Shown here: positions 1 to 64,000 of the stretch, in pieces | Layout: every line of letters starts with the position of its first letter | Position numbering within the stretch: the first letter of the stretch is position 1 | Origin: Minisyncoccota bacterium | GTDB taxonomy: Bacteria > Patescibacteriota > Minisyncoccia > Phycocordibacterales > UBA9973 | Assembly: GCA_025453495.1 (NCBI GenBank) | Contig: JALOQM010000001.1 | Coordinates: forward strand, 15,664 to 79,663 | Direction: 5' to 3' | DNA: 64,000 nt | Program-made: the position numbers and the translations under genes | Notes under the pieces: model-generated | Databases searched by the model: none | What the model was told of the DNA's origin: nothing | Seen by the model: the letters and a program-made list of their open reading frames with translations, nothing else

Positions 1-706
1 ACAAATGCCTGCACAAATCCAGAAAATATAGATAACACCATGAACGGTATTGGTAATACATATGCAGTACTTGCGGAAATACTTGCAATAATAAGGACCA
101 TTACTTCACCAGCAAATACATTACCGAATAATCGGAAAGACATTGAAATAATTTTTGCCAGCTCTCCGACAATATCAAGAAAACCAAGGAAAAAGCCTAT
201 TCCTGCATCAAAGAGACCAGCAAATGAGCGAACTTTAAAAAAGGGACCTATCTTAATAAAATTACCGATATGACCAAGAGGTGCTCGTGAAAAAGCGATA
301 AAATGAGCACCGCCTATCATAACAACTGCAAGTCCAATAGTAAGCGAAAGATCTGTAGTCGGTGTTCGAAACACTACTACTCCATCACGGATAAGGCTCG
401 TTATCAGCGGAAATACTGAAAACTGATTTGCCAAAAGAATAAAAATAAACAATGACGTTAGTACTGGAAAAAAGCGACGAGCACGTTTTTCTGAGCCAAA
501 AGCGTCTTGTAATTGGCTCATAAAAAAACTAGTCATACTTTCAAACACAACCTGCAATCCTGTAGGCACTAGTCTAAATGTTGCCCGAGCATACAGACCC
601 ACCAGCGCAAGCAATACTGTAAGAACCAGTGACGCGAGCATAGCATTTGTTATCGGCCAGCCGTAAATAGTAGTTATGATATGTGGTGCTAAAGAGACAT
701 CAGGCA
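1..706 (-). CDS. atpB: F0F1 ATP synthase subunit a (C-terminus runs off the window start)
   Basis: Minus-strand translation from the ATG at 704-706 reads MPDVSLAPHIITTIYGWPITNAM... and contains the subunit-a signature SFRLFGNVFAGEVMVLIIASISA (coding ~60-170). It is absent from the ORF track because no stop codon lies inside the window. Confidence 0.75.
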
Positions 707-732
707 TAGATAGTTATGATTAGATAAGATAT

Positions 733-1017
733 TTATACTCGAGGCACATCATCGCCTTTTTTAACTAAAGCAGCTTTGCGCGAAGCGTACCTACGAAGAT
801 ATCGGAGTAATAACACTTGACCGACAGGAAAAGAGACTACGACAGCAATCAGAACCGAAGGAAGGAGAGCAAAGCCCCCTATATGACTGACAAGATATCC
901 AACACCGAAAGCAAGCCCAATACATGCGATATTGGCTGCAAAAACGATACCTCTTGTGCCCCATGAATACCCGAAAAGCATAAATATATTTTGATACAAT
1001 AATAAAAAAGATACCAA
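733..1017 (-). CDS. Small hydrophobic membrane protein immediately upstream of atpB, possibly AtpI/AtpZ-like
   Basis: 94 aa with two predicted TM helices; its position directly 5' of atpB is typical of atpI. Confidence 0.3.
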   Translation of the reverse strand: MVSFLLLYQNIFMLFGYSWGTRGIVFAANIACIGLAFGVGYLVSHIGGFALLPSVLIAVVVSFPVGQVLLLRYLRRYASRKAALVKKGDDVPRV

Positions 1018-1246
1018 GATTAGTTAATGTATTTCACTATATAAAGCCATTTGAGACTCTATTATTTCTGAAGTGAAATAGCATTCGCTTTACTTTTCAC
1101 CATTGTAGTATAGCCATTTTACTCGCAAAGTCCAGGAAAATGTAAATCATATCAAAGTGAGACATGTAAGTCATGTCTACACGAAACGCCCTTATATAAG
1201 CAAAAATAGACAAAGAAGTTAAAAAATGATATAATATGCACATTAT

Positions 1247-3058
1247 ATGGAACCAACATTCTACCCTACTGAAGAGACTCTCACCGCTGGAGAGAGAAAA
1301 GTCCTAGAATACGTGGAGCGTATTGAAAATGGAGAAGATCAAAATTTGCTGTTTAAACATTTAGGCATATCTTTCAAAGAAGGTATCGAGAAATTGCTTG
1401 CGGAACGAACAAAAGAGAAAACAAAAAAAGCAGAAGAAAAAAAGGTTGAAGAAATACGCGAAAAATTAAGTGCATCCAAACAGGAGAAGTCTATTGATCT
1501 TTCTGGTATGCCGATACTTCCTTCAAAGTGGTCATTTTTGATAACTGAACCTGAACTTCTTGAAGAAATGTGGACATTTGCCATTCCTGTTGATGAAGAA
1601 GAACACGAAAAACTCAAGGCATGGAAAGCACGTGGAATTGCATATGCAAAAGAGTACGCTAAAAATAACAACGTACTAACACTAGAAGCTACAGAAGGCA
1701 CCAGTGAAGAAATGGGAGACACTGAGGCTCTCCTATCTCCAGAGCGTATTGTTGAAAAAGAAATTATATTACCTGACATTGAACGATTACAAAAGAGTAC
1801 TGCAATCGGTGACTTGAATGGTTCTTACAAAAGCTTTATAGACCATCTCACATACAAAAATCTTATTGCAACTGATCAAAACGGAAATAGTGTATGGACT
1901 GGTGGCAATGAACGTGTTGTGTTTATCGGAGATATTTTGGGAGATAGATCACCTGAAGGAATGAGTATTTACGAAAAAGTACAAGAATTACAAAATCAAG
2001 CAAAGATGCAAGGTGGTGACATAGAATGGATTTCAGGCAATCATGAAAACATGTTCAATGCCGTACTATGCGGTTTTAGCACAGAACAAGGTAAGCCAGT
2101 AGCAGAAGATATGACCTATAGACTCTCAGGGTATGCAGGAAATCTTGAGCTCTTCCAATTGTTACCTTTTGAAAACAAAAAAGAACTATATGCAGATATC
2201 ACAAACAATAGAGAGCAAGTCTTTGGGTTAGAGTTTCAAAAAGATATTCAAAAAAAGAAACGTATTTTAGATACAATTAGAAATAATCCTGAATATCTAC
2301 CAAGTGTAGTAGAAGCATATGAAAGAGCATATGAAGATATGCTAGATAAGCAAAGTAGTTTAGATACGTTTTGTAGATTAGTCGAAAACAACAACTACGA
2401 AGAAGCAAAAAAAATACTGTTTACTTTTATAGATACACTAAGCAAGAAGTACCAAGACCAGATAGGGAATACTATTATTGCAAATAGAAGTGGAATCAAG
2501 GAACATATAAACAACGATCAAAAGCATGCGTTGTTTAAGGAGGCTTTTCTCAATCAAAAACTACTGACACTGCATGATGATAGTTTATACACACACACTA
2601 GTCTCACTCCACGCATGGTAGGCATTATCAAAGAGTTTTCTAAAGATACTTCACTAAAAGAAGGAGTAGAAAAAATAAATACTTTTTATCAAAAAGTATT
2701 ACGTATGTACTTAGAAAATGATAACCCTGAAAGCCTTTTGACTAAACAAGAAATACAATATTTTAATCTACTGCGTGATGAGTTTATTTCCACGTCTTCC
2801 TATTCTAGGGTAAATTTCTCAGAATCGAATTCCATTTCTGATGAAGAAAAAGAAAGTCTCAAGACGTTTTTGAAGGATTCGGGAATCAACATTGTACTAC
2901 ACGGACACACTGACGAAAATGGCGAGCTCAAAGGATTTGCTGATCTTCCTATCGTTTCCATTGATAGAAGTGTATACAAAAATGAAGGAGCAAATATAGA
3001 AAAGACCGTCGCATATGCAAGTATATCGACAGACGGTATCGTGGCATTGCCAAAATAG
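1247..3058 (+). CDS. Large calcineurin-like metallophosphoesterase-domain protein (PPP/ApaH-like motifs)
   Basis: Motifs GDLNG, GDILGDRS and GNHE in the centre, plus a GHTD motif near the C-terminus. Long charged N-terminal and C-terminal regions of unknown function. Confidence 0.55.
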   Translation: MEPTFYPTEETLTAGERKVLEYVERIENGEDQNLLFKHLGISFKEGIEKLLAERTKEKTKKAEEKKVEEIREKLSASKQEKSIDLSGMPILPSKWSFLITEPELLEEMWTFAIPVDEEEHEKLKAWKARGIAYAKEYAKNNNVLTLEATEGTSEEMGDTEALLSPERIVEKEIILPDIERLQKSTAIGDLNGSYKSFIDHLTYKNLIATDQNGNSVWTGGNERVVFIGDILGDRSPEGMSIYEKVQELQNQAKMQGGDIEWISGNHENMFNAVLCGFSTEQGKPVAEDMTYRLSGYAGNLELFQLLPFENKKELYADITNNREQVFGLEFQKDIQKKKRILDTIRNNPEYLPSVVEAYERAYEDMLDKQSSLDTFCRLVENNNYEEAKKILFTFIDTLSKKYQDQIGNTIIANRSGIKEHINNDQKHALFKEAFLNQKLLTLHDDSLYTHTSLTPRMVGIIKEFSKDTSLKEGVEKINTFYQKVLRMYLENDNPESLLTKQEIQYFNLLRDEFISTSSYSRVNFSESNSISDEEKESLKTFLKDSGINIVLHGHTDENGELKGFADLPIVSIDRSVYKNEGANIEKTVAYASISTDGIVALPK

Positions 3059-3293
3059 CTTGAGATCTGTATTGAAAGTCTAAATTTACTCTTTAAAAAA
3101 TGAGAGAGTTTGAGTCGAATCGAATTATCATTCACGATACAACAATTTCACAATTGGAAACCTTACCGAACTGAAAATTGTCAGTTATAAGTTCACATTT
3201 TAATTTTATCCTACTTTTTTATCGAAATGGAGTTTTTGTACTAACTAAAAAACACCCCCGATTCCTCGAGGGTGCTATCTTTGTTAAGAGACT

Positions 3294-4319
3294 CTATAGC
3301 CTTAAAAGAGTAATCTTCTCGCCTTTTTTCACATAAAACGAATATTGTTTATCATTTACGAAAATCTCTAAAGTGCACGGTGGCTTTAATCCTTCGTCTT
3401 CAATAACAATCTCAACTACATTAATGTTTGGATCAATTGGTATTTGATATGGTTTACGTTCAATACTAATTGAGTGTTCTACAATTTTTCCATCAAAATA
3501 GACAGAGATTTTGTCTCCATCTATTTGGACAAAATCTCCAAACAAGATAGTATCTCGCTTAGAAACAATCAATGAAAACTTAGTTGAATCTTGGACTACT
3601 GCTTGCACATGTACAGATGCAACTAAGTTAGGATTATTAACTAATTTTTCAATAACTGCGAATCGAGCGGGTTCAGCAACCATTTTTCTTATTGAATCTG
3701 AAATAAAAACCATATTCAGTCTCGGTTTTTTGTATTTCAATGCTATTGGTGTTCTCCAACAATCACTGGTTGTATATCCAATCAAAATTTCACTTGGTAA
3801 AATAGTAGGATGCCATGGAAGATAACTTGGGTCACTGGTTTCGATTACTATAATCGAATTAATTTTAGAAATCTTGTTTCCTTTTATCTTTATATCTCTC
3901 CACCTGCAATTCCCTGTTTTTTGAAACATTTTCCATTCTTCAAGTGCGGTTTCATAACTGAAAACATTACACCAATAGCCTGTTTCATCTACTACACCTG
4001 ATTTGCTTTTGTTGTACTTTTCCCATTTTCTCTTTCCAGTATGTTTATATTCCTCACCGGTAAGTGCATTCCAGGAACTTTCATGATCATATAAGTAGTC
4101 TTTTGTTAAGATTTTACTACTTACTAATTGATAGAGTTTTACACTATCTTTGTTTAGATTAAACTTCTTTTTATCAAACGTATACCAATACTCGTTTGAA
4201 AAGTTCTGTATACTTGCACGAATTGCTAACGCAAGCGTAGTGTCATTTGCAGTTTGAGCAAATGTTTGTAGCTTATTTAAAGCTAATAACAGAATAATTG
4301 AAAAAAGGATTTTTTTCAT
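3294..4319 (-). CDS. Secreted hypothetical protein (signal peptide)
   Basis: N-terminus MKKILFSIILLLALNKLQTFAQ has the n-h-c organisation of a signal peptide; no recognisable domain. Confidence 0.45.
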   Translation of the reverse strand: MKKILFSIILLLALNKLQTFAQTANDTTLALAIRASIQNFSNEYWYTFDKKKFNLNKDSVKLYQLVSSKILTKDYLYDHESSWNALTGEEYKHTGKRKWEKYNKSKSGVVDETGYWCNVFSYETALEEWKMFQKTGNCRWRDIKIKGNKISKINSIIVIETSDPSYLPWHPTILPSEILIGYTTSDCWRTPIALKYKKPRLNMVFISDSIRKMVAEPARFAVIEKLVNNPNLVASVHVQAVVQDSTKFSLIVSKRDTILFGDFVQIDGDKISVYFDGKIVEHSISIERKPYQIPIDPNINVVEIVIEDEGLKPPCTLEIFVNDKQYSFYVKKGEKITLLRL

Positions 4320-4888
4320 GATTTTGGTTGTGTTTTAAGATAAGCACGAGTCAAACAGAAGCTCTATAAGCTGCTGGTTTTATAGTGGTTATCCTTATTG
4401 TGAAAGAAGATAATTATTTTATCTTTCTATATTATAGCATATAGAATATAATTGTCAAATATATGTATATATTGGGATAATGTGCACATATATATGACGA
4501 AATACTTTATTTAAAAAACAAAGAATTATTTGCGTATTAAAAAAGATGTGAATAGCACAAAAGAAAGTTAATTTACAATAGATTTGGAAAAAATCTTATA
4601 AAAGATAAAATCATTTCATGAATGTAATTACATCATTCAATGAAGAAAAATTCGTAGCGACAAAGTAACACAGTTTCACTATGAAGAGCTACTTATAATC
4701 GTATTTTCAATTCTAAGAATTTGATTGACTTGTTTTATGTAAAAAATGAGAAATACTATTGAATCCTAAGTAGTGGTGATAGTGAGAATATATACGAAGA
4801 AGGAGTTACCAGTAGATAAAAAGAAGTAGTAAAAAATAAAAATAATTTTGAGCCAACTTTGCAAACGCAATACTCCTTAGTCTACATA

Positions 4889-5494
4889 CTAGCGACGAGT
4901 CGTCCAAATTCTCTTGATAAATGTACGTAGTAATATAATCACTATAGATGTCACAAGAATAACAAAGATAAGCGTGATTGTACGTGGTCCGAGGTAATTG
5001 GTAACAACATTACCTGCATAGATACCCAGAAATCCCCATAAATATGATCCGATGAAACTATAGATCATATATCTTCTCGTCCGTACACCACGTATCGCCG
5101 CAAAGAGTGATGGCGTCGATCGTATGACTGGGAGCAGCTTGCCAAAGATAGATACGATAGCTAGATGTCTATCAAAAAGATCCCACGAGCGTTGATACTT
5201 CTCGTGCGTAACAAAACGTGATACCCGCGGTAAATGTCGAAATTTCCTGCCCAACAAAAACCCAAACATATCCCCCGCAAAACTCGCTGTCCCGACAACA
5301 AGTGCGCCAACAAATGGAGAGAGTATTCCTTGTGCAGCGAGACTTCCTGCAAAAAGCGCAATCGTGCCACCCGGCAGTACCGATCCGATAATAGGAAGTC
5401 CTTCAGTAAATGAAAATACTCCGAGTAGAAGAAGTTGCAATACAAGTGGAACACCACTGACAAAAGAGAGAATAGCTTCAGAAAATGAATCCAT
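4889..5494 (-). CDS. DedA/SNARE-associated (TVP38/TMEM64) family membrane protein
   Basis: Multi-pass membrane protein with the family's Gly-rich re-entrant motifs (GxxPGGT...LAG). Confidence 0.7.
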   Translation of the reverse strand: MDSFSEAILSFVSGVPLVLQLLLLGVFSFTEGLPIIGSVLPGGTIALFAGSLAAQGILSPFVGALVVGTASFAGDMFGFLLGRKFRHLPRVSRFVTHEKYQRSWDLFDRHLAIVSIFGKLLPVIRSTPSLFAAIRGVRTRRYMIYSFIGSYLWGFLGIYAGNVVTNYLGPRTITLIFVILVTSIVIILLRTFIKRIWTTRR

Positions 5495-5599
5495 TTTATA
5501 AATGTAACATGTGGTGTATGAAAAAAGTAATTTGAAACTTGAAAATAAGGAATATTTAGGTATTTAAGGAGCGATAGTATGTTCAATTAGAAAAATACC

Positions 5600-5848
5600 C
5601 TACGAGATCAGACTAGATTTTAGAATTCTCACAATACCAGTATCCGCGTCAACTTCAACCAAATCGCCATCTTTTAAAATTTTCGTTAAATTATCAATAC
5701 CGATAATGCAAGGCTTCTTAAACTCTCGTGCAACTATAGCCATGTGAGACAAAATGTTTCCATTTTCTATGAGAATAGCACCGGTGCGCAGGTAAGAGAT
5801 CTCGATAATATGAAGGGTATCAGTAATTTTGATCTCTTGGGCAAGCAT
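5600..5848 (-). CDS. Stand-alone PEP-utilising enzyme mobile (phosphohistidine swivel) domain; possible gene remnant
   Basis: SHMAIVAREFKKPCIIG and DGDLVEVDADTGIV are the canonical PEP-utilisers motifs. Only 82 aa with no flanking catalytic domains, and a stop codon lies upstream in frame. Confidence 0.5.
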   Translation of the reverse strand: MLAQEIKITDTLHIIEISYLRTGAILIENGNILSHMAIVAREFKKPCIIGIDNLTKILKDGDLVEVDADTGIVRILKSSLIS

Positions 5849-6077
5849 GCAGAGCAGGAAGGCAAACTTCTGGTCGAGGTGTGGCGGAAAACCGCGAGTA
5901 GCTGAACGCGGGGTTCAGTGTCTTCGTTGGGATTTGCGTCCATATCCTAAAGTTTCGAAGCTCTAGGGGTTAGGTCGACTTTATTCAGATGTTGAAGATA
6001 TTATACCTCAAAAGGAGGTACTTGGGTACTTTAGCTTAACTTTAAGACGTTGTGTAGTGAAGTTACCAACAACTTGT

Positions 6078-6785
6078 TTAGCAAAGACCAGCCCCAATAG
6101 TTTCAAGCTTTTCCTTAACTCTCTCCCATTTAGGGTACTTTTCATCAAGTAATCGCCAGAACTTTGTATTGTGATTTTTGTATTTCAAATGACAAAGCTC
6201 ATGAATTATTACGTAGTCGATACAATCTTTTGAAGTATGAATTAGTTTAGGATTAAGAAATATTTTGTCTTTGTTGAGAAAACTACCCCAACGTTTCTTC
6301 ATTTCTCGAGTAGCAAGAATAGGAGTATTTTTATATTCAAACTTATTTAACATTTCCTTGAATCTATCTTGAAAAACACTTTCTGTTTTTACTTCAAACC
6401 ATTCATCAACCAGCTTTTTATTGTGGCGACTGTTTGAAACCTCTTTTGTGGTGTAAATAGTTAGAAGTCCTCTTGTTAATGAAACAAGGTCCTCTTTGCC
6501 ACGTCTTACGACCAGCTTATATTGTCTACCAAGATATAAATATCCCTCGCCAGAAATATATTCTTTTTCGTAAATCTTTCGTTGGTACTTTTTGAAAAAT
6601 GAAAGCTGTTTTTCTAACCAGAACCACTTTTTCTGTAAGAAGTTTTCTATTCTTTCATTATCGGTTTGTAGTGGACACTTAAGAATAATACGTAAGTCTG
6701 GAGTGACAGTGAGAGACAGTGTTTTACGATCTTGTTTTATAAGTTGGTATTCATATACAAATGTTCCAAATATGAATTCTTTCAT
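6078..6785 (-). CDS. DUF45/YgjP-like zinc metallohydrolase (WLM/M48-like HExxH)
   Basis: HELCHL motif. This family is often encoded next to type I hsdR genes. Confidence 0.7.
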   Translation of the reverse strand: MKEFIFGTFVYEYQLIKQDRKTLSLTVTPDLRIILKCPLQTDNERIENFLQKKWFWLEKQLSFFKKYQRKIYEKEYISGEGYLYLGRQYKLVVRRGKEDLVSLTRGLLTIYTTKEVSNSRHNKKLVDEWFEVKTESVFQDRFKEMLNKFEYKNTPILATREMKKRWGSFLNKDKIFLNPKLIHTSKDCIDYVIIHELCHLKYKNHNTKFWRLLDEKYPKWERVKEKLETIGAGLC

Positions 6786-6789
6786 AAGA

Positions 6790-9700
6790 TTAAGTGAATA
6801 AATCGAAGTTATTTTCTGCTAACAGCATTACATTATCAATGACAGCTTTGATGTGGTCGTTGTCTATTTCAATACCTTTTTCTCCTTTAACTACATCATA
6901 AAGATAGTCATCAATACTATTTCGCATCTTACGCTTAACGTCCATGTTTTTATACCAATCAACAATAGCCTCATTCTTAATGATTGCGAAAATATCAAGA
7001 ATTATAGAAATATATAATTCTTCACTAAGCTTTAGACTCTCAAACTGAGATCGTAAGTTACGGTAAAAAATATCAGAACCTTTATTTGTCTCAATATTTT
7101 CTGGAAGACTTTCATCCTTCTTGTTCACAACATCGTCACGAATTAACTTCATTTGTTTCAATGCTTCAACATCCGCAAGTTTACCTTGTCGCATCTTTTC
7201 AAGAATTTCTGAAATCTTTTTAGAAAACTTTTCGTAAAACTCAGGGTCAGTATCAAGTTTTTCGGTGATAGTTTTTTGTGTTTGTGCGGCGATAGCCTCA
7301 GCCTTTGATTTATCAGATCCAAGATTTTCAACAGCTTCTTCAAAAAGCTTTCTATCTGTAATGTTTACTTGTTTTGTTAGTAATTCAACCCCGCGAGCAT
7401 CAACATATTTATCAAGAATGTTAATAAGTGACTGCTTGTATTCTAATAGATCGACACGGTCTGCATATTGCAAACTAGCCGCCTTACGAAGCTCAGCAAA
7501 CTTTTTCAACTCACGCTTGTATAAATCAAGGTGTTTAAATTCATGCACGAAGTCTTGCAAGACAAAACACTCACTCAAATTCTTAATAAAAGCATTGAGT
7601 GTTTTGTAGAATGTTTCTCGTTTAGGTTGATCAGCAAGAAACTGTAAGTACACCTCATCATCAGATGATCCTTTTATTTCTTTAAATAAATCATGAACCA
7701 ATGAATAGCTCTGCTCGAGTTCCTGAATCTTATCTGCCACATCGATGAGGGTACCCTTCACATCGTTCTCATCATAGTTACCGAATAGCTTCATCGCTGT
7801 CTTAATATTTTTTGCGTTCTCAGAATAGTCAACAATATACCCTGCTGTCTTCGGTTTCTCTTTTGTATTTTCATAGAGACGATTTACACGAGCAATAGCC
7901 TGGAGTAAATCATGATCATGTAAATCTTTCGCTAAGTACAAGACGGTATTTCTAGGCGCATCGAATCCCGTGAGCAACTTACTCACAACAATAATAATTT
8001 CAACTCCGTCATCGTTATACTTAAAACTATCAACAACATCTTTCTCAAACTTCTCAACACTACTGTAATTTTTCTTTAAGTCCTCGAGATACTTAACAAC
8101 CTCTTTTTTATGTGTATCTTCTTCATCACCATCATCGTGTTCATCAGAAATCACAAGGGCTGTATTTATTTTTCCTGAAGTCTCAAATGCTCTTTGAAAC
8201 AAAACAGCTGAAAACTTTGACGGAGCAACGATTTGCGCTTTCAATCCAGTTCCCTGAAAATTTTCAATGAAATGTTTTTCAATATCAATAGCTATTTCTG
8301 AAATTCGATTTGGGTTATTCTGTATAATCTTTGTTCCAGCGTGCTTTTGTAGTTCCTTCTTTTGTTTATCATTAAGCCCCTCTACGATTCTTTCCATGCG
8401 TCTGTCTACCTGTTCCTGATTTTGAACAAGTTCTACATATCTTCCCTCGTAAATTAATGGGAGGATAACCTTGTCAGCCAAAGCATCATCGATAGTGTAT
8501 CTATCAATTTCCCCTCCAAATTTATTCCAACTTTTATCATTCTTTAAAAGAGGAGTTCCTGTAAATCCAATATAGCAAGCATTCGGTATAACACGGTTCA
8601 TCTCAAGATTAGCTATTCCATACTGCGTTCTGTGGGCTTCATCAATTAAAACAAAAATATTTTTATCTTTGTCTATAACAGAACCTTTTTTCCCGGCAGT
8701 TTGAAATTTTTGGACCAAAGTAGTAATAACTGCGAGTTCCTTATTCTGGATAAGATCAAGTAGATGTTCGCCACTTGTAGCCTGAACAACGTCTTTCTTA
8801 AGGTTACAGTTCTTGAACGTATCCTTGATTTGTTTATCGAGATCTCGACGATCGGTGACAATAATCACTCGAGGGTTGAGAATATGAGGGTCTTCAATAA
8901 GAGCCTTCACAAACATCACCATAGTGAGCGATTTACCAGATCCTTGTGTGTGCCATACGAGTCCACCTTTTCGGCGAGTGATGCCTTGCTCAGTAGTTTC
9001 TTCTTCCTCTATACGCTTGAGCATCTTGTGAATAGCAAAATATTGCTGATAGCGTGAGAGCTTCTTTACTCCTGCATCGAAAAGAATGTAATTCTTGGTG
9101 AGGTCAAGTAACCGCTTTGGTTCAAATAAAGAAAATATACCTCGATCTTGCTCAGTAGGTAATCTGTCTGTTCTTTGCTTATGTCCCTCGGTGTAGCCGT
9201 TGAGATCTTCGAGAATCTGCTTGTATACATCGGCATCAATAGGCTTCTGTATTAGCTTGCCAATCTGTGTATTGAGGTCTTCTTCTTTTGCACCTTTTTC
9301 TTTCCAAACAGCATAGAACTTGTTAGGTGTGCCTGTTGTTCCGTATTGCAAATCTTTTCCATTGGTACCAACGAGAAGCTGGGTATAGGTATAGAGCTTT
9401 GGACAATACTCAGGACCTTGGTTTCGGTTCATCTGGTTGATGGCCTCTTTCACATCAACACCAGACTTTTTGTTCTCAATCACTGCAAAAGGAATGCCGT
9501 TCACAAAACACACAATATCAGGACGGATATTCTGTTTACCACTCGCTACAAATTCAGCAGATACATGGAATGCATTATTCTGTGTGTTCTCGAAGTCAAT
9601 AAACTTGAAGTTCTTTGATATCTTTTTGCCTCCATGGCTTACCTTTATAGTCTTGCCACCACTGGTAGGCATGATGATGTTGTAGATCTTTTGAGCGGTA

Positions 9701-9975
9701 TCAATAAGTCCTTCGTATTGGATATGCTCAAGCTCATCGATAGCGTCACGAACATCTTTTTCACTGAACTTGTAGGTAGTTCCATCAACTTCGTACCCGT
9801 TTATGTCCATGAGTTTCTCGGTAGCAATATCAGCAAGGATGAAGTTTGAAGTATCACCGGAACGCTGTCTGAGTGCTTCCTCGGCAGAAATATATGTATA
9901 GCCCATGCTCAAGAGAAGCTCTATGAATGGGAGCTGTGATTGTTTTGCTTCATCAAAATGTACTTTTTCTAACAT
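6790..9975 (-). CDS. hsdR: Type I restriction enzyme R subunit
   Basis: 1061 aa with SF2 helicase motifs (GSGKS Walker A, DEAHR box) and the type I R architecture. Confidence 0.9.
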   Translation of the reverse strand: MLEKVHFDEAKQSQLPFIELLLSMGYTYISAEEALRQRSGDTSNFILADIATEKLMDINGYEVDGTTYKFSEKDVRDAIDELEHIQYEGLIDTAQKIYNIIMPTSGGKTIKVSHGGKKISKNFKFIDFENTQNNAFHVSAEFVASGKQNIRPDIVCFVNGIPFAVIENKKSGVDVKEAINQMNRNQGPEYCPKLYTYTQLLVGTNGKDLQYGTTGTPNKFYAVWKEKGAKEEDLNTQIGKLIQKPIDADVYKQILEDLNGYTEGHKQRTDRLPTEQDRGIFSLFEPKRLLDLTKNYILFDAGVKKLSRYQQYFAIHKMLKRIEEEETTEQGITRRKGGLVWHTQGSGKSLTMVMFVKALIEDPHILNPRVIIVTDRRDLDKQIKDTFKNCNLKKDVVQATSGEHLLDLIQNKELAVITTLVQKFQTAGKKGSVIDKDKNIFVLIDEAHRTQYGIANLEMNRVIPNACYIGFTGTPLLKNDKSWNKFGGEIDRYTIDDALADKVILPLIYEGRYVELVQNQEQVDRRMERIVEGLNDKQKKELQKHAGTKIIQNNPNRISEIAIDIEKHFIENFQGTGLKAQIVAPSKFSAVLFQRAFETSGKINTALVISDEHDDGDEEDTHKKEVVKYLEDLKKNYSSVEKFEKDVVDSFKYNDDGVEIIIVVSKLLTGFDAPRNTVLYLAKDLHDHDLLQAIARVNRLYENTKEKPKTAGYIVDYSENAKNIKTAMKLFGNYDENDVKGTLIDVADKIQELEQSYSLVHDLFKEIKGSSDDEVYLQFLADQPKRETFYKTLNAFIKNLSECFVLQDFVHEFKHLDLYKRELKKFAELRKAASLQYADRVDLLEYKQSLINILDKYVDARGVELLTKQVNITDRKLFEEAVENLGSDKSKAEAIAAQTQKTITEKLDTDPEFYEKFSKKISEILEKMRQGKLADVEALKQMKLIRDDVVNKKDESLPENIETNKGSDIFYRNLRSQFESLKLSEELYISIILDIFAIIKNEAIVDWYKNMDVKRKMRNSIDDYLYDVVKGEKGIEIDNDHIKAVIDNVMLLAENNFDLFT

Positions 9976-9979
9976 ATAG

Positions 9980-10825
9980 TTATTTTAATTTCTTCTTACT
10001 TTTTTGCGCCGGCAGATAGTTCTCACCAGTGACGACCTTTCTCCCTGTTTTTTCTTCGAGTGCAAGTCTGGCATCTTTTGCAATCTTGCCACCTTTTTGC
10101 GCAGGAATTTTATTTTCTTCCAATCCTTTCGCTTCGGTATTCTCTGCAATCTGTCGTGTTGAAAGCTCCGCAAGTGCGGTAAAGATGAGCTCAGCCTCAG
10201 ACATATGATCACGAACATTTGCGGTCTTCCCCAAGCCTTTCAATTTTTTATGATCTTGCACACCAAGCCCACTCCACTCTTGGTGAATGATATTCGTCAG
10301 AATCGCATACTCCTTACCCTCTTCTACACCCGCAGATTTCCAATAGTCGGTGAGCTTGTTGCGTGTCTCTTGCCCCATCATGCGCTGCTGTATCCACTTG
10401 TCGCTTCGGCCATGCTTTTTCCAATACTCGCGCGAACGGTTGAGTGCTATCTCTGGGTTTACCATTTCGTCGATTCTCTCCTGTCCGACCTTTGCAAGCC
10501 ACTGCTTGAAAGGCTCGGCCTTAGGTGAAGAAATGGATTGGATAATACGGAACATACCTTGCAAATTGGACATATTTTCTACACGCTTCTTACCATCACG
10601 AGCAACTACGTCAAGGGGGGTACAAATTGTACCCCAGTTGACAGAAAGCTCAGGATCACGTGTACGCATCTTTTTGATATATTGTTTTACATCTTTCGAC
10701 TCAGAAAGCACCCGTACGACATCAGAAACAGCAAAATACCATTGCTCGTCATGCCACACGCGACGCACCTCTGTTGCCTCAAATATTGCGGGTACTATAT
10801 TTTTTTGTATTTGTGGTTTTTTCAT
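9980..10825 (-). CDS. Bro-N domain protein, DNA-damage-inducible protein D (DinD)-like
   Basis: N-terminal Bro-N-like block (TEVRRVWHDEQWYFAVSDVVRVL). The C-terminal HKKLKGLGKTANVRDHMSEAELIFTALAELST pattern resembles DinD. Confidence 0.55.
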   Translation of the reverse strand: MKKPQIQKNIVPAIFEATEVRRVWHDEQWYFAVSDVVRVLSESKDVKQYIKKMRTRDPELSVNWGTICTPLDVVARDGKKRVENMSNLQGMFRIIQSISSPKAEPFKQWLAKVGQERIDEMVNPEIALNRSREYWKKHGRSDKWIQQRMMGQETRNKLTDYWKSAGVEEGKEYAILTNIIHQEWSGLGVQDHKKLKGLGKTANVRDHMSEAELIFTALAELSTRQIAENTEAKGLEENKIPAQKGGKIAKDARLALEEKTGRKVVTGENYLPAQKSKKKLK

Positions 10826-10829
10826 ATAT

Positions 10830-11114
10830 TTATTTGATTGGCATTGCTGATAATGTTTCTCGCCCAGCTAAATAAGATTTGAGCCTATTTTTTATAAACA
10901 TCTTTCCGTGGTATGTTTTTAAATACTTCTCTCGATGAATTGCGTCATTTTCATCAAGACACGCTTCATAATATACAAGCTCGAGTGGTCTTCGTGGTGC
11001 GGTAGATTCCACTTTGCCTTTTTGGTGTTGCTCAAATCTTAATTTTAAATTTTTACTATAACCAGTATAAAATTTGTTGTCTTTTTTTGATTGTAATAAG
11101 TAAGTGTAGTACAT
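10830..11114 (-). CDS. GIY-YIG nuclease superfamily protein (UPF0213/YhbQ-like)
   Basis: MYYTYLLQSKKDNKFYTGYSKNLKLRFEQH is a classic GIY-YIG core; 94 aa. Confidence 0.7.
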   Translation of the reverse strand: MYYTYLLQSKKDNKFYTGYSKNLKLRFEQHQKGKVESTAPRRPLELVYYEACLDENDAIHREKYLKTYHGKMFIKNRLKSYLAGRETLSAMPIK

Positions 11115-11125
11115 AAAATTTAAAA

Positions 11126-12358
11126 TTATTTAGCGGGGTCTGGTGTACGAATTGTGCCAGTGATCAAATTATTGAGGAGATACTTCTTTTGATCCTTAAT
11201 GATTTGAAGTTTCTTCTCAAGTTCTTGGATTTCATCTTCGGCAGTATTGAGTATCTTTGCGATTGCTTCTTGTTCTTTTATATCTTTAGGTAGATATATT
11301 TTGCATTCACCAATATCTCCCAGATTAATCTTTATAGGGAAAGCAACGTGTAGTGTTTTGGCTCTCAGCTCATTTTGAAAATCCTTAGTTGTAAGAAAAA
11401 AAGATAACGCTTTTGAATCAAAGGACCTATTAACTTTAAGAAGCGCTAATGTGACGTAGAAAGATGCTTTAACATCCCAATCTATATACTTGATGGCACC
11501 AATACTTCCAATTCGCGTCATCAAAATATCACCTCTTTCTATTCGAACTTTCTTTATCTCAGATTCATAAACTTTCTCTGAAATATACTTTGTATTTTTA
11601 AAGTCATTAGAAGTTACATGTTCGACACTATAGAATGGAATCCCGTGCTCGACATATGTAGGAGTCTGGTGAGTGCCATCGTATATTTTACAAACGTCTT
11701 TTAATAAAAGCGTCTGCCATTTATCTCCAAATCCAGACAAGCGTTTTTTGCCAGAAAGTAAATTTTGTTTTAAGGCTAATCTTATATTTTTCTTGATCTG
11801 AATTTTCTTTGAAAGTTTTTCAATTGATTTATCCCAAGTTTCAAGAACTGAAACGATGCGATTTTGTTCTGGGAGAGGAGGAAGTTTTATTTTTATAGAT
11901 TTAAGAATTTGCAAATTCAAACCACCACGACCACCGTCACCGGCAGAGATAGATCTTAATTCTTGATATCGTCTTTCTAAATCTGACCTTAAAAAACTAT
12001 AGCTAATATCTTTCTTTGGTATAAAAAAAGCTATGGACTGATTTGTAGTAAGTGAAATTTTATTTACAGCAACCTTTCCTCTTGTAGAACCCTGACCAGC
12101 TAAAGCAATCAAAACACTGTTTGCTGGCACTATTTTCGCTGATGAATTTTTAAAACCTTCATCAGTTATAAAATTTTCTGTTTGATAAATATTTTTCTTA
12201 TTGATTTCGGCTGAATTAGCCCATGGAATATTTCCACCTTCCCAGTATTCCAAAACATCTGTCGAAGGTGTACCTCCAGCAGAAATATCACAAACAACAC
12301 CAATCTTTACTTGCTGCCATTCTGGATGAATATTTTTTTGTTGTTGATTAGTTTTCAT
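11126..12358 (-). CDS. hsdS: Type I restriction-modification specificity subunit (two target-recognition domains)
   Basis: 410 aa with two TRD-like halves and conserved LPPLPEQ-type spacer and C-terminal repeats. Confidence 0.85.
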   Translation of the reverse strand: MKTNQQQKNIHPEWQQVKIGVVCDISAGGTPSTDVLEYWEGGNIPWANSAEINKKNIYQTENFITDEGFKNSSAKIVPANSVLIALAGQGSTRGKVAVNKISLTTNQSIAFFIPKKDISYSFLRSDLERRYQELRSISAGDGGRGGLNLQILKSIKIKLPPLPEQNRIVSVLETWDKSIEKLSKKIQIKKNIRLALKQNLLSGKKRLSGFGDKWQTLLLKDVCKIYDGTHQTPTYVEHGIPFYSVEHVTSNDFKNTKYISEKVYESEIKKVRIERGDILMTRIGSIGAIKYIDWDVKASFYVTLALLKVNRSFDSKALSFFLTTKDFQNELRAKTLHVAFPIKINLGDIGECKIYLPKDIKEQEAIAKILNTAEDEIQELEKKLQIIKDQKKYLLNNLITGTIRTPDPAK

Positions 12359-12415
12359 AATTTCACTGGTTTAATTGAGATATCTATAATTTAGATATCT
12401 CTTACTGCCCTCAAA

Positions 12416-12640
12416 TTATTCTTTACTCTCGTATCCTTTTTTACAATTCAGCATAATGTAAGAATTTAATCCTTGGCCAGCTTTGGCAAGTCTTTTCATT
12501 TCATTTACGTGAATTTCACCCGCACTTTGATTGGTGTATTTATAGATACTAGAGTCTTTAAATTGAACTCGTATAAAATCTACACCAATTTCAAAACCTT
12601 TTACATTAGAATCTCCCCCTAAATTTGCGTATGTTTCCAT
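12416..12640 (-). CDS. KTSC-domain small protein
   Basis: FIRVQFKDSSIYKYTNQSAGEIHVNEMKRLAKAGQGLNSYIMLN fits the KTSC pattern (Y.Y...Y..L..A.S.G.YFN). Confidence 0.45.
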   Translation of the reverse strand: METYANLGGDSNVKGFEIGVDFIRVQFKDSSIYKYTNQSAGEIHVNEMKRLAKAGQGLNSYIMLNCKKGYESKE

Positions 12641-12699
12641 ATGTCATATTTGGCTAACTAATAATTAGTTTAACGACATTTCGGTCATTATAATGAATA

Positions 12700-13950
12700 T
12701 TATTCTTCTGAAGCTCGTTTAAATTTTTCTTGCATAGTCGGATTTCCTTTTGTTAATTTTTTAATAGTTAAATCATCAGCTTTATTATTTGCCAAACGAA
12801 GATTATTTTCCGAAGCCAAAAGATTGTCTTTAATCTTTTGAAGATGATCAATTGATTTATCAATCTCTTCTACAGCTGCTTTGAATTTTTGACTTGCTAA
12901 ATTGTAATTACGAGCAAATCCTTCCTTAAAAGCATTGAGGTTTTCTTCAAAGTGAGTAATATCTACATTTTGACTTTTCACAACAGCGAGTTCTGCCTTA
13001 TATTGCATCGAATTTAAAGCAGCATTTCGCAAAAGTGTGATAATTGGAATAAAGAATTGAGGTCGAACTACGTACATTTTAGGGTAACGATGGAATACAT
13101 CAACAATTCCAGTGTTATATAGCTCATTATCACTTTCAAGCAACGAAACTAGAACTGCGTATTCACACTTCTTTTCATTTCTATCCTTATCTAGTTCTTT
13201 CAAAAAGTCTTCATTCTTTTTCTTTGTAGCGGTAGTATCCGATTCATTTTTCATTTCAAACATTATTGAAATAATTTCATTACCTGCCTCATCATATTCT
13301 CGGTAAATATAGTCTCCTTTACTTCCAGTGGCTGAGTCATTATCTTTTTCAAAAGTAGCATTCTTAAAACCTGTTGCACGGAGTTTATTAAACTCAATTT
13401 CACAATGTTGTTCAAGAGTTTCGCCAAGCATTTTTGTTGAGAGCTTTACCTTCATGTCTTTGTAGCGCTCAATAATTTCATCTTTAGCTTTAAGCTCTGC
13501 CTCAAATTTACTATTTAAAGATAGTTCGATTTGTTGCTTTTCAGCATCCTTCATCTTTATCTCAGAAGCAAGATGGTCACGCTCTTTTTCAATTTTTGTC
13601 ACAGCCTCAGTGATTGCAAGTTTTTTTTCAGTTTCTGTCGATGAAAGCTTCGCTCGCAGTTCTGTTATTTCAAGTTCACTTTGAGACTTAGATAGATTTA
13701 CTTCACGCTCCTTTTCAGCCTTAAGTCTTGCGATTTCTAAATCTTTTTGAGCAAGGTCGTCTTTAATTTTATTTTTTACTTGCTCTTCAGCCAACTTTAC
13801 GGCACTCTCTTTTTCAGCCTTCAAAAGACTTTCTCTTTTGAGAAGCTCTTCTTCAAATTGGTGATCTCGTACTTGTTTAAGAATATCAGCATAACCTGCT
13901 TCATCAATTTTAAATGCTTTTTTACAATGTGGGCAAATTATTTCATTCAT
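12700..13950 (-). CDS. DUF2130-family protein (zinc ribbon, coiled coil, C-terminal domain)
   Basis: The N-terminus [28 protein letters not shown] is the hallmark start of DUF2130, followed by a long coiled coil. This family recurs inside type I R-M operons. Confidence 0.65.
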
Positions 13951-13957
13951 ACGTTTA

Positions 13958-15469
13958 TTATTTAATCCCTAATTCTTTTAAATATCCAACCATTTGTTTT
14001 TCAAGCTTCGCAAGCTCAGGCTCAAGAGCTTCAAGTTCTTTGAGGTTTGCTTTTATGTCCACAGGAGCTTCTTCCTCAAACGTATCGACGTATCGAGTGA
14101 TGTTGAGGTTAAAATCATTTTCCTCAATTTCCTTAAGAGAAACCTTGCGGGCAAATTTCTCTACATCCTTATGTTTCTTGTAGGTAGAGTAAATCTTCTC
14201 GATGTTCTCATCGGTAAGAATGTTCTGAGCTTTATTTGGTTTATATTCCTTTGAAGCCTCGATAAAGAAAACATCTTTTTTAGATTCGTTCTCTCCGCCT
14301 TTCTCACGTGATCGGTCAATAATAAGGATGGCTACAGGAATTCCCGTTGTCTGGAACAATCCCGCAGGTAGTCCGATAACTGCATCTATAAGATTTTCCT
14401 TGAGGAGCTGTTCGCGAATCTTTCCTTCAGCTCCACCACGGAAGAGAACGCCGTGTGGCACTACGACTGCCATATGGCCAGTCTTCGCCTTGAGTGTCTC
14501 AACCATGTGCGTGATAAAGGCAAAATCACCTTTATCCTTTGGTGGAACACCACGCCAGAATCGCTTGTATTTGTCGGCTTCTGCGTGCTCGGCACCCCAT
14601 TTTTTAAGAGAAAACGGAGGGTTTGCCACGATCGTGTCAAACTTCATCAAATGGTCGTTCTCTACAAGGAGAGGATTGTTCAATGTGTCACCCCATTCAA
14701 GTCGGGCTGAATCCTTTCCGTGGAGGAACATGTTCATGCGAGCGAGCTGATAGGTTGATCCTGTTGATTCCTGACCATAGAGTGCGTAGTTTTTTGAACC
14801 TTGTTTCTCAACTTCTTCACCTGCAAGGAGGAGGAGGCCACCTGAACCCATACAAGGATCACAAATACGTGCCCCTGCTTGTGGCTCTGCGAGCTTTGCA
14901 ACGAGCTGGGCAACGTTTCTCACAGTGAAAAATTCGCCCGCTTTCTTGCCCGCGTCGGCACCAAAGCGTTCGATCATATACATATATGAGTTACCGATGA
15001 TGTCGTCCTTCACGTCGCCGAGGTCAATCTGAGCAAAGTCCTGCACGAGATGGCGGAGCATCTTGTTTCGTTCAGCGAGCTTGCCGAGTGTTGATTCTGA
15101 GTTGAAGTCTACAGAAAATACTCCATCGAGTTTCTCTTTGTTTGTGTCTTCGATTCGATGAAGTGCTTTGTTGATTTCTTCACCAAGATTATCTTGCTCG
15201 ATTACCGAATAGATATAATCGAATGAAGACTTTGGGGGAAGATAGAAGCGATCGAGCTTCATTTTTTCTTCGATACGCTTTGTGTCGCTACCAAAACGCT
15301 CTTTGTATTCAGCATACTTCTTCTTTGAGAGGTCAGAGAGGTATTTAAAGAAAAGCATTGCAAGAACGTAGTCTTTGTAGATACCTGCATCTACCTGAGT
15401 ACGAGAAGAATCCGCTGCGTCCCAGAGGATTTTGTTTAGGTCTTCTTGTGTATATTTTTGAGTATTCAT
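13958..15469 (-). CDS. hsdM: Type I restriction-modification N6-adenine DNA methyltransferase subunit
   Basis: HsdM N-terminal domain plus the catalytic [11 protein letters not shown] (NPPF) motif and an AdoMet-binding region. Confidence 0.9.
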
Positions 15470-15470
15470 A

Positions 15471-16082
15471 TTAGTTATTAATTAGGTTAGTAAACGATGC
15501 GTTGATAATGTTTTTTTGTAATTCTTGTTTTCTCTTTAGTATCCGTTCTTGGTCTGTTATGTTTTCGTGGAGTGCGATGATGGATTTTTGAATATGTATC
15601 GGGGGTATGGGGATTTTAAAATCAATCAAATTTTTTACTAAAATACTTTGTATATAGGACCCGCCCGTAACTATTTGAAGTAATTCTTTTTGCCCGATTT
15701 CTGAGTTGAGGTATAGCGATACATATTTAGGGAGGACTGTGACATCTTGAATTCGTATTACATGAACCGAAGATGATGGCATCACCTTTGATTCATCAGA
15801 TACAAAAACTGCGGATCGAAATGAGCCTGGCCCTGACCCTCTAGAGACAAGCAAAATGTCATTATGTTGTAGGAAGTAGGGGTTTCTCAAAGATTTATCT
15901 GTAATTGTTGTAAAACCAGTTATATATTGAATATCTTGGTTTGTTTGTACATTTTTAGCTTGAAGCACAAAAATATCCCCATTTGGGTCATTTTCTATAG
16001 ACCCACGGAATGTGTACCCTGAAACAATGTCTGCTAATTGGCTCAATTTCTTGTGCATGTAAAAAGCATACTGCATTTTCAA
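15471..16082 (-). CDS. Half-size HsdS-like specificity protein (single TRD plus conserved C-terminal repeat)
   Basis: 203 aa. It ends with IPIPPIHIQKSIIALHENITDQERIL, typical of the S-subunit conserved region, and abuts hsdM. Confidence 0.65.
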   Translation of the reverse strand: MKMQYAFYMHKKLSQLADIVSGYTFRGSIENDPNGDIFVLQAKNVQTNQDIQYITGFTTITDKSLRNPYFLQHNDILLVSRGSGPGSFRSAVFVSDESKVMPSSSVHVIRIQDVTVLPKYVSLYLNSEIGQKELLQIVTGGSYIQSILVKNLIDFKIPIPPIHIQKSIIALHENITDQERILKRKQELQKNIINASFTNLINN

Positions 16083-16146
16083 AATAAAAGCAAGTTTTTA
16101 CCCTATTTAGTTACCAACAGCTAGGAAATGGGACGCTCTGGACTCC

Positions 16147-17502
16147 TTGGAGGGGTTGCGTCATCAATGTAGTTGTATGAAAACAACAGCACCAATTGGC
16201 TACGAAATGACACAAGCAGCCCAAGCACCAATAAAAGTGAGGTATTGCCTCTATGCCCGTAAATCAACGGAATCTGAGGAAAGACAGGTTCTTTCAATAG
16301 ATTCGCAGATTAAGGAAATGTTACAGCTCGCCGAGAGAGAAAACTTGGAGATTGTAACAATGAAGCGAGAAAGCCATTCAGCAAAAGAAACTGGACAACG
16401 ACCAGTCTTTAACGAGATTATTGAGGAGATACGGCAAAAGAAGTACAACGGCATACTGACATGGGCACCTGACCGTATTAGTAGAAATGCCGGAGACTTG
16501 GGAAAGATAGTAGATCTGATGGATGCAGGATTGTTACAAGAAATACGTATATATGGTCAAAAATTTTCAAACAATCCAAACGAAAAATTCTTGCTAATGA
16601 TTCTTGGATCGCAAGCGAAATTAGAGAATGACAATAGAGGTGTGAATGTAAAACGAGGATTGCGTACGAGAGTTGAAATGGGTCTCTGGCCTGGGGTAGC
16701 ACCACTTGGATACTTAAATCAAAAACATATGGATAAAAAGTGTCAGGTAATAGTCGATCCACAACGTGCTCCTGTCATCAAAAAGATATTTGAAAAAGTA
16801 GTATACGAACACTATTCAGGAAGAAAGTTATATAACTGGTTACGACACGAACTGAATTTCTATACTCGTGGCAACAAACCTCTGACCTTAAGCGGAATAT
16901 ACCGAATACTTGAAAATCAGTTCTATCATGGAGTGTTTGAGCATCCGAGAGGAAGCGGTAACTGGTATCAAGGAAAACATGAGCCACTCATCACACAGGA
17001 ACTATTTGAAAAAGCTCAAGCACAACTAAAGCGAGATAATATACAACGAGAGAATAAAGAATTCGCATTCACGAAACTATTCACCTGCGGATACTGTGGT
17101 AGTGGAATATCAGCAGAGGAAAAATGGAAACAACTCAAAGATGGTACGCATGCGAAATACATCTACTACTTCTGCTCAAGAGCGAGAGATAGAAACTGCA
17201 AGAATATGTACATACGAGAGGAAGATTTAATACTTGAGCTATTGAAGATCCTCGACAAAGTAAACATCAATGAACTAGGTATGCGAAAGAAACTAGAAGA
17301 TGAGATCGCAAGGTTCAATATCTTCCAAAGATCAGTGCTTGGAGCAACAGACAAGATTAAAAACAACAAAGATACTGAAATACGAAACTTCGCTAAGTAT
17401 ATTTTGAAAGAAGGAGCAGTTGGAGAGAAACGAGAGCTGCTAGCCAACCTAAGATCGAGAATAATATACAAAGACAAACAACTTATACTGATTGCTGAAT
17501 AA
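16147..17502 (+). CDS. Large serine recombinase (resolvase catalytic domain, recombinase domain, zinc ribbon)
   Basis: YARKSTESEERQVLSIDSQ catalytic block, a recombinase domain and a CGYCGS zinc ribbon. The likely true start is an internal Met at 16177 or 16207. Divergent from the R-M operon. Confidence 0.85.
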   Translation: MEGLRHQCSCMKTTAPIGYEMTQAAQAPIKVRYCLYARKSTESEERQVLSIDSQIKEMLQLAERENLEIVTMKRESHSAKETGQRPVFNEIIEEIRQKKYNGILTWAPDRISRNAGDLGKIVDLMDAGLLQEIRIYGQKFSNNPNEKFLLMILGSQAKLENDNRGVNVKRGLRTRVEMGLWPGVAPLGYLNQKHMDKKCQVIVDPQRAPVIKKIFEKVVYEHYSGRKLYNWLRHELNFYTRGNKPLTLSGIYRILENQFYHGVFEHPRGSGNWYQGKHEPLITQELFEKAQAQLKRDNIQRENKEFAFTKLFTCGYCGSGISAEEKWKQLKDGTHAKYIYYFCSRARDRNCKNMYIREEDLILELLKILDKVNINELGMRKKLEDEIARFNIFQRSVLGATDKIKNNKDTEIRNFAKYILKEGAVGEKRELLANLRSRIIYKDKQLILIAE

Positions 17503-17519
17503 ATTGTATAATCTAGTGT

Positions 17520-18080
17520 ATGGGACAAAATAACACTCATAATTCTGAGTCGAGGGAGCATAGATTAGAAAGATTGAAAAGTCACCCTGTTGAAGCTATC
17601 GAAACACTTCTAAACTCTATAGCTAATTTTTTCAATAACGAAATTCTACTAACACCGACACACTATCAAACATCGTTAATGTTTTTAGGTATCCATGCTT
17701 CTGCCCTTACAATTGGAGAAGTATTTTTTCAGCACAAAAGTGATTTAGATAATTATAAGGATTTTATGCGTACGTTTATCGATGGAGAAACTGAAGATAC
17801 AAAATTTTCTCTTGTTGCTGAACATATACACAACTGGAGAAATATAATTGCGCATCAATGGATAGGATCTCTAGGTCATCGAGTGGAATATGATTATCAG
17901 GCTGAATTAGGCTGGCAGATGGTCGAAGACACTCTTATTATAAATCCAAGAATATACTGCGATAAATACATGGATGCTTTTTCAGCTAGAGGGAGAATTT
18001 GGCAATATGATTCCATATTTACTGAAGAACAGATCGTAAAAGCTCACGAACAAATTGTTCGTAAATACGAAAATCGTTAA
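17520..18080 (+). CDS. Hypothetical protein
   Basis: 186-aa ORF with no recognisable domain, followed by a terminator. Confidence 0.35.
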   Translation: MGQNNTHNSESREHRLERLKSHPVEAIETLLNSIANFFNNEILLTPTHYQTSLMFLGIHASALTIGEVFFQHKSDLDNYKDFMRTFIDGETEDTKFSLVAEHIHNWRNIIAHQWIGSLGHRVEYDYQAELGWQMVEDTLIINPRIYCDKYMDAFSARGRIWQYDSIFTEEQIVKAHEQIVRKYENR

Positions 18081-18084
18081 ACAA

Positions 18085-18113
18085 AAATACACGAAATAAT
18101 CGTGTATTTTTGT
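18085..18113 (+). terminator. Rho-independent terminator
   Basis: Hairpin atacacg-aaataat-cgtgtat followed by a T-run. Confidence 0.5.
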
Positions 18114-18180
18114 TTATAATTTATGTAATCGGGTCGCACATTCGTCATAGACAAATGGGTTGACTCCGATACTAAATTGT

Positions 18181-18270
18181 CTTGGCGGAGAGGGAGGGAT
18201 TCGAACCCTCGATACCCTTTCGGATATACAACCTTTCCAGGGTTGCCGTTTCAACCGCTCACGCACCTCT
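18181..18270 (-). tRNA. tRNA-Ser (anticodon GGA), class II, CCA encoded
   Basis: Manual cloverleaf. Acceptor GGAGAGG/CCTCTCC; anticodon stem CAACC/GGTTG with loop CTGGAAA; long variable arm with GAAA tetraloop; T-arm GAGGG-TTCGAAT-CCCTC; 3' end GCCA. Confidence 0.85.
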
Positions 18271-18357
18271 CCAGATACAAGCGTCAAACGAATCTGTTAT
18301 ACCGTAAATCAACAAAAAAAGCGACACAATATAATGTGTCGCTTTGGTATAGTGCTT

Positions 18358-18966
18358 TTACCCGTACGCATGTACTTGGATCGTGTTATTGAGTAGGGCA
18401 TGCTCTTCAATCCAGCGCTCGATAGATGGTGCAAGGGGTACAAATACAAGATTGAATACCGAATGACGCAGTGTCCAATCGAGCTGAAGAGCTAATTGTG
18501 TAGAAAATGAGTACTCATAGTTTGCACATGGGATCACAACCCCAGTCAAAAAATCAAACACAATGAGCGCAAAAAAGCCAATACACAGGTAATACAGGAC
18601 CGAACGCACATAGTTTTGATTTCTCTTTTGGAAAAGAAATACTCCGGCAATGCCCATGCAGATACCGTAGCAAAATGCTACAACTAGCGTAGCGCTCGCT
18701 GAGAATTGTTCAATTTGCAATATATAGGACCGCACCATGGCGACGATCAGTATATTGCAAAAACTAAATGCGAAACCCCACAATACGTTTGCTTTTGCAT
18801 AAGCAAGGGTGACTGCGGCAAGCGGCGAAGCATACGGTATAGGTGCCAACACAGGCACAACCCGAAAGAGTACTGTCAGCAAAAACTGTACAATGACAGA
18901 TGGGAAGAAATATGTTTTTTTCATTAGAACTATTTTTGGTTTGATACCAAGTCTAGCGCATATCAC
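18358..18966 (-). CDS. Polytopic membrane protein (hypothetical; probable start at MKKTYFF)
   Basis: Five to six predicted TM helices; no motif identified. Confidence 0.45.
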   Translation of the reverse strand: MICARLGIKPKIVLMKKTYFFPSVIVQFLLTVLFRVVPVLAPIPYASPLAAVTLAYAKANVLWGFAFSFCNILIVAMVRSYILQIEQFSASATLVVAFCYGICMGIAGVFLFQKRNQNYVRSVLYYLCIGFFALIVFDFLTGVVIPCANYEYSFSTQLALQLDWTLRHSVFNLVFVPLAPSIERWIEEHALLNNTIQVHAYG

Positions 18967-19002
18967 CCGTTTTCAGAAGTGGAAACAAAAATAGAGTATG
19001 TT

Positions 19003-19329
19003 TTACTTGCTTTTCAATCCAGATTTGAGAATGCGTTTTTTGAATTCTTGAAGCGTATGGTAGCTTTTCGTATCTGCAACATGATCAACATACAGCACCC
19101 CGTTTAAGTGGTCGATTTCATGCTGGAACACTCGCGCCTGAAAACCAGAGAATGTCTTCATATGCTTCTTGCCTATTTGATCAAAATAAGACACTGTCAC
19201 ACTCTCCGAACGTGGCACCGCTGCGCGAACACCGGGTAGACTGAGGCATCCTTCCCAATCCGTGACAACCTTGCCGGAGTACTTGATAATCTTTGGATTA
19301 ATAACCGCATTAGTATTAAGAGTTAACAA
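19003..19329 (-). pseudogene. def: Peptide deformylase, 5'-truncated (motifs 2 and 3 only)
   Basis: Has EGCLSLPG and QHEIDHLNG but lacks the N-terminal G-x-G-x-AAxQ motif (about 60 aa missing). The ORF begins at a TTG with a stop immediately upstream in frame, and only ~60 bp separate it from tRNA-Arg. Confidence 0.5.
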
Positions 19330-19393
19330 TTACCGTAGATGTATTGGCCAATAGCCGCTCCAGTGTTTAATTCCTGACTAAAACGTTGTTTTG

Positions 19394-19465
19394 TGCTCTC
19401 GCCAGGAATCGAACCTGGATTTCTTCCTTCGGAGGGAAGTGTTCTATCCATTGGACTACGAGAGC
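19394..19465 (-). tRNA. tRNA-Arg (anticodon CCG)
   Basis: Manual cloverleaf. Acceptor GCTCTCG/CGAGAGC; anticodon stem CTTCC/GGAAG with loop CTCCGAA; T-arm CCAGG-TTCGATT-CCTGG; CCA not encoded. Confidence 0.8.
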
Positions 19466-19541
19466 AATAAGGGATACGATCTCCTTCCTTCGCGAAACTA
19501 AAATTAGAATTTTAAAAATCAAACAAAAAGATATACTACCC

Positions 19542-20432
19542 TTATTTCATACCACGCAATACTTTGATACGGTCTGCAGTGGGCGGATGTGTCATAAAAA
19601 GTTTGTGCACTGCAGAAAATTTTTTCCCAAATGGATCTGAGATAAAAAGATGTGCAGTAGCATTTGAGACACGGCGCATCGGTGCTTTGTACTGGCTGAT
19701 TTTCTCAAGTGCTGAAGCAAGCCCCTCAGGATAGCGAGTCAAAAGTGCAGCTGAAGCATCCGCTAGATATTCACGCTTGCGTGAGATCGCAAGTTGCATA
19801 AGTGTCGCGATCACCGGTGAGAGAATAGCAAGTACAATACCAGCAACCATAAAGAAGCTTCCAACTTTGTTTTCTTCTCGATCCCGCCCTCCTCCCCATA
19901 GAGCTGCACGCAAGAATACATCAGATGCGATTGTAAGAAATCCGACAAGAACGACAACCACTGTAGAGAGCAACATATCACGGTTACCGATGTGCGAAAG
20001 TTCATGTGCAACCACTCCCTCAAGTTCAGTACGATCGAGTCGCTCAAGTAATCCTGTCGTCACGGCGACAACAGCATGATTCTTGTCTCGGCCAGTTGCA
20101 AATGCATTTGGTGCAGGATCATCAATTATATATATCTTCGGAAGTGGTAAGCCTGCAGTAATTGCTAAATTTTCAACCAGTGTATACAGTTCTCTATTTG
20201 TTTCTCGTGCGACCGGACGTGCACCTGACATAGAAAGTACAACCTTGTCAGAGTACCAGTATCCGATGACATTCATCAAAAGCGAGAAGATAACGCCAAA
20301 ATACAGTATCGATGGATTATCATAGGTGCGAGCAAATACATAACATACACTGATTACCACAACAAGAAAGAGCGTGAAAATAATCCACGTTTTACGAATA
20401 TTCTTTGATTGGTGGGTATAGAGTGAAGACAT
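19542..20432 (-). CDS. htpX: HtpX-family M48 zinc metalloprotease
   Basis: HELSHI zinc motif with N-terminal TM helices. Confidence 0.85.
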   Translation of the reverse strand: MSSLYTHQSKNIRKTWIIFTLFLVVVISVCYVFARTYDNPSILYFGVIFSLLMNVIGYWYSDKVVLSMSGARPVARETNRELYTLVENLAITAGLPLPKIYIIDDPAPNAFATGRDKNHAVVAVTTGLLERLDRTELEGVVAHELSHIGNRDMLLSTVVVVLVGFLTIASDVFLRAALWGGGRDREENKVGSFFMVAGIVLAILSPVIATLMQLAISRKREYLADASAALLTRYPEGLASALEKISQYKAPMRRVSNATAHLFISDPFGKKFSAVHKLFMTHPPTADRIKVLRGMK

Positions 20433-20516
20433 AGTGTAACGTTCAAATTGTTCAGCGTTCTAATTGTTTGAAATGCGCATTTTCTTCTCAAGCGCAACAA
20501 GTTTGAAATATTCTTC

Positions 20517-20837
20517 CTACAAGAGTGCCTCGATAGTATCGCAATCGGATATTTTTAGAAATTGCTGCTGTATTGCGATTTTAATACAAACGATACATTC
20601 AAGCGTAGATGCTTTAGTACGATTCGCATACAGCGCAAAGTGCTTCTTGGATGACTGAGCACTGCCTTCGGCAATGTTGAGAACGATAGACGTACTTGCT
20701 CGCTTCAGTTGGTCAGTTAAAGCGAAGAGTTCCGTTTTGGGAAAACTTTGCGTCAGTCGATACACTTCGCCAACAATTTGCATGCCGATCTTCCAAACAG
20801 CAAGATCTTCAAAACGATAATTCTTGAAGCTTTTCAT
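20517..20837 (-). CDS. Four-helix-bundle protein (23S rRNA intervening-sequence protein family)
   Basis: DLAVWK...LTDQLKRASTSIVLNIAEG matches the S23-ribosomal/IVS-protein family signature. Confidence 0.7.
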   Translation of the reverse strand: MKSFKNYRFEDLAVWKIGMQIVGEVYRLTQSFPKTELFALTDQLKRASTSIVLNIAEGSAQSSKKHFALYANRTKASTLECIVCIKIAIQQQFLKISDCDTIEALL

Positions 20838-20881
20838 CTTGAACAGCTAGAACATTCCAACATTTACAACAATTCGAAAAA

Positions 20882-21445
20882 CTAGAAGCTAACTGCAACT
20901 GGATTCTTTGCTGCAGCGTCTTCAAGTTGGAAGAGTTCCATTTCTTTGAACTTACACATGCCTGCAATAATATTTGCTGGAAACGAATCAATCTTGGTAT
21001 TTAGCTCCATCACATTTGTATTATAGAAACGGCGTGCGGCTTGAATCTTGTTTTCGGTATCAGAAAGTTCACGCTGAAGCTCAAGAAAATTTGTATTTGC
21101 TTTAAGATCAGGATACGCTTCAGCGACAGCAAAAATAGACTTCATGGCACTTGTAAGCATATTTTCAGCTTGTGCAATTGCCTGCTTATCACTACCTGCG
21201 TCAGCAGTAAGCGCATTTGCTCGTGCTTCTGTTACTTTCTCAAATACTGTGGATTCATGCGCAGCGTAGCCTTTTACTGTACTTACTAAGTTTGGGATAA
21301 GGTCATAGCGGCGCTTGAGCTGAATATCAATATCAGACCATGCCTCTTGTGCGCGATTCTTAAGTGAAACAAAACGGTTGTATGCTGCAATTGCCCAGAT
21401 GACAATGACTCCCGCAGCAATCAAAAGTATGCTTGTTAGTGACAT
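20882..21445 (-). CDS. lemA: LemA family protein
   Basis: N-terminal TM helix followed by the conserved LemA block NRFVSLKNRAQEAWSDIDIQLKRRYDLIPNLV. Confidence 0.8.
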   Translation of the reverse strand: MSLTSILLIAAGVIVIWAIAAYNRFVSLKNRAQEAWSDIDIQLKRRYDLIPNLVSTVKGYAAHESTVFEKVTEARANALTADAGSDKQAIAQAENMLTSAMKSIFAVAEAYPDLKANTNFLELQRELSDTENKIQAARRFYNTNVMELNTKIDSFPANIIAGMCKFKEMELFQLEDAAAKNPVAVSF

Positions 21446-21533
21446 ATATCTATAAATTATTATGCGAATAAGCTCTTATAGTATACGGTCGCATACTATA
21501 AAAAGCAAAAAACTTGCTATTAGTAGAATTGAT

Positions 21534-22481
21534 TTAATTAGTGCCAGATTTTTTTCTATTCTGACGCTCCTCTACCCAGACAAGGAGTGGTGATGCAAGG
21601 AAGATAGATGAGTAGGTACCAGAAATCATACCAGCAGTGAGCATGAGCGCGAAGTTCTTTGTTGACTCTGGACCAAAGAACGAAAGCGAAAGCAAAACGA
21701 TAATAACAGTAAGAGAGGTAGAAATAGAACGCTGGTAGACCTGTGAAAGACTCCGGCCGACAGTTTCTCTAAAGGTAGGAAAGGCTTGGTTCTTGAGATT
21801 TTCACGAATGCGGTCAAAAACGACAATAGTATCTGAAATAGAAACACCAAGCACAGTCAGGATTGCGACGACAAACAATGTGTCTACTTCTGCTCCATTA
21901 AAGTAAGAAAGCAAAGAGAAAATACCGATCGGAATCGCGATATCGTGCAAAAGAGTGACGACAGCGATTAAACCATATTTCCATGATGATACAGGACGAG
22001 ATACACTGCGGAACGAAAAAGCGATGAACGTGATAATAGCGAGTATAACAAAGAGCATGGACATGATTGCTTTTTTCCTAAGCTCTGATCCGACAGAAGG
22101 ACCGATAGAAGTAAAGCTCTTCTCTGCTACCTGCGTGTCATTTGCTGAGAGTGCACTGACAACTGCAACGCGTTCTGCTTCTGAAAGATAGCGAGTCTTT
22201 ATAAAGAAGCTATCAGTTCCTGAAGGCTGAATGAGTGCTTCACCGATACCGATCGGATCGATCGCTGACTGCACGACAGACACCTCTGGACGCTCGACGG
22301 TATAAGAAATTTCCATTCTTGAGCCTCCGAGAAAATCAATACCGAGATTGAGTCCAAATACAGAGACAAGCAAGACTGAGACAAGTACAAGAGTGACTGA
22401 GATAGTGATAAATATATTTTTGTGAGTGACGATAAACATAGTATTATTTCTTAGCTTTTGCGGAAGAAAGACCGCTACCAA
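21534..22481 (-). CDS. secF: Protein-export membrane protein SecF (true start probably the Met near 22439)
   Basis: SecF topology and motifs (FLGGSRMEISYT); overlaps the end of secD. Confidence 0.85.
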   Translation of the reverse strand: MVAVFLPQKLRNNTMFIVTHKNIFITISVTLVLVSVLLVSVFGLNLGIDFLGGSRMEISYTVERPEVSVVQSAIDPIGIGEALIQPSGTDSFFIKTRYLSEAERVAVVSALSANDTQVAEKSFTSIGPSVGSELRKKAIMSMLFVILAIITFIAFSFRSVSRPVSSWKYGLIAVVTLLHDIAIPIGIFSLLSYFNGAEVDTLFVVAILTVLGVSISDTIVVFDRIRENLKNQAFPTFRETVGRSLSQVYQRSISTSLTVIIVLLSLSFFGPESTKNFALMLTAGMISGTYSSIFLASPLLVWVEERQNRKKSGTN

Positions 22482-23841
22482 ATAAGAACGCGATCAACCG
22501 ATTAGATTTGTCCATACCGAGAGACAGCATAAAAATACGAGAAATGGTAATCGCTGTAAACATAGAGACAAGTATACCTAGACCAAATGTCAGGGCAAAT
22601 CCTTTGATGATTGAGGTACCAAATGCAAAGAGAATGAGTGCAGTAATGATACCTGAGAAGTTAGAATCACGAATCGCAAACCAAGTACGAGAAAAGCCGG
22701 TGCGGATACCATCGCTTACTGTGCGACCATTTCTAATCTCTTCTTTAATACGCTCAAAGACAAGCACATTTGCATCTACAGCGACACCAATTGAGATAAT
22801 GAAGCCTGCGATACCGCCAGCAGTCAATGTAACACCAAAGAGCTTGAAGAGTGAGAGAGTAATGAGAGCATAAAGCGCAAGTGTGATGATGCCAATAATA
22901 CCCGGGAGTCGGTACCAGACGATCAAAAAGAGGGCGACAGCAAGGAAGCCGATAATCGCCGCACGAATACCATCATGTACTGCAGCTACGCCAAGTGAGG
23001 CACCAATAGTCTGCGTTGAAACAAGTTCGATAGGGACAGGCAAAGCGCCAGAGTTCAACCGACCGACAAGTGTCTTTGCTTCCTCAGGAGTGAAGTTGCC
23101 GGAAATCTGTGCGCTACCAGTCGTAATAGCCTCACGTACAACTGGTGCAGAGATTGGTGCACCATCAAGATAGATGGCAACTGTCTTCCCTACATTTTCG
23201 CTCGTGATACTTTTGAAAAGTTCTGCGCCTTCTGTATTGAACGTGAGAGAAACAATCGGCTCGCGAGTGTTTGGAGAAAATTCTACTGCTGCGCGAGAAA
23301 GAAATCTACCAGTAAGATCAGTAGGTATATAGAACGGATCAGCAAATGCGACATCTGGTGTCTTACCCTCCAAAAGGAGCGCTTGCGCTTCTTCGTACTG
23401 TGCGACAAGCGCATCTTTCTCTGGGCCCTCAGGACGTTCGGTCTTAAACTCAAGAAGCGGTGTCTGGCCAATCATAGTGATTGCTTTGTTGACATCGGTC
23501 ACTCCAGGGATGTCTATAGTAAGACGTTCTTCTCCATTGTTCGAAAATCCTCCGGACTCTACTTGTACAACTGGTTCGCTGACACCAAAGAGATTTACGC
23601 GGCGCTCAACAACATCACGAAGTGAATCCATCGCTTCACTTACCTCTGATGGTGCTACTGCTGAGACATCAGCTCTATAGACAAGGTGTGTACCACCAGA
23701 GAGATCGAGTCCGAGCTTAAACGGAAACTTCGTCTCCTCTACGGGAGTATTTGAGAGGACAGGCTCAGTCCTATAGACAAAATAGCCAACACCGCATCCA
23801 GCGATAAGAATAAGTAGTGCTAAAACTCTAGTTTTCCACAT
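22444..23841 (-). CDS. secD: Protein-export membrane protein SecD
   Basis: SecD periplasmic domain and C-terminal 6-TM block (LDLSGGTHLVY...). Confidence 0.85.
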   Translation of the reverse strand: MWKTRVLALLILIAGCGVGYFVYRTEPVLSNTPVEETKFPFKLGLDLSGGTHLVYRADVSAVAPSEVSEAMDSLRDVVERRVNLFGVSEPVVQVESGGFSNNGEERLTIDIPGVTDVNKAITMIGQTPLLEFKTERPEGPEKDALVAQYEEAQALLLEGKTPDVAFADPFYIPTDLTGRFLSRAAVEFSPNTREPIVSLTFNTEGAELFKSITSENVGKTVAIYLDGAPISAPVVREAITTGSAQISGNFTPEEAKTLVGRLNSGALPVPIELVSTQTIGASLGVAAVHDGIRAAIIGFLAVALFLIVWYRLPGIIGIITLALYALITLSLFKLFGVTLTAGGIAGFIISIGVAVDANVLVFERIKEEIRNGRTVSDGIRTGFSRTWFAIRDSNFSGIITALILFAFGTSIIKGFALTFGLGILVSMFTAITISRIFMLSLGMDKSNRLIAFLFGSGLSSAKAKK

Positions 23842-23941
23842 AAAAATCAGTTATTTAGTAAGCAATACAAGCCGCATTCTAGCGGGTTTAGCACGAAATA
23901 GCAAATAGAAAAACCAGGTGTATACCCCAGTTCTTCTGTTG

Positions 23942-24346
23942 TTATCTTTTTTTCCTTTTGGAAAACTTGGCAGTCATGTTTTTAAAATAGCGCACAAATT
24001 TTGGTGGACGATCATCAAAAGTTGGTCCAATGATCCCTGGTTTTCTATAGCTCATTGCTGGGGTCATAGAAACTGGTTTTTTTCTTCCTTTTGCTAGTTC
24101 ACGTAGTTGTTGTTCAGTAAGACCAGCGTAATTACTGTCTGAGTGCTTTATTTTATCCTGCCCTTTTGGCGAGATTGATCCTGGTTCAGTAGTTATCGCA
24201 ATACCTTTTTCATTTGCAGTAAAACTTACAATCCTGTTATCGTCAAAATCTTCTGGAATATCTTCATAAGGAATTCTTTTTCCTGGCTGCACATCTTCTA
24301 ATAAATCATTTTTAAAATTACTCCTCATATAGACAACATAACACAA
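23942..24346 (-). CDS. Hypothetical basic protein
   Basis: 134-aa ORF with a Lys/Arg-rich tail and no recognisable domain. Confidence 0.3.
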   Translation of the reverse strand: MCYVVYMRSNFKNDLLEDVQPGKRIPYEDIPEDFDDNRIVSFTANEKGIAITTEPGSISPKGQDKIKHSDSNYAGLTEQQLRELAKGRKKPVSMTPAMSYRKPGIIGPTFDDRPPKFVRYFKNMTAKFSKRKKR

Positions 24347-24351
24347 AACAC

Positions 24352-24951
24352 TTAGAGAATCCCATATTTTCTCCCAAACCAGCGAAGCATACGATGGACA
24401 GCAATTGTCACCACCGGCCCGAGAACAAACCCTCCGATAATATCAATTGGGAAATGTACGCCTGCTACGATACGTGCAACTCCAACAACAAGTGCAATAC
24501 CGCCAAGGAGCATACCAAAACGCTTGTGATAACGATACACAGCCACTGCAAGTGCTGAGAAAAATGTTGCATGTCCAGATGGAAATGCGTAGCCTGTATG
24601 TTCAAAAAGAAGCACTACATCACGCACAACAAACGGTCGATCAGTAGCAAAAAGATATTTGAAAAATTGAGCTGCACCCCATGCAGCAAATGCTGAACTA
24701 AGGACTAGTACCACTTCTTTTGCTTTTTGAAACAATAATGCTGTTGTACGTGGTTCTGTTTGCTTGTCACGATACAATACTACAAAAAGAATCACTCCGA
24801 TCAGAGTAAGGTTTCCAAGCCAAACAGCACAAAATACAATTATTTTATCTAGTATCTGACTGTGTCCTGCAAGGGTATTAAAAAAGTGAAATAGTATTTC
24901 ATTCATGCTGTGTGATACCTTTATTTTTTTGCCCCGCAGCAAGCAATACAT
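24352..24951 (-). CDS. PAP2-family phosphatase (undecaprenyl-diphosphatase-like)
   Basis: PAP2 motifs KxxxxxxRP, PSGH and SRxxxxxHxxxD (PSGHATFF, GVHFPIDIIGG). Confidence 0.75.
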   Translation of the reverse strand: MYCLLRGKKIKVSHSMNEILFHFFNTLAGHSQILDKIIVFCAVWLGNLTLIGVILFVVLYRDKQTEPRTTALLFQKAKEVVLVLSSAFAAWGAAQFFKYLFATDRPFVVRDVVLLFEHTGYAFPSGHATFFSALAVAVYRYHKRFGMLLGGIALVVGVARIVAGVHFPIDIIGGFVLGPVVTIAVHRMLRWFGRKYGIL

Positions 24952-25753
24952 TTCTAAGAAGCATCGCGACTGTCACTGGACCGACACCACCAGGCACTGA
25001 AGAGAGAATTGCTGCAATACCTTCCACTGAAGCACGATCTACATCGCCGACCACTGTATTTGTCTCTTCAGATGTACCGGCATCAACAATAATCACACCA
25101 TTCTTGATCATAGTTCCTTTGATGTATCCTGGCTCACCAATAGCTGAAATAATGATATCAGCACTCTTGAGCAGCTCCAGTGCATCCGGCGTTTTTATAT
25201 CAATGACAGAAACGTTGTATCCACGAGCATGCAAAAGATGTGAGACAGGTTTACCAACGAGCTTACCTTGTCCAAGCACAACAAAGTGCTTATTTGTAAG
25301 ATCAAGTTGTAAAGAATCAAGCACTGCTAGACAGGCAAGAGCGGTCGGATAGGCAAGCACTTCTTGACCTTGATAAAAAGCATTGCTCGTCTCTGTCGAA
25401 AGACAATCTACATCAATCGATGGATCAATCGCATCAAGCACTGCTTGTGTATCTATGTGTTGTGATAGTGGCAATTGGACTATTAAGCCGCACATATCAG
25501 GGTATGCGTTTAGCTGTTGTATTTCTGCAATGAGTTTCTCAGTTGTGATTGCATCAGGAAATGAAGCGAAATGCGCGTGGATACCTACAGACGATGCAGT
25601 TTTTGCTTTCATCCGGACATATTGTGCAGATACAGGATCATCGCCAACAAGTACATCACAAAATACTGGCGTAAACGAAAGACCCGCAATATCAGCTGTG
25701 ATTTCGGAAAGCAATCTATCTCTTATTTTTTTGCCATCAATCAGTGTCGTCAT
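24899..25753 (-). CDS. folD: Bifunctional methylenetetrahydrofolate dehydrogenase/cyclohydrolase
   Basis: Full-length FolD homology (MTTLIDGKKIRDRL..., NAD(P)-binding GxGxxxG). Confidence 0.9.
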   Translation of the reverse strand: MTTLIDGKKIRDRLLSEITADIAGLSFTPVFCDVLVGDDPVSAQYVRMKAKTASSVGIHAHFASFPDAITTEKLIAEIQQLNAYPDMCGLIVQLPLSQHIDTQAVLDAIDPSIDVDCLSTETSNAFYQGQEVLAYPTALACLAVLDSLQLDLTNKHFVVLGQGKLVGKPVSHLLHARGYNVSVIDIKTPDALELLKSADIIISAIGEPGYIKGTMIKNGVIIVDAGTSEETNTVVGDVDRASVEGIAAILSSVPGGVGPVTVAMLLRNVLLAAGQKNKGITQHE

Positions 25754-25758
25754 ATGTG

Positions 25759-26895
25759 TTACATACCCAAGAATTCATGTTTGAGATCGTCACGATGCGC
25801 TGTTCGTGCGTAGCGGCGCATACCCATCAATATACCAAGCGCAAGACCCTCAGTGAGAAGATGCGAACCGCCATAACTCATAAGTGGCAATGGAATACCT
25901 GTGACGGGAAACATGCCAATATTCATACCAATATTGATCAAGAAGTGGCTCATAAAAAGTATCGCGACCCCCATACCATACAGTACTTCAAAGTTAGTGG
26001 CGCCCAGTCGTGCATTTGCAAGTATGCGCCAGATAATGAGTGCATACAATACAAGCAAGAGCAGTGAGCCAACGAATCCCCACTCTTCGGCATATGCCGC
26101 AAAAATAAAATCTGTCTCAGATTCAGGGAGAAAATGAGAGCGTGATTGCGTACCATAGCCAACACCTTTGCCAATAATCTGACCAGAACCAACTGCAATC
26201 ATCGACTGGTGCACATTATAGCCAGAACCATGAATATCTGAGAGTGGATTGATAAATGTTATGATACGTGCCTTCTGATAGTCCTTGAAAACAAATCCCC
26301 ACATGAGCGCAAGACAAGCAAAACCGACTGAAAACACAATAAGAAGATGCTTCTTGCTGATACCGGAGACCAGGATCATGCCAAACCACACAAGAAATAT
26401 AAGCATCGCAGAGCCGAAGTCCGGCTGGATAAGGACAAGCAAGAATGGCACTAGCGCATAGAGCGCAGAGATAAAAATATGCTTAAAATTAGCAATCTCC
26501 ACATGGCGACGAGAAAAATATTTTGCAAGAATAATAACAACCACAAGCTTCATCATGTCAGCCGGTTGAAACGAAAAACCACCAAACGAAAACCAACTCT
26601 GTGCACCTTTGGCAACAGTACCAATTCCAAAAAGGAGTATCAAAAGTCCACAAAAAAAGAGGAAGAGTGTGACAAGGATATCAGTACGCTTGAGAAAACG
26701 AAAGTCGATAATTGATGCACCAAAAAACATAACGAAAAAAACACCGATCCACAGCAGCTGTCTTGCAAAGATAGTTGTCTCGCCGGTAAAGGATTTCATA
26801 GTAATGAGCCCAGCGGCAAGTACCGGGACAAGAAACGCAAACAAAAGCCAATCAATCTTCAAAGGTCGATAGTGCATATCAGAAAGTGAAATCAA
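25759..26895 (-). CDS. SEDS-family peptidoglycan glycosyltransferase (RodA/FtsW)
   Basis: 10-TM SEDS topology with the conserved C-terminal loop. Confidence 0.85.
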   Translation of the reverse strand: MISLSDMHYRPLKIDWLLFAFLVPVLAAGLITMKSFTGETTIFARQLLWIGVFFVMFFGASIIDFRFLKRTDILVTLFLFFCGLLILLFGIGTVAKGAQSWFSFGGFSFQPADMMKLVVVIILAKYFSRRHVEIANFKHIFISALYALVPFLLVLIQPDFGSAMLIFLVWFGMILVSGISKKHLLIVFSVGFACLALMWGFVFKDYQKARIITFINPLSDIHGSGYNVHQSMIAVGSGQIIGKGVGYGTQSRSHFLPESETDFIFAAYAEEWGFVGSLLLLVLYALIIWRILANARLGATNFEVLYGMGVAILFMSHFLINIGMNIGMFPVTGIPLPLMSYGGSHLLTEGLALGILMGMRRYARTAHRDDLKHEFLGM

Positions 26896-27703
26896 AAATA
26901 TCTATTCTTGGGATAACTTCTATCCGTTCGACGGGTATAGAGAATTTCTCAGGCCAAGTAAAATACACTGGCGTTGCTGTACGCGACTTACTTTCGGTAA
27001 CAAGTGTCTTGCTTGCTGCAATAGCTGTGCCATCTGCATCGTATAAAACAACACCGAGACTCACATCTGTGAGATTATATATAGAATCATTTTTAAACTG
27101 CGCTTCAAGACGAGGCTCGTTTGAATCTTCCGAAAGGATTGTATCAGATACAGACACAGAAAGCTTTTCTGTACGCGGATCAATCTGTATCCATGTCGGC
27201 TCTTCTAGAAACGTAAACGCAACACGCTTAGGGATACGATTCCCGGTACTGATTCCTGGCTCAAGTATCGGCACACGACTATTTGGCCCAACAAATGTCT
27301 GACCTGTTCTCCGAGTAATAAAAACATTTTGCTCGTCATAGAGTTTGAATTCGTACTTGATAGAGGGGATGCCAATTTGTGCATTTTGGTTTTCGACATA
27401 AGCAACTGCATTATAGAGACCGTCAGAAACTTTGAATGGCTTTGTCCATCTGACAATCAAATCATTTGCTTGAAAAAAGCATGCCGAAAGACAAGACCCA
27501 CCACAATCGACACCAGCCTCAGTACCGTTTTGTTTGCCATCAGAACAGGTCGGTGACGTATTTAATTTTGGGTACAAGTTAAAAAAGGCAATGACAAGAC
27601 CTATTGCAACAATGCTTCCGATATATATAAGCCGACGCTTCACTGCCCAATCCATAAAGCCATCATAGCAAAGATGACTGTTTTCTAAAAATAAGCAGTG
27701 CAC
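26879..27703 (-). CDS. Membrane-anchored hypothetical protein
   Basis: Single N-terminal TM helix and a Cys-rich segment; no identifiable domain. Overlaps the end of the SEDS gene. Confidence 0.35.
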   Translation of the reverse strand: MHCLFLENSHLCYDGFMDWAVKRRLIYIGSIVAIGLVIAFFNLYPKLNTSPTCSDGKQNGTEAGVDCGGSCLSACFFQANDLIVRWTKPFKVSDGLYNAVAYVENQNAQIGIPSIKYEFKLYDEQNVFITRRTGQTFVGPNSRVPILEPGISTGNRIPKRVAFTFLEEPTWIQIDPRTEKLSVSVSDTILSEDSNEPRLEAQFKNDSIYNLTDVSLGVVLYDADGTAIAASKTLVTESKSRTATPVYFTWPEKFSIPVERIEVIPRIDIFDFTF

Positions 27704-27781
27704 CTCACAACTACCTAGACCCCGGTGGTTGTCTCCGGGGTGTCTATAGCGTTTTAAGTAATAAATAGATTGAATAATTTG

Positions 27782-27890
27782 TTCTGGCGACTACCTACTT
27801 TCCCCACAAGGAGTATCATCGGCTCTAGAGGTCTTAACTTCTCTGTTCGGAATGTAAAAAGGTGTTGCCCCTCCGACTAATCACCAGAAC
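27782..27890 (-). rRNA. rrf: 5S ribosomal RNA
   Basis: Reverse complement aligns base-for-base with the bacterial 5S consensus (TTCTGGCGACTACC...TCACCAGAA). Confidence 0.85.
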
Positions 27891-28478
27891 AAAATATTCA
27901 ATGGCTAAAGAAAAAACGTACTGCTTCACAACAGTACGCTCGAATATTTGATAAACATTTTCTACAGGGTGAATTTTAATCACAATTTTATTATATTTCG
28001 CTGCATAAGCAGTGAAAATCAAGAAGTCATTGACCTGTTTTGAGAGTTTCCTCTCTATTCCAAGCTTGCTTCTTGTTCGATAAAATCTTTCAATGCTTTT
28101 TGTTATCACTCACATGCCCGTAACAGCAATGGCTATTACGATAGCACGTGGTAAGCACATCCCTTTTCAGAAATTTCTTTCTAAATTGGTCTCTAGTAGT
28201 TAGTTCATCTTATATCTAAGCACATTATTTCAAGTAATTATTGTATTGTCAAGTGGTGATTTCCAAATTTCCTAATAGGAATCGGATAATTAGTACTTCT
28301 CGGCTCCACACATTACTGCGTTTCCACCTAAAGCCTATCAACGTAATCATCTCTTACGATCCTCAAACGATTCCTAATCTTGAAGCTGGCTTCCTTCTTA
28401 GATGCTTTCAGAAGTTATCCATTCCGAACATAGCTACCGGACAGTGCCGTTGGCACGACAGCCCGCACACCAGAGGTT

Positions 28479-28510
<32 letters not shown>

Positions 28511-28562
28511 CCCTTCTCAAGAATCAACGCCTGCAGTAGATAGGAGACCAACCTGTCTCACG

Positions 28563-29094
28563 CATCTATGTTTTACATCCATCATCCTGCGTTACGGGAT
28601 AACAGATCCTTCATTACTGAAGGGATCGGACTGTAACTTATTCATTGATTCACGAATTATGATTTATGATTCAAGAACGCACACATTCAGTCTCTACGGG
28701 TACTATTCGTACTGGAAAGTGGAGTCAATAAGTTTTCACTAATTGACTCACAGTGGACTTTGCATGAAGCCAGTTTAAGATTCATAACAATCCAAGCCTG
28801 GTCACCCAAGCGTATCTGGCACTGCCATTGGTGGTATATTAAACCCCGACAGTATTGATTCCACTTTCCAATACAAATAATTTCCCTCGGTATTGTCCTC
28901 TGATTACTCAGTTCGGATTTTACCGATATACGTGTACTTCACATCACATATCACTATATGATGCCGCCGTGCGTGCGCATACCGCGCACCATGGTCTTAA
29001 TCTCAGATTAAAACATCCTGAAAAAGAATTTCTTCCCTTCAGGTTCCTCAACGGGTTCAAACTGTTAAACCCACAAGGTCATTCTTATGACCTT
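28563..29094 (-). mobile_element. Putative ORF-less group I self-splicing intron inside the 23S rRNA gene
   Basis: About 532 nt interrupt the universally contiguous 23S sequence GGGTT(C)AAACCGT | CGTGAGACAG (E. coli ~2590s; the I-CreI-type homing site). The insertion ends in G before exon 2, the upstream exon ends in T, and no ORF of 60 aa or more lies on the rRNA strand. Confidence 0.55.
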
Positions 29095-29410
29095 AACGGT
29101 TTGAACCCAGCTCGCGTAACTTTTTAATTGGCGAACAGCCAAACCCTTGGCACCTTCTCCAGCGCCAGGATAAGTTGAGCCGACATCGAGGTGCCGAACT
29201 CCGCCGTCGATATGAACTCTTAGGCGGAACTAGCCTGTTATCCCTAGAGTAGCTTCTATCCCTTAATCTTCGGCCGCGTCTAAAGCGGACCATCGGTTCA
29301 CTTGGTTCTGCTTTCGCACCTGCTTGGCATGTACGCCTCACAGTCAAGCCAGCTTGTGCCCATACACTATCGGCACGGTTTCCATTCGCGCCTAGCTGAC
29401 CTTAATAAAG

Positions 29411-29451
<41 letters not shown>

Positions 29452-29742
29452 ACCCACCAGATACTGTCCCTTTGCGTTTTTGCCGCAAGGGTTAGAACAT
29501 GCCACGAGAAAGAATGGTATTTCACTGACGACTCCATATCAACCAAGATCGATACTTCAAAGTCTCCCATCTATGCTACGCAGTCACGCAACATGCTCAA
29601 TATCAAGCTATAGTAAAGCTTCTAGGGTCTTTTCGTCTAACTGCAGGTAATCGGCATCTTCACCGATATTGTATTTTCACCGAGCAAGTCCCCGAGACAG
29701 TTGTCCAGTCATTACGCCATTCGTGCGCGTCAGAACTTACCT

Positions 29743-29793
<51 letters not shown>

Positions 29794-30499
29794 CAGGGCT
29801 TATATCAGTCAGCTTGAGATAATCTCACCGCCGATATTTGACCTTCTGGCATTGGTCAGGCGTCACCCCCTATACATCCTCTTGCGAGTTCGCAGGGAGC
29901 TGTGTTTTTGATAAACAGTTGCCAGACATACTTTCGCTGCGCCCCATGAAATTAATCATGGGGAAGCCTTATTCCGAAGTTACGGCTGCTTTTTTGCCGA
30001 GTTCCTTGGGGACCTCTCACTCGTTCGCCTTGGTCTACTCGACCTGACTACCTGTGTCGGTTTACGGTACGGTTCCTGCGACGTTATACTTAGAGAATTT
30101 TCTCGGAAGCGTGCTTTGTGAAATCTATCCCGGCGAACCGGAACATTTCCGCTGTGTTTGGAGACTGCTATCTAAAGCAGATGCAGGGATTTTCCTCCGC
30201 ATCGGTCCTCACACCACGAACCCAAATCCAATAATGGGCTCCACATACAACCCTTCGTCCTCCCATCGTACGTCGCAGAAGTCACGGAATATTAACCGTG
30301 TGTCCATCGCGTGCGGCTTTCGCCATCCGCTTAGGCCCGACTAACCCTTGGCTGATTGACATTACCAAGGAAACCTTAGTCTTTCGGCGTGCGGGGATTT
30401 CACCCGCATTGCGGTTACTTGTGCCAACATTCTTACTTCCACACGCTCCAGATTGGCTCACGCCTTGTCCTTCACAGCAGAGTGGAATACTCTCCTACC

Positions 30500-30758
30500 G
30501 CTTGCAAACTTCACAGAGGAAGTGAGCGACGTACGAATGTCGCTCACATTTTTTTCTAAATACACACCGTTGGTACGATGCGTAGAACCAATTTGGCACT
30601 CTCACGTTAAACGTGAATCAGAAAAATTCGTGGGGAGAGCCGGATTCGAACCGGCACGGACGTTAGTCCATCAGATTGAAGTCTGACGAGTCTGCCAATT
30701 CCTCCATCCCCCTCAAGAATAAAATAAAAAGAACAATTCCTCTGTGAAGTTTGCAAGC
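30500..30758 (-). repeat. 23S rRNA intervening-sequence (IVS)-like insertion with a perfect 22-bp inverted-repeat stem and 215-nt loop
   Basis: gcttgcaaacttcacagaggaa (30500-30521) is the exact reverse complement of ttcctctgtgaagtttgcaagc (30737-30758). The loop contains extra hairpins and a tRNA-like T-arm (GCCGG-TTCGAAT-CCGGC). The site matches the helix-45 region where IVSs occur in other bacteria. Confidence 0.6.
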
Positions 30759-30834
30759 CCTCAAATTCGGTACTACGCTTAGCCCCGATTATTTTCGGCG
30801 CAGAGATTCTCGATGAGTGAGCTGTTACGCTTTC

Positions 30835-30866
<32 letters not shown>

Positions 30867-31539
30867 TCATTGTTTAAGAACCTCTACATCCTTGTTTTGC
30901 ACTCAGCGTAGATTTAGGGACCTTATTTAGAGATCTGGGCTGTTTCCCTTTTGACTGATGGAGCTTCGCCCCCATAGTCTAACTGCTACGTTGTAACTCT
31001 TGGTATTCGGAGTTTGATAGGTGTCGCGAGATTGCTCCCTGTCGAAACCTTCCAGTGCTCTACCCCCAAGAGGATCACGTAACGCTAGCCCTAAAGCTAT
31101 TTCGGAGAGAACCAGCTATTACCAGGTTCGATTAGCTTTTCACTCCATACCACAGGTCATCCGAAGACGTTGTACGATCTACCGGTTCGGGCCTCCCCCC
31201 GACCTTCGTCGGGGTTCACCCTGCCCATGGCAAGCTCACCTGGCTTCGGGTCTTATGTGTGCTACCAATTACGCGCTATTAACACTTGGTTTCCCTGGGA
31301 CTCCCCCCGCCTCACTTTTCGAAGTCTCTTGTCTTTCGTTTTACAACAAACATGAGACCTCACATTTTTGATGCTCCTTGTATTTCAAGGAGTTTCAAAA
31401 AGTGGGGCGGGGTTAGCCGAGCAACACACATAAACTCGTTGGCTCATTCTTCAATAGGCACGCCGTGACGGTAGCAAGCTACCGCTCCGACTCCTTGTAA
31501 GCATACAGTTTCAGGTCTATTTCACCGCCCTTATCGGGC

Positions 31540-31581
<42 letters not shown>

Positions 31582-32282
31582 TTTAAGAGTATTTAGCCTT
31601 GCCGGTTAGTGCCGGCAGATTCCTCCAAGCTATTCGTGTCTTGAAGTACTCAAGAACAGTGACAAAGAAGATATGTTATTTTCGTCTACAGGGCCATCAC
31701 CTTCTGCGGCGTTGCTTTCCAGCAACTTCAACTAACAACATATTTTTTGACTTCTCTAGTAAACTACATCACTGCCTTACAACCCCGACATCCGAAGACA
31801 TCGGTTTGGGCTGTTTCCTTTTCGCTCGCCGCTACTTAGGAAATGTCGATCTTACGATCATTGTTTTCTGTTCCTCCTGGTACTGAGATGTTTCACTTCC
31901 CAGGGTGCGCTCCCGCGTGCGTTCGCACGAAGGCTCTCGAGGGTTGCTCGAGAAGGTTTCCCCATTCGGACATCTTCGGGTCAAAGGTTGCTAGGCACCT
32001 CACCGAAGCTTATCGCAGCCACGCCACGTCCTTCATCGCCTCTTAAAGCCAAGGCATCCACCGTATGCTCTTAATTTCCTATTAGGAAATTTAAAAATCA
32101 CACTTGCACTCCGACACAAGGTCGGAGTTTGTTTTCTTCACGATGCGACCGCTCGCCCCATGAAGAAAACGACTTGCTATACAATTCTTACCTACCTGTC
32201 TCAACACGGCTCAAAGACCCAGAAAGTCTGGTGTGTTGGACAGAATGCAATTATCAATCAGCTGTCTTCCGGTCAATTGTCT

Positions 32283-32312
32283 GAACTAAAAAACCGCCTG
32301 GCGGCGGCAAGC
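32283..32312 (-). terminator. Terminator-like hairpin plus U-run in the 23S leader (possible attenuator)
   Basis: Minus-strand GCCGCC-gcca-GGCGGT followed by TTTTTT, ~200 nt upstream of the 23S 5' end. Confidence 0.25.
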
Positions 32313-32383
32313 AAAAACGAGCGAACGTTTATTACTTGCGCCGTAGTTGTCTGTTAGTTGTTTTCATATTTACAATGTCCCCA

Positions 32384-32411
32384 AGTATATAGAAATAAAA
32401 AAAGAAGTCAA
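32384..32411 (-). promoter_or_regulatory. Candidate sigma70-like promoter for the 23S-5S operon
   Basis: Minus-strand TTGACT, 16-nt spacer, TATACT, ~300 nt upstream of the 23S 5' end. Confidence 0.2.
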
Positions 32412-32559
32412 CCCCATATTCTATTTTGCTGATGTGTAAAACATATTGAGCTTTCCAAAGCAGCAATAGGACCAAAAACTACAGGGTCAGAGATATTAAA
32501 GCAATAAATAAAAAACCCTGACACCATAGTGGCATCAGGGTTAAAAAAAATTTTGTAAC

Positions 32560-32973
32560 CTACTCTTGCTTATATGATTGTCGCATAGCAACAATCTGCT
32601 TGTTGGGATCATTGACTGGATTGTGTCCGCAAGCAGAGATGATATTGCCATGCGAATCAAAAAATAAATCATTCTGATACTCCAGGATAATCGGCGACTT
32701 CAATTTCCAAATCTGTCCTTTAGCCACCCAGCGTTCAAGATCATCTTTTTGCCAAGAGGTTCGGAAACTGAAGCCATGGTAATAACAATCAGGTAATTCC
32801 GGAAAAGAAGTAAAATACTGCATCCGCCGGAGCGACACATCCGATGGGAAATTGTCAGGATACACATACTGGACGTTCAGTTTTTTCTGCTTGATCTCTT
32901 CCACGGTCAATTTACTGGGATCAAACTTTATGGACGTTTTTTCAGGTCCAGGTGATTGTTTCTTCATAGGCAT
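32560..32973 (-). CDS. Hypothetical protein
   Basis: 137-aa ORF with no recognisable domain. Confidence 0.3.
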   Translation of the reverse strand: MPMKKQSPGPEKTSIKFDPSKLTVEEIKQKKLNVQYVYPDNFPSDVSLRRMQYFTSFPELPDCYYHGFSFRTSWQKDDLERWVAKGQIWKLKSPIILEYQNDLFFDSHGNIISACGHNPVNDPNKQIVAMRQSYKQE

Positions 32974-33043
32974 CTGTGTATTGGTGAGAACGTATATTAC
33001 TAAAAAGTATCTTACAACAAATTCTATACTTTGTCAGCAATTC

Positions 33044-33070
33044 AAAAAAGCCCCGTATGGGGCTTTTTTG
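33044..33070. terminator. Bidirectional rho-independent terminator
   Basis: agccccgtatggggct hairpin flanked by an A-run and a T-run. Confidence 0.5.
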
Positions 33071-33089
33071 TGTGAAAGGTGTATACGAC

Positions 33090-33779
33090 TTAGTCGTTGT
33101 TTTTCATATCACCACTCATCTTGTCAATAGCGCGAGCTGCTGCATCGCGACCACCAAGGCCAAATGCAAGACCACCGGCGATTGTAAGCATAGCGACGAG
33201 ACCAGTGAAGAGGATCTGCATGAACTGTGGTGCGACACCAAGCTGTGAAAGCGCAATAATAAATGCAAAGATCCAGACTGCATATCGAGCGACTGTTGCT
33301 ACCATATTTGCGCGAGGCATGTGTGCTGCCTTTGCAGATGATGCGACAACACGACCGATTGCATTGGCAATAATAGCAGCAAGGACAAGGATAAGTGCTG
33401 CGATGACCACCTGTGGCAAGTACGAGAGTACTACTTCACGGAGGAAGTCATTTACCTGATTGAGACCAAGAATCTCAAGTGAGGTCATGAGGAACACTGC
33501 AAGGATAAACCAGCGGACAACTTCACCAAGGAAGTGGCCTACGTTGAGTTTGATTCCTGCGCGACCAAGCATCTCGTCTGCGCCGGCACTCTGGAACACC
33601 TTGTCTACCTTGAGTGACTGCATGATCTTGTCGATCGCCTTGGCGATGACATCAGCGACTACCCAACCGACGATGAAAATAATGATCGCAACCAAAAGAT
33701 TTGGGACAAAGCTGATGAAGCCGTACCAGAGATTCTGAAGCGATGAGCTGAACACTTCTCCCCATGTTTGAATAAACAT
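33090..33779 (-). CDS. Membrane protein with repeated conserved TM-helix units (MscS-N-terminal-like 'TM helix' family)
   Basis: Repeated hydrophobic helices each followed by a short charged linker; no channel body. Confidence 0.4.
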   Translation of the reverse strand: MFIQTWGEVFSSSLQNLWYGFISFVPNLLVAIIIFIVGWVVADVIAKAIDKIMQSLKVDKVFQSAGADEMLGRAGIKLNVGHFLGEVVRWFILAVFLMTSLEILGLNQVNDFLREVVLSYLPQVVIAALILVLAAIIANAIGRVVASSAKAAHMPRANMVATVARYAVWIFAFIIALSQLGVAPQFMQILFTGLVAMLTIAGGLAFGLGGRDAAARAIDKMSGDMKNND

Positions 33780-33911
33780 TTTGAAAATAGGTGCGCCATA
33801 ATGGCGCTGTTATATTACTGCTAATAAAATTTAAAATGACCTTTTACAGTCGTATATCTATTATACCAATTTTCGCATACACGCACAGATGTATGTGGAT
33901 AAAAATGACGC

Positions 33912-34583
33912 TTAGCGACCAAGAGGAATACCGGTCATATCGAGTATTTTTTCGTGCGGATAGTCGAGGATATCGCGAATCAACTTGTCTTGCATATCAA
34001 GACGGTAGAGGAAGTCATTTGTGGTAAACAGAGCATAGACCAACTCGCGGCCAATCTCAGACTCAAGTGAACGCAAGACAGCCTCGATTGAACTTCGCTT
34101 GAGTCCATCACCGACAATCATAAGGTCAACGCGACTGTCTGGATTCTTGATGAAGACACCTGCGACAATGCACAGCTTGAGCTTCCCTGCAGAACGAAAA
34201 CGCGAAAGCAAATCTTTGTGTTCAAAAGAACTATTCTCGATAAGGAGTTGGCGAAGTGCCTTCAGATGACTATAAGAGAAGACAAGCTGCCAGCCCGCGA
34301 CACGCTTCTTTGATTTCACTAGCTTCTTGCCCGACTTCTTCTCAAACTCTTTGAAGAAGGTTTTTGTTTTTACGAAGCCTGCTGCTTCGAGAATACGCAT
34401 TTCGCGTGGAAGTTGCTTCTTCGATACTTTGCTACGAGACATAATATCAGTGGCATCAAATACTGCTTCAGAGTTGAGCAAAAAGAGACGCATAATCTTC
34501 ACGCGTGCTTCAGAGCCAAATAATTTTCCGAGTGATTCCATCCTGTAGTGAAAAATGGTATCGCCCCTGAGGGCGAAAACCAA
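33912..34583 (-). CDS. Hypothetical protein, possibly with a winged-helix N-terminus (start likely the Met near 34541)
   Basis: ARVKIMRLFLLN resembles an HTH recognition-helix region; otherwise no match. Confidence 0.3.
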   Translation of the reverse strand: MVFALRGDTIFHYRMESLGKLFGSEARVKIMRLFLLNSEAVFDATDIMSRSKVSKKQLPREMRILEAAGFVKTKTFFKEFEKKSGKKLVKSKKRVAGWQLVFSYSHLKALRQLLIENSSFEHKDLLSRFRSAGKLKLCIVAGVFIKNPDSRVDLMIVGDGLKRSSIEAVLRSLESEIGRELVYALFTTNDFLYRLDMQDKLIRDILDYPHEKILDMTGIPLGR

Positions 34584-34748
34584 TTATGATTACTTGTTAA
34601 TACTAGCGCTGTTTGTGATTTATCTCAATGACCCCTAATTTCTAATGCCATTTTCTACTACGGGATCCACAATTACTTCGATACTAACACAAATTGGAAA
34701 TAAAAAAATCCCTCCTTAATCATAAAAAGGGATTTTAGTGATTACGTA

Positions 34749-35138
34749 TCAATCGAGCTCAACTACTGAAATGCCGTCGGCTGTAAACAAAAAAGTAGCG
34801 GGATCGAATATATACTTCTGCAGTATTCCTTCTTCTTCGACAGCAATGTGTGGCTTCTTGATAAGACTATTTAATGCCAAATTAACAACCCCAACTGCTG
34901 TAGTCCCATTATTACAAAAACCCTGGTAACTTCCATCAACTCGTTCTGGATTAGCCAGAAGTCGAATAGCAGCTGAAAAAAGAAAAATTTCATTTGCTGC
35001 TGTTATCCTCTCACTATTAGTATACAAATGAGGCTTTGCACCAATAGCAACAAGAGCTTTAACAAACAAAATAAGAGACGGATACTCCTTCAAAAAAGAT
35101 TCATCTCCTTTCAAAAATACTTTGAGTTCTTTGCTCAT
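34749..35138 (-). CDS. Hypothetical protein
   Basis: 129-aa ORF. Confidence 0.3.
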   Translation of the reverse strand: MSKELKVFLKGDESFLKEYPSLILFVKALVAIGAKPHLYTNSERITAANEIFLFSAAIRLLANPERVDGSYQGFCNNGTTAVGVVNLALNSLIKKPHIAVEEEGILQKYIFDPATFLFTADGISVVELD

Positions 35139-35424
35139 GGTTGTTTTTTTAGTTCTATCAGTACTCTACACCTAGAGTATTCGAAAAACAACCAAGGTTC
35201 CCACAAGCACTTTTTTTGGGAAACAATACTACTACAACAAAGACTGAAAAATATGAACGATTACGGTGATAGGTAAATCTATTTTAAAGATGAGATGCAT
35301 AGAAATCATGTGGCCAATGAAATACAATAATACATACTTACGTGTAACAAAAAACACTCAAGAGAGTGTTTTTTGTGTTTCATTCAAGCTCAATCCTTCG
35401 ACAAGCTCAGGATTCCATTAAAAG

Positions 35425-35796
35425 TTATTTCAACTCCACTTTTCCTCCCGCCTCTTCGATCTTCTTCTTGATGTCTTCTGCTTCTTCTTTCTTTGCACCT
35501 TCCTTGAGAGTTGCAGGGATATTGTCTACCATGTCCTTTGCCTCCTTAAGACCAAGACCAAGTGCTTCCTTGACGACTTTCATAACGCCGATTTTCTGCT
35601 CACCTGCATTTGTAAGAACAACAGTAAAGGTATCCTTTTCTTCTGCACCGCCTTCTGCAGCACCTGCTGCAGGACCTGCTACAGCGACTGCCGCAGCTGA
35701 GACACCGAACTTCTCTTCGATAGCTTTCACGAGCTCATTGAGTTCAAGCACTGATGCGCCTTCGAGTTCTGTGAGAAATGAATCAAATTTTGCCAT
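35425..35796 (-). CDS. rplL: 50S ribosomal protein L7/L12
   Basis: Ala/Glu-rich hinge and the conserved C-terminal domain ([19 protein letters not shown]). Confidence 0.9.
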
Positions 35797-35873
35797 AGAT
35801 GTAATAAATAAATGAATAATACAGTATGCTCCTTACCCTAAATCCACCTTTTGCGGATTAGGCAAGCAGTACA

Positions 35874-36365
35874 CTAGTTTGTTTTTTTAGCCGCAACAGC
35901 ATTGACTGCGATAGCCAAACGCTGCATTGGAGACTTGAGCAAGAATGCAATTTGCGAAAGCAATACTTCACGTGAAGGAATCGTTGCGACACCTTCCATC
36001 GCACTCTTATCCATATACTTGCCTTGGAATACGCCACCAAGAATTGAGATGCTTTTTTTATGTTCCTTTTGGAAATTGTATACACCACGTGCCGCAGCAA
36101 TCGGATCAGCTGAGTAGGCGATAGCGACTTCACCAGTAAGGTCGGGCATCTCTCCTTCGATACTTGCAGCATCGAGCGCGCGCTTGAGCAATGTCTTTTT
36201 TACTACTTTGTATGATGCACTATCCGCACGAAGGTTCTTGCGGAGATTTGTTGCATCAAACACAGTGAGCCCCTTGAAATTTACAAATACGACGGATTGT
36301 GCTCCATCAATTGTAGTTGCAAGTTCTCCCTGTATCTTAACTTTATCTTCTTTTTTTAATGCCAT
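35874..36365 (-). CDS. rplJ: 50S ribosomal protein L10 (start set at MALKKEDK)
   Basis: L10 homology and position immediately upstream of rplL. Confidence 0.85.
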   Translation of the reverse strand: MALKKEDKVKIQGELATTIDGAQSVVFVNFKGLTVFDATNLRKNLRADSASYKVVKKTLLKRALDAASIEGEMPDLTGEVAIAYSADPIAAARGVYNFQKEHKKSISILGGVFQGKYMDKSAMEGVATIPSREVLLSQIAFLLKSPMQRLAIAVNAVAAKKTN

Positions 36366-36626
36366 GAGAATCAGTTGCTCGTTAGTTGTGTAGGTATAGT
36401 TTGACTGCAAATATATTGCACCATACCCAAGATACAAAACGAGAACCTTAAAAAAATAAATCGACCAACGGCCGTAGAAGTTGCTCTCATATAGACAAGA
36501 GCGACACCTCGGCAGGGCTTCTGTTCCATTTCTCTGGAACCGCCTGCTGTCTTAAGCCACGAATGCAGTCTATCCTAGACGAGCAATTTGTCAATAAAAA
36601 ATAGCCATCCCTCAAAGGAGAAATGG

Positions 36627-37481
36627 CTATTGTGTAAGTAGATTTGGTTTTTTGGAAAGTAGCATTCCAGTATTTCCATACCAGATGTACCATTTTTTTT
36701 TATTTACTGGCGACTCTTCCCAGACAATACACACGGCGTTGTTGTCACCATGGCATGCACCGCACGCGATCCGTACGACATGTTCATCAACGGCAGTACC
36801 ATACATACGCACCCATACGACTCCTCCATCTGAAGTGAGTTTTGCTAGAAAGAGATCTCTTTGTCCATTGCTTGTACAAAGCGTATTCGTGCCAAGTACT
36901 GCAGTTTGAGAAAATGAACCAGCGACGTATACATGCCCACTATCGTTGCTAGCAAGTGAATAGGCTTCGTCATCTCCAGCCCCGCCTGCAATCACCTTTG
37001 CCCAGAGGTTGTGACCGTTGTCGTCATACTTTGCCACAAAGCCATCATAGCCTCCTTTTGCAGACAATACTGCTTTTGGAAATGGACATGCTAGCTCAAA
37101 GGTCCCAGCGACGACTACATTGCCGTAGTGATCAACAACTATGTCATAGCCAATTTCACTATTTGCAGTACCAGAGATAGCACACCAGATGCGAGCACCA
37201 TAGTGAGTAAACTTTGCGAGATAAAAATCCATCTCGCCTTTTGCCGACACGAGTGTGTCACCAAAGCGCGCTATACCACGAAATCCGCCGACGACAAAGA
37301 CATTGCCTTTTTCGTCATAGAGCTTCCGCATGATGTAGATTTGGTTGTTGCCGTTATCTACATACACTGACGTGACGTCATTTTTTGTAATTGCCAGTGT
37401 AGCTGGTGCTTCCGTATTTGCATTTGCAAAAACAGAAGTACCAAACAATACAGCAATACATACGTTTTTTGTTTTGTTCAT
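36627..37481 (-). CDS. Secreted beta-propeller (SBBP-repeat) protein
   Basis: Signal peptide (start set at the second Met, MNKTKNV...FANA). Repeated G..D.G..YV.G.F motifs typical of SBBP/beta-propeller repeats; paralogous to the proteins at 61025 and 62788. Confidence 0.5.
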   Translation of the reverse strand: MNKTKNVCIAVLFGTSVFANANTEAPATLAITKNDVTSVYVDNGNNQIYIMRKLYDEKGNVFVVGGFRGIARFGDTLVSAKGEMDFYLAKFTHYGARIWCAISGTANSEIGYDIVVDHYGNVVVAGTFELACPFPKAVLSAKGGYDGFVAKYDDNGHNLWAKVIAGGAGDDEAYSLASNDSGHVYVAGSFSQTAVLGTNTLCTSNGQRDLFLAKLTSDGGVVWVRMYGTAVDEHVVRIACGACHGDNNAVCIVWEESPVNKKKWYIWYGNTGMLLSKKPNLLTQ

Positions 37482-37854
37482 TTTTTCTGTTTTTGTGGAA
37501 CATTTCAGAATAGAAATTACCATATTAAGTTATTTATGTCAATGTTTTATGGTAATGAGTAACTAAGTCTTTTGTTTGTATAAACAAAAAAGTACCTCAG
37601 GCATTGCTGCCAGAGATACAAAGGGTAAAAGGTACAAAAGCAAAGGCCCTATTTGGTCAGTTGCGGAACCACCACGCGATGGCGGTGAGCCCAGCCACTT
37701 TGTGGCCGGAAGTCTCATTGAACGGTTGGTTGCTCATTTTGCTTAAGGATTTTAATGTGCTTTGTCGGTTTTTTAGCGCTCTGTCCGACCAGAGATGTAA
37801 TATACTATTACTGAGTAAAATAATATAATATTATTTATAAAAGTCAAATTTACA

Positions 37855-37885
37855 CACAAAAGCCCCTTGAGGGGCTTTTGTGAGA
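37855..37885 (-). terminator. Rho-independent terminator immediately after rplE
   Basis: aagccccttgaggggctt hairpin with flanking T/A runs, directly 3' of the rplE stop. Confidence 0.5.
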
Positions 37886-37889
37886 GAAG

Positions 37890-38429
37890 TTATTTCTTAA
37901 ACGGCACACCGATGAGTTCAAAAAATGCTGTCGCTTCTTGTTTAGTCTTCGCTGTTGTTACAAGTGTGATCGAGAGACCGAAGACATCTTTGATTTCCTC
38001 ATCAACTGTCTCTGGGAAAATAGTATGTTCTTTGATAGAGAGAGTCATGTTGCCGATATCATCAACTGCTGTGCGATTGAGTCCGCGGAAGTCCTTTGTG
38101 CGAGGAAGTGACACAGCAAAGAGTTTGTCGAGAAATCCGTACATGCGAGCACCACGAAGCGTCACCATGACACCGATTGCATCACCTTGGCGGAGCTTGA
38201 AACTCGCGATTGATTTCTTTGCACCACGAAGTGCTGGCTTCTGGCCAGTAATCTTCGCAATACGGTCAGCAATGAGGTCATTTCTATTTTTGTCTTTTTT
38301 AATACCTGAACCAGTACCGACATTGACGACTGCTTTGAGGAGTCGAGGGGCAGCCATTTTGTTTGTATACCCAAACTGCGCCTTGAGGGTCTCGAATGCT
38401 TTCTGTTCTTTTTGTTTTACGCTTTGCAT
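37890..38429 (-). CDS. rplE: 50S ribosomal protein L5
   Basis: Full-length L5 homology. Confidence 0.9.
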   Translation of the reverse strand: MQSVKQKEQKAFETLKAQFGYTNKMAAPRLLKAVVNVGTGSGIKKDKNRNDLIADRIAKITGQKPALRGAKKSIASFKLRQGDAIGVMVTLRGARMYGFLDKLFAVSLPRTKDFRGLNRTAVDDIGNMTLSIKEHTIFPETVDEEIKDVFGLSITLVTTAKTKQEATAFFELIGVPFKK

Positions 38430-38450
38430 ATGAGTTCTGTTATTGAAACG

Positions 38451-38756
38451 TTAGATTTCCTGTTCGCTCTTACGGCTAATACGGATCTTTTTACCTGCGA
38501 CTATCTTTGTCCCAGCGCGAGTCTGTACACCTTTCTTCGGATCGATGAGCATGAGATTTGAAGCTTGGATTGGCATAGCAGTATCAACCATTTTGCCCTT
38601 TGCATCCTGGCGGCGCGCACGTTCATGCTTCTTGACCATATTGACTCCCTCGACAAGTACTTTACCTGTTGCTCTAAAGACCTTAAGCACCTTTGCTTTT
38701 TTGCCCTTGTCTTTACCAGTTACCACTATGACATTGTCTCCTTTTTTTATCTGCAT
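38451..38756 (-). CDS. rplX: 50S ribosomal protein L24
   Basis: KOW motif (MQIKKGDNVIVVTGKDKGKKAKV). Confidence 0.9.
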   Translation of the reverse strand: MQIKKGDNVIVVTGKDKGKKAKVLKVFRATGKVLVEGVNMVKKHERARRQDAKGKMVDTAMPIQASNLMLIDPKKGVQTRAGTKIVAGKKIRISRKSEQEI

Positions 38757-38767
38757 GGGATTGTTGT

Positions 38768-39139
38768 TTAGAGTACCTCAGGTGCGAGGGAAATAATCTT
38801 CTGATAACCAAGTTCACCGATTTCACGAGGAATCGGACCGAAGATGCGACCTGCCTTCGGCTCAGATTTGCCTTTCTCAAGGATGACGACTGCATTATCA
38901 TCAAAACGCACATACGAGCCATCCTTACGACGAAAAGCATTTCTTGTACGGACGACAAGTGCATGATGCACATCTTTTTTCTTAATCGCCTTGCGTGGTT
39001 CTGCGATTTTGACAGAAATCACTACGACATCACCAATTTGTGCATAGCGCTTCTTTGAACTACCAAGAATCTTGAAGACCTTTCCGACTTTTCCGCCGGC
39101 ATTGTCTGTTATCTTTACAACTGTTTCTGTCTGTATCAT
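38768..39139 (-). CDS. rplN: 50S ribosomal protein L14
   Basis: L14 homology (MIQTETVVKITDNAGGK...). Confidence 0.9.
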   Translation of the reverse strand: MIQTETVVKITDNAGGKVGKVFKILGSSKKRYAQIGDVVVISVKIAEPRKAIKKKDVHHALVVRTRNAFRRKDGSYVRFDDNAVVILEKGKSEPKAGRIFGPIPREIGELGYQKIISLAPEVL

Positions 39140-39141
39140 GG

Positions 39142-39393
39142 CTATTTCGTTACTACGATAAACGACTTATCTTTTGACATCGGACGGCACTCCTCGATGA
39201 TCACTTTGTCACCGACCTTGCAGGTATTGTCTGCATCATGCGCCTTATACTTCTTGCTGCGCTTGATGTATTTTTTGTACTTTGGGTGCTTAATGAAGCG
39301 AGTGACTGATACCACAGCTGTCTTGTCCATCTTGTCACTTGTAACGACACCCGAGAGTGTTTTTCTATTCTTTTTTTGTTCGGTGTTTTTCAT
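39142..39393 (-). CDS. rpsQ: 30S ribosomal protein S17
   Basis: S17 homology. Confidence 0.9.
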
Positions 39394-39396
39394 AGG

Positions 39397-39585
39397 CTAT
39401 TTGTTTTTTGATGAAAGCACAGTCAGTATGCGGGCAATTTCTTTCTTAAGAAGTGATCCCTGTTTGACATTCTTGCTCTTTGCACCAGAAGCAGCAAAAC
39501 GAAATGCGCGAAGCGCGTCACGCTTCTCAGTAAGCGCCTTCACTAATTCAGTATCCTTCATGTCTTTAAAATTCAATTTCTTCAT
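39397..39585 (-). CDS. rpmC: 50S ribosomal protein L29
   Basis: L29 homology. Confidence 0.85.
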   Translation of the reverse strand: MKKLNFKDMKDTELVKALTEKRDALRAFRFAASGAKSKNVKQGSLLKKEIARILTVLSSKNK

Positions 39586-39596
39586 TGTAGTGTCAA

Positions 39597-40019
39597 TTAT
39601 TGTGCTTCTTCACGAGAAAGGACTTTTGTCTTTACAGGAAGCTTAGTACCGGCTTTGCGGAGTGCTTCACGTGCTATCGCTTCATCGACGCCATCCACTT
39701 CAAAAATAATACGACCTGGACGAACTTCAAAGCAGTAGCCGTCAAGATCACCTTTACCTGAACCCATGGGTACTTCTGCTGGCTTTGAAGTAAATGGACG
39801 ATCTGGAAAAATACGGATCCATACCTTACCAGCCTTCGTCAACTTACGTGTCATTGCTTTACGAGCCGACTCTATCTGGTTTGATTTCACACGAGCGCCA
39901 GTAATTGCACGAATACCGAAAGAGCCAAACGAAATTTTAGTACCGCGTGTTTCAGGGACGAGCTTTGCCTTTCGCTGAACCTGCCATTTTCTGTGTTTTA
40001 CTTTCTTTGGAAGTAACAT
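39597..40019 (-). CDS. rplP: 50S ribosomal protein L16
   Basis: L16 homology. Confidence 0.9.
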   Translation of the reverse strand: MLLPKKVKHRKWQVQRKAKLVPETRGTKISFGSFGIRAITGARVKSNQIESARKAMTRKLTKAGKVWIRIFPDRPFTSKPAEVPMGSGKGDLDGYCFEVRPGRIIFEVDGVDEAIAREALRKAGTKLPVKTKVLSREEAQ

Positions 40020-40033
40020 AAAATATACAAAAA

Positions 40034-40714
40034 TTATTTCTTGGTGTACTCTCGCTTATCTTTATCAAACACCTCACCACGATAAATCCATACCTTGATG
40101 CCGATGTCGCCATACGGAAGATGTGCTTTCTCTCGAGCAAAATCAATATCAGCACGGAAGGTCTGAAGTGGGATTGAGCCACGCTTTATTTCTTCAGTGC
40201 GTGCGATTTCAGCACCACCAAGACGACCTGAGAGTACAAAACGTACACCACGTACTTCGCGTGCACTCATGACCTTTTCTGCCATTTGTTTCATGATGCG
40301 ACGGAATGTCATACGCTTTTCAAGTCCTTCAGCAATCGCGTAGGCGACGATATGCGCATCGGCGTCTGGAGACTGTACCTCGACAATATCTATCTTGAAG
40401 TCTTCAGGCATCTTGATACCACGCTTTGTCATCATCTTAACAAGACCAGCACGAAGCTTTGTTGCCCCTTCACCATTTCTACCGATGATCATGCCAGGAC
40501 GTGAAGTCTTAATGATAAGACGAGTTGCCTTCTGGCCTCTTTCGATCTCGATCGAAGAAACATATGATCCACGAAGTGTCTTTCCAAGAAATGAACGGAT
40601 AGTGACATCAGCGCGAAGATAGTCTTTGAATTTTTTTGGGTCAGAAAACCAACGAGATTTCCAGTCTCTGAGGATAACAAGTCTATGTGCGTATGGGTGG
40701 ACTATTTTTGACAT
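40034..40714 (-). CDS. rpsC: 30S ribosomal protein S3
   Basis: KH domain and S3 C-terminal domain. Confidence 0.9.
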   Translation of the reverse strand: MSKIVHPYAHRLVILRDWKSRWFSDPKKFKDYLRADVTIRSFLGKTLRGSYVSSIEIERGQKATRLIIKTSRPGMIIGRNGEGATKLRAGLVKMMTKRGIKMPEDFKIDIVEVQSPDADAHIVAYAIAEGLEKRMTFRRIMKQMAEKVMSAREVRGVRFVLSGRLGGAEIARTEEIKRGSIPLQTFRADIDFAREKAHLPYGDIGIKVWIYRGEVFDKDKREYTKK

Positions 40715-40722
40715 AAAAAAAA

Positions 40723-41127
40723 TTATTTTTCGGATGTAGGTTCCTCTAGTTTTTTCGACACTTTTTTAGAAGCTGAAACAGAGCGAGACTTCTCTTTCGG
40801 TGCTCGCTCTTCAAGTTCTATCAAGACATGACTCGCACGTTTGTTGATCCGTGTCGCCATACCATGTGAACGTGGCTGGCTGCGCTTCATTGTGACACCT
40901 TTGTCAACTCGCACATCTTTGACATACAATAATTCTTCTTTTACAGAAAAATTCTGCTTTGCATTCGCAATTGCTGACGCAAGTAGTTTTCTGATAGGTT
41001 CAGCTGCGCGCTTTGCCAAAAACGAAAGTTCAGCATCAGCGGAACTTGTCTGCTTTCCCTTGATAAGTCCGGCTACAAGTCGGACTTTTCTTGGTGATTG
41101 TCTATAGTTTGCGAGTACTGCTTTCAT
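40723..41127 (-). CDS. rplV: 50S ribosomal protein L22 (with Lys-rich C-terminal extension)
   Basis: L22 homology. Confidence 0.9.
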   Translation of the reverse strand: MKAVLANYRQSPRKVRLVAGLIKGKQTSSADAELSFLAKRAAEPIRKLLASAIANAKQNFSVKEELLYVKDVRVDKGVTMKRSQPRSHGMATRINKRASHVLIELEERAPKEKSRSVSASKKVSKKLEEPTSEK

Positions 41128-41146
41128 GAAATATCAATTAATTGAG

Positions 41147-41494
41147 CTATTTTTTCTTTGAATCACTAGCAGAAGACTTTGCTGCCTGTGCTGCTGCTAT
41201 TTCTGCTTCTTTCTTTTTCTGCTCAAGCTCTTTCTGCATCTTACCGCCATGTTTTGTAAACTTACGAGTAAGTGAGAATTCACCGAGTCTGTGGCCAACC
41301 ATATCTTCTGTAACAAGGACATCAAGGTGCGTCTTGCCATTGTGCACACCAAAGGTAAAACCTACCATTTCTGGAGAAATCTGCGATGCACGTGCCCATG
41401 TCTTAATAACCCCTGTTTCAAGAGGCTTCTTGCCAGCTATCTTCTTGAGAAGACGCTCGTCAACATATGGTCCTTTTTTAAGTGATCGAGTCAT
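41147..41494 (-). CDS. rpsS: 30S ribosomal protein S19 (with C-terminal extension)
   Basis: S19 homology ([11 protein letters not shown]...). Confidence 0.9.
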
Positions 41495-41526
41495 ATAAAA
41501 ACAAATAGCTCCGATGAGCTCCCGGT

Positions 41527-41555
41527 ATACTATACAAAAAGCCTAGTAATGTCAA
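41527..41555 (-). promoter_or_regulatory. Candidate internal sigma70-like promoter upstream of rpsS
   Basis: Minus-strand TTGACA, 17 nt, TAGTAT, ~30-60 nt upstream of the rpsS ATG and downstream of a hairpin that follows the inserted membrane-protein gene. Confidence 0.35.
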
Positions 41556-41691
41556 ACCCTATACTAGATTTTGACGGAGCATCCAAGCCATCACCTTTCC
41601 TATAGCCAGAACAATTACTACAAAAAACAGACAATAAAAAAAGAAATCACCTGCAGTAGAGCGGTGATTCTTAAAATACAGTTATTCACAA

Positions 41692-42207
41692 TTATTTCTT
41701 AGGGAGAATTCCTAGTCGTTTATACATACCTTTTCTATACAATTCATAAGCCACAGCAGCAATAATTCCCCATATAACAAATATCTTAATATGACCTAAA
41801 AATACAACTGTATCAGTAATATGTGCGAAATAGTAAAGATTGATCGCATACACTACTCCCCAAAATAAAACAAAGTACACAACTGAAAAAAGGAGTTGCT
41901 TAAATGTAAGTTGTATCCTTTCTTCTTTTTTAAAGAAAAGGGCTTTTGTCGGCGCATAGAGTGGGGCAAGACAGAAATCAAAAACAAAAGAGAATACTCG
42001 TGATCTCCACCATTCAGAGATACTCAATGCTGGCTCTGTGATCCATAATTCACGAATAGTACCAGCAACGAAACCAAGACCAGCAAAAAGGATAATATCC
42101 CAAAGTATCAATCGATATTGTCTACCGGTAAGTTCAAAGGGGTGCAAGCAAATACGTGCTCCCCAATGTCTGAGGTAGTACTTTACAGTAGTCACGAAAG
42201 CTTCCAT
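41692..42207 (-). CDS. Hypothetical polytopic membrane protein inserted between rpsS and rplB
   Basis: 171 aa with four or more TM helices and no ribosomal homology. It splits a normally contiguous gene pair. Confidence 0.45.
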   Translation of the reverse strand: MEAFVTTVKYYLRHWGARICLHPFELTGRQYRLILWDIILFAGLGFVAGTIRELWITEPALSISEWWRSRVFSFVFDFCLAPLYAPTKALFFKKEERIQLTFKQLLFSVVYFVLFWGVVYAINLYYFAHITDTVVFLGHIKIFVIWGIIAAVAYELYRKGMYKRLGILPKK

Positions 42208-42311
42208 ATGTATAGGTTTTTGTGGATGAGATAGAACAGTAGTTGACTAGTTTGTATGCTAGCACTTCTAACAAAAAAGCCAAGTTTTCACTTGGCTTTT
42301 TTGCATACTTA

Positions 42312-43160
42312 TTATTGTGCTTTTCGCGATTTACCTGTGCGACGACGAGAGACAATGAAAATGTTTGAATATTTCTTTGGTGTACGAGTCTTTCTACCAC
42401 CAGTAATCTTACCCCAAAGTGTCTTTGGCCTGCGCGTACCACGTCCTTGCGCGCCTTCACCACCACCGTATGGATGGTCAACTGGGTTCATAGCAGAACC
42501 ACGAACTGTCGGGCGAATACCACGCCATCGCGAGCGACCAGCCTTACCGAAATTACGTAGTTTGTACTCATCATTGGAAACTGTACCGATACTCGCCCAG
42601 CAGTTCTCAGGCACCATACGAACTTCAGAAGATGGCATCTTGATGTGTGTATACCCATCGTTATTTGCAACTACTTGAGCGAAAATACCAGCACTGCGAG
42701 CTATCTTTGCACCACCGCGTGGTTTGAGTTCAACATTGTATACAAAATTACCTACTGGTATGGATTTGAGAGGAAGGCGATTGCCTGGAGCAAGCTTTGC
42801 TTTTTCCGAAACAATAAAAGTGTTACCTGGTTTAAGATCCTTTGGTACGATAACATAGCGCTTTTCACCATCAGCGTAGACTGCAAGTGCGATAAATGCT
42901 GAGCGGTTTGGATCGTACTCAATTGAAGTGATCTTTGCTGGGATATCAATCTTGTTGTACAAGAAATCGACAGTACGATATAAGCGCTTATTACCACCAC
43001 CTTTGTGGCGAGTTGTGATGCGACCCTGGTTGTTGCGCCCCACACTTCGTTTGAAGCCTTTGGTCAAAGATTTCTCAGGAGTACCACGTGTCAACACACC
43101 TCGGTATGTTACCGTTGTCATTTTTCTTCGTGATGGAGTTGTTGGTTTATACTGTTTCAT
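42312..43160 (-). CDS. rplB: 50S ribosomal protein L2
   Basis: L2 homology. Confidence 0.9.
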   Translation of the reverse strand: MKQYKPTTPSRRKMTTVTYRGVLTRGTPEKSLTKGFKRSVGRNNQGRITTRHKGGGNKRLYRTVDFLYNKIDIPAKITSIEYDPNRSAFIALAVYADGEKRYVIVPKDLKPGNTFIVSEKAKLAPGNRLPLKSIPVGNFVYNVELKPRGGAKIARSAGIFAQVVANNDGYTHIKMPSSEVRMVPENCWASIGTVSNDEYKLRNFGKAGRSRWRGIRPTVRGSAMNPVDHPYGGGEGAQGRGTRRPKTLWGKITGGRKTRTPKKYSNIFIVSRRRTGKSRKAQ

Positions 43161-43190
43161 AAAATGATTACTTGTACTGAGTATGACACA

Positions 43191-43484
43191 TTAGACAAAT
43201 TGAATAGTATCGCCTTTCTTCAAATAGACAAGAGCCTTCTTTCCTCCTTTTTTGATACCATGATTACCGCGCACAAATACTTTCTTGCTTGGTACCATCG
43301 CAACGCTAACTTTTACTGGAGTGAATTTATAGAGTGTCTGGATAGCTTTTACTACTTCTTTTTTTGTCGCATTCAGAGCAACATCAAATGTGTATACATT
43401 TTGAGCTGAAAGCATAGCTGCTTTTTCTGTAATGCGGGGCTTGAGTAGTACTGTGCTTTTCTTTTTTGTATGTGAGGTATTCAT
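43191..43484 (-). CDS. rplW: 50S ribosomal protein L23
   Basis: L23 homology. Confidence 0.85.
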   Translation of the reverse strand: MNTSHTKKKSTVLLKPRITEKAAMLSAQNVYTFDVALNATKKEVVKAIQTLYKFTPVKVSVAMVPSKKVFVRGNHGIKKGGKKALVYLKKGDTIQFV

Positions 43485-43493
43485 GGCAGTGAT

Positions 43494-44234
43494 TTATTTT
43501 GCGCGGGCTGAAAGTGACTTTACTGTTGCTTCAGGATCGACGAACACGAGGTATTTATGATTGAGCACATCAAGCGGCGAGAGCATAGCTGTAGTGCCAA
43601 GTTCAACGTTCGGCAAGTTTGCAAAACTCTTTTCTACTGTCTGATTTTTTTCAGCAAGAGCGATATACGCCGCTGGCTTTCGCGCATTCTTCATTTTTTC
43701 AAAACCGGAAATACCCGCAAGTGCTGCTACGACGGTGGCAGCACTTTTCGTTTTAATTTCCGAAAGAGAGAGTGTATCGACAAAAAGCACTTGACCATCC
43801 TTAAATTTCTTTGAAAGCAATGTGAAGAATGCTTTGCTTTTCATTTTCTTATTTATCTTTTTGGTGTAGTTGCGCTCATTGCGAGGACCATGTGCAACGC
43901 CACCACCAACCCAAATTGGAGAACGAGTAGAACCATGACGCGCTCGGCCAGTACCCTTTTGCTTCCAAGGTTTTTTGCCAGTACCTGATACTTCACCACG
44001 GAATTTGGTGTGTGCAGTATTTGCACGAGCATTTGAAAGCATGCTTGTGACAACTTGATGCACAAGATCACGATTCCATCCAAGACCGAACTGTTCAGCA
44101 GCAAGCTCAAATGTGCTGGATTCTTTACCCTTCTGATCATAGACTTTCGTAGAAAGTGTGCCAGTTACTGGAGTCTTTTTATTCTTTTTTGCGGTAGTTT
44201 TTTCCATAAAGAATTTAGCCAAATATTTCGACAA
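43494..44234 (-). CDS. rplD: 50S ribosomal protein L4
   Basis: L4 homology. Confidence 0.9.
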   Translation of the reverse strand: MSKYLAKFFMEKTTAKKNKKTPVTGTLSTKVYDQKGKESSTFELAAEQFGLGWNRDLVHQVVTSMLSNARANTAHTKFRGEVSGTGKKPWKQKGTGRARHGSTRSPIWVGGGVAHGPRNERNYTKKINKKMKSKAFFTLLSKKFKDGQVLFVDTLSLSEIKTKSAATVVAALAGISGFEKMKNARKPAAYIALAEKNQTVEKSFANLPNVELGTTAMLSPLDVLNHKYLVFVDPEATVKSLSARAK

Positions 44235-44826
44235 GTGTACCGCGGCGGCCCGGAATTGCTCCTTTTATAAGGAGCTGATTGTTATCCGTGTCAATATCGA
44301 CGATTTTTAGGTTGCCTACTGTCTTGCGCACACCTCCAGTGCGACCTGCCATACGCATACCCTTTGGAACTCGAGTACGAAGACCACCGCCGATTGAGCC
44401 TGGTTCACGCTCTGAGTGCTTCTGACCATGAGAGCGTGGGCCACCCTTGAAATTATAACGTTTAACAACACCTTGGAATCCTTTTGCTTTTGAGACAGCA
44501 GCAACGTCCACGGCATCTCCGATTGTAAAGATAGAAACATCGACAGTATCGCCTTGCTTCATACCATGTGCTGCATCTTCGACACGTACTTCTTTGAGGA
44601 TAGCAAATAGGCCGAGCTCTTTCATGTGGCCTGAAAGTGCTTTTGAGAGACGCTCCTTTTTCTGAGGACCATAGCCAAATTGCAGTGCAGTATAGCCATC
44701 TGTTTCAGAATTCTTGACCTGGACGAGAGTCATTGGACCTGCATCAACGAGGGTCGCTGGGACAGCTCTACCTTCAGGAGTAAAGTACTGCACCATATTG
44801 AGTTTTTTGCCGAGAATAAATTTCAT
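44215..44826 (-). CDS. rplC: 50S ribosomal protein L3
   Basis: L3 homology. Confidence 0.9.
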   Translation of the reverse strand: MKFILGKKLNMVQYFTPEGRAVPATLVDAGPMTLVQVKNSETDGYTALQFGYGPQKKERLSKALSGHMKELGLFAILKEVRVEDAAHGMKQGDTVDVSIFTIGDAVDVAAVSKAKGFQGVVKRYNFKGGPRSHGQKHSEREPGSIGGGLRTRVPKGMRMAGRTGGVRKTVGNLKIVDIDTDNNQLLIKGAIPGRRGTLVEIFG

Positions 44827-44903
44827 TGGTTTAGGTCTAGGATCTAAGGTGTGGAATGCATTACTACATCTACCGACTGCGTACTATAGCTAGCGAAGCT
44901 AGA

Positions 44904-45272
44904 CTACATCATTTTGACATCGATATCAACTCCTGATGGAAGAGAAAGGTTTGTTAGTGCTTCAATCGTCTTTGCATTCGGATTAGCGATATCGATGACA
45001 CGCTTATGTACTCGAATCTCAAACTGCTCACGTGCATTCTTATAGATAAATGGAGAGCGGTTAACAGTGTACTTCTTTATCTCTGTTGGAAGCGGTGTCG
45101 GACCCATTATAGTCGCATCATGACGAACTGCTGTGTCCATGATCTGCTTGACTGAGTTGTCGAGTATTTTGTTCTCATACGCGCGCACTCTGATCCGTAG
45201 GAGTACTTGTCCTTCTTCTTTGTTAGTTTTTTGTTTTGTTTTTGTTGTTGGCATTTTTAGTAGTTCCGACAC
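44904..45272 (-). CDS. rpsJ: 30S ribosomal protein S10
   Basis: S10 homology. Confidence 0.9.
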   Translation of the reverse strand: MSELLKMPTTKTKQKTNKEEGQVLLRIRVRAYENKILDNSVKQIMDTAVRHDATIMGPTPLPTEIKKYTVNRSPFIYKNAREQFEIRVHKRVIDIANPNAKTIEALTNLSLPSGVDIDVKMM

Positions 45273-45315
45273 TTCGGTCGGAATTCCGATTTTGCCCTAG
45301 GGCAAACGTCGGGGC

Positions 45316-46512
45316 TTACGCGACAATCTTTGTGACGACACCCGCACCGACAGTCTTACCACCTTCACGGATAGCAAAACGAGTCTGGTCTTCAAGCGCA
45401 ACTGGAGCAACAAGCTTCACCTTGAAAGTGACTGTATCGCCTGGCATAACCATTTCGACACCAGCATTCAAAGTAACATCACCAGTAACGTCTGTTGTAC
45501 GAATGTAAAACTGTGGCTTGTACCCTGAGAAGAATGGAGTGTGACGTCCGCCTTCTTCTTTCTTCAAGATATAGACTTCTGCTTCAAATTCAGTATGTGG
45601 GGTAACAGAGCCTGGCTTTGCAAGCACTTGACCGCGTGTGAGGTCTTCCTTCTTAATACCACGAAGGAGGATACCAGCATTGTCGCCAGCCATGCCTTCT
45701 TTGAGAGACTTGTTAAACATTTCGATACCAGTGATTGTTGTCTTTGTAGTATCTTTGATACCAACGATTTCAACATCTTCACCAACCTTACAGATACCAC
45801 GTTCGATACGGCCAGTGACAACTGTACCACGACCTTCGATAGAGAAAATGTCTTCAATAGGCATGAGGAACGGCTTTGCTGTATCGCGCTCTGGCAGTGG
45901 GATATACGTGTCGAGTGCATTTGCAAGCTCAAGTACCTTCTTTGCCCATTCGTCCTCGTTGTTTGCTGACTCGAGCGCCTTGAGACCTGAGCCACGGATA
46001 ACTGGACAATCCTTGTCAAAGCCCTGCTTTTCGAGAAGTTCACGAATTTCTTCTTCGACGAGATCAATCATATCCTTGTCGTCAACCATGTCGCACTTGT
46101 TGAGGAACACGATGATACGAGGCACACCAACCTGGCGTGCGAGAAGGATGTGCTCACGTGTCTGTGGCATTGCGCCGTCAGTTGCTGCAACTACAAGCAC
46201 TGCGCCATCCATTTGTGCAGCACCAGTAATCATGTTCTTGATATAGTCAGCGTGACCTGGGGCATCAATGTGTGCATAGTGACGAGTCGGTGACTCGTAC
46301 TCGTTGTGCGAGAGAGCGATCGTGATACCACGCGCTTTTTCTTCTGGGGCATTGTCAATATCGCCGACGCCCTTAAGCTTTGCACTATAGCCACCCCCTT
46401 GGCGACCAAGCACTGTCAAAATAGCCGCAGTAAGAGTTGTCTTACCGTGGTCCACGTGACCGATTGTACCAACGTTCACGTGTGGTTTGTCTCTGTTAAA
46501 TTCTTCTGCCAT
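45316..46512 (-). CDS. tuf: Elongation factor Tu (start set at [13 protein letters not shown])
   Basis: G-domain motifs [14 protein letters not shown] and NKCD; full-length EF-Tu. Confidence 0.95.
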
Positions 46513-46721
46513 AAAATTACTCTTAAAAATAACTAATAAATAATAGTCAACTAAAAACAAAAACAACGCAAAAATGCGATTGCAAACCATACTAGCGGAA
46601 AAAAGTTGTAGAGTCAACCCCACACTACATTTTTGTGATGCATGAAATACATACTAAAAGTGAATTGCCAAAATCCAGTACACAGTCAAGTCCTTTATTT
46701 AAAAAATAACGCCCCGGAATG

Positions 46722-46748
46722 ACAAAACCACCCAAAGGGTGGTTTTGT
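46722..46748 (-). terminator. Hairpin (possible attenuator or terminator) between fusA and tuf
   Basis: aaaaccacccaaagggtggtttt inverted repeat. Confidence 0.3.
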
Positions 46749-46875
46749 CTGCGTCAGAAGACGCGAGAAGAACTGATAAAAAATTTCTTGAAAGAGTATA
46801 GCATCTCTGTTCTAAAGAAATACTAAGGATAGAAAAACCTATCTCCGAACCTGTGAATCCACTGTAGGTACTAAT

Positions 46876-49017
46876 TTATTTACGTGACTCGATGATCGTT
46901 GTCGCAACATTTTGCGGCACCACGTCATAACGAAGGAATTCCATAGTAAAGCTTGCGCGACCTTCGGTCATAGAACGGAGGTTTGTTGTATAGCCAAACA
47001 TTTCAGACAACGGGACAACCGCCTTGAGTACCTGATTCATACCGCGTGGCTCCATACCTTCAATAAGACCGCGCTTTGAAGAGATTGAGCCGGTGACATC
47101 ACCCATGAATTTATCTGGAGTGACAACCTCAACTCGCATCATCGGCTCAAGAATAACTGGTTTTGCCATCTTTGCAGCATCTTGAATTGCCATAGAAGCA
47201 GCAATTTTGAAAGCCATTTCGTTTGAGTCGACTTCGTGATAAGAACCATCCCACAATTCGACTGACACATTAACCATCTTGAAGCCAGCGAGAATACCAC
47301 GATCAAGGCCTTCTTTGAAGCCCTTTTCACAGGCAGGAATATATTCCTGAGGGATAACGCCTCCCTTGATGGTGTTGATAAATTCAAATGCATCTGAGCG
47401 TTTGACAGTCTTTGGTAGGTCAGCAGGATCGATACTAAGATCCATTGGCTTGACCTTGATCTTGACGTGTCCGTAGTTGCCACGGCCACCAGATTGCTTG
47501 ATGTATTTACCTTCGACTTCTGCGTTGCCGGTGATGGTTTCACGATACGCAACCTGCGGCTTACCGACATTTGCCTCAACATTGAACTCACGCTTCATGC
47601 GGTCAACGATGATTTCGAGGTGGAGTTCTCCCATGCCGGCGATAATTGTTTCATTTGTTTCAGAATCAGTCGTAACCTTGAATGTAGGGTCTTCATCAGC
47701 GAGACGATTGAGTGCCATACCCATCTTTTCTTGATCAGCTTTTGTCTTCGGCTCAATACGAAGCGAGATAACTGGTTCTGGGAACTTGATACGATCAAGC
47801 TCAATCGGCGCGTCTTCACTACAGAGCGAGTCAGAAGTCTTTGTATCTTTGAGACCAACTGCTGCCGCAATTTCACCAGCAAAAACCTTTTTCACTTCCT
47901 CACGCTGATCTGCTTGCATGCGGACAATACGGCCGATGCGCTCTTTGTTGCGTGTGCGAGGATTGTAGATATACGAACCAGCTTCGAGTGTACCTGAATA
48001 GACACGGAAGAAGACAAGTTGACCGACGAACGGATCAGCCATGAGCTTAAACGCAAGCGCAGAAAATGGCGCTTTATCATCGGCTACACGAGTATCAGGA
48101 GCTTCAGTCTCAGGATTAATACCATTGATTGCAGGGATATCAAGTGGACTTGGGAGATAGTCGACGACGGCATCAAGAACAAGCTGCACTCCCTTATTTT
48201 TGAGCGCTGAGCCCGCATAGACTGGAAATATATCATTTGCAATAACCGCCTTTCTGAGTGCTTTTTTAAGATCTTCAAGGGACGGTTCGTTGCCTTCAAG
48301 ATATGCATTCATCATCACTTCATCATGCTCAACTATGCGCTCAATGAATTCAGCACGATACTTCTTGGCATCATCCATGAGTTCCGCTGGAACTTCTTTT
48401 TCGACTACTTTGTTTCCCATGTCTCCTTCAAAGTAAAATGCCTTCATAGTGAGGAGATCGATGACACCTTCATGTTTGTCTTCAAGACCTATCGGGATCT
48501 GTGCCCGGACAGCCTTTTTAGAGAGACGGTCAAGGATTGTCTTATATGAATGCTCAAATGACGCACCTGTTCGGTCAAGCTTGTTTACAAAACAGATACG
48601 TGGCACATTTGCCTCATCGGCATAGCGCCAGTTTGTCTCAGACTGTGGCTCAACACCGGCAACACCGTCAAAGACAACCACTGCACCGTCAAGGACACGC
48701 AGTGAGCGTTTCACTTCTACAGTGAAGTCAATGTGTCCAGGAGTGTCGATGATATTGAAGCGGAAACGCTTGTTTTTGTCTTGATTTGCGTATGTCGGGA
48801 TCCAAGTACAGGTAACGGCAGCTGCAGTAATAGTGATACCGCGCTCTCGCTCTTGTTCCATCCAGTCAGTAGTAGTCTCACCCTCGTGCACTTCACCAAT
48901 CTTATGAGACATGCCTGTATAGAAAAGGACACGCTCAGATGTCGTGGTCTTACCGGCATCGATGTGCGCGATAATACCGAAGTTTCTTGTTTTTTCTAGG
49001 GAATATTCTCGTTCCAT
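46876..49017 (-). CDS. fusA: Elongation factor G
   Basis: [10 protein letters not shown]-domain and full five-domain length. Confidence 0.95.
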
Positions 49018-49204
49018 GAATTCGCTTTTAGGTGCTAGCTTCTAGCTGCTAGCTGTAAATAAATAGTAAATAAAAATGCTAGTAGCTAACTGCTAGTAGT
49101 TAGCGACTAGACAAAGACCGAACCGCCTTTAGTGAGTGCATAGTACGCTATTTAGTCGGTTTTTGCAATCTTGCGATTTATTGAAAACATTGAAAATGAA
49201 TCCT

Positions 49205-49246
49205 GTAAAATAAAAATGCCCGCCTTTTATTGAAGGCGAGCATTTT
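49205..49246 (-). terminator. Rho-independent terminator after the nucleoside phosphorylase gene
   Basis: aatgcccgcctt/aaggcgagcatt hairpin followed by a minus-strand U-run. Confidence 0.45.
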
Positions 49247-49263
49247 ATTCCTTTACTTGCTCA

Positions 49264-50151
49264 CTAAGCAATTGCTGGAACAAATGTAAGTGCTCTAACA
49301 CACCCATCGATAACGCGAGAGAATCGCTCATCTGCATCTGATACCATAGAAAGATTATTCTGGTGAGTAATCTTCTTTGCTGCTTTTCCAATCAGGTTGG
49401 TTATGAGGGTAAGTCCAAGCACTTTTGCACCAAACTGTCGTACTGCAATAACTTCAGGAATCATTGACATTCCGATAACATCTGCTTGTGGTGAGTATTT
49501 GCGCTCAATTTCAGCATCTGTCTCAAGTTCAGGTCCAGGAACAGCTGTATATACGACAGTGTTTGCAAAAAGACGACCTATTTGTTCTTGAGATTTTTTG
49601 ATCCACTCTCGGTCATAGCAGTTTTGCATAGAGACAAAGCGATCAAGTTTAAACTCATCACCATCATTCTTTTTTAATACGGTAGGAAACCCACGAAGTG
49701 GACTATCACCGAGATTATTGACATGATCGTATATGAAAGCGATGTCACCCACTTCATATTCTTCTCCCATTGAACCAGAAGCATTTGTAAAAATGAAATT
49801 GTTTACCCCGCAGACACATAATGTACGTACCGGCAGTACAATTGCATGCATAGTAACACCTTCAAAATAATGAAGCCTACCCTGCACAACACAGACAAGG
49901 GCACCCGAGAGATAGCCAACGTGGACCATACCACTGTGACCTTCTACAGTTGGCTCTGTAAAACCAAGCACGGAAAAAGAAATTTGTTTGCTTTTTTGAA
50001 GCATAGCAATAATGTTTTCCGAACCATTTGTACCGGTACAAATTGCTACTTTCGGAGTCTCAAATCCATTTCTTAGAAGAAAATTTGCAAATCGATTCGC
50101 CGAAGCGTTAATCTGGCGACTGAGTTCTTGTTGTGTTACAGGATGTGTCAT
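49264..50151 (-). CDS. Purine nucleoside / methylthioadenosine phosphorylase family protein (PNP_UDP_1)
   Basis: GTNGSENI and MSMIPEVIAVRQFGAKVLGLTLITN are characteristic of the PunA/MTAP family. Confidence 0.75.
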   Translation of the reverse strand: MTHPVTQQELSRQINASANRFANFLLRNGFETPKVAICTGTNGSENIIAMLQKSKQISFSVLGFTEPTVEGHSGMVHVGYLSGALVCVVQGRLHYFEGVTMHAIVLPVRTLCVCGVNNFIFTNASGSMGEEYEVGDIAFIYDHVNNLGDSPLRGFPTVLKKNDGDEFKLDRFVSMQNCYDREWIKKSQEQIGRLFANTVVYTAVPGPELETDAEIERKYSPQADVIGMSMIPEVIAVRQFGAKVLGLTLITNLIGKAAKKITHQNNLSMVSDADERFSRVIDGCVRALTFVPAIA

Positions 50152-50275
50152 AACCTTGAATTTTTAGTGAGTGAGTATTGATTTGATTAAGAACAAATTT
50201 ATACCTAGACTACTGAAATAATAAAAATGGTCAAGTAAAAATAAAATCCCCTTGCTTTTTATAGCAAGGGGATTT

Positions 50276-50980
50276 TTACGCCAAGCTGCGTGAGAGTACT
50301 ACTTCTGCATACTGGTCGGGTTGCAGTACCTCACTTGGATTGTCCCATGAGGGATTTTTGCCGATTGTCTGCTCGGTAAATTTGTCACGCACACCATTTG
50401 TATTGACGAGCGGTGGTTTCTCAATGACGATATCCATAAACGTACCAAGCTTCTTGAGCAGAAGACCAAACTCTGTGACGCGAATCATGGATTGTACATA
50501 CCCTTCTTCGTTCACGCGTCGCGGATCGTCATCCTTGAAATCTGCCGCCTGCGAAGCAATAAACGTCACAAGCATCTGCGCACAGTGTATTCCATACAAA
50601 TCAAGCAGTGCGTCAATGACGGTTTCTTTGGTGAGATAATTGTCAAGATTGAGCGCCACGATCGCGCTTTGCCGCTTTTGCTCGGGCGTCTCGCCGGGAA
50701 ATGTATGATCCCAGGCAAACCTGCCTGCCACCAGGTATACGTGATTAAACACAATGCCAGCGTTGTGCCATTTTCTGATACTCTCATACACGCTTTCACT
50801 GTCCGTGAGTACACATTGCGAAAAAACAATATTCGGGTGTTCTGCAAACATACTATGCGCCCTTGCGATATCACCACGCACCAGTGCGTAAATTGTGTAG
50901 CCTTTGGCAAGTAGTGCACGAGCGATAGCTCCACCAATTCCGCCAGTTGCGCCTGTTATAAGTGCTGTTTTTGTTTTCAT
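50276..50980 (-). CDS. Short-chain dehydrogenase/reductase-like NAD(P)-binding protein
   Basis: N-terminal TGATGGIGGAIARAL Rossmann motif. Confidence 0.6.
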   Translation of the reverse strand: MKTKTALITGATGGIGGAIARALLAKGYTIYALVRGDIARAHSMFAEHPNIVFSQCVLTDSESVYESIRKWHNAGIVFNHVYLVAGRFAWDHTFPGETPEQKRQSAIVALNLDNYLTKETVIDALLDLYGIHCAQMLVTFIASQAADFKDDDPRRVNEEGYVQSMIRVTEFGLLLKKLGTFMDIVIEKPPLVNTNGVRDKFTEQTIGKNPSWDNPSEVLQPDQYAEVVLSRSLA

Positions 50981-51070
50981 AGTTATTTTGGTTTTCTTAG
51001 ATAAGAATACTCTGCTTCAAAGCAAAAATCCACCAGTATGGTGGATTTTTTAATTTCGTCTAGAAAAATA

Positions 51071-51541
51071 TTACCAAGCGAAGTGTGCAAATGCTTTGTT
51101 TGATTCTGCCATCTTGTGTGTGTCGTCTTTCTTTTTTATGGCTGCACCTTCATTTTTGCTTGCAAGAATGAGTTCATCGGCGAGTTTGATGTGCATTGGG
51201 CGACCTTTGCCAGCGCGTGCTGCACCGATAATCCAAGTCATTGCAAGGAGCTGGCGACGCTCAGGGCGAACTTCACGTGGCACCTGGTAGTTGGCACCAC
51301 CAATACGACGAGAACGCACTTCTGTAGATGGACCTGCATTTCTGATTGCGGCATCAAATATCTCAAGAGGGTTCTCTACTTTTGACTTTTCTTTGATGAG
51401 GTCGAGTGCACCGTAGACAACGTTACGTGCGGTCTCTTTTTTGCCACTCCACATGACATAGTTTATGAATTTGCCGAGACTATCAGAGTTGTAGACTATG
51501 TCTGCCTGGGCGATATTTCTATTTTTGACTTTTCTTCGCAT
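51071..51541 (-). CDS. rpsG: 30S ribosomal protein S7
   Basis: S7 homology. Confidence 0.9.
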   Translation of the reverse strand: MRRKVKNRNIAQADIVYNSDSLGKFINYVMWSGKKETARNVVYGALDLIKEKSKVENPLEIFDAAIRNAGPSTEVRSRRIGGANYQVPREVRPERRQLLAMTWIIGAARAGKGRPMHIKLADELILASKNEGAAIKKKDDTHKMAESNKAFAHFAW

Positions 51542-51561
51542 ATGTTAAATCGTCTTGAAAA

Positions 51562-51984
51562 TTATTTTGCTCCTTTCTTTGCTTTCTTGTTGCCGTAGAG
51601 GGAACGTCCTTGGCGGCGTTTTTCGACACCTTGCGTATCAAGAACGCCACGAACGATGTGGTAGCGTACGCCGATCAAATCCTTCACACGACCACCACGA
51701 AGCATAACTACTGAGTGTTCCTGGAGGTTATGTCCTTCACCAGGGATATAAGCAGTGACTTCCATGCCATTTGTGAGGCGCACACGGGCGATTTTTCGAA
51801 GTGCTGAGTTTGGCTTCTTTGGGGTTGTAGTGGTCACTTTTGTGCACACGCCACGCTTAAATGGAGATGCGTAGAAATTCGGCTTATTTGCAAGTGAATT
51901 GAAGCCGCGCGCGAGTGCGACTGCTTTTGATTTCTTTGCCGTTGTTTTGCGGCTCTTGCGTACGAGTTGATTGATTGTTGGCAT
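51562..51984 (-). CDS. rpsL: 30S ribosomal protein S12 (with an internal ~15-aa insertion near the N-terminus)
   Basis: S12 homology ([10 protein letters not shown]..., [10 protein letters not shown]). Confidence 0.9.
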
Positions 51985-52152
51985 ATGTTTGCAAGGAGCA
52001 CTTTACTATGCCCTGCCTAAAAATGCAAGGGTTTCTGAGAAAATTGATAAAAATGAGCTTCTCTTATATAGTGAGAAGGTTCGGGTCAGTTGCATCCCTA
52101 AACCAAAAGCAGTACTTTTAGTCGGGCGAATAAATTTGAAAATTGTTTTAGC

Positions 52153-52228
52153 CACCCTTAGCTCAGTTGGTAGAGCAGTCGTCTTATACACGACCGGTCC
52201 ATGGTTCGAGTCCATGAGGGTGGACCAG
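52153..52228 (+). tRNA. tRNA with anticodon UAU (Ile2-type by anticodon; identity not otherwise established); C1:G72, CCA encoded
   Basis: Canonical 76-nt numbering: acceptor CCACCCT/AGGGTGG, T8, A14, G18G19, anticodon stem GTCGT/ACGAC with loop CTTATAC, T-arm CCATGG-TTCGAGT, A73-CCA. The D-arm is identical to tRNA-Lys-type sequences. Confidence 0.75.
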
Positions 52229-52253
52229 AAAAATACGGTATACTAGTAGATAT

Positions 52254-52724
52254 ATGCTAAACGAATTCACAGCAAAAAAATTAGGGGAAGTAATTGCCTT
52301 CTCTCGTGTGGGTAAAGAAACGTTTGAAAGAGGACGAAGCGCGATGACTCGTGTCTTTGGCTCAGATGAAACTGAACGTCTCATTGAGGAAAACAATACG
52401 CTTGCAGAACGGATAACTATCATCGCCGAAGAATCAGGAGTAAATGACACAGTCCAATCCAAAGCGACTGCCACAAGTGAGAAACTCCGTGCTATGCGTG
52501 ATCTATACGTCGGCGATCAGTGGGATAATGAAACGGAACTTATGGAGTGGTCAGGATTCTTTGAAGGAGCGGCGATCGTGCATTTCGCACTTGTCCTCGG
52601 TGCGAGCGAAAAGGTAGACAATGCTGCCATTCGACATATCGCGCAAGACGGTATCGCACTACATCGCAAGATTCTCACCCACGCAGAGACGATGCTTCGA
52701 GAAAACGGAAAAGTGCGAGCATAG
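52254..52724 (+). CDS. Hypothetical protein
   Basis: 156-aa ORF followed by a terminator. Confidence 0.35.
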   Translation: MLNEFTAKKLGEVIAFSRVGKETFERGRSAMTRVFGSDETERLIEENNTLAERITIIAEESGVNDTVQSKATATSEKLRAMRDLYVGDQWDNETELMEWSGFFEGAAIVHFALVLGASEKVDNAAIRHIAQDGIALHRKILTHAETMLRENGKVRA

Positions 52725-52733
52725 GAACGCATA

Positions 52734-52762
52734 CAAAAAAACGCCATCATGGCGTTTTTTTG
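52734..52762. terminator. Bidirectional rho-independent terminator
   Basis: aacgccatcatggcgtt hairpin flanked by A7 and T7, between convergent genes. Confidence 0.55.
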
Positions 52763-52764
52763 TA

Positions 52765-54666
52765 TTACTTTTCTTCTTTCTTCTTTGGCATGATGCCATT
52801 TGCGATGATAATCTTTTCGTAATCGTCTTGTTCGAGTGTCTCTTTCTCGACAAGCGCGAGCGCAATCGCATCAAGCGCTCCGCGATATTTTGTCACGACA
52901 TCACGCGCGCGAGCGAATCCATCTTGCATGATCTTTGATACTTCAGCATCAATTTTTGCAGAGACCGCTTCAGAATATTCTTTGCCATCAATACCAGCGC
53001 CAAAGAGTGCACGGCCGCCCTCGCCTTCAAGTGCGACAGGACCAATCGTTTCTGACATACCCCAACGCGTCACCATTGAGCGTGCAAGTGATGTCGCTAC
53101 CTGGAGATCATTTGATGGACCGGTCGTGACATCACCAAAGAGCATTTCTTCTACGACATAGCCACCAAGTGATACTGCGATATCATCGAGAAATTCTTTT
53201 TTTGATTGCAATTTACGTTCTTCAATCGGAAGCTTGAGTGTATAGCCAAGTGCACGACCGCGAGAGATGATGGTGATTTTGTGTACTGGATCAGCGTATG
53301 GCAGTACTGATGCGACAAGCGCATGCCCTGCTTCATGATACGCAGTAATTTCTTTTTCTTTTTTTGAAAGAAGGTAGCTTTTGCGCTCAGGACCAAGTAG
53401 TACTTTTTCGATTGCACGAATGAGATCAAACTGTGACACTTTTTTGCGGTCCTCACGTGCAGCAAGGATTGCACCTTCATTCATAAGCGAATGAAGGTCC
53501 GCACCAGAGAAACCAGGAGTGCGCTCAGCGATTACTTTAAGATTTACATCCTCAGCAAATGGCTTCTTGCGAGAATGAATTTTCAAAATTTCTTCACGGT
53601 CTTCACGGTCTGGCAGATCAAGCACGACGCGTCGGTCAAAGCGACCGGGACGAAGAAGCGCAGGATCAAGTACATCCGGACGATTTGTTGCAGCCATAAC
53701 GATCACTTTTTCATTTGGCTCAAAGCCGTCCATTTCTACAAGTATTTGATTGAGTGTCTGCTCTCGTTCATCATTGCCACCACCAATACCAGTGCCACGT
53801 ACGCGTCCGACTGCGTCGATTTCATCTACAAAGATAATCGCAGGCGCGGCTTTTTTGGCAACTTTGAAAAGATCACGCACACGAGAAGCACCCACACCGA
53901 CAAACATTTCGACAAACTCAGAGCCAGATAAATGGAAAAAAGGGACTCCCGCTTCACCCGCCACTGCTCGTGCAAGAAGTGTCTTTCCGGTACCTGGGGC
54001 ACCAGTGAGAATGACGCCTTTAGGAATACGTGCGCCAATATCGAGAAACTTTTTTGGATTGCGGAGGAAATCGACAATTTCTTTGAGTTCTTCTTTTGCT
54101 TCTTTTGCACCAGCCACATCTTTGAAAAGAACGCGTTGATTTTTGTCGTCAGGAGATGTGACACGCGCTTGTGTCTGTCCAAACGAAAGTGCTTGCATAC
54201 CCGCACCTTTTACTTGGCGTGAAATCATCCAAAAGAAAAAGAGTATAAAGAGCACTGGTAATGCAAATGGGAGAATATTTGCAACCCAAAACATGAAACC
54301 ACTCTGATTTTTGACACTAATTGTCACTGCAGCTAACTTCTCTTTTGAGAGACCATAATTGGCAAGTGTTTCGGTAAGTGCTGCTTCACTTTCTTTGAGT
54401 GCAGTCTCCTTAGTGTCATCAGAGCGTATAATAGAAAGCTTATTACCAGAAACCTCAATACTTTTGATTGCTCCAGCATCAATACTCTGCGCAAGATTTG
54501 AGAGAGACACCTCAACAGGTGTATCTTCTTTGCCCGAGAGAAGTGAATATGCCACCGTCAGGAGCAATAAGACAAAAATGGTGCCAAAAATGTTTTTTGA
54601 AAAGTCGAATTTCGGATTCTTTTCTTTTCCTTTTTTTTGTTGATTGTTCTGTGTAAATAGTTTCAT
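52765..54666 (-). CDS. ftsH: ATP-dependent zinc metalloprotease FtsH
   Basis: AAA+ Walker [22 protein letters not shown] region and HEAGHA zinc motif; N-terminal TM anchor. Confidence 0.95.
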
Positions 54667-54759
54667 AAGATTATTTTATCCTCTGATTATATATCAAATA
54701 GAGTAAAACAAGAAAGAAAAGCCTTCAGCATGCACTAACGGAAGTGTTACAATCAGTAC

Positions 54760-55206
54760 ATGGCGACTTTTGCAGAAAACAGAAAGGCGGGATTTAACTA
54801 CGAGACACTTGAGACGATGGATGCAGGCATCGAGCTTCTGGGCTTTGAGGTCAAGTCAGTGAAAAAAGGTCAGTGCTCACTTGAAGGTGCGTATAGTATC
54901 GTTCGCGGTGGTGAAGCATATATCATCGGTATGCATATTTCTCCGTATCAAGGTGCTAATACACCAAAAGAGTACGACCCACTACGCACCCGCAAACTCC
55001 TACTCACAAAAAAAGAAATCAATGAGCTTGCGGACAAAGAAGCCGTTAAAGGTTTGACTATAGTACCTTTATCGTTGTACAATAAAGGTCGCCGAATAAA
55101 AGTCTCTATCGGTATCGCGCGTGGCAAAAAGCGCTTCGATAAGCGCGAAACGATCAAGAAGCGCGAGACCGAACGCGAAATACGGCGCACGTTGAAAAAC
55201 GAATAA
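54760..55206 (+). CDS. smpB: SsrA-binding protein
   Basis: Full SmpB homology including the basic C-terminal tail. Confidence 0.9.
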   Translation: MATFAENRKAGFNYETLETMDAGIELLGFEVKSVKKGQCSLEGAYSIVRGGEAYIIGMHISPYQGANTPKEYDPLRTRKLLLTKKEINELADKEAVKGLTIVPLSLYNKGRRIKVSIGIARGKKRFDKRETIKKRETEREIRRTLKNE

Positions 55207-55209
55207 CAT

Positions 55210-55592
55210 GGGGCTGATCGGCCTAGACAAGAGGACGATCGCTTGCCGTGCATGCCGAGTATGCGAAAATCTCGCTAAACTTTTCGCGGACGACCAAGTG
55301 CAAACAAAGTCGCTTCAGTAAAGTCACCGTACGCAAGTGCGTTTGGCTTTGCTCCAGCTCTCGCCTAACGGCCGGCTGGTGTCTTCCCTTCTTTTTCCGA
55401 CACGGAGGGCAAGGCAATATATTGTCGGGATAAGGAAAAAGGAGCGTCCGGCCTCTTTCACGAAAAATTAGGAATCGGCGCTCGCGGATTTTGCCCGTCT
55501 CATACCGCGCGTGCTTAAACAAAAAGACCGGCTACGCATGTAGATTCGACACGCATCACCTTTTGCACGCGGGTTCGATTCCCGCCAGCTCC
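55210..55592 (+). ncRNA. ssrA: Transfer-messenger RNA (tmRNA)
   Basis: 5' GGGGCTGATCGGCC... and 3' ...GACACGCATCACC...GCGGGTTCGATTCCCGCCAGCTCCA(C)A form a tRNA-Ala-like domain with G3:U70 potential. It lies immediately 3' of smpB. The internal frame ends ...FAPALA-stop, a plausible tag peptide. Confidence 0.85.
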
Positions 55593-55704
55593 ACAAAAAC
55601 TTGACGAATACCTCAAGTATGGTATTTTTATATCGTTAATTCACGTCTTAACCATTCACCGTGGACAGGGCGATGAATCGCTCTTTCCATATAAAAACAC
55701 GACA

Positions 55705-56073
55705 ATGAAAAACTTCATCAAGAAGTGTCTATATTGCTTCTATTGCTTTGCCGGATTTATTCATCTTGCAATAGCCATCGGTCCAGTATGTATGCTTCTC
55801 TACATCAATCGCGATGTAATCAACTACGTCATCAGTCCTCTTGCAACGCTCGTTCTTGCCCTTGCAGGCACGCTTAGTGCGATCTTTGCCGGAAAAATTC
55901 CCGCAATGCTTTCAATCACAGGCATTATCCTGTTCTGTGCTTCATGGTTCACTATTGAACCACTTGGAGTATGGGCCGCGCAAATGATCTGGTTTGTAGG
56001 CATTGGACTTTGGTTTTCTGCTCTTTATTTTGCCTTTACAATTAAGCACAAAGGGCAGACAAAGACAGCTTAG
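55705..56073 (+). CDS. Small hypothetical membrane protein
   Basis: 122 aa with three or four TM helices. Confidence 0.35.
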   Translation: MKNFIKKCLYCFYCFAGFIHLAIAIGPVCMLLYINRDVINYVISPLATLVLALAGTLSAIFAGKIPAMLSITGIILFCASWFTIEPLGVWAAQMIWFVGIGLWFSALYFAFTIKHKGQTKTA

Positions 56074-56136
56074 ATGAAATAGGTTAATTCCCGAAGAGTC
56101 TCAGAAATGGGACTCTTTTATTTTTTTGAAGAAACC

Positions 56137-56350
56137 TCGGTTCTAATCTGATTCACTAACTTCCACTAGTTATAACGAAGCCCGCTTTGTGTGGTTTTTG
56201 TTATAACTTGTTGGAAATAGTTGGGGAATCGAAAGACAGAACGCACGAAGCAAGGCGAAGTTTGGCAAAGCCAGGCGTGAGGCGGGGTTGAGAGTACTTG
56301 TGATTTTGTAATGCTTCGATTCTAATCTGATTCACTAACTTCTACTGCTT
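56137..56350. repeat. Pair of ~30-bp direct repeats (ttctaatctgattcactaacttc[c/t]act) separated by ~179 bp
   Basis: Copies at ~56141-56167 and ~56320-56346, 26/27 identical with partly conserved flanks. The intervening sequence has two gttataac motifs. Confidence 0.5.
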
Positions 56351-56382
56351 CGCCACGGGTTCAAATTAGCACTGTATAAAAT

Positions 56383-56416
56383 AAAAAACCGCTTCACATC
56401 TGAAGCGGTTTTTTAT
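56383..56416. terminator. Bidirectional rho-independent terminator
   Basis: accgcttca-catc-tgaagcggt hairpin flanked by A6 and T6. Confidence 0.55.
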
Positions 56417-56420
56417 AACT

Positions 56421-57884
56421 CTATTTACATGATAACTCGTTTATCTTTTTCAGCGTCATTTCTCCGACGAATCCAGTCGAAGTAGTAAGCCCGATCGGCG
56501 CAAGGATGTCTGAAGCGTATTTCCGCTGGAAATCTATAACTGCTTGAAGGGTGAATTCACCAAAGAATGTTGTGACTTCAGGATAGGTAAAGAAATTTTG
56601 CGCCTTGAGAAATGTTTGCAGTGTTCTCACTGATTCCTTGCGATCACCGAAACGGAGCATCTCAGTAAGGTATGGAGTACAAACACCAGAGACTTTCGGC
56701 AAAGTGCCATCAAATGATGCTGGCCGTTCAGAAATATTGGGATTAAATCCTCCCCCAGCAGCGCCAGCACTACCTGTACTACTACTTGCTGTAGGAACAG
56801 TAATTGTAAATGCTGTCACAGGAAGAGTGTTGGAAGCATTGCCCGCACGATCACTGACAACAATGGTACAGTTTGTATATGCACCACCTGTAAGTGCTGA
56901 AAAGGTAATAGTATTTACTCCAGACGTTGCACTTGTAGTGATAGAGGAACATGCGCCGCCATAGGCGATAGTACCAGCCTCATTAGTTGTAAAGGTATAT
57001 GCTGGAGTGGTGTTAGTTGTCGGTGTCATCACAGGAGTGACTTCAGAAATAGTCGGAACTGTTTTGTCGAAGGTAACTGTTGATGTATCAGAAACAGTAG
57101 TAATAGTCGAAGAAGCGTTCCCCGCAAGATCAACTACTTCAAACTCAAAACCAACCAGTCCTTCGACATCAGAACTGTCAGTAATATAGCTAAATTTCCA
57201 AGTATTTCCAGAGACAAATTCTATTAGCGCGCCATCATTAAATACAGGATTTGAACCTGAAGAATAAAATGTATACGAAGCAGACGGATCAATATCTTCA
57301 CTTGCATTAAATGTGACAGTCACGATATCACCAACCTTTGCATATATAGGATTCGTCCCACTTCCTGCTATGGAAACATCCGATATAGTAGGACTCTGAC
57401 TGTCTTCTATTTCTATCGAGTCTCCATTTGAGATAACAACATTTGTATTAGAAAGAGTATCTATAATACCTGACGCGTCAATGTATAATCCACGTGAAGC
57501 ATCATATGCTGTATCAGTTGCCGCAAATGGGGTACCAGCAAAAGTAAGTCTGAAACGTGCTGCGTTACTAAAAGCTGCCTGGATGATACTGGCACTTGTC
57601 GGTGTGAGTGGTGAAATGCCACCAGTATTTACATCAATGTGAAATTTGCTCGGGTCAACGGTGACTATATTTTGACCAGGAACACCGCTTACTATCACCT
57701 CTAATTGATTTGGAGAGACTATCCTTGCTTTTATTACAGTAATATTTGCTACAGCAGATGCTGTATTGGCAAAAAAACCAAAAGATAAAATAAATAGTCC
57801 TACAAAAAGAAAACTGCTAATAAAAAGTTTTATTTTTCTCATATATTGAAGAATAACAAAAAAAATGCCTAACTCAAAAATCAA
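56421..57884 (-). CDS. Secreted repeat protein with C-terminal peptidoglycan-binding (PGBD1-like) domain
   Basis: Signal peptide at the second Met (MRKIKLFISSFLFVGLFILSFGFFANTASA). Thr/Ser-rich beta-repeat body. The C-terminal LQTFLKAQNFFTYPEVTTFFGEFTLQAVIDFQRKY matches the PG_binding_1 pattern. Confidence 0.5.
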   Translation of the reverse strand: MIFELGIFFVILQYMRKIKLFISSFLFVGLFILSFGFFANTASAVANITVIKARIVSPNQLEVIVSGVPGQNIVTVDPSKFHIDVNTGGISPLTPTSASIIQAAFSNAARFRLTFAGTPFAATDTAYDASRGLYIDASGIIDTLSNTNVVISNGDSIEIEDSQSPTISDVSIAGSGTNPIYAKVGDIVTVTFNASEDIDPSASYTFYSSGSNPVFNDGALIEFVSGNTWKFSYITDSSDVEGLVGFEFEVVDLAGNASSTITTVSDTSTVTFDKTVPTISEVTPVMTPTTNTTPAYTFTTNEAGTIAYGGACSSITTSATSGVNTITFSALTGGAYTNCTIVVSDRAGNASNTLPVTAFTITVPTASSSTGSAGAAGGGFNPNISERPASFDGTLPKVSGVCTPYLTEMLRFGDRKESVRTLQTFLKAQNFFTYPEVTTFFGEFTLQAVIDFQRKYASDILAPIGLTTSTGFVGEMTLKKINELSCK

Positions 57885-57920
57885 ATAAAAAGTCTCATAT
57901 CCATGGTTTAAGTACGCTCA

Positions 57921-59048
57921 CTACCGGCACAGTGCGTCAATACCAGGAAGAGATCCATCAGAAAGAAAATCTATCGTCGCACCGCCACCTGTCGAGACAA
58001 ATGACAATCTATTTTCAATCTTGAGCTTCTCAACAAGTGCCACTGTATCACCGCCACCGACAATTGTTCGTGCGCGACTTTGAGCAAGCATGCTCAATAT
58101 ATCTTCTGTTGCCACCCCGAAACCTTCTTCATAATTACCCATTGGACCATTCCAAAGCACCATCTTTGCACGAGCAATAAAAAGTTCGATAAGCGTGACT
58201 GACATCGGACCAATGTCAACAATGGTGTCTTGCTTTGTTACTTCTTCTGGAAGTTTTACTCTATGAGTGCGACCTGTTTTTACGATGACATCAACCGGGA
58301 GAAAGAGATTGTCAGCTCGCGTGAGTTTTTTCAAGCCAAATAGTTTTGTATCAACAAGAGAGCGACCAACTTCATATCCAGTTTCTTTAAAAAAGTTGTT
58401 TGCAAGTGCACCACCGACAAAAACAAAATCTGCTTTCTTTAGAAATTTCTTGATCAATGGAATCTTTGTTTCAAATTTTGCACCACCAAGCAAAAAGAGA
58501 AATGGTTGTTTTGGTGCGTGCATAACACGTGAGAGCTCGGTGATTTCACGAAGTAATTGGAATCCAGCATATGACGGAAGCAGCTTTGCTACACCCACCA
58601 CAGATGCATGCGCACGATGGCAGACTGGAAATGCATCATTGACATAGATATCGGCAAGCGAAGCAAGTGCACGAGAAAATGTGAGATCATTTTTTGTCTC
58701 ACCTGCATGCTCGCGGAGATTCTCAAGTAGGAGCACCTCACCATTTTTCATCTTGCTACACTGTGCAAGTACTTTTTCACCCACAACCTCTCTCACAAAT
58801 ATATGAGCGATATAGGTCTTTAATTTCTTTGACACAAGCGAAAGACTTTCTCCCTTATCTCCAAGATGACTAATGAGAATTATTTTTGCGCCTTTCTTTT
58901 TTAGATATTCTATTGTGGGTAGTGCTTTTTTGATACGGAAATCATCAAGAATTTTGCCTTTCTTGATCGATACATTGAAATCCACACGGACAAGGATTCT
59001 CTTGCCACGAATGTTTTTGAGCTCGGTAATTTTTTTAAACTGTTTCAT
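57921..59048 (-). CDS. pgk: Phosphoglycerate kinase
   Basis: PGK homology across both domains (RVDFNV..., GGGA). Confidence 0.9.
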   Translation of the reverse strand: MKQFKKITELKNIRGKRILVRVDFNVSIKKGKILDDFRIKKALPTIEYLKKKGAKIILISHLGDKGESLSLVSKKLKTYIAHIFVREVVGEKVLAQCSKMKNGEVLLLENLREHAGETKNDLTFSRALASLADIYVNDAFPVCHRAHASVVGVAKLLPSYAGFQLLREITELSRVMHAPKQPFLFLLGGAKFETKIPLIKKFLKKADFVFVGGALANNFFKETGYEVGRSLVDTKLFGLKKLTRADNLFLPVDVIVKTGRTHRVKLPEEVTKQDTIVDIGPMSVTLIELFIARAKMVLWNGPMGNYEEGFGVATEDILSMLAQSRARTIVGGGDTVALVEKLKIENRLSFVSTGGGATIDFLSDGSLPGIDALCR

Positions 59049-59073
59049 TGGTAAAGCTAATAACTACTACCTC

Positions 59074-59832
59074 TTACGAAAGATGCTCTGCGCTATAGAC
59101 AATCTGGATAAATTTCAACGGAGTGAGACTCTCACGTCCGACAAGTACGCCATCTACACCACCATCAGAGAGAAATGCTTCGGCATTTTTTGTATTTACA
59201 GACCCACCATAAATGAGTGCAACAGTTTTTGTTGCAACAGCACCAAACATATCTGAAAGTACTTTTTTGATGAAAATACTCATCTCAAGTGACTCAGCTG
59301 GCGTCGCCTCTCGTTTTGCATTCTTGCCTATTGCCCAGACTGGCTCATACGCAATTATAACGTTCTTTAAATTTACTTTCTTGAGACCTGCAAGCGATTG
59401 CATAATTTGTTCCTTGATAAAAGTATGATAGTCGCCTTTTTCGTCACGTACGGATTCTCCTATGCAAAGAATTGGTTTCAAACCAGCCTTGAGTGCTGCT
59501 TTAACCTTTTTGTTTACCATTTCATTTGTCTCACCCATCGCGCGGCGCTCGGAGTGTCCAACTATGACATATGTTGCTCCTGATTTTGCAAGCATTGTAC
59601 CCGAATGCTCACCGGTATAGGCTCCACTTTCTTCCCAAAAGAGATTCTGTCCGGCAAGGGTAGTATTTTGTAATTTTGCCAATGATTCAAGATATATAAC
59701 CGGCGGCGCGATGATAACGGACACTTTCTTGAAGTGTGAGACCTTCGTTGTGATTGCGGTAACGATCTTTTTTGCCTCAGTCAACGACTGGGGATTCATT
59801 TTCCAATTTGCGATGATTACTTTCTTAGTCAT
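59074..59832 (-). CDS. tpiA: Triosephosphate isomerase (start set at MTKKVIIANWKMN)
   Basis: ANWKMN, catalytic HSERR and YGGS motifs. Confidence 0.9.
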   Translation of the reverse strand: MTKKVIIANWKMNPQSLTEAKKIVTAITTKVSHFKKVSVIIAPPVIYLESLAKLQNTTLAGQNLFWEESGAYTGEHSGTMLAKSGATYVIVGHSERRAMGETNEMVNKKVKAALKAGLKPILCIGESVRDEKGDYHTFIKEQIMQSLAGLKKVNLKNVIIAYEPVWAIGKNAKREATPAESLEMSIFIKKVLSDMFGAVATKTVALIYGGSVNTKNAEAFLSDGGVDGVLVGRESLTPLKFIQIVYSAEHLS

Positions 59833-60022
59833 GAATGTATTGTATGTCGAAACAGCACGAGACGCTAGAAGCTCTTGGCATATGCCTCTGCAACGGTAAG
59901 ACATATTGCGGCTAAGTGTGTTGGAAGTGTTGTACAAAAAGTACGCGCTTCGTCTAGTCCATGGAAGTATGAAATGAAATCCTTCACCGCCCCATTCACA
60001 CAATTTACCTGCTGTTCTTCAT

Positions 60023-60937
60023 TTATGCCAAGCAAGCATCGTGCTTTTGTAATTTCAGGATCACTTGAATTCTACCAGACGCATCGCGACCAAGACTCTG
60101 ATAGCAAGTTTGCCGATATCCATCACCAACAGTCGAGCAGAGACTAAATACTTTTGCATAATCATTGCCTGTCACTTTGAGCATGTATGAGGTCTGCATG
60201 AGGAAACAATCTGTTTTGTAGGTATCTGGGACCGCATTGCATGGATAGATTGGATCTTTGGGATCAAGATACGTAGTAGCGTGATTGTTGTTGTCGACAA
60301 TGAGATTTTCCATGAAGACACCACCATAACAAGAACGCTTCTCCCATATTCCCTCGAGACGGTCACAGAGCGTAAGTGCGTCAAAAAGTTCATGATTGGT
60401 ATATGCCATAAGTCCATGTCCTAATCCGTGTATACAGTTGAAGTAATCAAAACTATAGCGCTCCTTGCCAGGAATATCAGCACAGATTGTGTTGAGTTGA
60501 TTTGGAACCTCTGCACGCCCCATCTTGGCGATAATACCTTCAAGTGCACCGTGATAATACCCTGACCAACAAAAACTATCACCATACGTATAGGCTTCAG
60601 AGAGCGTCGGATATTTCTCTATAGCCACACGACCGATCACATGCGTGATTGGATGACAGTTCTCTTTAACGTATGTGTTTGTATTGTAGCGAGCACGCAA
60701 ATCAGCAAATGCATCAGCTACACCACGCTCTCGGACAAGTGTAGAGTAATACGCCTCATAGCACTCAAAATCTTCTGAGAGGAATCTTCTGCAAGAAAAA
60801 GCTGAGCCGCCTTCAGTGTAAGAATGCTTAAACACAAATTTCCGAGCTACGTAGGTATAATAAAAAAAGCTTACAATCAACAAAAACAGAGCGCTTATGA
60901 AAAGTACTTTTTGTGTTTTTGATAGCTTCACACACAA
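60023..60937 (-). CDS. Membrane-anchored Cys/aromatic-rich hypothetical protein
   Basis: N-terminal TM helix; many Cys, Tyr and His; no recognisable domain. Confidence 0.3.
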   Translation of the reverse strand: MCVKLSKTQKVLFISALFLLIVSFFYYTYVARKFVFKHSYTEGGSAFSCRRFLSEDFECYEAYYSTLVRERGVADAFADLRARYNTNTYVKENCHPITHVIGRVAIEKYPTLSEAYTYGDSFCWSGYYHGALEGIIAKMGRAEVPNQLNTICADIPGKERYSFDYFNCIHGLGHGLMAYTNHELFDALTLCDRLEGIWEKRSCYGGVFMENLIVDNNNHATTYLDPKDPIYPCNAVPDTYKTDCFLMQTSYMLKVTGNDYAKVFSLCSTVGDGYRQTCYQSLGRDASGRIQVILKLQKHDACLA

Positions 60938-61024
60938 AACTATAACGCGATAAAATACTAATCGATGAGCAAAAATACATACACCCCCTGTCGATAATCA
61001 AACAGGGGGTGTTATAGCATATAC

Positions 61025-62671
61025 TCAATGGATAAAAATTTGTGTTGTACTCAAAGTACCATCTTCACAAACAACAATAAGGCAATACGCTCCAGAAGGT
61101 AGATCTCTACGATCAAGTGTCACAGTACCGTCTACTTGAGAGGTGATATGTCTCACTTCTCTACCATAGATATCGACAAGGGTAAGTGTAGTGAAATTTC
61201 CCAGAAGCTCTATATGGCACTCTGTGAAAAAAGGATTTGGATACACTTGGACGGGCGATACTCTAACATAAGAAGTAACTCCAGAAGATAGTAGTGAACA
61301 TTTTGCTTCATATGCGTCTGTTTGGCCATACGTAGAGACAGTACAAGAACCAAAATACGTGGGCACTGATGAAGAAATACCTCCGACATGATATGTCCCA
61401 TTTGAATCTACAGAAACACCACAAAGCCAATCTTCATCTATCCCACCTGTACTCATTGCAAAATATGGAGCACCGGTAGCATAAGCAAAAGAAGCAATAA
61501 ATCCGTCATACCAACCACTACTTCCGTATAGTTTTTGTCCAAACAAAAATTCTCGCTCAAAACCACCAACAACGATTGGATTTTGTGTATTTTCAAGCGC
61601 TATATCATAGGCTACCGAATTACCTTGCGGCACACTACCAAGAGCCGTTGCCCATAGACAATTACCACTACTATCATACGATGCTACAAAAGCATCTGCT
61701 GTTGATGCTGTAGAAAGTGTATTTGAGCCAAATACTGCAGTTCCAGAAAAATATCCAGCTATAAACATTCTTCCCGAATCAGAAATTACTACGCCACGGG
61801 CGGCATCACCAAAGCTAGTTCCTCCTGCGGCTCGTGCCCACTCGCAATTACCAAGAAGATCATATCGAGCAAGAAATATATCTGTATAGCCGATACTTTG
61901 TATAGTCTCTGTACCGAAACGTGCAGTATCTATCTGTATTGCACCAAAATTGAAATACCCTGTGATTACAATACAGCGATCATACGGATCACATGCAATA
62001 CCGTAGGCAACATCATCATGCACGCTGCCTCCTGATGAGGCAAATAAGAGACTTCCAGACGTATCGTAGCCAGCAATACATACATCACGGCTACCAACTG
62101 AGACAAGAGATAGTGAATCAAGTTGCAGGGTATCATAATACCCTCCTGCAACATAGGCATTGCCAACTGCATCACAAGCAACAGAAAAGAACTGCTCATT
62201 TCCCGCTCCTGTACTCTGTTTTGCCCAAAATATAAATCCAGACGCATCAAGACGTACAAGCAAACTATTTTGCGTTGCTGTATCAACGTTTGTAAGTGGT
62301 ATCATAGCGCCACAAAAAAGTAAGGGTGAATCAAACCATCCTACGACATAGAGCGATCCATCTTCTGCTACCACCACATCACGAATCTCTTCTTCTCCAG
62401 AACCACTAAACACGCGAAGCCATGCTGCGTTTCCGAAAGGATCACGTTTCAAGACAAAAGCATCTTTCTCTCCCATCGAAATCACTTGTCCGAATCCAAA
62501 ATCAACGACACCGGTAAAAAAACCGGCAGTATAGGAATTTCCAAGAGTATCAATCGCAACCGAGAGACACGCATCGCCAGTTGCTCCGCCTGCTGTTTTT
62601 GCCCATTGGCATTGTTGTGCGTGGAGCACGGGTGTGCCATAGAGACAGAGTATTAAAAGAACTTTTTTCAT
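61025..62671 (-). CDS. Secreted SBBP beta-propeller repeat protein with T9SS-type C-terminal sorting domain
   Basis: Signal peptide MKKVLLILCLYGTPVLHAQQ and seven or more SBBP-like repeats. The C-terminal ~80 aa (VYPNPFFTECHIEL...LVDIYGREV...LDRRDLPSGAYCLIVV...TQIFIH) match the Por/T9SS CTD pattern. Confidence 0.55.
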   Translation of the reverse strand: MKKVLLILCLYGTPVLHAQQCQWAKTAGGATGDACLSVAIDTLGNSYTAGFFTGVVDFGFGQVISMGEKDAFVLKRDPFGNAAWLRVFSGSGEEEIRDVVVAEDGSLYVVGWFDSPLLFCGAMIPLTNVDTATQNSLLVRLDASGFIFWAKQSTGAGNEQFFSVACDAVGNAYVAGGYYDTLQLDSLSLVSVGSRDVCIAGYDTSGSLLFASSGGSVHDDVAYGIACDPYDRCIVITGYFNFGAIQIDTARFGTETIQSIGYTDIFLARYDLLGNCEWARAAGGTSFGDAARGVVISDSGRMFIAGYFSGTAVFGSNTLSTASTADAFVASYDSSGNCLWATALGSVPQGNSVAYDIALENTQNPIVVGGFEREFLFGQKLYGSSGWYDGFIASFAYATGAPYFAMSTGGIDEDWLCGVSVDSNGTYHVGGISSSVPTYFGSCTVSTYGQTDAYEAKCSLLSSGVTSYVRVSPVQVYPNPFFTECHIELLGNFTTLTLVDIYGREVRHITSQVDGTVTLDRRDLPSGAYCLIVVCEDGTLSTTQIFIH

Positions 62672-62787
62672 TGCTGTTCAGTTTAAGGTGAATAGTGTGA
62701 ATATGTATCTGAGAAAAAATATAACAAATACATACTCAAGAAAAAATAAAAGAACCCCATCCTGCGTCTGCAGAACGGGGTTCGGGT

Positions 62788-63999
62788 TTACTGAATCATA
62801 ACTTTTTTGCAATATCGAGCTTGGATGCTTGATACAGAAACAAGATATACTCCAGGTGTAAGGTTCTCACAATTGATTTCTGTCGAACCAAAGATTGCAA
62901 TAGACTTCAGTTCGCGACCAAACATGTCAGACATACTGATCTGATACTGAGCATTTTCAGGTAGCGTCACAACGACAGTACCTGAAAACAAATTCTGAGT
63001 AATCAATACATTAAGGGAATTCTCTTCGGGAATTGCAAGTGGCAAAGATACTGTCGCAAGGAAACCGTCAGCAAAAGCGTCGGCATTGGTAAGCGTCGTC
63101 GAACCAAACGTTGTTGATCCACCAGCATAACTGCCAATAATTTTAGCTTCTCCATTCATACCGGCACATATTGCTGTTGGTGATTCATCACCTGCACCAC
63201 CTGTCTGACAGGCAGAAACAACCGTGTTTGACCACGGTGCATACCTTGCTATGAATCCGTCTCTCAGACCAAAAGCAGTGTACGTAGTTTCTCCGATCAA
63301 CTGACTACCAGAAAAGGTGCCAGTCAGATACATATCACCATTTTGTCCCACACTAATACTTCCATCACTAGGTGAAACACCAGAACCGACAACCACAGCT
63401 ACTGCTCCAGTATTCGTACCTGTTATAAGGTTATATGTAGCAACACAATAAGAATACATACCAATATCCTGAATACCATACTGACCAAATACTATATTTC
63501 CTTGGTCAAATACTCCTACAATACTGAGATGGTTTCCTGACACGGCAATGCCTCGCGAGTAATCATACCCAACACTTCCTCCGCTTACAGCCCATACTTC
63601 TGTACCAGTTTGAGAAAACTTGACAATAAAGAAATTTTGTGTTCCTCGATTTACAAGTGATGCTGTAGCACAAACAAGAGAATCTGATTCAAATTGACCT
63701 TGTACGTACCAATTACCACTTGCGTCTACAGTAATACTTGTACCTGCTTCACGTAAGCTACTACCTCTTGCTTGGGCAAACACCACTGTTCCTGCAGTAT
63801 CAATACCGGCAATAAACATATCGCCATTATTTGTGGCATCAGAAAAAAAATAAGGACCGATCTGCAGAGTACTGTAGAATATACCAGTAACACCAAGCAT
63901 ACTGCCATGAGAGGCAATTGAAGTGATTATCTGGTCATTAACAGAACCGTAAGAATTTACCCAAACGACAGAAAGATCACTTGCGTGCACTTTTGCCAC
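62788..63999 (-). CDS. SBBP beta-propeller repeat protein with T9SS-type C-terminal sorting domain (N-terminus beyond the window end)
   Basis: The same repeat family. The C-terminus ISMSDMFGRELKSI...NCENLTPGVYLVSV...KKVMIQ is CTD-like. Confidence 0.5.
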   Translation of the reverse strand: MAKVHASDLSVVWVNSYGSVNDQIITSIASHGSMLGVTGIFYSTLQIGPYFFSDATNNGDMFIAGIDTAGTVVFAQARGSSLREAGTSITVDASGNWYVQGQFESDSLVCATASLVNRGTQNFFIVKFSQTGTEVWAVSGGSVGYDYSRGIAVSGNHLSIVGVFDQGNIVFGQYGIQDIGMYSYCVATYNLITGTNTGAVAVVVGSGVSPSDGSISVGQNGDMYLTGTFSGSQLIGETTYTAFGLRDGFIARYAPWSNTVVSACQTGGAGDESPTAICAGMNGEAKIIGSYAGGSTTFGSTTLTNADAFADGFLATVSLPLAIPEENSLNVLITQNLFSGTVVVTLPENAQYQISMSDMFGRELKSIAIFGSTEINCENLTPGVYLVSVSSIQARYCKKVMIQ

Positions 64000-64000
64000 A

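Follow-up and report, generated by a model that had tools for sequence, protein, structure and literature searches.

A gene for a large serine recombinase (LSR) is situated, in the 64-kb stretch of DNA analysed here (the window), between a divergently transcribed type I R-M operon with two hsdS genes and a tRNA-Ser(GGA) gene, raising the question of which DNA the recombinase acts upon. A sequence-only reading had proposed either that the recombinase brought in the 6-18 kb block as an element integrated at the tRNA, or that the enzyme exchanges TRDs between the hsdS genes. Comparison of 80 species-level LSR loci, in which L-numbers (L006, L090, etc.) label the loci or contigs compared, favours the first proposal, with which a conserved block at the right end, the range of tRNA-Ser isoacceptors occupied and the cargo of sister elements all agree. 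With a probability of roughly 80%, positions ~5882-18189 (~12.3 kb) represent an integrated, phage-derived mobile element whose integrase is the LSR, the copy in the window likely being a grounded remnant.

The half-hsdS, the LSR, the short gene termed ORF186 and the tRNA were all found at the positions originally assigned to them. The half-hsdS (15471-16082, minus strand; a single PF01420 domain, E=8e-11) carries one TRD, as had been claimed, and is the first gene of the R-M operon, its stop codon lying 1 nt from the hsdM start. The remainder of the operon (6078-15469), also on the minus strand, encodes HsdM (13958-15469; PF02384 and PF12161), a DUF2130 protein (12700-13950; PF09903, E=8e-90), a full-length HsdS with two TRDs (11126-12358; PF01420 twice), a small GIY-YIG protein (10830-11114; PF01541, E=6e-16), a Bro-N domain protein identified by Pfam and as PADLOC PDC-S13 (9980-10825; PADLOC E=3e-111), HsdR (6790-9975; HSDR_N, SWI2_SNF2 and T1R_D3 domains; PADLOC REase_I, E=5e-147) and, as the last gene, a YgjP-like metallopeptidase (6078-6785; PF01863, E=3e-52). 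HsdR, HsdM and HsdS are thus encoded together, each with Pfam and PADLOC matches, which identifies a type I R-M system. G+C content ranges from 0.31 to 0.44 over 6-14 kb, compared with ~0.43 for the genome.

The LSR open reading frame spans 16147-17502 on the plus strand and had been read as a 451-aa recombinase. Its Pfam domains (Resolvase, Recombinase and Zn_ribbon_recom) uphold the assignment to the serine recombinases but the length requires correction: translation likely starts at the ATG at 16177 (gene 16177-17502), since the resulting 441 aa agree with the length of homologues and of NCBI protein MCU0660025.1. The catalytic domain (PF00239, E=3e-18) is followed C-terminally by PF07508 (E=3e-15) and the PF13408 zinc ribbon (E=1e-8), and the YARKS motif (Ser30), which conforms to the catalytic motif YxRxS, aligns with YLRRS in the structures of SPbeta SprA/YokA, SprA being the best solved relative. 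Judged by this full domain set and catalytic motif, the enzyme is intact. NCBIfam matches to CcrB and XisF are sub-threshold, and the LSR stands outside every named NCBIfam equivalog because all matches fall far under the family cut-offs. A leader (GGGACGCTCTGGACTCC...GCGTCAT; 16105-16176, plus strand) is conserved 5' of the LSR in ~60 loci.

The evidence for integration is concentrated at the tRNA. The tRNA-Ser(GGA) gene (18183-18272, minus strand; detected by ARAGORN and Rfam, 55.7 bits), the 3' end of which points toward the recombinase, would be the integration target and supply the attB B' arm. A convergent tRNA-Ser is present 3' of the LSR in ~58 of the 80 loci, with a minimum spacing of 106-126 nt, and may be the TGA, GCT, GGA, CGA or ACT isoacceptor; LSRs of 45-65% identity adjoin tRNA-Asp, -Glu, -Gln, -Asn or -Trp rather than tRNA-Ser. 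Directly abutting the tRNA 3' end is a conserved block of ~65 nt (..GGGTC..CCGATAnnAAATTGTC). In the window it is opened by a 17-bp hairpin terminator (18078-18116, plus strand), continues as the putative attR P arm (18117-18182, plus strand; ..CGGGTCGC..GGGTTGACTCCGATACTAAATTGTCT) and ends at the predicted attR core TGGCGGA (18183-18189, plus strand), which is tRNA positions 70-76 read on the plus strand. This block accompanies the tRNA in ~57 loci, regardless of isoacceptor or distance to the LSR, and is missing at 34 of 36 tRNA-Ser(GGA) genes of relatives; on this distribution, it is derived from the element. Together with the LSR, it adjoins tRNA-Ser genes of four or five isoacceptors in dozens of CPR genomes that are themselves divergent. 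With regard to an empty site in related genomes, unoccupied tRNA-Ser(GGA) genes exist in distant relatives, and the LemA-HtpX-tRNA-Ser(GGA) gene order is kept in ~40 relatives; an exact-pattern scan of the metagenome collection returned no match to the predicted attB, and for the genome analysed here neither an empty site nor an excised circle came to light. The closest relatives recovered through the flanking HtpX are only 60-68% identical in that protein, for which reason the ancestral junction is unreadable.

Three observations delimit the exchanged segment. P arms are nearly identical in front of intact tRNAs whose acceptor stems differ, the element in L008 is located at a tRNA-Asp whose end carries the heptamer TGGCGGA, and the L024 and L029 contigs break directly after TGGCGG. 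We infer that the exchanged core lies within TGGCGGA, that is, U70-C72, G73 and CCA of the tRNA; judged by P/P' arm symmetry, the crossover dinucleotide may be GG, core positions 5-6. A TGGCGG junction followed by the conserved left end of the element is present in L066, L067, L072, L073 and L076, and direct repeats flank the elements in L044, L052, L073, L076 and L049. A crossover in the T-loop, prompted by repeats of 17-21 nt in L044, L052 and L076, was considered and rejected because near-identical P arms precede differing acceptor stems and, in one case, a tRNA-Asp. The comparisons point to a mechanism in which the LSR would recombine the attP of the element, in which the conserved right-end block and a P' arm flank the core TGGCGGA, with the tRNA-Ser 3' end as attB, crossing over inside the heptamer. 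The tRNA would stay intact because exchange is confined to bases which element and target have in common.

The left end is less clearly defined. A direct repeat of the tRNA 3' end had been anticipated at 3.1-6.1 kb. No long repeat exceeds chance anywhere in the window (21- and 28-nt probes with ≤3 mismatches; scan with ≤8 mismatches), and only the 7-nt core, the same heptamer as at the very 3' end of tRNA-Ser, recurs in the anticipated interval, at 5882-5888 (plus strand). Homology to other elements stops beside it, at 5896. The combination of heptamer and homology loss makes this site a candidate attL core, a match which could also be due to chance. Immediately adjacent is a partial LOOT RNA (5896-5978, minus strand) comprising the 5' two-thirds only and 79.5% identical to the LOOT of L010, which itself scores 83 bits against Rfam RF03000. 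With our own covariance model the window LOOT scores 43.8 bits, compared with 50-136 bits at other loci, and the Rfam model, whose gathering threshold is 46.4 bits, gives no match in the window at E≤1; the 3' strand of the long stem has been replaced. Compensatory changes affect 33 of 39 base pairs among 23 matches to our model. In related loci LOOT occurs ~60 nt 5' of a small membrane-protein gene; its Rfam entry describes it only as an sRNA gene, and no function was found in the literature searched. The central palindrome of LOOT was also considered as attP and rejected, as the conserved block that forms the P arm at every tRNA is another sequence; in addition, LOOT is located inside repeat-bounded elements (L044) and its stems covary as in RNA. 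Queries for ParB-methylase, TerS, TerL and reverse transcriptase had no match in the window, which also lacks the left-end motif TTCTCATCTCGC of L044 and L052. The copy of about 5882-18189 therefore looks truncated, since LOOT is cut, the packaging genes are absent and the left end consists only of the 7-nt TGGCGGA.

The same features bear on a competing interpretation, that the 12.3-kb block is a complete, still mobile island, which the LSR could excise, with attL formed by TGGCGGA at 5882-5888 and a P' arm that extends into the LOOT remnant, possibly with a directionality factor. The intact LSR reading frame, 95% identical to its nearest relative, and the canonical attR are consistent with this, as are the position of the 7-nt core exactly at the homology boundary and an inverted, imperfect copy of the P-arm CCGATACT motif (AGTAGCTG), recognised by eye 9 nt from the core. 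However, this spacing is non-canonical, AGTA being 9 nt from the core in the window whereas the P' arms of five other lineages place AGTR at 13 nt, and the truncated LOOT cannot form its long stem. Furthermore, minimal repeat-bounded elements have the LSR 400-600 bp from attL and no cut LOOT, and in the sister element L087 the window-type R-M operon is beside LOOT and the element runs leftward through LOOT into TerL, TerS and ParB-methylase genes. We regard a complete island as unlikely.

The family has links to phages. ParB-methylase, TerS and TerL are encoded 5' of the LSR in 6-12 loci and the LSR family occurs in 33 IMG/VR contigs. L090, a 56-kb viral contig, contains P arm, core and P' arm contiguously, an apparent intact attP with CBASS cargo on one side and amidase/LysM genes on the other, TerL and a type I R-M system being encoded upstream; 21 of its 56 kb were examined, and the contig may represent prophages in tandem instead of the genome of a free phage. 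In L073, L076, L067 and L072, remnants have accumulated in tandem at one tRNA. Full-length relatives would be temperate phages or phage-like elements with, left of the cargo, ParB-methylase, TerS, TerL and LOOT, then the small membrane-protein gene. From the window copy, everything left of mid-LOOT appears to have been lost; it is most likely a grounded remnant retained for its defence genes, in which the LSR and attR are intact but excision is doubtful.

Cargo appears to occupy two slots flanking the integrase, a divergent one upstream, holding the R-M operon between two AGTTACCAACA copies, and one downstream, holding ORF186. The AGTTACCAACA 11-mer occurs twice in 64 kb, compared with 0.06 occurrences expected, once at the putative LSR-proximal slot edge (16109-16119, plus strand) and once at the distal edge (6061-6071, plus strand). 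The motif is found ~95-133 nt 5' of the LSR in ~45 of 80 loci, and the succession of LOOT, ~80 nt and the AGTTACCAACA motif is also seen in L006, L022, L054, L064 and L033. In several loci the cargo is bracketed by two GTTACCAACA copies, and in L006 three copies of a GTT...AAC-containing motif delimit two cargo blocks. Across loci, the cargo consists mostly of defence genes (type I R-M, CBASS, Gabija-like and Thoeris TIR); MmeI-type enzymes, reverse transcriptases and phage packaging genes are also linked to the LSR. R-M cargo of the window type is found at tRNA-Ser(TGA) in L011, L033 and L087, at 77-92% amino-acid identity, and in L020, whose contig ends before any tRNA; HsdM is 87-92% identical to that of all four. 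Homologues of ORF186 (17520-18080, plus strand; 186 aa) lie directly 3' of an LSR in 6 of 6 contexts. Its motif WRNxxAHQW (Rx4H) is invariant, RNxxAH being kept in 28 sequences. Profile searches of Pfam, NCBIfam, PADLOC, PHROGs and PDB gave no match for ORF186; the AlphaFold model (pLDDT 90) is mostly helical and its top PDB match in Foldseek, a weak one (E=0.1, TM about 0.3), is the AbiV HEPN RNase. ORF186 is thus a candidate HEPN-type (AbiV-like) abortive-infection protein.

The presence of a recombinase beside two hsdS genes is reminiscent of phase-variable type I systems, and hsdM is located ~100 bp 5' of the LSR in ~20 of 80 loci; both would fit the second proposal, that the LSR is an invertase or shuffling enzyme which exchanges TRDs between the half- and full-length hsdS and thereby changes R-M specificity. 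This proposal did not survive comparison of the genes. The two hsdS share no DNA repeat longer than 14 nt, direct or inverted (E≥0.14 for the longest), where shared repeats had been anticipated on alignment, and amino-acid identity between their products is 27%. The two genes share an orientation, as had been noted, and the sister elements L011, L020, L033 and L087 retain the half-hsdS in this form beside hsdM (59-88% identity). Moreover, the same LSR is tied to cargo other than R-M in most loci and possesses a conserved att block at the tRNA. TRD shuffling is highly improbable; on these comparisons, the two HsdS are not substrates of the recombinase. We suggest that they serve as alternative specificity subunits of one HsdM/HsdR. 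The full-length HsdS matches those of the sister elements only in its conserved regions, the TRDs differing (31-34% amino-acid identity). From published work on truncated HsdS, it follows that a half-HsdS dimer would recognise a symmetric site.

Conservation of the LSR also distinguishes element from host. More than 8000 homologues were detected, the best 120 homologue clusters being 83-100% identical. Their sources include Nomura-, Kaiser-, Colwell-, Magasanik-, Portnoy-, Zambryski- and Yanofskybacteria and others among the CPR, with the MAG labels partly unreliable, some bins being called, for example, Gammaproteobacteria or Methanoregula. For the host HtpX, the best metagenomic homologue is only 68% identical; by this measure the LSR is conserved far more than host genes. 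Although the LSR adjoins tRNA-Ser in many CPR genomes, as might a domesticated, vertically inherited host gene that stands beside the tRNA by chance, such an origin is scarcely credible given that the neighbour may be any Ser isoacceptor and once a tRNA-Asp, that the element is lacking from 34 of 36 tRNA-Ser(GGA) loci of relatives, that LSR identity of 83-95% across classes far exceeds that of host genes, that single genomes or contigs carry several copies (L067 and L072, L091 and L095, L103 and L105) and that the family is found on viral contigs.

The window is thus better described as a prophage-derived defence island than as a specificity switch. Judged by the loci compared, the family to which it belongs occurs widely among Patescibacteria (CPR bacteria), in most cases with anti-phage genes as cargo. 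CPR bacteria are uncultured, have tiny genomes and exchange genes by routes that are poorly known. An LSR conserved at 83-95% across their lineages, together with R-M, CBASS, Gabija-like and Thoeris-type cargo, points to a common vehicle which moves defence systems. More speculatively, a single conserved serine-integrase lineage could move temperate phages and their remnants across Patescibacteria classes, using as attB core a heptamer common to every tRNA-Ser and some tRNA-Asp, with an integron-like cargo slot (GTTACCAACA) for defence operons and LOOT as a regulatory part of the module; we offer this broader scheme tentatively. LOOT itself can now be placed in its genomic surroundings, near the integrase of CPR phage-like elements, and the enzyme is a possible integration tool for organisms without genetics. 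A serine integrase aimed at the invariant 3' end of tRNA-Ser, leaving the tRNA intact, would be unusual for its class, and the literature searched contained nothing specific on CPR serine recombinase/tRNA-Ser elements.

The element can be compared with several known systems. The LSR integrases of phages and islands (SPbeta SprA/YokA, phiC31, Bxb1, TP901-1; CcrB of SCCmec) have the same domain architecture and catalytic motif and likewise combine a short core, dissimilar att arms and an integrase gene beside attP; the present family differs in its target, a tRNA 3' terminus in a gene left intact, and no directionality factor was recognised in it. The reviews consulted describe serine-recombinase elements as inserting in and disrupting protein-coding genes, with tRNA targets being those of tyrosine integrases (PMC5704250, PMC4383910). 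Islands and prophages of the latter kind (Islander/TIGER type, P4-like) resemble the present family in the use of the tRNA 3' end, the reconstituted tRNA, tandem remnants and integrase-adjacent cargo. However, the enzyme here is a serine recombinase, and the identity segment in the window is ~7 nt in contrast to the usual longer identity with the tRNA 3' end, which accounts for the lack of a displaced tRNA fragment at the window attL. Tycheposons of Prochlorococcus also have tRNA-tied integrases, islands built up beside the tRNA, and both PICI-like (TerS) and cargo forms; 910 of 937 elements have tyrosine recombinases and only the remainder an LSR (bioRxiv 10.1101/2020.12.28.424599). By contrast, the present family is defined by its LSR and hosted by CPR bacteria, and the loci examined showed no replication module. 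Loci of the SpnD39III type similarly have a recombinase beside a type I operon with more than one hsdS, whereas the window has no inverted hsdS copies or shared repeats and its recombinase, an LSR of the integrase type, has an att site of its own. SpnD39III of S. pneumoniae is an example of phase-variable type I R-M with inverting hsdS. Finally, integron platforms share the variable cargo, bounded by a short repeated motif containing GTT...AAC, just upstream of, and divergent from, the recombinase but differ in that the present elements have no IntI tyrosine recombinase and no recognised attC-like hairpins, their cargo being multi-gene operons bounded by a 10-11-nt repeat.

The arrangement of large serine recombinase (LSR), R-M operon and tRNA-Ser(GGA) described in the sequence-only reading was borne out by an ORF list, a Pfam scan and a tRNA scan. 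The ORF list and Pfam scan place the R-M operon on the minus strand from 16082 down to 6078, encoding in order a one-TRD half-HsdS, HsdM, DUF2130, a two-TRD HsdS, a small GIY-YIG protein, a Bro-N protein identified as PADLOC PDC-S13, HsdR and a YgjP-like peptidase. The LSR gene (16177-17502, plus strand) is divergent from the operon and likely starts at the ATG at 16177, yielding 441 aa, a length shared with nearly all homologues and with a Candidatus Paceibacterota MAG protein in NCBI, MCU0660025.1. A 186-aa ORF (ORF186, 17520-18080, plus strand) begins 17 nt after the LSR and is followed by a 17-bp hairpin (18078-18116), with 66 nt of non-coding DNA between the hairpin and the 3' end of tRNA-Ser(GGA). 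To the right of this tRNA is ordinary core genome of the CPR host, with genes for a membrane protein, deformylase, tRNA-Arg, HtpX, LemA and SecDF. Elsewhere in the window a 23S rRNA match (28271-32084, minus strand) extends over 3814 nt against a 2925-position model, with ∼890 nt of insertions, and the ARAGORN 'tRNA-???' at 30630-30713, which falls within this match, is probably spurious; a tRNA-Ile(TAT) (52152-52227) and a tmRNA (55210-55594) with the tag ANKVASVKSPYASAFGFAPALA are also present.

The LSR belongs to a widespread family. At least 8000 scored candidates were returned by a search with the protein, every one significant, and the best 120 clusters are 83–100% identical and derive from many CPR lineages, although taxonomic labels of MAGs are partly wrong. 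For HtpX, encoded nearby in the host genome, the best homologue among 241 million metagenome contigs is only 68% identical, and conservation of the LSR across such divergent hosts therefore points to horizontal spread. By domain content the protein is a standard large serine recombinase, its nearest solved relative being SPbeta SprA, and it scores far under the cut-offs of all named NCBIfam families. Scanning one genome per GTDB species produced 528 confirmed loci, 80 of which were kept (L-numbers denote related loci or contigs bearing LSR homologues); genes were called by a simple longest-ORF rule, and the left ends of most loci lie beyond reach because flanks were limited to 10 kb. Two LSR copies occur in some genomes or contigs (L067 with L072, L091 with L095, L103 with L105). 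A second paralogue, ∼56% identical and 459–463 aa long, lies tail-to-tail with the first, the 3' ends overlapping by ∼20 nt, in L054 (6630-8021), L055 (1369-2748), L078 (11280-12659), L093 (11325-12572), L202 (2579-3958) and L203 (4559-5938), a two-recombinase arrangement which recalls CcrA/CcrB pairs. In ∼60 loci, and at 16120-16160 in the window, a conserved leader, GGGACGCTCTGGACTCC..GCGTCAT, separates the GTTACCAACA motif from the LSR start codon; its GACGC and GCGTC segments can pair as a hairpin, and it may control expression of the integrase.

Association of the family with tRNA-Ser is extensive. ARAGORN, run on all loci, detected an opposite-strand tRNA-Ser downstream of the LSR in ∼58 of the 80, with anticodon TGA, GCT, GGA, CGA or ACT and at a distance of 106 nt to ∼8 kb, and most loci without one are cut off by the end of the contig. 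When the window was compared with the loci by BLASTN, 18078-18212 was seen to be kept, at varying distance, downstream of the LSR, and listing the 70 nt beside each tRNA revealed a common right-end block, ..cGGGTCgC.. ∼25 nt ..GGGTy..CCGATAnnAAATTGTC, ending 0–3 nt before the tRNA 3' end. As a control, 36 tRNA-Ser(GGA) genes were taken from relatives keeping the LemA-HtpX-tRNA-Ser(GGA) order; the block is missing from 34, whose flanks are unrelated, and is therefore a property of the element and not of the tRNA locus, while the two genes that carry it appear to be occupied. Remoter LSRs (45–65% identical, on viral contigs) adjoin tRNA-Asp, -Glu, -Gln, -Asn or -Trp, and the wider clade is therefore tRNA-directed. 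A well-formed tRNA-Ser with anticodon ACT (loop TTACTAA) was observed in L014 (11403-11492), L018 (12853-12942), L023 (12766-12855), L036 (8515-8604), L037 (12769-12858), L040 (11415-11504), L064 (14520-14606) and L005 (9514-9602), often near a normal tRNA-Ser(GCT) and often as the copy in which the element sits. Serine tRNAs with A34 are unusual in bacteria.

Near-identical right-end blocks precede intact tRNAs with differing acceptor stems (TGGCGGAAGGGG, TGGCGGAGGCGG, TGGCGGAGAGGG, TGGCGGAGGATG and others), and in L008, whose LSR is 91% identical to that of the window, the tRNA is tRNA-Asp(GTC), the 3' end of which is also TGGCGGA. The element-derived DNA therefore stops no more than ∼7 nt from the end of the tRNA. 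This limit agrees with three further observations: a left junction, [variable]-TGGCGG-TGTACACGCGTTCAGTGCC..., is common to five loci; at other junctions a recurring P' arm, the arm opposite the right-end block, has AGTR 13 nt beyond TGGCGG; and contigs L024 (locus end 11412) and L029 (locus end 12140) stop exactly after TGGCGG, as expected of an assembly graph that forks where recombination occurs, whether from multiple insertion sites or from a mixture of integrated and excised copies. Repeats of 17–21 nt in L044, L052 and L076 fit P' arms resembling the tRNA by chance, or older remnants. A decayed right-end block directly left of the junction in L073, L072, L067 and L076 indicates tandem accretion at the same tRNA. 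Crossover is predicted within TGGCGG, most likely at the GG of core positions 5–6, as the P/P' motif symmetry suggests, and for the window element the predicted attB junction is ...CTGGTCGAGGTG-TGGCGGA-GAGGGAGGGATTCGAACC and the predicted circular attP junction ...CCGATACTAAATTGTCT-TGGCGGA-AAACCGCGAGTAGC.

Relatives of the element resemble phages. Clustering of neighbouring ORFs identified a module that recurs upstream of the LSR and shares its strand, comprising a ParB-N6/N4 methylase (12 loci), a small terminase (10) and a large terminase (6), and 33 IMG/VR contigs carry this LSR family. The 56-kb viral contig L090 has the order TerL, type I R-M, LSR, a CBASS pair (Cap15 and CD-NTase), right-end block and TGGCGG, with the core directly joined to a P' arm, beyond which are an amidase, LysM and large ORFs. 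The joined segment, at 13990-14070, resembles an intact attP of a phage genome, though a tandem prophage may give the same order. In L087/L199, where the R-M cargo of the window recurs at 85–90% amino-acid identity, the element extends left of the cargo through two more genes and a LOOT RNA (Rfam RF03000) to TerL, TerS and the ParB-methylase, none of which three was found in the window.

Just left of the R-M operon, window 5896-5978 is homologous to an L010 block whose score against the Rfam LOOT model is 83 bits. When seven copies were combined into a covariance model, it matched ∼20 of 82 loci and, in a second set of 40, another 10, viral contigs among them, with compensatory changes at 33 of 39 base pairs (23 matches, first search). 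In the first 82 sources every match is on the strand opposite the LSR, and all except that in L007 are upstream of it; the L092 match, among the ten later ones, shares the strand of the LSR and lies a short way downstream of it. LOOT, present in about 30 loci in all, including L010 (9665-9793), L014 (9667-9794) and L006 (4379-4515), ends 52–88 nt before a same-strand gene for a small membrane or secreted protein in most of them, preceded by a TATAAT-like box, and may be a cis-acting leader rather than a free sRNA. The window copy, for which no Rfam match was found, retains no more than its 5' two-thirds, with other sequence in place of the long stem's 3' strand, and the adjacent membrane-protein gene is missing, a host PEP-utilizer ORF starting at 5848 instead.

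Homology to other elements ends at 5896, and just past this point TGGCGGA occurs at 5882-5888, a heptamer identical to the 18183-18189 core; no match to the tRNA end longer than this was found in the 18 kb left of tRNA-Ser(GGA). We give slightly better than even odds, about 0.55, that 5882-5888 is the attL core, and placement of the left end between 5849 and 5896 is firmer than this exact coordinate. The original attL core would then survive, a deletion having taken the prophage body from just inside attL to mid-LOOT, and the non-canonical P' spacing in the window fits such a remnant. Immediately left of the element, window 1001-5000 is low in G+C (0.29–0.35) and encodes a 603-aa metallophosphatase-domain protein and a 341-aa secreted protein without a family match; it could be an older island, and neither mobile-element genes nor similarity to related loci were seen in it.

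Cargo sits in two slots beside the LSR. The 64-kb window contains just two copies of AGTTACCAACA, one at each edge of the R-M operon (6061 and 16109), against 0.06 expected by chance. The motif lies 95–133 nt upstream of the LSR in ∼45 of 80 loci. Loci without cargo (L010, L014, L074) have a single copy between LOOT and the LSR leader, and copies stand on both sides of cargo in L006 (three copies), L022, L054, L064, L011 and L026; the motif looks like a preferred insertion point with site duplication. A census of 123 upstream neighbours included 16 HsdM-type methylases, 9 HsdS, Res-type helicases, N6/N4 and D12 methylases, reverse transcriptases, Thoeris TIR proteins, AAA_15 with UvrD (Gabija-like) and KAP NTPases, with CBASS, MmeI-type enzymes and an OLD-family nuclease with UvrD in individual loci. 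Reverse transcriptases (RVT_1) and repeated neighbour ORFs (cluster C21) were observed upstream of the LSR in L025, L032, L037, L039, L053, L054, L057 and L081, and these recurrent RVT_1 genes may represent cargo-borne diversity-generating retroelements. Downstream of the LSR, the slot is filled by CBASS in L090 and by ORF186 in the window. ORF186 has 211 homologues and an RNxxAH motif that is invariant in 28 sequences, and its AlphaFold model (pLDDT 90) is mostly helical, the best PDB matches being to the HEPN RNase AbiV, weakly. A HEPN-type abortive-infection function is somewhat favoured; the six of six inspected homologues directly follow an LSR, and a directionality factor is a minority alternative.

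The proposal that the LSR switches TRDs between the hsdS genes is not supported, the two proteins being 27% identical, encoded on the same strand and sharing no repeat >14 nt. Comparison of L011, L020, L033 and L087 revealed that the half-hsdS is kept beside hsdM at 59–88% identity and that the full hsdS retains its conserved regions while its TRDs differ. It follows that elements differ in specificity by ordinary TRD replacement and not by LSR switching inside a cell. As studies of truncated HsdS proteins suggest, a half-HsdS is able to form a dimer that guides HsdM/HsdR to symmetric sites; if this half-HsdS does so, the R-M operon probably has two specificities.

No description of this LSR family was found in the full-text literature on CPR/Patescibacteria serine recombinases, tRNA-Ser, prophages and LOOT, coverage of which is incomplete, so that an earlier description is possible. 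In two reviews, serine-recombinase elements are described as inserting into and disrupting protein-coding genes, and tRNA targets are described for tyrosine integrases (PMC5704250, PMC4383910). The closest concept is that of the Tycheposons, 910 of 937 of which use tyrosine recombinases, in contrast to the LSR here. The window copy itself is a fairly ordinary prophage-derived defence island; the family of LSR elements to which it belongs is a variation on known integrase elements.

Follow-up and report, generated by a model that had tools for sequence, protein, structure and literature searches.

Is the insertion that splits the 23S rRNA gene of this bacterium a group I intron, as an earlier note made from the sequence alone had proposed, and how would such an intron find its exons? 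The window (the whole 64-kb stretch of DNA that was analysed) contains, according to Rfam, a single bacterial LSU rRNA (28271-32084, minus strand), which is 3814 nt long compared with the 2925 positions of the model. A 5S gene lies downstream of it (27782-27888, Rfam) and Rfam gives no 16S gene within the 64 kb. On the minus strand the sequence reads ...GAGCUGGGUUCAAACCGU, then 533 nt, then CGUGAGACAGGUUGGUC.... The segment 28563-29095 was excised, the exons were joined (29096 to 28562) and the product was aligned to the 23S rRNA of E. coli. The joined exons (...GGGUUCAAACCGU|CGUGAGACAGGUUGG...) show no gap against E. coli 2580-2610, with the break placed exactly after U2593, so that the insertion comprises 28563-29095, 533 nt. 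The split gene and the L2593-class position that the earlier note had read are thus confirmed, as are a 5' exon ending in U and an insertion ending in G. Of the limits it gave (28563-29094, about 532 nt) the end at 28563 stands and the 5' limit is one base short; the exon sequence quoted there, ...AAACGT, is in fact GGGTTCAAACCGT at this locus. The predicted ligated exon junction is GGGUUCAAACCGU|CGUGAGACAG. In what follows, intron nucleotide n corresponds to window position 29096-n.

28271-32084, minus strand: 23S rRNA gene, host of the intron (Rfam LSU_rRNA_bacteria, 2372.9 bits, model 1-2925).
28563-29095, minus strand: predicted group I intron, 533 nt, site L2593 (gap-free junction against E. 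coli, family-model match, helix check).

A second insertion of the same 23S gene, in helix 45, has the features that define an RNase III-type intervening sequence, and a tRNA-like element lies within it.

The insertion at L2593 is no chance feature, because its minimum free energy fold (-189.7 kcal/mol) is far more stable than those of shuffled sequences (z = -9.3) and insertions at the same site recur among genome matches. A scan of one genome per species with ωG followed by the 3' exon as query ('G + CGTGAGACAGKTYGG') returned at least 120 loci; about 75 of the first 120 matches listed (to 'G + CGTGAGACAG...') carry an insertion exactly at this site, most of them in Patescibacteria. The hosts among the matches listed include Saccharibacteria, Paceibacterota, Nomurabacteria, Kaiserbacteria and others, with a separate group in Acidimicrobiaceae. 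More than 30 L2593 introns of CPR genomes among these matches are similar to the window intron (nhmmer, blastn), the similarity falling in intron nt 125-220 and 395-490. A metagenome scan with the 3' tail and exon gave 34 loci, in 32 of which the full intron is readable and 33 of which are similar to the window intron; two loci are without the 5' exon, and one of these gave no match. The closest metagenome relatives have introns of 338-422 nt that are about 73% identical over intron nt 1-215, and the intron 3' tail is common to L007 and 33 metagenome loci. In its 3' domain the host 23S rRNA is 88% identical to that of a Ca. Paceibacterota genome (L036) and 87% identical to that of a Ca. Nomurabacteria genome (L119), among the matches listed, the best of which are mostly CPR MAGs with a few titled only 'bacterium'. 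This agrees with a CPR-like host, as had been supposed, in a comparison that covers the 23S rRNA only.

An Rfam scan, which had been suggested as a check, yields an Intron_gpI (RF00028) match at 28607-28967 on the minus strand. It is aligned over the whole model, from P2 to P9 with a 153-nt insert in P6, and J6/7-P7 (GUAGAGACU), P3', P8, J8/7-P7' (AAGUUACAGUCC) and P9 are placed at high posterior probability; however, the score of 23.4 bits (E = 1e-3) is below the gathering score of 50. Because RF00028 also misses a clear member of the family (L035, which gives no group I match at E ≤ 1), this threshold is not decisive here, and the low score reflects the reach of the model, not the nature of the RNA.

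Comparative evidence supports the assignment. CPR genomes contain over 50 homologues of this intron, all at this position. Twenty-five ORF-less relatives were aligned from the guide to the 3' exon, with the window sequence excluded, and RNAalifold recovered P10, P2, P3, P4, P5, P6, P8 and P9; P7 was then added as a pseudoknot, and pair counts were compared with those for slid partners and for 500 shuffles. Standard pairs fill 94.0% of cells (36-40% with partners slid) and both sides have changed in 234 cells (44-60 with partners slid), counts that ignore kinship; none of the 500 shuffles matches the observed pairing values. On the same basis, again ignoring kinship, 32 of the 48 pairs show compensatory changes, which are present in P2, P3 (all six pairs), P5, P6, P8 and P9. 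P4, P7 and P10 are nearly invariant, P7 contributing a single exchange, from U:A to G:C in L090. P9.0, which joins three J7/9 bases to the three that precede ωG, is paired in 88% of cases and has double changes in all three pairs (AUC:GAU, AUG:CAU, UUC:GAA and UUG:CAA; the window copy has AUC:GAU). A covariance model of P3-P9 (R1), built from 16 relatives with the window sequence left out, matches 28608-28940 on the minus strand over its full length at 85.2 bits (E = 3.7e-16), with a 171-nt insert in L6. ORF-less members outside the training set that carry an insertion inside the match score approximately 80-95 bits and compact members up to 125. R1 has no second match in the 64-kb window, and the other insertions of the 23S gene are not R1-type group I introns.

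The comparative data thus describe a core of P3-P9 in which P3 and P7 cross as a pseudoknot. A pair-by-pair check finds every helix formed in the window copy, and the P1-P9 pairings that the earlier note wanted identified can all be drawn, those from P2 to P9 with the backing of the family alignment. The elements, in order from the 5' side of the core, are as follows.

28942-28963, minus strand: P2, 9 bp, with a GUGA (GNRA) tetraloop (family alignment, pair check).
28932-28937, minus strand: P3 5' strand GUACAC (6/6 P3 pairs covary, pair check).
28887-28926, minus strand: P4 (UCGGUA/UACCGA), J4/5 AAA, P5 (UCC/GGA), P5a with a GUAA loop, and J5/4 CAA (family alignment, R1, pair check).
28698-28886, minus strand: P6 (GGG/CCC), enclosing a 183-nt branched extension at 28701-28883 (L6 insert in the R1 alignment).
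28689-28694, minus strand: P7 5' strand GAGACU with bulged A403, preceded by J6/7 GUA (invariant GUAGAGACU, compensatory change in L090).
28679-28684, minus strand: P3 3' strand GUGUGC, crossing P7 to give the group I pseudoknot (family alignment, pair check).
28640-28678, minus strand: P8 hairpin (family alignment, R1).
28628-28639, minus strand: J8/7 (AAGUUAC) and P7 3' strand (AGUCC) (Rfam and family consensus AAGnUAYAGUCC).
28608-28627, minus strand: J7/9 GAUC, of which AUC is the P9.0 5' strand, and P9 (6 bp, GUAA tetraloop) (family alignment, P9.0 covariation).
28563-28607, minus strand: 3' tail with a P9.1-like hairpin, the P9.0 partner GAU at 28564-28566 and ωG at 28563 (P9.0 covariation).

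P7 has a bulged A and is flanked by conserved J6/7 and J8/7, both GUAGAGACU and AAGUUACAGUCC being present; these blocks are invariant in the family and align to the Rfam consensus, and presumably have a functional role. The terminal G533 is positioned by P9.0. The core is compact, with GNRA loops on P2 and P9, a short P5, no P7.1/P7.2 and a J7/3 of only 4 nt (GAAU, nt 408-411). Family covariation, the family covariance model and a guide that pairs with both exons all support the proposed intron, and we are highly confident that a group I intron without an ORF occupies 28563-29095 (minus strand), at site L2593 of the 23S rRNA of what is probably a Patescibacteria (CPR) bacterium. Its site after U2593 and its full-length R1 match place it in the CPR 23S L2593 family.

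The guide, CACGGCGG (nt 125-132), sits immediately 5' of P2. Its GCGG (nt 129-132) pairs with CCGU of the 5' exon (-4 to -1) as P1, with a G129•U-1 wobble at the splice site, and its CACG pairs with CGUG of the 3' exon (+1 to +4) as P10; adjacent P1 and P10 on one guide are the textbook internal-guide arrangement.

29096-29108, minus strand: 5' exon -13 to -1 (GGGUUCAAACCGU), 23S 2581-2593, with -4 to -1 in P1 and -13 to -4 facing intron nt 34-43 (E. coli alignment, pair checks).
28964-28971, minus strand: guide CACGGCGG (nt 125-132) (invariant in the family, pairs with both exons).
28559-28562, minus strand: 3' exon +1 to +4, CGUG, the P10 partner (family alignment, pair check).

Since exons and guide are invariant, covariation of P1 and P10 within the family cannot show; the evidence for both is complementarity together with one compensatory class in a sister subfamily (L013, L014, L047, L064), where the host exon is AACGU and the guide is GCGUU. 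This change converts C-4:G to A-4:U and retains the G•U wobble. In six members (L107, L072, L083, L019, L051 and L095) the P1 loop is short and the guide lies at nt 29-37, which identifies the 124 nt 5' of the guide in the window copy as an L1 insertion.

29074-29095, minus strand: hairpin A, intron nt 1-22, which begins right at the splice site (minimum free energy fold, covarying pairs in the closest subfamily).
29053-29065, minus strand: ACA and segment a' (GUUUGAACCC), nt 31-43 (10/10 pairs with the exon, family counts, covariation at -6 and -8).
28972-29052, minus strand: remaining part of the L1 insertion, nt 44-124 (aligned to 13 metagenome relatives).

Segment a' (nt 34-43, GUUUGAACCC) is fully complementary to exon positions -13 to -4 (GGGUUCAAAC; 10/10 pairs), which correspond to 23S 2581-2590, residues of the peptidyl-transferase loop. 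In the family, a' was taken to be the best 10-mer upstream of the guide, shuffled sequences serving as control; this replaced a search on the invariant exon positions alone, which was noisy in the AT-rich sequence and picked other segments. At least nine of ten exon:a' pairs form in 47 of the 55 guide-bearing members and all ten in 29 of the 55, compared with 8% and 0.4% of shuffles. The pairing also follows the host exon. Where exon -6 is A, its partner is U in 15 of 15 hosts, and where it is G the partner is C in 30 and U in two (Fisher p = 1.8e-10, a value that ignores kinship); exon -8 pairs with a' as C:G, U:A or A:U. That the pairing tracks the host exon implies continuing selection.

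The three bases 5' of a', which were left out when a' was located, extend the pattern. In the window copy the A and C of ACA face U-1 and G-2, and among 30 distinct family rows G-2 is opposite C or U in all 30, and U-1 is opposite A in 20, G in four and another base in six; the bases opposite C-3 are mostly mismatched. For the closest subfamily (the window copy and 13 metagenome relatives) RNAalifold gives one continuous hairpin that starts at exon -12, spans the splice site and takes in hairpin A; compensatory changes occur in its intron part. Hairpin A stacks on the exon:a' helix in the relatives, and with the pairing continued via G-2 and U-1 the duplex around the 5' splice site reaches approximately 22 bp. 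The remaining part of the insertion (nt 44-124) holds a variable hairpin B, a conserved UUAAUCUGAGAUUAA element and a covarying hairpin D (GUGCGC...GCGCAC).

The long exon:a' helix was considered as P1 itself and rejected. It would place a U-A pair at the splice site, whereas CACGGCGG gives the G•U wobble and P10; L107, L072 and L083 keep the guide with a short L1, and the switch of the guide to GCGUU with exon AACGU also contradicts it. The exon:a' pairing does overlap P1 at -1, -2 and -4, and the stable exon:a'/hairpin A structure competes with P1 there, which could in principle inhibit the first step of splicing.

The arrangement suggests the standard two-step, guanosine-initiated transesterification. 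The guide GCGG would bind exon CCGU, with U-1 in the G•U wobble of P1, and the adjacent CACG would hold the first four bases of the 3' exon as P10. P9.0 (AUC/GAU) and the terminal G533 would place the 3' splice site at the P7 pair that binds G, and exon ligation would rebuild helix 93 beside the peptidyl-transferase centre. We infer that the intron splices in vivo and that a' acts as an exon clamp. Because a' is transcribed some 90 nt ahead of the guide, it could catch the 5' exon co-transcriptionally; it might then either remain as a helix branching from the short 4-bp P1 or open partly, at -1, -2 and -4. Alternatively, exon:a' and P1 may alternate, or about three pairs may open so that P1, a' and hairpin A form a three-way junction. 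On this basis we tentatively propose, as a possibility that falls short of an even chance, that the family recognises its 5' exon in two parts, by the 4-bp P1 and by a 10-13-bp helix of exon -13 to -4 with a', and that the splice-site duplex of about 22 bp is remodelled before catalysis. It would be an undescribed clamp or switch that couples splicing to the transcription and folding of the rRNA, or that favours site-specific reverse splicing.

An absence of open reading frames of 60 aa or more, the next claim made for the insertion, holds on the RNA strand, where the longest are only 40 and 38 aa, but not on the opposite strand, where a mechanical 90-aa TTG ORF (28855-29127) is found that has no Pfam match. 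Relatives with introns of 700-770 nt encode a single-motif LAGLIDADG protein (...AGFLDGDGS...), and since this ORF starts in P4/P6 and stops at P6'/P7, it lies in the P6 loop. At that position the window copy has the 183 nt of its P6 extension (28701-28883), a long imperfect stem with four small branches. An endonuclease remnant in the extension was sought and rejected: with 43 ORFs of at least 90 aa from relatives' introns (LAGLIDADG proteins included), tblastn matches are confined to core bases of the RNA that the relatives' ORFs read through. The extension has no match in the genome loci listed, in the metagenome intron parts or in the rest of the window, and it is absent from the closer metagenome relatives. 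A repeat or mobile element was likewise rejected for both the P6 extension and the L1 insertion, neither of which recurs elsewhere in the window or among the 120 genome loci listed. Loss of an endonuclease gene from P6, followed by remodelling, is plausible.

Such a history bears on the first of three other readings, that this is a true group I intron which depends on a host factor or on a maturase supplied in trans, its own endonuclease/maturase gene having been lost. The single-motif LAGLIDADG proteins encoded in P6 of relatives are consistent with such a dependence, as are a P1 of only 4 bp and a sequestered splice site, and LAGLIDADG proteins can have maturase activity (Tsurumaki et al., 2024, PMC11270868, in the part of the article available to us). 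However, many members, with introns of 246-350 nt, are without any ORF, and a requirement for an intron-encoded maturase is therefore unlikely; the GNRA-capped P2 and P9 also suggest a self-sufficient fold. We regard protein dependence as improbable, although it is the strongest of the three.

Much less probable is an insertion of group I origin that has lost the ability to splice, and is either retained in the mature 23S rRNA or part of an rRNA pseudogene. The sub-threshold Rfam score, the unusual loads of a 183-nt P6 extension and a 124-nt L1 insertion, and a 5' splice site inside a long hairpin could all be read in this way, and a 23S group I intron of Simkania has been reported as unspliced (a title cited in PMC11270868). 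Yet core helices, guide, P9.0 and ωG are all intact, the R1 score is within the range of relatives with a comparable insertion, and exon:a' pairing tracks the host exon. A 533-nt insert would, moreover, be hard to tolerate in helix 93, beside the peptidyl-transferase loop, in what is the sole 23S gene of the window, with the 5S gene right behind it. An intervening sequence cut out by RNase III without religation, leaving a fragmented 23S rRNA, is scarcely credible: the same gene does have an IVS-like helix 45 insertion closed by a 21-bp stem, and the duplex of exon:a' and hairpin A, at about 22 bp, has sufficient length to look like a target of RNase III, but the site here is helix 93 whereas the known sites are helices 25 and 45 and not 2593 (in the accessible text of PMC11270868), no stem joins the ends of the insertion in the minimum free energy fold, as the terminal stem of such sequences would, a conserved and covarying group I core would have no role, and cutting the exon:a' duplex would delete residues of the peptidyl-transferase centre.

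A spliced, ORF-less group I intron thus remains the preferred reading, and introns of this kind are already published from CPR bacteria. As far as the available portion of the survey by Tsurumaki et al. (2024, J Bacteriol, PMC11270868) extends, 2593 is one of the positions listed for group I introns and LAGLIDADG_1 in CPR 23S genes, and the count of ORF-less group I introns in these genes is 222. ORF-less and ORF-bearing introns of one site are described there as highly similar outside the ORF, the two versions being interspersed at 2593; the first mention of CPR group I introns at 2593 is attributed there to Brown et al. (2015). The window intron shares insertion site and ribozyme family (by R1), and probably host group, with these introns and is one more ORF-less copy. 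The survey's classes are based on Rfam, and that portion of it gives no structures; the window copy differs from the introns surveyed by its sub-threshold Rfam score, its unique 183-nt P6 extension and its exon:a' helix. We found no mention in the same portion of the article of the exon:a' helix, which covaries and buries the 5' splice site; it may be the sole undescribed feature.

The homing site itself is shared more widely. The Chlamydomonas chloroplast LSU intron of I-CreI presumably lies at L2593 too and encodes a LAGLIDADG endonuclease. Cyanobacterial L2593 introns (Synechococcus C9, S. lividus C1 and Thermosynechococcus elongatus) are approximately 745 nt long with P7.1/P7.2 of about 65 nt and a short P2 (Haugen et al., 2007, PMC1995217). 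The window intron occupies the identical site after U2593, in the same conserved 23S target, as the cyanobacterial and chloroplast introns, and these have a LAGLIDADG endonuclease, as do its own relatives, whereas it has no ORF. In place of P7.1/P7.2 and a short P2 it has the 4-nt J7/3 and a 9-bp, GNRA-capped P2. It has neither P7.1/P7.2 nor an intron-encoded LAGLIDADG protein. Only 4 nt separate P7 from P3', which makes it a member of another ribozyme lineage that shares the site, so that the description of an I-CreI-type homing site is right as to the site and does not extend to the ribozyme.

The compact IC3-type introns of bacterial tRNA genes (Azoarcus tRNA-Ile, cyanobacterial tRNA-Leu) dominate the RF00028 consensus. 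Subgroup IC3 is marked by a compact core with P2, by GNRA loops L2 and L9 docked in P8 and P5, and by the absence of P5abc and P7.1/P7.2. The tRNA introns and the window intron have in common a short P5, the lack of P7.1/P7.2, GNRA loops on P2 and P9, GUAGAGACU and AAGnUAYAGUCC, and we consider that the core of the window intron resembles them on account of its GUGA L2, GUAA L9, short P5 and missing P7.1/P7.2. Unlike the IC3 introns it lies in an rRNA rather than a tRNA gene, its P1 loop carries a 124-nt insertion that includes a segment for exon binding, and its P6 has a large extension. For the exon:a' helix there is a likeness in the Tetrahymena pre-rRNA intron, in which Woodson and Cech, in the early 1990s, reportedly described an alternative 5'-exon hairpin, P(-1). 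Both structures use nucleotides of the 5' exon, compete with P1 and can thereby modulate the first step of splicing within an rRNA. P(-1) forms within the exon, whereas the window intron supplies the partner from its own P1 loop; this segment covaries with the exon, and the helix reaches 10-13 bp and extends past the splice site to join an intron hairpin.

For annotation, the mature 23S rRNA would be 533 nt shorter at 2593 than its gene, and because the Rfam group I model misses this intron family, rRNA pipelines will mis-size or reject such genes. A mobile-intron family spread across Patescibacteria gains one ORF-less copy, and the I-CreI-type site is seen to be held in CPR bacteria by a different, compact ribozyme lineage. 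The exon:a' helix, if it is a clamp or switch, would provide a simple natural model for the way in which a ribozyme whose guide is very short secures its exon in a folding rRNA.

Helix 45 of the 23S rRNA gene in the window is replaced by an insertion of ~237 nt (30501-30758) that contains a tRNA-like element. This element, two shorter insertions in the same gene, a tRNA gene elsewhere in the window and a tRNA call in a related intron are located as follows.

30631-30713 (-), tRNA-like element within the 23S insertion 30501-30758 (Rfam tRNA model and ARAGORN)
31312-31410 (-), 23S insertion of 99 nt after E. coli position ~611 (comparison with E. coli)
31754-31804 (-), 23S insertion of 51 nt after E. 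coli position ~272 (comparison with E. coli)
52152-52227 (+), tRNA-Ile, anticodon UAU (ARAGORN)
L015 1882-1960 (-), tRNA-Leu(UAG) within the 1034-nt L2593 intron at 1506-2539 (ARAGORN)

The helix-45 element scores 40.8 bits against the Rfam tRNA model (threshold 29, local search) and is called by ARAGORN as a tRNA with a 2-nt anticodon; its anticodon loop, CUUCAA, has 6 nt, the T loop is canonical and the variable arm is long. On either side of the element lie the arms of a perfect inverted repeat of 21 bp, CUUGCAAACUUCACAGAGGAA / UUCCUCUGUGAAGUUUGCAAG, which resembles the stem of an RNase III-type IVS. Among 40 related loci, ARAGORN calls nothing comparable to this tRNA-like element, a comparison of calls on whole loci with no positions assigned relative to the 23S genes, and many of these loci may end short of helix 45. 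The tRNA-Leu(UAG) call in L015, a Saccharibacteria MAG, falls inside the L2593 intron and is, after the helix-45 element, the second example of a tRNA-like sequence in an rRNA insertion.

Rfam identifies no 16S rRNA gene in window 1-64000; over these 64 kb the 23S and 5S genes form a pair without linkage to the 16S gene. Decoding of AUA by a tRNA-Ile with anticodon UAU, as called here, is uncommon in bacteria.

In the window intron, the 3' strand of hairpin A (intron nt 19-29, window 29067-29077, -; UUGUGGGUUUA) is similar to the exon sequence GGGUUCAA, in the window copy only. The strand is able to pair with a' (intron nt 34-43, complementary to the 5' exon), and this pairing is present in the minimum-free-energy fold. 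After release of the exons, the strand could serve as an internal decoy for a'.

The family model R1 (P3-P9, built from CPR relatives) has no match in the 51-nt or the 99-nt insertion. L2593 insertions are also found outside CPR, in at least eight Actinomycetota loci (L029, L038, L042, L049, L052, L060, L077 and L091; hosts are Acidimicrobiaceae and Actinomycetota MAGs). Among the matches listed, these measure 355-739 nt and lack the CPR-family guide and core motifs; some carry LAGLIDADG ORFs, and matches to R1 are weak (34-48 bits). The metagenome 23S gene L142 has two strong R1 matches, 6316-6465 and 7603-7766 (+), ~1.3 kb apart, scoring 115 and 119 bits; one ribozyme lineage therefore occupies two sites of one gene.

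What the first reader, a model, noticed from the sequence alone, without database searches (positions are those of the whole stretch)
30500..30758. 23S rRNA intervening sequence with perfect 22-bp stem and a tRNA-like module in its loop
A 22/22-bp perfect inverted repeat (30500-30521 vs 30737-30758) extends the helix-45-like region into a long stem enclosing 215 nt absent from canonical 23S. The loop contains a near-perfect tRNA T-arm (GCCGG-TTCGAAT-CCGGC), a hairpin with a CUUCAA(U) loop, a 9-bp hairpin (gtgagcgac...gtcgctcac) and a further 5-bp hairpin. Classical IVSs are excised by RNase III and sometimes encode the four-helix-bundle IVS protein. This one instead carries a structured tRNA-like RNA, possibly a tRNA-derived mobile RNA or an RNase P/Z processing signal; I have not seen this arrangement described.
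Basis: seen in the sequence. Interest (0 to 1): 0.7.

Follow-up and report, generated by a model that had tools for sequence, protein, structure and literature searches.

The report
tRNA-derived module inside 23S rRNA spacer
The large ribosomal RNA gene of this ultra-small (CPR/Patescibacteria) bacterium is interrupted in helix 45 by a spacer with a conserved 21-22 bp stem, a boxA-like motif and a crippled tRNA-Leu-like fold. At least 15 other CPR genomes carry tRNA genes or tRNA relics at the same spot, an arrangement I could not find described.

Summary
A 22-bp perfect inverted repeat (30500-30521 / 30737-30758) extends helix 45 of a 3814-nt 23S rRNA gene on the minus strand and encloses 215 nt. 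These include a tRNA-like element (30631-30713) that scores 40.8 bits on Rfam tRNA, above the 29-bit threshold. It has a class II, tRNA-Leu-type scaffold with three defects: a 6-nt anticodon loop, an A1·C72 mismatch, and ACGA where ACCA is expected. It is therefore not a decoder.

A scan of GTDB genomes found 16 CPR loci with the same design: a constant 21-bp stem, a GTTCTTT motif one base from E. coli rrn boxA, one to three tRNAs, a hairpin, then the returning strand. In 15 alignable sequences the stem is 100% paired, with compensatory changes in 15 of 21 pairs. About half of the nested tRNAs are crippled in the anticodon region. Others (Gly+Trp; Thr+Gln+Asn) look fully functional and have encoded CCA.

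My best reading is an ITS-like spacer inside the 23S gene. It is excised by RNase III at the stem and by RNase P/Z at the tRNA(-like) module, leaving a two-piece 23S. Processing is inferred, not shown. The CPR rRNA-insertion papers I could read do not mention nested tRNAs. I rate it a new variant of a known kind.

The parts
28271..32084 (-). 23S rRNA gene, 3814 nt against a 2925-position model, which hosts the insertion
   Evidence: Rfam LSU_rRNA_bacteria at 2372.9 bits, model positions 1-2925. A 5S rRNA gene lies at 27782-27888 (-). No 16S rRNA gene is in the window.
30737..30758 (-). 5' strand of the extended helix 45 stem. The first 8 nt (30758-30751, GCUUGCAA) are native H45 and the rest is the extension.
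   Evidence: Inverted repeat, Rfam alignment, and covariation in alignment A1: 21 pairs, 100% paired, 15 pairs with double changes.
30728..30734 (-). GUUCUUU motif, a boxA-like candidate NusB/NusE site, three nt after the stem
   Evidence: The exact motif lies 0-9 nt after the stem in 13 of 17 loci. E. coli rrnH has GCTCTTT only at its leader and spacer boxA positions.
30631..30713 (-). tRNA-like element on a class II tRNA-Leu-type scaffold. Acceptor 30713-30707 / 30638-30632, D arm 30704-30688, anticodon arm 30686-30671 with the 6-nt loop CUUCAA, variable arm 30669-30658, T arm 30655-30639, A73 at 30631, followed by CGA rather than CCA.
   Evidence: Rfam tRNA 40.8 bits, E = 2.9e-7. ARAGORN tRNA-???. 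Coordinates. D-arm match to a genuine tRNA-Leu from L028.
30602..30616 (-). Small 5-bp hairpin (UCACG-UUUAA-CGUGA) 3' of the tRNA-like element
   Evidence: Sequence, fold, coordinates.
30570..30591 (-). Second small hairpin (UUGGU...ACCAA) in the 3' part of the spacer
   Evidence: Fold, coordinates.
30522..30547 (-). 9-bp hairpin directly abutting the 3' strand of the long stem. A hairpin at this position is conserved in the related loci.
   Evidence: Inverted repeat I4. The equivalent hairpin appears in the 14 other loci whose 3' side could be delimited.
30500..30521 (-). 3' strand of the extended helix 45 stem

Best explanation
This is the CPR (Patescibacteria) version of a helix-45 intervening sequence, and it is built like a small internal transcribed spacer placed inside the 23S rRNA gene. 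The order in rRNA sense is: a 21-22 bp processing stem that continues native H45; a boxA-like GUUCUUU motif; a tRNA module; small hairpins; a hairpin that stacks on the stem; and the returning strand. In this organism the tRNA module is a degenerate tRNA-Leu-derived fold. It keeps the acceptor/T-arm stack, the D/T-loop elbow nucleotides and the variable arm. It has lost decoding features: the anticodon loop has 6 nt, pair 1-72 is A·C, and the 3' end reads ACGA instead of ACCA. The proposed mechanism is as follows. The spacer is transcribed within the 23S precursor. RNase III, which is retained in CPR, cuts the long stem, and/or RNase P and RNase Z or exonucleases cut at the 5' and 3' sides of the tRNA(-like) fold. 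Exonucleases then trim back to the stem and the abutting hairpin. The mature 23S consists of two pieces held together by the H45 helix. In relatives whose nested tRNAs are intact, the same processing releases functional tRNAs. The motif after the stem may reload the NusB/NusE antitermination and chaperone complex halfway through the gene. What is shown: the anatomy, the position, the tRNA homology, the defects, stem covariation, motif conservation and recurrence in CPR. What is inferred: every cleavage step, fragmentation of the mature 23S, and Nus factor binding.
For: The tRNA fold is statistically supported. It has a Leu-type scaffold: a 3-bp D stem with G13/A22, and the stretch UGGAGGAAUUGGCAGAC matches 15 of 17 positions of a genuine tRNA-Leu(CAG) from L028. 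Its 4-bp variable arm has the same layout. The three defects are visible.

Recurrence rests on a scan of one genome per GTDB species for the 23S 5' flank of H45 followed 98-128 nt later by a T-loop. It returned 21 loci. In 16 of them, all CPR or CPR-like MAGs, E. coli 23S aligns to the locus; in 14 it aligns on both sides of the tRNA(s). Rfam confirms tRNA hits of 46.7-65.6 bits, plus one weaker second element of 34.5 bits in L006, nested inside LSU hits in 9 loci.

The stem is 21 bp in all 15 alignable sequences. All 315 cells are paired, 15 of 21 pairs show changes on both sides, and 0 of 500 shuffles reach the observed value. GTTCTTT is conserved in 13 of 17 loci within an otherwise variable spacer. 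It differs by one base from E. coli boxA, which occurs only at the rrnH leader and spacer positions. A hairpin abuts the 3' strand in every locus where that side could be delimited.

Roughly half of the 21 nested tRNA(-like)s have abnormal anticodon loops or an anticodon that does not fit the body, while their acceptor, D and T arms remain intact. This argues for selection on shape rather than on decoding. L018 (Gly-UCC + Trp-CCA) and L019 (Thr-UGU + Gln-CUG + Asn-GUU) carry canonical tRNAs with encoded CCA. Those must be cut out to function. CPR genomes retain rnc, rnj and pnp (PMC12641178). The window organism is CPR: a flanking protein is 100% identical to a 'Candidatus Pacebacteria' MAG protein, and its 23S is 81-83% identical to Saccharibacteria loci.
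Against: There are no RNA data, so excision, cleavage sites and fragmentation are all inferred. No close relative of this organism with an assembled H45 could be obtained: the contigs stop before it. Conservation of this particular Leu-like element is therefore untested. L006 carries a second, clearly decaying tRNA relic (34.5 bits), which shows that nested tRNAs can simply rot. The A1·C72 mismatch, a G at position -1 and the missing CCA are suboptimal for bacterial RNase P. The cloverleaf is 2.8 kcal/mol above the computed minimum-energy structure. The boxA assignment rests on a 7-nt motif. The CPR 23S leaders show a somewhat different element, a hairpin followed by GGTTTTT(C)TTT. The window contains no gene for RNase III, RNase P, RNase Z or NusB that I could point to.
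Confidence: 0.55

Rival explanations
1. The tRNA-like element is a neutral relic. A tRNA-Leu gene once sat in the spacer, has been inactivated, and is now decaying. Excision of the IVS depends only on RNase III acting on the stem, as in classical enterobacterial, Coxiella or Leptospira IVSs.
For: The element has three inactivating defects. L006 has a second, more decayed tRNA relic beside a better one. tRNA identity differs from lineage to lineage, which indicates turnover. The 21-bp covarying stem alone would be a sufficient RNase III substrate. RNase III is retained in CPR.
Against: All 23 stem pairs other than 1-72 are intact, as are the elbow nucleotides (U8, A14, G18G19, U54U55C56, A58). 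Across loci the damage concentrates in the anticodon region and spares the acceptor, T and D arms. Every one of the 16 related loci keeps at least one recognisable tRNA fold, although the search pattern required a T-loop, so this last point is biased.
Confidence: 0.25
2. The insert is not removed. It stays in the mature ribosome as a surface expansion segment of helix 45, with the tRNA-like fold acting as a structural or binding module.
For: H45 lies on the solvent side and tolerates insertions (general knowledge). The distal 12 bp of the stem are unusually conserved in sequence, which could reflect a protein or RNA contact.
Against: Relatives carry canonical tRNAs with encoded CCA at the same place (L018, L019), and these would be useless if never released. 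Classical H45 IVSs are excised (PMC4990558 and PMC11270868, as cited).
Confidence: 0.08
3. It is a working tRNA, such as an unusual tRNA-Leu, a suppressor or a frameshifting tRNA, expressed from within the rRNA operon.
For: The Rfam score is above threshold. The scaffold is Leu-type with A73, and LeuRS does not read the anticodon (textbook knowledge). Nested functional-looking tRNAs exist in relatives.
Against: The anticodon loop has 6 nt, so there is no triplet in a normal context. Pair 1-72 is A·C. The sequence reads CGA where the relatives encode CCA.
Confidence: 0.04
4. It is an assembly chimera or a tRNA-derived mobile element (SINE/MITE-like) that landed in the rRNA gene.
For: The source is a metagenome contig. 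The perfect 22-bp inverted repeat superficially resembles terminal inverted repeats.
Against: The same architecture occurs in 16 independent assemblies from different studies. The 'inverted repeat' is the native H45 helix plus an extension that covaries among lineages. The element is single-copy in the 64-kb window and has no match in phage or viral collections.
Confidence: 0.02

Closest known systems
Helix-45 intervening sequences (IVS) of bacterial 23S rRNA (Salmonella, Yersinia, Campylobacter, Leptospira, Coxiella)
   Same: The insertion point is the same, the loop of H45. The native loop is replaced by a long complementary stem. The expected outcome, RNase III excision without religation and a fragmented 23S, is also the same (PMC4990558, PMC2801512, PMC11270868).
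   Different: Classical IVSs are sporadic. They are either simple stem-loops or carry an S23p/IVP ORF. This one carries a tRNA-derived fold and a boxA-like motif and has no ORF. Its scaffold is conserved across CPR classes with a constant 21-bp stem.
16S-23S internal transcribed spacer of bacterial rrn operons (processing stems + boxA + tRNA genes)
   Same: It has the same parts list: an RNase III-type stem, a GYUCUUU boxA-type motif and co-transcribed tRNAs released by RNase P and 3' processing (E. coli rrnH; PMC8632103).
   Different: The spacer is located inside the 23S gene rather than between genes. The order is stem-boxA-tRNA, whereas E. coli has tRNA-boxA-stem. In this window the tRNA is non-decoding.
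tRNA punctuation and 't-elements' of mitochondria, including the discontinuous LSU rRNA of Tetrahymena mitochondria whose parts are separated by a tRNA-Leu gene (recalled from memory: Heinonen et al. 1987)
   Same: tRNA or tRNA-like folds mark the boundaries of other RNAs and are cut by RNase P and RNase Z. Plant mitochondrial t-elements are non-decoding tRNA-like processing signals (PMC1920247 and PMC3790967, listed).
   Different: Those systems are organellar. Here it would be a free-living or episymbiotic bacterial lineage, with the tRNA enclosed by an rRNA helix. Cleavage has not been demonstrated.
CPR rRNA 'insertion sequences' catalogued by Tsurumaki et al. 2024 (PMC11270868)
   Same: That paper reports many short, non-intron, ORF-less insertions at sites in CPR 23S genes that match the known RNase III IVS sites. 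It notes that 64 of 66 Saccharibacteria insertions are <=250 bp. These probably include this class.
   Different: The word 'tRNA' does not occur in that paper's main text. [quoted passage not shown] The nested tRNAs, the conserved stem and the boxA-like motif are not described.

Membership tests
23S rRNA helix-45 IVS | The insertion replaces the terminal loop of helix 45 | tested here: met
   The Rfam LSU alignment places the extra sequence between model positions 1218 and 1219 inside the 8-bp H45 hairpin. Pairwise alignment with E. coli puts it after Ec1163.
23S rRNA helix-45 IVS | Flanking sequences form a long double-stranded stem suitable for RNase III | tested here: met
   A 22-bp perfect stem is present. 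The stem is 21 bp in 15 sequences, 100% paired, with 15 covarying pairs.
23S rRNA helix-45 IVS | Excised from the precursor without religation, giving a fragmented 23S | not testable with these tools
   No RNA data are available. RNase III is reported as retained in CPR (PMC12641178).
tRNA (Rfam RF00005) | Cloverleaf with conserved D- and T-loop nucleotides scoring above the family threshold | tested here: met
   40.8 bits against a gathering score of 29, E = 2.9e-7. ARAGORN also calls it.
tRNA (functional decoder) | 7-nt anticodon loop with U33 and a readable triplet | tested here: not met
   The loop is the 6-nt CUUCAA. ARAGORN reports a 2-nt 'anticodon', and the Rfam alignment shows a deletion in the loop.
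tRNA (functional decoder) | Paired 1-72 (for an elongator) and a 3' CCA, either encoded as in relatives or added | tested here: not met
   Pair 1-72 is A1·C72. The 3' sequence is A73-CGA, whereas most nested tRNAs of relatives encode CCA. Post-transcriptional CCA addition is not testable here.
tRNA-Leu (class II) | Long variable arm, 3-bp D stem with G13·A22, the GGAAUUGG-AGAC D loop, and A73 | tested here: met
   Structure. The D-arm stretch matches the tRNA-Leu(CAG) of L028 at 15 of 17 positions. A pattern built on that D loop retrieved tRNA-Leu genes. Whole-sequence identity does not discriminate Leu from Ser.
rrn boxA (NusB/NusE antitermination site) | Single-stranded GYUCUUU(A) core in an rRNA leader or spacer, conserved among relatives | tested here: inconclusive
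   GUUCUUU lies 3 nt after the stem and is exact in 13 of 17 loci. E. coli boxA is GCUCUUU at the leader and spacer only. However, the motif is only 7 nt, and the CPR 23S leaders show a different U-rich element. Nus binding is not testable.
t-element / tRNA punctuation | Non-decoding tRNA-like fold positioned at the boundary of another mature RNA | tested here: inconclusive
   The non-decoding fold is shown. That it lies at a boundary is only inferred from its position inside an IVS.
t-element / tRNA punctuation | Cleaved by RNase P and/or RNase Z | not testable with these tools
   This requires in vitro cleavage assays or RNA end mapping.
Group I intron | Match to the group I catalytic core within the H45 insert | tested here: not met
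   The permissive Rfam search of 30350-30900 (E <= 10) lists no intron hit. A different insertion of this gene, at Ec2593, does give a weak hit.

The most novel reading that the evidence does not exclude
CPR/Patescibacteria 23S rRNA genes commonly contain a true internal transcribed spacer in helix 45. It consists of a constant 21-bp processing stem, a NusB/NusE boxA and a slot for tRNA genes, so the large-subunit rRNA is made in two pieces by tRNA-punctuated processing. That would be a bacterial counterpart of mitochondrial tRNA punctuation. Where the resident tRNA has lost decoding ability, as with the Leu-like element in this window, it is retained as a bacterial 't-element' whose only job is to recruit RNase P/Z.
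Probability: 0.4. Interest if true: 0.85.

Novelty: new variant of a known kind. Interest (0 to 1): 0.7.

Why it matters
If this holds, a large bacterial radiation builds its 50S subunit from a split 23S whose break point is defined by tRNA genes or tRNA relics. Three consequences follow. First, rRNA maturation would be linked to the tRNA-processing enzymes in organisms that have lost about half of the usual ribosome-biogenesis factors, which offers a concrete, testable processing pathway. Second, it would explain the many 'short, unclassified' 23S insertions reported for CPR, especially Saccharibacteria. Third, genome annotation would need to change: tRNAs nested in rRNA genes are likely to be masked or dismissed, which could make tRNA sets look incomplete, and 23S lengths and models are mis-estimated. 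The site would also give a natural series running from functional tRNA to non-decoding tRNA-like processing signal, useful for studying how t-elements arise.

Tried and rejected
- **Close relatives by synteny.** I tried to obtain close relatives of this organism in order to test conservation and covariation of the Leu-like element. Homologues of the flanking genes were found at 60-80% identity. All their contigs stop before helix 45 (L025-L027; L030-L033).
- **Metagenome scan.** A pattern specific for a Leu-type D loop downstream of the 23S flank returned only two chance hits at ordinary tRNA-Leu(CAG) genes with no 23S.
- **Independent assembly.** Look-ups of exact proteins intended to find an independent assembly of the same 23S failed.
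- **Chance hits in the genome scan.** Five of the 21 genome-scan hits (L012, L014, L015, L017, L021) are non-CPR and have no 23S, so I discarded them as chance matches next to ordinary tRNAs.
- **Viral and phage collections.** Neither gave a match.
- **Failed Rfam calls.** Two multi-locus Rfam calls failed internally, so L004, L018, L020, L022, L023 and L024 rest on ARAGORN and BLAST only.
- **Selenocysteine tRNA.** I considered this because of the UCA in the loop and the 6-bp stem. I rejected it because the loop has 6 nt and the D arm and variable arm are Leu-type.
- **Internal promoter.** I considered reading TTGAGG...TATATT in the stem and motif region as a promoter. I rejected it because the -35-like part is removed by compensatory changes in this window.
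- **Literature.** Searches for nested tRNAs in 23S, for boxA in IVSs and for the Gram-positive boxA string found nothing usable. The Gram-positive boxA consensus TGTTCTTTGAAAA is therefore from memory only.

Full report
**1. What is in the window**

Rfam finds a complete bacterial large-subunit rRNA at 28271-32084 on the minus strand, followed by a 5S rRNA at 27782-27888. No 16S rRNA gene is in the 64 kb. The 23S gene is 3814 nt long against a 2925-position model, so it carries about 890 nt of extra sequence. Alignment to E. coli rrlH and the Rfam alignments locate the extra pieces:

| Insertion | Position in E. coli 23S | Window coordinates |
|---|---|---|
| ~51 nt | after Ec274 | 31752-31802 |
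| 99 nt | after Ec611 | 31312-31410 |
| ~240 nt | helix 45, after Ec1163 | the finding |
| 534-537 nt | between Ec2593 and Ec2594 | ~28563-29095 |

**2. Check of the observation**

The inverted repeat is real. The arms are 30500-30524 and 30734-30758 (25 nt, 96% complementary), and the first 22 bp are perfect. The Rfam LSU alignment puts the extra sequence exactly in the loop of the 8-bp helix 45, between model positions 1218 and 1219. The first 8 bp of the repeat are therefore native H45 and the rest is an extension.

Inside the insert, Rfam's tRNA model matches 30631-30713 on the rRNA strand at 40.8 bits (gathering score 29, E = 2.9e-7). ARAGORN reports a tRNA with a 2-nt 'anticodon'. The 9-bp hairpin (30522-30547) and the 5-bp hairpin (30602-30616) are also present. 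The insert as a whole folds with z = -9.4 relative to shuffles. No ORF of note lies in it.

**3. Anatomy of the tRNA-like element**

- The acceptor stem is AGGGGGA/UCUCCCC, with an A1·C72 mismatch and a G5·U68 wobble.
- U8 is present.
- The D stem has 3 bp with G13/A22, and the D loop is AAUUGGCAG.
- The anticodon stem has 5 bp (6 bp with an added G·U) and closes a 6-nt loop, CUUCAA.
- The variable arm is GGAC-UAAC-GUCC.
- The T arm is GCCGG-UUCGAAU-CCGGC.
- The discriminator is A73, followed by CGA.

The D-arm stretch UGGAGGAAUUGGCAGAC matches the genuine tRNA-Leu(CAG) in L028 at 15 of 17 positions. The variable-arm layout is the same as well. A pattern built on that D loop retrieved tRNA-Leu genes. 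I conclude that this is a tRNA-Leu-type class II scaffold.

Three features make it unfit for decoding: the 6-nt loop, the 1-72 mismatch, and CGA where CCA would be (one substitution away). The other 23 base pairs and the elbow nucleotides are intact. For the isolated sequence the cloverleaf (-30.9 kcal/mol) is 2.8 kcal/mol above a rod-like minimum-energy structure. That is a caveat but is common for unmodified tRNA sequences.

**4. Who the organism is**

The window is part of JGI metagenome contig Ga0392395_0000052, 211 kb. A flanking protein is 100% identical to a protein of a 'Candidatus Pacebacteria' MAG, and its other homologues are named Patescibacteria, Paceibacterota or Nomurabacteria. 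The 23S is 81-83% identical to Saccharibacteria loci and about 72% identical to E. coli. The organism is therefore a member of the CPR/Patescibacteria.

**5. Relatives**

I scanned one genome per GTDB species for the conserved 23S flank 5' of H45 (CGGGGCT-N9-10-ACCGAA), followed 98-128 nt later by a T-loop (GGTTCRAWTCC). The scan gave 21 loci. Five are non-CPR with no 23S and are chance hits beside ordinary tRNAs.

In the other 16, all CPR or CPR-like MAGs, E. coli 23S aligns to the locus. In 14 of them it aligns on both sides of the tRNA(s); L018 and L024 are short contig-end loci covered on the 5' side only. Rfam reports tRNA hits of 46.7-65.6 bits, plus a weaker second element of 34.5 bits in L006, nested inside LSU hits in L005, L006, L007, L008, L010, L011, L013, L016 and L019. 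ARAGORN names many anticodons.

All of these loci share one architecture. In rRNA sense the order is:

1. A 21-bp stem, consisting of native H45 plus a 13-bp extension (typically ...CUUCAUUGAGGA / UCCUCAAUGAAG...).
2. The motif GTTCTTT, 0-9 nt later.
3. A short A/U-rich spacer.
4. One to three tRNAs, usually with encoded CCA.
5. Variable sequence.
6. A hairpin directly abutting the 3' strand.
7. The 3' strand of the stem.

**6. The stem**

I built a composite alignment of 15 sequences (A1). The 21 pairs are paired in all 315 cells. Fifteen pairs show changes on both sides, and 0 of 500 shuffles reach the observed covariation. Sliding the partner strand destroys pairing, leaving 30-46% of cells paired. 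The window's own CACAGAGGA/UCCUCUGUG differs from the common CAUUGAGGA/UCCUCAAUG by compensatory changes. The constant length of about two helical turns fits an RNase III substrate. CPR genomes are reported to retain rnc, rnj and pnp (PMC12641178).

**7. The motif**

GTTCTTT is exact in 13 of 17 loci, inside a spacer that otherwise varies in length and sequence. In the whole window the heptamer is not enriched (19 matches against 18 expected), so its significance lies in its positional conservation.

In E. coli rrnH, GCTCTTT occurs exactly twice in 2.4 kb: in the 16S leader and in the 16S-23S spacer after the tRNAs. Those are the known boxA positions (PMC8632103). The CPR motif differs from it by one base. 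L005 and L010 read GTTCTTTGA, which resembles the Gram-positive boxA as I remember it.

The leaders of CPR 23S genes show a related but different element: a hairpin followed by GGTTTTT(C)TTT. A similar hairpin followed by TTTTTTCTTTAGC lies in the window's 23S-5S spacer. I therefore treat the boxA assignment as plausible, not established.

**8. State of the nested tRNAs**

*Fully canonical, with encoded CCA.*
- L018: Gly-UCC and Trp-CCA.
- L019: Thr-UGU and Gln-CUG with encoded CCA, followed by a canonical Asn-GUU without an encoded CCA.

*Abnormal anticodon region.*
- 6-nt loops: the window element and L008#1.
- 8-nt loops: L010, L022, L023.
- No U33: L004, L009.
- C37: L006.
- A34 anticodons: L011, L020.
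- A hairpin in place of the loop: L013.

*Anticodon does not fit the body.*
- Class I bodies with Ser anticodons: L008#2, L016.
- A class I 'Tyr': L005.
- An 'Ala' without G3·U70: L007.

*Decaying relic.* L006 also has a second, decaying relic at 34.5 bits.

The acceptor, D and T arms are nearly always intact. The tRNAs lying outside the 23S in the same loci and in the window are all normal. This pattern suggests that what is kept is the tRNA shape, which is the part recognised by RNase P, RNase Z and the CCA-adding enzyme. The relic in L006 shows that neutral decay also happens.

**9. Mechanism**

*Shown:* the position, the fold, the defects, stem covariation, motif conservation and recurrence in CPR.

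*Inferred:* the spacer is transcribed within the 23S precursor. RNase III cuts the stem and/or RNase P and RNase Z (or exonucleases) cut at the tRNA(-like) ends. Trimming stops at the stem and the abutting hairpin. The mature 23S is in two pieces. In relatives with intact tRNAs the same steps deliver functional tRNAs, which is hard to reconcile with the insert remaining in the ribosome. The window's element lacks an encoded CCA, so it would be an RNase Z-type substrate. Its A1·C72 mismatch and G at -1 are suboptimal for RNase P.

I put 0.55 on this overall reading. I give 0.25 to the alternative that the element is a neutral relic and RNase III does all the work. The remainder is spread over a retained expansion segment, a working tRNA, and an artefact or mobile element. 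The last is disfavoured by the single copy in the window and the absence of phage or viral matches.

**10. Comparison with what is known**

The insertion site and the stem are those of classical H45 IVSs (PMC4990558, PMC2801512). The parts list is that of a 16S-23S spacer. The logic is that of mitochondrial tRNA punctuation and plant t-elements (PMC3790967, PMC1920247).

The systematic study of CPR rRNA insertions (PMC11270868) reports many short, non-intron, ORF-less insertions at IVS sites, and notes that 64 of 66 Saccharibacteria insertions are <=250 bp. It never mentions tRNA in its main text. Neither do the paper on Patescibacteria tRNA introns or the ribosome-biogenesis survey. Targeted phrase searches returned nothing. 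I cannot exclude a description in literature outside the searchable library.

**11. Limits**

- No RNA data are available.
- No close relative with an assembled H45 could be obtained.
- The genome scan required a T-loop at a fixed distance. It therefore cannot say how many CPR 23S genes lack a tRNA in H45, and it biases the set towards recognisable tRNAs.
- Two Rfam calls failed.

Noticed in passing
window ~28563-29095 (-): There is a 534-537-nt insertion in the 23S exactly between E. coli positions 2593 and 2594 (loop of H93), a group I intron site listed for CPR 23S genes in PMC11270868 and, from memory, the I-CreI site. It gives a weak Rfam Intron_gpI hit at 28607-28967 (23.3 bits, below the gathering score of 50; E = 0.0022). 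It is probably an ORF-less group I intron. L006 has a 532-nt insertion at the same site.
   Followed up: partly
window 31312-31410 (-): A 99-nt insertion after E. coli position 611 (a domain II hairpin) folds into a long branched stem (z = -8.0). It may be a second IVS-like or expansion element in the same 23S. Its content was not analysed further.
   Followed up: partly
window 31752-31802 (-): There is a ~51-nt insertion after E. coli position 274 in domain I of the 23S.
   Followed up: no
window 20517-20837 (-) (= L001 14917-15237): A stand-alone gene whose product hits Pfam 23S_rRNA_IVP (PF05635) lies between the LemA and M48 peptidase genes, outside any rRNA. A relative (L026 7898-8263) has it at the same place. 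The 'IVS protein' family is thus encoded away from the IVS in this organism.
   Followed up: no
window 52152-52227 (+): ARAGORN calls a tRNA-Ile with anticodon TAT (UAU). To my knowledge this is uncommon in bacteria, which usually read AUA with a lysidine-modified CAU tRNA.
   Followed up: no
window 32384-32411 (-), 28224-28252 (-), 27914-27941 (-): The 23S-5S unit is unlinked from any 16S and has its own promoter-like site (TTGACT-16-TATACT). The unusually long ~380-nt 23S-5S spacer holds a near-consensus promoter-like site (TTGACA-17-AATAAT with TG) and a hairpin followed by TTTTTTCTTTAGC.
   Followed up: no
L006, L011, L013, L016, L019 and window ~32293-32314 (-), upstream of the 23S: The leaders of CPR 23S genes share a GC hairpin (CCGC...GCGG) followed by TTTTT(C)TTT and often CAGAA. 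This may be the CPR boxB-boxA (nut-like) element, or a terminator-like structure.
   Followed up: partly
L018 ~83-248 and L019 ~74-342 of the extracted H45 regions (L018 171-336; L019 694-962 in locus coordinates): Some CPR genomes carry arrays of two or three apparently functional tRNAs inside helix 45 of the 23S: Gly-UCC + Trp-CCA in L018, and Thr-UGU + Gln-CUG + Asn-GUU in L019. All but the Asn-GUU have encoded CCA.
   Followed up: partly
L013 7170-7262: This nested tRNA-like element (Rfam 58.5 bits) has its anticodon loop replaced by an extra ~25-nt hairpin. ARAGORN misses it.
   Followed up: no
window 6790-16082 and 16147-17502: A type I restriction-modification system (HsdR, HsdM and two HsdS genes) with a BRO-N protein and DUF2130 lies next to a serine recombinase gene. 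This may be a mobile defence island.
   Followed up: no

Follow-up and report, generated by a model that had tools for sequence, protein, structure and literature searches.

SBBP propeller proteins with T9SS type A-like C-terminal domains in a Paceibacteria-type genome

We identified three genes for secreted SBBP-type beta-propeller proteins in a 64,000-nucleotide stretch of DNA (the window) from a Patescibacteria genome, and two of their products, P2 and P3, end in a domain resembling the T9SS type A CTD. T9SS sorting domains are taken to mark FCB/Bacteroidota diderms. We consider it probable that an FCB donor supplied these genes by horizontal transfer long ago and that they have since been inherited vertically and have diverged fast, their products being surface proteins exported by Sec, with the CTD kept for a T9SS-independent role. 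In NCBI, P2 and P3 already bear the name ‘T9SS type A sorting domain-containing protein’, P2 under MCU0660075.1 [Candidatus Pacebacteria bacterium]. As judged by FtsH, the host is confirmed as a Paceibacteria-type member of the Patescibacteria – FtsH is 70–74% identical to its counterparts in Nomurabacteria, Taylorbacteria and Paceibacterota MAGs, and its best matches all come from Patescibacteria/Paceibacteria MAGs – in line with an earlier sequence-only reading of the window as a reduced Patescibacteria-type genome. The NCBI organism name of the source (Candidatus Pacebacteria/Paceibacterota) agrees, which places the host outside the FCB/Bacteroidota diderms in which T9SS cargo would be functional.

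The three genes are encoded on the minus strand at 36627..37481 (P1), 61025..62671 (P2) and 62788..63999 (P3), exactly where the sequence-only reading had placed three SBBP-like ORFs. P1 is a short, 284-aa protein without a CTD, identical to NCBI ‘hypothetical protein MUD00_00285’; its ORF can be extended to 37523 (298 aa), the NCBI start being Met15. It lies between rplE and rplJ-rplL, so that one SBBP copy does sit next to rplJL, as had been noted. P2, defined by its ORF and translation, is 548 aa long and identical to MCU0660075.1. The window holds the last 403 residues of P3, whose N-terminus lies beyond the window end and whose full length on the source contig (L001 8253-9884) is 543 aa; the order at this locus is Gly-rich gene-P3-P2. 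A terminator-like hairpin with a T run directly follows the 3' end of each gene on the same strand, at 36600..36631 for P1 (14-bp stem), 60981..61012 for P2 (12-bp stem) and 62752..62783 for P3 (14-bp stem), and a promoter-like site, a consensus match only (10/12 consensus positions), lies upstream of P1 at 37820..37847 (minus strand). Direct reading of all three sequences upheld the signal peptides that had been proposed: MNKTKNVCIAVLFGTSVFA|NA from Met15 in P1, MKKVLLILCLYGTPVLHA|QQ in P2 and ...FIASTITGSA|QN in P3. The P2 signal peptide comprises residues 1–18 (62618..62671, minus strand), with predicted cleavage at HA|QQ. A crude signal-peptide scan gave the same cut, and the AF2 model has a helix at residues 2–11 followed by a low-pLDDT segment.

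Several lines of evidence assign these proteins to the SBBP propellers. Each of the three gives a partial-length match to the SBBP model NF047494 (E 4e-17, 8e-25 and 9e-8 for P1, P2 and P3), and their database homologues are mostly carriers of PF06739, although P2 itself scores 14.9 bits against a PF06739 gathering cutoff of 20.5 and P1 and P3 gave no match. The family consensus consists of seven ~60-aa repeats. Consistent with this, the AF2 model of full-length P2 (pLDDT 90.6) places propeller strands across residues 19–460 with pLDDT >90, and the best PDB match of this region is the CylK propeller (E 1.5e-24, 23–24% identity, about 450 aligned columns). Homologues, consensus and model thus agree on a seven-bladed SBBP-type propeller in P2 (residues 19–460; 61292..62617, minus strand), whereas the length of P1 allows only about 4–5 blades. 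The term ‘paralogous’ used for the three proteins holds in a deep sense and not in the sense of close copies: P1 and P2 share 29% identity across about 190 aa, and P2 and P3 25% across their full length.

The CTD-like domain of P2 occupies residues 474–548 (61028..61252, minus strand) and that of P3 about the last 75 residues (62791..63015, minus strand), where it aligns with Bacteroidota CTDs. Profile searches with TIGR04183 and PF18962, which the sequence-only reading had suggested as a check on the CTDs of the ORFs at 61025 and 62788, recovered both: P2 and P3 pass TIGR04183 (26.6 and 27.1 bits; curated cutoff 23), while only P3 passes PF18962 (28.0/27.3 against 23.8 for P2; cutoff 27). Neither profile found a CTD in P1. 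In P2 the matched residues are 476–545 and in the P3 fragment 340–403; with match ends at 545–548 of 548 and 402–403 of 403 residues, the domain stands at the extreme C-terminus of proteins that begin with a Sec signal peptide. Among relatives, P0188 (25.7) and P0189 (39.7) pass, and P0002 (20.6) and P0009 (18.5) fall below the cutoff. Our own CTD HMM gave 45.5 and 28.2 bits here vs 41.6–78.9 in the homologues, which are its training set, so the CTD scores here do not rise above the low end of the Bacteroidota/FCB family range. Solved T9SS CTDs are seven-stranded Ig-like 3+4 beta-sandwiches (PMC11285876), and the full AF2 model of P2 likewise has seven strands at 474–547. A CTD-only model of P2 (pLDDT 90.6), built on an MSA of mostly Bacteroidota CTDs, best matched the CTDs of PorZ, mirolase, RemA and NucA (TM 0.68–0.72), with RgpB among the top matches. 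In type A CTDs a Lys near the C-terminus is near-invariant and functionally important (PMC10994853). This residue is kept in P3-type proteins (KKVMIQ, EKVIKQ, EKMIKQ) and is Q, R or N in three P2-type proteins (TTQIFIH, IRLSIQ, INIISQ); a few Bacteroidota homologues likewise have R or Q.

The phyletic distribution of the family is strongly skewed. Homologues of P2 and P3 fall into three lineage-specific tiers of identity (100%, 61–63% and 41%), and all others are at most 36% identical. Those with names belong mostly to Bacteroidota (Rufibacter, Emticicia, Fluviicola, Hymenobacter, Flavobacterium, Bacteroidales) or Cloacimonadaceae and have the same ~550-aa architecture; most of the best 120 matches per search carry both SBBP and PF18962, and one homologue locus encodes three further CTD proteins. 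Searches of about 1 Mb of other Patescibacteria sequence at roughly 55 ftsH loci, using the CTD HMM (which detected 4/4 CTD proteins of an FCB-type locus taken as a control) and whole-family HMMs, found no SBBP or CTD ORFs. Within CPR the SBBP+CTD family was seen only in the window lineage and two relatives. Bacteroidetes signal peptides follow a ‘Q-rule’, ending in A|Q (PMC5837995), and P2, P3 and their orthologues show the same ending, as do P0189 and the relative's two short paralogues. The FCB-rich distribution, the rarity in CPR and the A|Q signal peptides together support horizontal acquisition, one of the alternatives offered earlier. In an NJ tree the P2 and P3 groups sit on long branches between FCB sequences, none of which stands out as donor, and bootstrap support for P2+P3 monophyly is only 12%; the probable direction of transfer, into CPR, thus rests on distribution and not on a resolved rooted tree.

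Could the genes be misplaced? A binning or assembly artefact that brought in Bacteroidota genes, or fresh, functionless foreign DNA in decay, might account for a GC3 of 0.25–0.27 in P2 and P3, somewhat lower than in window housekeeping genes (0.33–0.50), and for CTD HMM scores near threshold. Yet this explanation is largely refuted, and we give it very little credence. The ORFs are intact, each with its own terminator-like hairpin, and CPR genes flank them on both sides, with identical gene order on a 211-kb JGI contig, a 251-kb NCBI MAG contig and an independent Logan assembly. In a relative from SRR31089965, orthologues of P1, P2 and P3 occupy the same loci at 70, 63 and 61% identity (ribosomal proteins, 84–98%), with the P1 orthologue in L084. 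Because the arrangement recurs in an independent assembly and a related genome has the orthologues at matching loci, the SBBP genes are not an assembly artefact. Their GC3 also tracks each genome (0.25–0.27 here vs 0.52–0.55 in the relative), and pN (0.20–0.33) is well below a pS of about 0.7, which indicates some remaining constraint; dN/dS values are unreliable since dS is saturated.

It had also been suggested that this lineage exports proteins by a T9SS-like route, in which P2 and P3 would be true cargo; we regard this as highly improbable. Such a route would fit CTDs that exceed the TIGR04183 curated cutoff and a C-terminal Lys kept in P3-type CTDs, and our search for machinery covered ~84 kb of the genome (the window and 10-kb flanks). 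Within that ~84 kb, however, no T9SS family (GldK/L/M/N, SprA/Sov, PorV, PorU and others) was among the Pfam matches, and this, together with the Patescibacteria host, leaves the suggestion unsupported. CTD proteins were likewise missing from the other Patescibacteria loci described above, and a full-text literature search returned no paper reporting T9SS or T9SS CTDs in CPR. The CPR phylum is expected to lack both an outer membrane and T9SS. T9SS carries proteins across the outer membrane and is described as Bacteroidota/FCB-specific (PMC7463736, PMC10994853). Constraint has clearly kept the CTD in place, which makes its use by another system, though unlikely, an alternative to consider: co-opted in this lineage, it could serve as a sorting or anchoring signal for a different surface-attachment system, for example by glycan linkage, or as a ligand for T9SS surface components of a Bacteroidota host (PorV/attachment complex) through cargo mimicry. 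The CTD is kept in a third lineage (L085, P0189) at 41% overall identity, a lineage assigned to CPR only via synteny with L083 (Bac_transf 56% identical); across the three lineages 22/73 of its columns (30%) are invariant vs 36% in the propeller, including, beyond the family-wide motifs, lineage-specific residues (G-x-EV-x-H, DR-x-x-LP-x-G-x-Y). For the CTD alone pN is below pS, its fold appears intact in the models, and the P2-type gene lies directly upstream of a Bac_transf/Wzx/Wzy-type polysaccharide cluster in 2/3 lineages. Against co-option, TIM and PGK follow in the window genome in place of that cluster, no machinery turned up as a candidate partner, evolution between the two close relatives is faster in the CTD than in the propeller (dN 0.43–0.44 vs 0.24), and P2-type proteins have replaced the C-terminal Lys. 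More doubtful still is a specific new job for the CTD of an episymbiont without T9SS or outer membrane, whether docking propellers on the T9SS surface machinery of a Bacteroidota host (PorV/attachment complex) or signalling for a CPR surface-attachment pathway tied to the polysaccharide genes that neighbour it in relatives.

We therefore favor old acquisition followed by vertical inheritance. An ancestor of this small Paceibacteria lineage would have gained FCB/Bacteroidota T9SS cargo genes encoding a Sec signal peptide, a seven-bladed propeller and a type A CTD, which would then have been passed on at two loci (Gly-rich gene-P3-P2 and rplE-P1-rplJ), each gene as a unit with its own terminator, while diverging several times faster than housekeeping genes. 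The signal peptide alone may suffice for localization, with Sec export and signal peptidase I placing the protein outside the membrane. The propeller most likely serves for binding, at the surface or extracellularly, in contact with host or environment, as its fast evolution and family context suggest. The CTD, presumably no longer a T9SS signal, may be kept as a folded beta-sandwich, for example to stabilize the propeller or to bind surface or host components. A functionless CTD would be expected to decay; that the CTD is kept argues that the picture of a domain without a T9SS role is in some part incomplete.

These results suggest that the label ‘T9SS type A sorting domain-containing protein’ should be read with caution in a CPR MAG, where it does not imply T9SS. 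Intact, vertically inherited and constrained CTDs in Patescibacteria would document that genes of Bacteroidota-like donors have entered the surface-protein repertoires of CPR, and may hint at the partners with which CPR episymbionts live. They also offer a natural experiment on the fate of a secretion-signal domain once its machinery is absent. Given their fast divergence relative to housekeeping genes, the SBBP proteins are candidates for host or phage interaction.

Comparison with known systems places the two domains of these proteins. The Friedel-Crafts alkylating enzyme CylK (7FH6/7RON) has a beta-propeller like that of P2, but it is a cyanobacterial biosynthetic enzyme with an extra N-terminal domain, and because its catalytic residues lie outside the comparison the likeness informs fold and family only. 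Leptospira lipoproteins of the LipL53 family (NF047494) have SBBP repeats in common with P1, P2 and P3, as partial matches; we rejected membership in that family, as the scores (62, 87 and 31 bits) fall far short of the 400-bit equivalog cutoff and there is no lipobox. The P2 CTD resembles solved type A CTDs – PorZ (5M11), mirolase (8QB1), RgpB (5AG8/5HFS) and F. johnsoniae RemA and NucA (8GL6/8GLK, bound to SprA-PorV) – in its predicted Ig-like sandwich of seven strands at the very C-terminus (TM 0.59–0.72, rmsd 2.1–2.5 Å) and in the fold motifs YPNP, D-x-x-G-x-x-V and G-x-Y. Besides the replaced Lys of P2-type proteins, the differences are that P3 and P0188 lack YPNP and that no translocon able to recognize the CTD was found in the ~84 kb covered. 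The ~550-aa ‘SBBP repeat-containing / T9SS type A’ proteins of Bacteroidota/FCB (Rufibacter sp. LB8 WP_192822371.1; GCA_964570375.1 P0007), belong to diderm genomes with T9SS, often beside other CTD proteins, whereas the Patescibacteria host here gave no T9SS gene in the ~84 kb covered. They align end to end with P2 and P3 at 27–36% identity and share the signal peptide ending in A|Q, the seven SBBP blades and the C-terminal PF18962/TIGR04183 domain.

The sequence-only reading had placed ORFs with SBBP-like beta-propeller repeats at 36627, 61025 and 62788, and we found three such genes at these coordinates, all on the minus strand: P1 (36627-37523), a 298-aa ORF or 284 aa from Met15, which is the NCBI start; P2 (61025-62671), 548 aa; and P3 (62788-63999), which is truncated by the window end and is 543 aa on the longer contigs. 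The repeats of all three are SBBP-type: the Pfam SBBP model was sub-threshold on these proteins, the SBBP model NF047494 gave partial-length matches to each (E 4e-17, 8e-25 and 9e-8), and most of their homologues carry PF06739. Membership of LipL53 (NF047494) was rejected, with scores far under the 400-bit cutoff. The proteins had been called paralogous; homology stands, though with 29% identity between P1 and P2 over about 190 aa and 25% between P2 and P3 end to end, they are distant paralogues only.

Consistent with the proposal that P2 and P3 end in a domain like the C-terminal sorting domain (CTD) of type IX secretion system (T9SS) cargo, TIGR04183 scored 26.6 on P2 and 27.1 on P3 (cutoff 23). 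PF18962 scored 28.0 / 27.3 on P3 (cutoff 27) and 23.8, below cutoff, on P2; neither model identified a CTD in P1. When P2 is aligned to 58 homologues, the consensus shows seven ~60-aa repeats and, after them, the canonical CTD pattern VYPNP...N..G..V...L..G.Y...K. Each of the three genes has a strong terminator-like hairpin of its own, so P1 cannot simply be counted as a ribosomal-operon gene.

The remainder of the window is, as had been suggested, that of a Patescibacteria-type genome. FtsH (52765-54666) shares 70-74% identity with homologues from Patescibacteria MAGs, among them Nomurabacteria, Taylorbacteria and Paceibacterota, and only about 50% with those of Chloroflexota. The gene content (str/S10 ribosomal cluster, TIM, PGK, FtsH, SecDF, FtsW, LemA/HtpX, a type I restriction-modification system, tRNA-Ile(UAU) and a 23S rRNA with insertions) fits a reduced CPR genome. 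An exact-sequence look-up with P2 placed the window on contig Ga0392395_0000052 (211,366 bp) of JGI metagenome 3300037462. Gene order is identical in an independent Logan assembly (SRR12684587), and the GenBank 251-kb MAG contig encodes identical P1, P2 and P3.

Both SBBP loci are also present in a second genome (Logan SRR31089965). Its ribosomal locus (L084) reads EF-Tu...L24, L5, two short SBBP genes, L10, L7/L12, and its ribosomal and neighbouring proteins share 84-98% identity with their window counterparts. Of the two short genes, one is orthologous to P1 (70% identity) and the other is a 30%-identical paralogue; the copy noted next to rplJL thus has its counterpart in the relative, likewise between L5 and L10-L7/L12. 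The other locus (L083) contains a Gly_rich_2 gene (80% identity), orthologues of P3 (61%) and P2 (63%), and then a polysaccharide cluster. P2-type and P3-type genes also occur, at 41% identity, in a third and deeper lineage (P0009 at locus L085, encoded on a JGI contig, and P0189), and L085 shares with L083 the Bac_transf gene next after the SBBP gene (56% identity). A chimeric or contaminant origin of the SBBP genes was rejected, since gene order is the same in independent assemblies and orthologues occupy the same loci in the relative. A P2 peptide-pattern scan of GTDB-representative genomes returned no relative, a weak negative because exact 8-mers were needed; a metagenome scan with the three P2-type sequences gave no match, and as even the JGI contig of P0009 was not returned, the collection apparently lacks these samples.

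The surroundings of these loci have features of their own. Just past the window end and upstream of P3 (L001, the longer source contig, 5323-8121) are genes for two secreted proteins, one of 461 aa and a 453-aa Gly_rich_2 (PF21722) protein in which an acidic double-disulfide repeat scores slightly below cutoff; the Gly-rich gene, P3 and P2 form a conserved three-gene block. In the relatives, a polysaccharide biosynthesis cluster (Bac_transf, glycosyltransferases, carbamoyltransferase, Wzy-like and Wzx-like genes) directly follows the P2-type SBBP-CTD gene (L083 4229-14148, L085 1294-3434), and in the window genome P2 is followed not by this cluster but by a 302-aa Cys-rich membrane protein, TIM and PGK. 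The ribosomal cluster (37890-51984, minus strand) has a PNP-family phosphorylase (49264-50151) and an SDR-like gene (50276-50980) between S7 and EF-G, and a 171-aa ORF of unassigned family (41692-42207; 36% identity in the relative) between L2 and S19. It ends after L5, followed by SBBP gene(s) and rplJ-rplL in place of S14, S8 and L6, an unusual layout kept in the relative (L084 1-11947), where 8279-8815 is rplE (L5), 94% identical to the window's, in place of the overlapping minus-strand ORF of the gene table.

Elsewhere in the genome, the 23S rRNA gene (28271-32084, minus strand) is 3,814 nt long where the model has 2,925 nt; its insertions of about 890 nt are without a convincing ORF, and ARAGORN calls a pseudo-tRNA at 30630-30713. 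The 5S rRNA gene (27782-27888, minus strand) follows the 23S, the 16S is not adjacent, and protein genes lie upstream. A tRNA-Ile with anticodon TAT (UAU; 52152-52227, plus strand) implies AUA decoding without a TilS-modified CAU tRNA. A type I restriction-modification island (6790-18272; hsdR, Bro-N protein, full hsdS of 410 aa, DUF2130, hsdM, half-size hsdS of 203 aa) adjoins a large serine recombinase (16147-17502) and tRNA-Ser; it could represent a mobile island or a means of switching specificity. The CPR genome encodes additional proteins of the envelope or surface: a very large one of >1,562 aa before the window start (L087 1-3335), with Laminin_G_3, SASA, Calx-beta, Flg_new and PG_binding_1 domains, and one of 487 aa with PG_binding_1 (56421-57884, minus strand).

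The SRR31089965 genome has 50.5% GC, versus 41-43% in the window genome, and a GC3 of about 0.6-0.7 versus 0.33-0.5 – a marked difference in composition between genomes whose proteins have diverged little. SBBP-gene GC3 tracks the host genome (0.25-0.27 here, 0.52-0.55 in the relative). Because dS is saturated (pS 0.5-0.8), which bars dN/dS, we read divergence from dN and from a comparison of pN with pS. The propellers have a dN of 0.24 and the CTDs of 0.43-0.44, compared with 0.01-0.12 for housekeeping genes, and pN < pS in the SBBP genes; in an alignment of the three P2-type lineages, 30% of the columns in the CTD and 36% of those in the propeller are invariant. Shared loci, GC3 tracking, high dN and CTD conservation thus identify the SBBP genes as old, fast-evolving residents that have kept the CTD.

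Where the genes came from is suggested by their homologues, whose identity outside the lineage-specific tiers does not exceed 36%. For P2 and for P3 each, the majority of the best 120 matches have the SBBP+PF18962 build (our own CTD search found a CTD in 89 of the 120 for P2). Named homologues are mostly from Bacteroidota, plus Cloacimonadaceae, with some SBBP-only homologues from other phyla. The FCB-type control locus of P0007, an SBBP+CTD homologue (GCA_964570375.1), encodes three further CTD proteins and a DUF5683 gene; our CTD HMM recovers 4/4 of its CTD proteins, and the CTD and full-family HMMs had no match in about 1 Mb of sequence from roughly 55 other Patescibacteria loci. Signal peptides end in A|Q in P2, P3, their orthologues, P0189 and both short paralogues of the relative, which matches the Bacteroidetes-specific 'Q-rule' of glutamine after the cleavage site (PMC5837995). 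In a crude survey of 149 candidates at other Patescibacteria loci, 2% had Q as the +1 residue, compared with 3/8 at an FCB-type locus, figures that are a hint only, as the home-made method cuts early and catches TM helices. In a neighbor-joining (NJ) tree of 140 proteins, the P2 and P3 groups each have 100% bootstrap; their sisterhood has only 12% and no donor clade is resolved, so there may have been one or two acquisitions.

These results support the suggestion of horizontal acquisition, and the simplest account is that an ancestor of this Paceibacteria lineage would have taken up ordinary FCB T9SS cargo genes, which would then have been inherited vertically, duplicated or lost locally (one or two short copies beside rplJL) and diverged rapidly. 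A T9SS-like export route in this lineage, another of the explanations offered, is unlikely: no T9SS family was among the Pfam hits of the window and 10 kb of flank on each side, where the flanks encode an F-type ATPase operon, ComM, ribosomal protein S15 and large surface proteins. CPR cells are generally monoderm-like, so Sec export alone would put the SBBP proteins outside the cell. The T9SS, described as Bacteroidota-specific, moves cargo over the outer membrane (PMC7463736, PMC10994853). Translocon structures highlight a near-invariant C-terminal lysine of CTDs (PMC10994853); this residue is Q, R or N in the P2-type proteins, the YPNP motif is absent from P3 and its CTD-bearing relative P0188, and TIGR04183 scores of these lineages lie around the cutoff. 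The CTD thus shows signs of drifting from its T9SS role. Conservation of its fold and of many positions suggests that it is nonetheless doing something, which may be structural, adhesive or a new kind of sorting.

The AlphaFold2 model of P2 (pLDDT 90.6; 59-sequence alignment) comprises an N-terminal helix, a propeller (19-460), a disordered linker (463-470) and seven strands (474-547), and its best match as a whole is the CylK propeller (E 1.5e-24). Top PDB matches of a CTD-only model (pLDDT 90.6; alignment run without the 540-aa L083 orthologue) include the CTDs of PorZ (5M11), mirolase (8QB1; TM 0.72, rmsd 2.1 A), RemA and NucA, the last two captured within the SprA-PorV translocon (8GL6, 8GLK); RgpB and PorU rank lower, and the small Ig-like sandwiches DUF3244 and CopC are interspersed. 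A sequence search with a CTD profile, dominated by Bacteroidota but with the sequences of the window among its members, found the same solved CTDs.

We found no paper addressing the T9SS or its CTDs in CPR/Patescibacteria. The NCBI pipeline already labels P2 (MCU0660075.1) and P3 'T9SS type A sorting domain-containing protein [Candidatus Pacebacteria bacterium]'; its entry for P1 reads 'hypothetical protein MUD00_00285'. The SBBP proteins belong to a known family, here in an unexpected phylum, rather than a new system – a case of cross-phylum transfer and domain retention – and the modelled fold of the P2 CTD is consistent with the seven-strand (3+4) sandwich by which T9SS CTDs are defined (PMC11285876).
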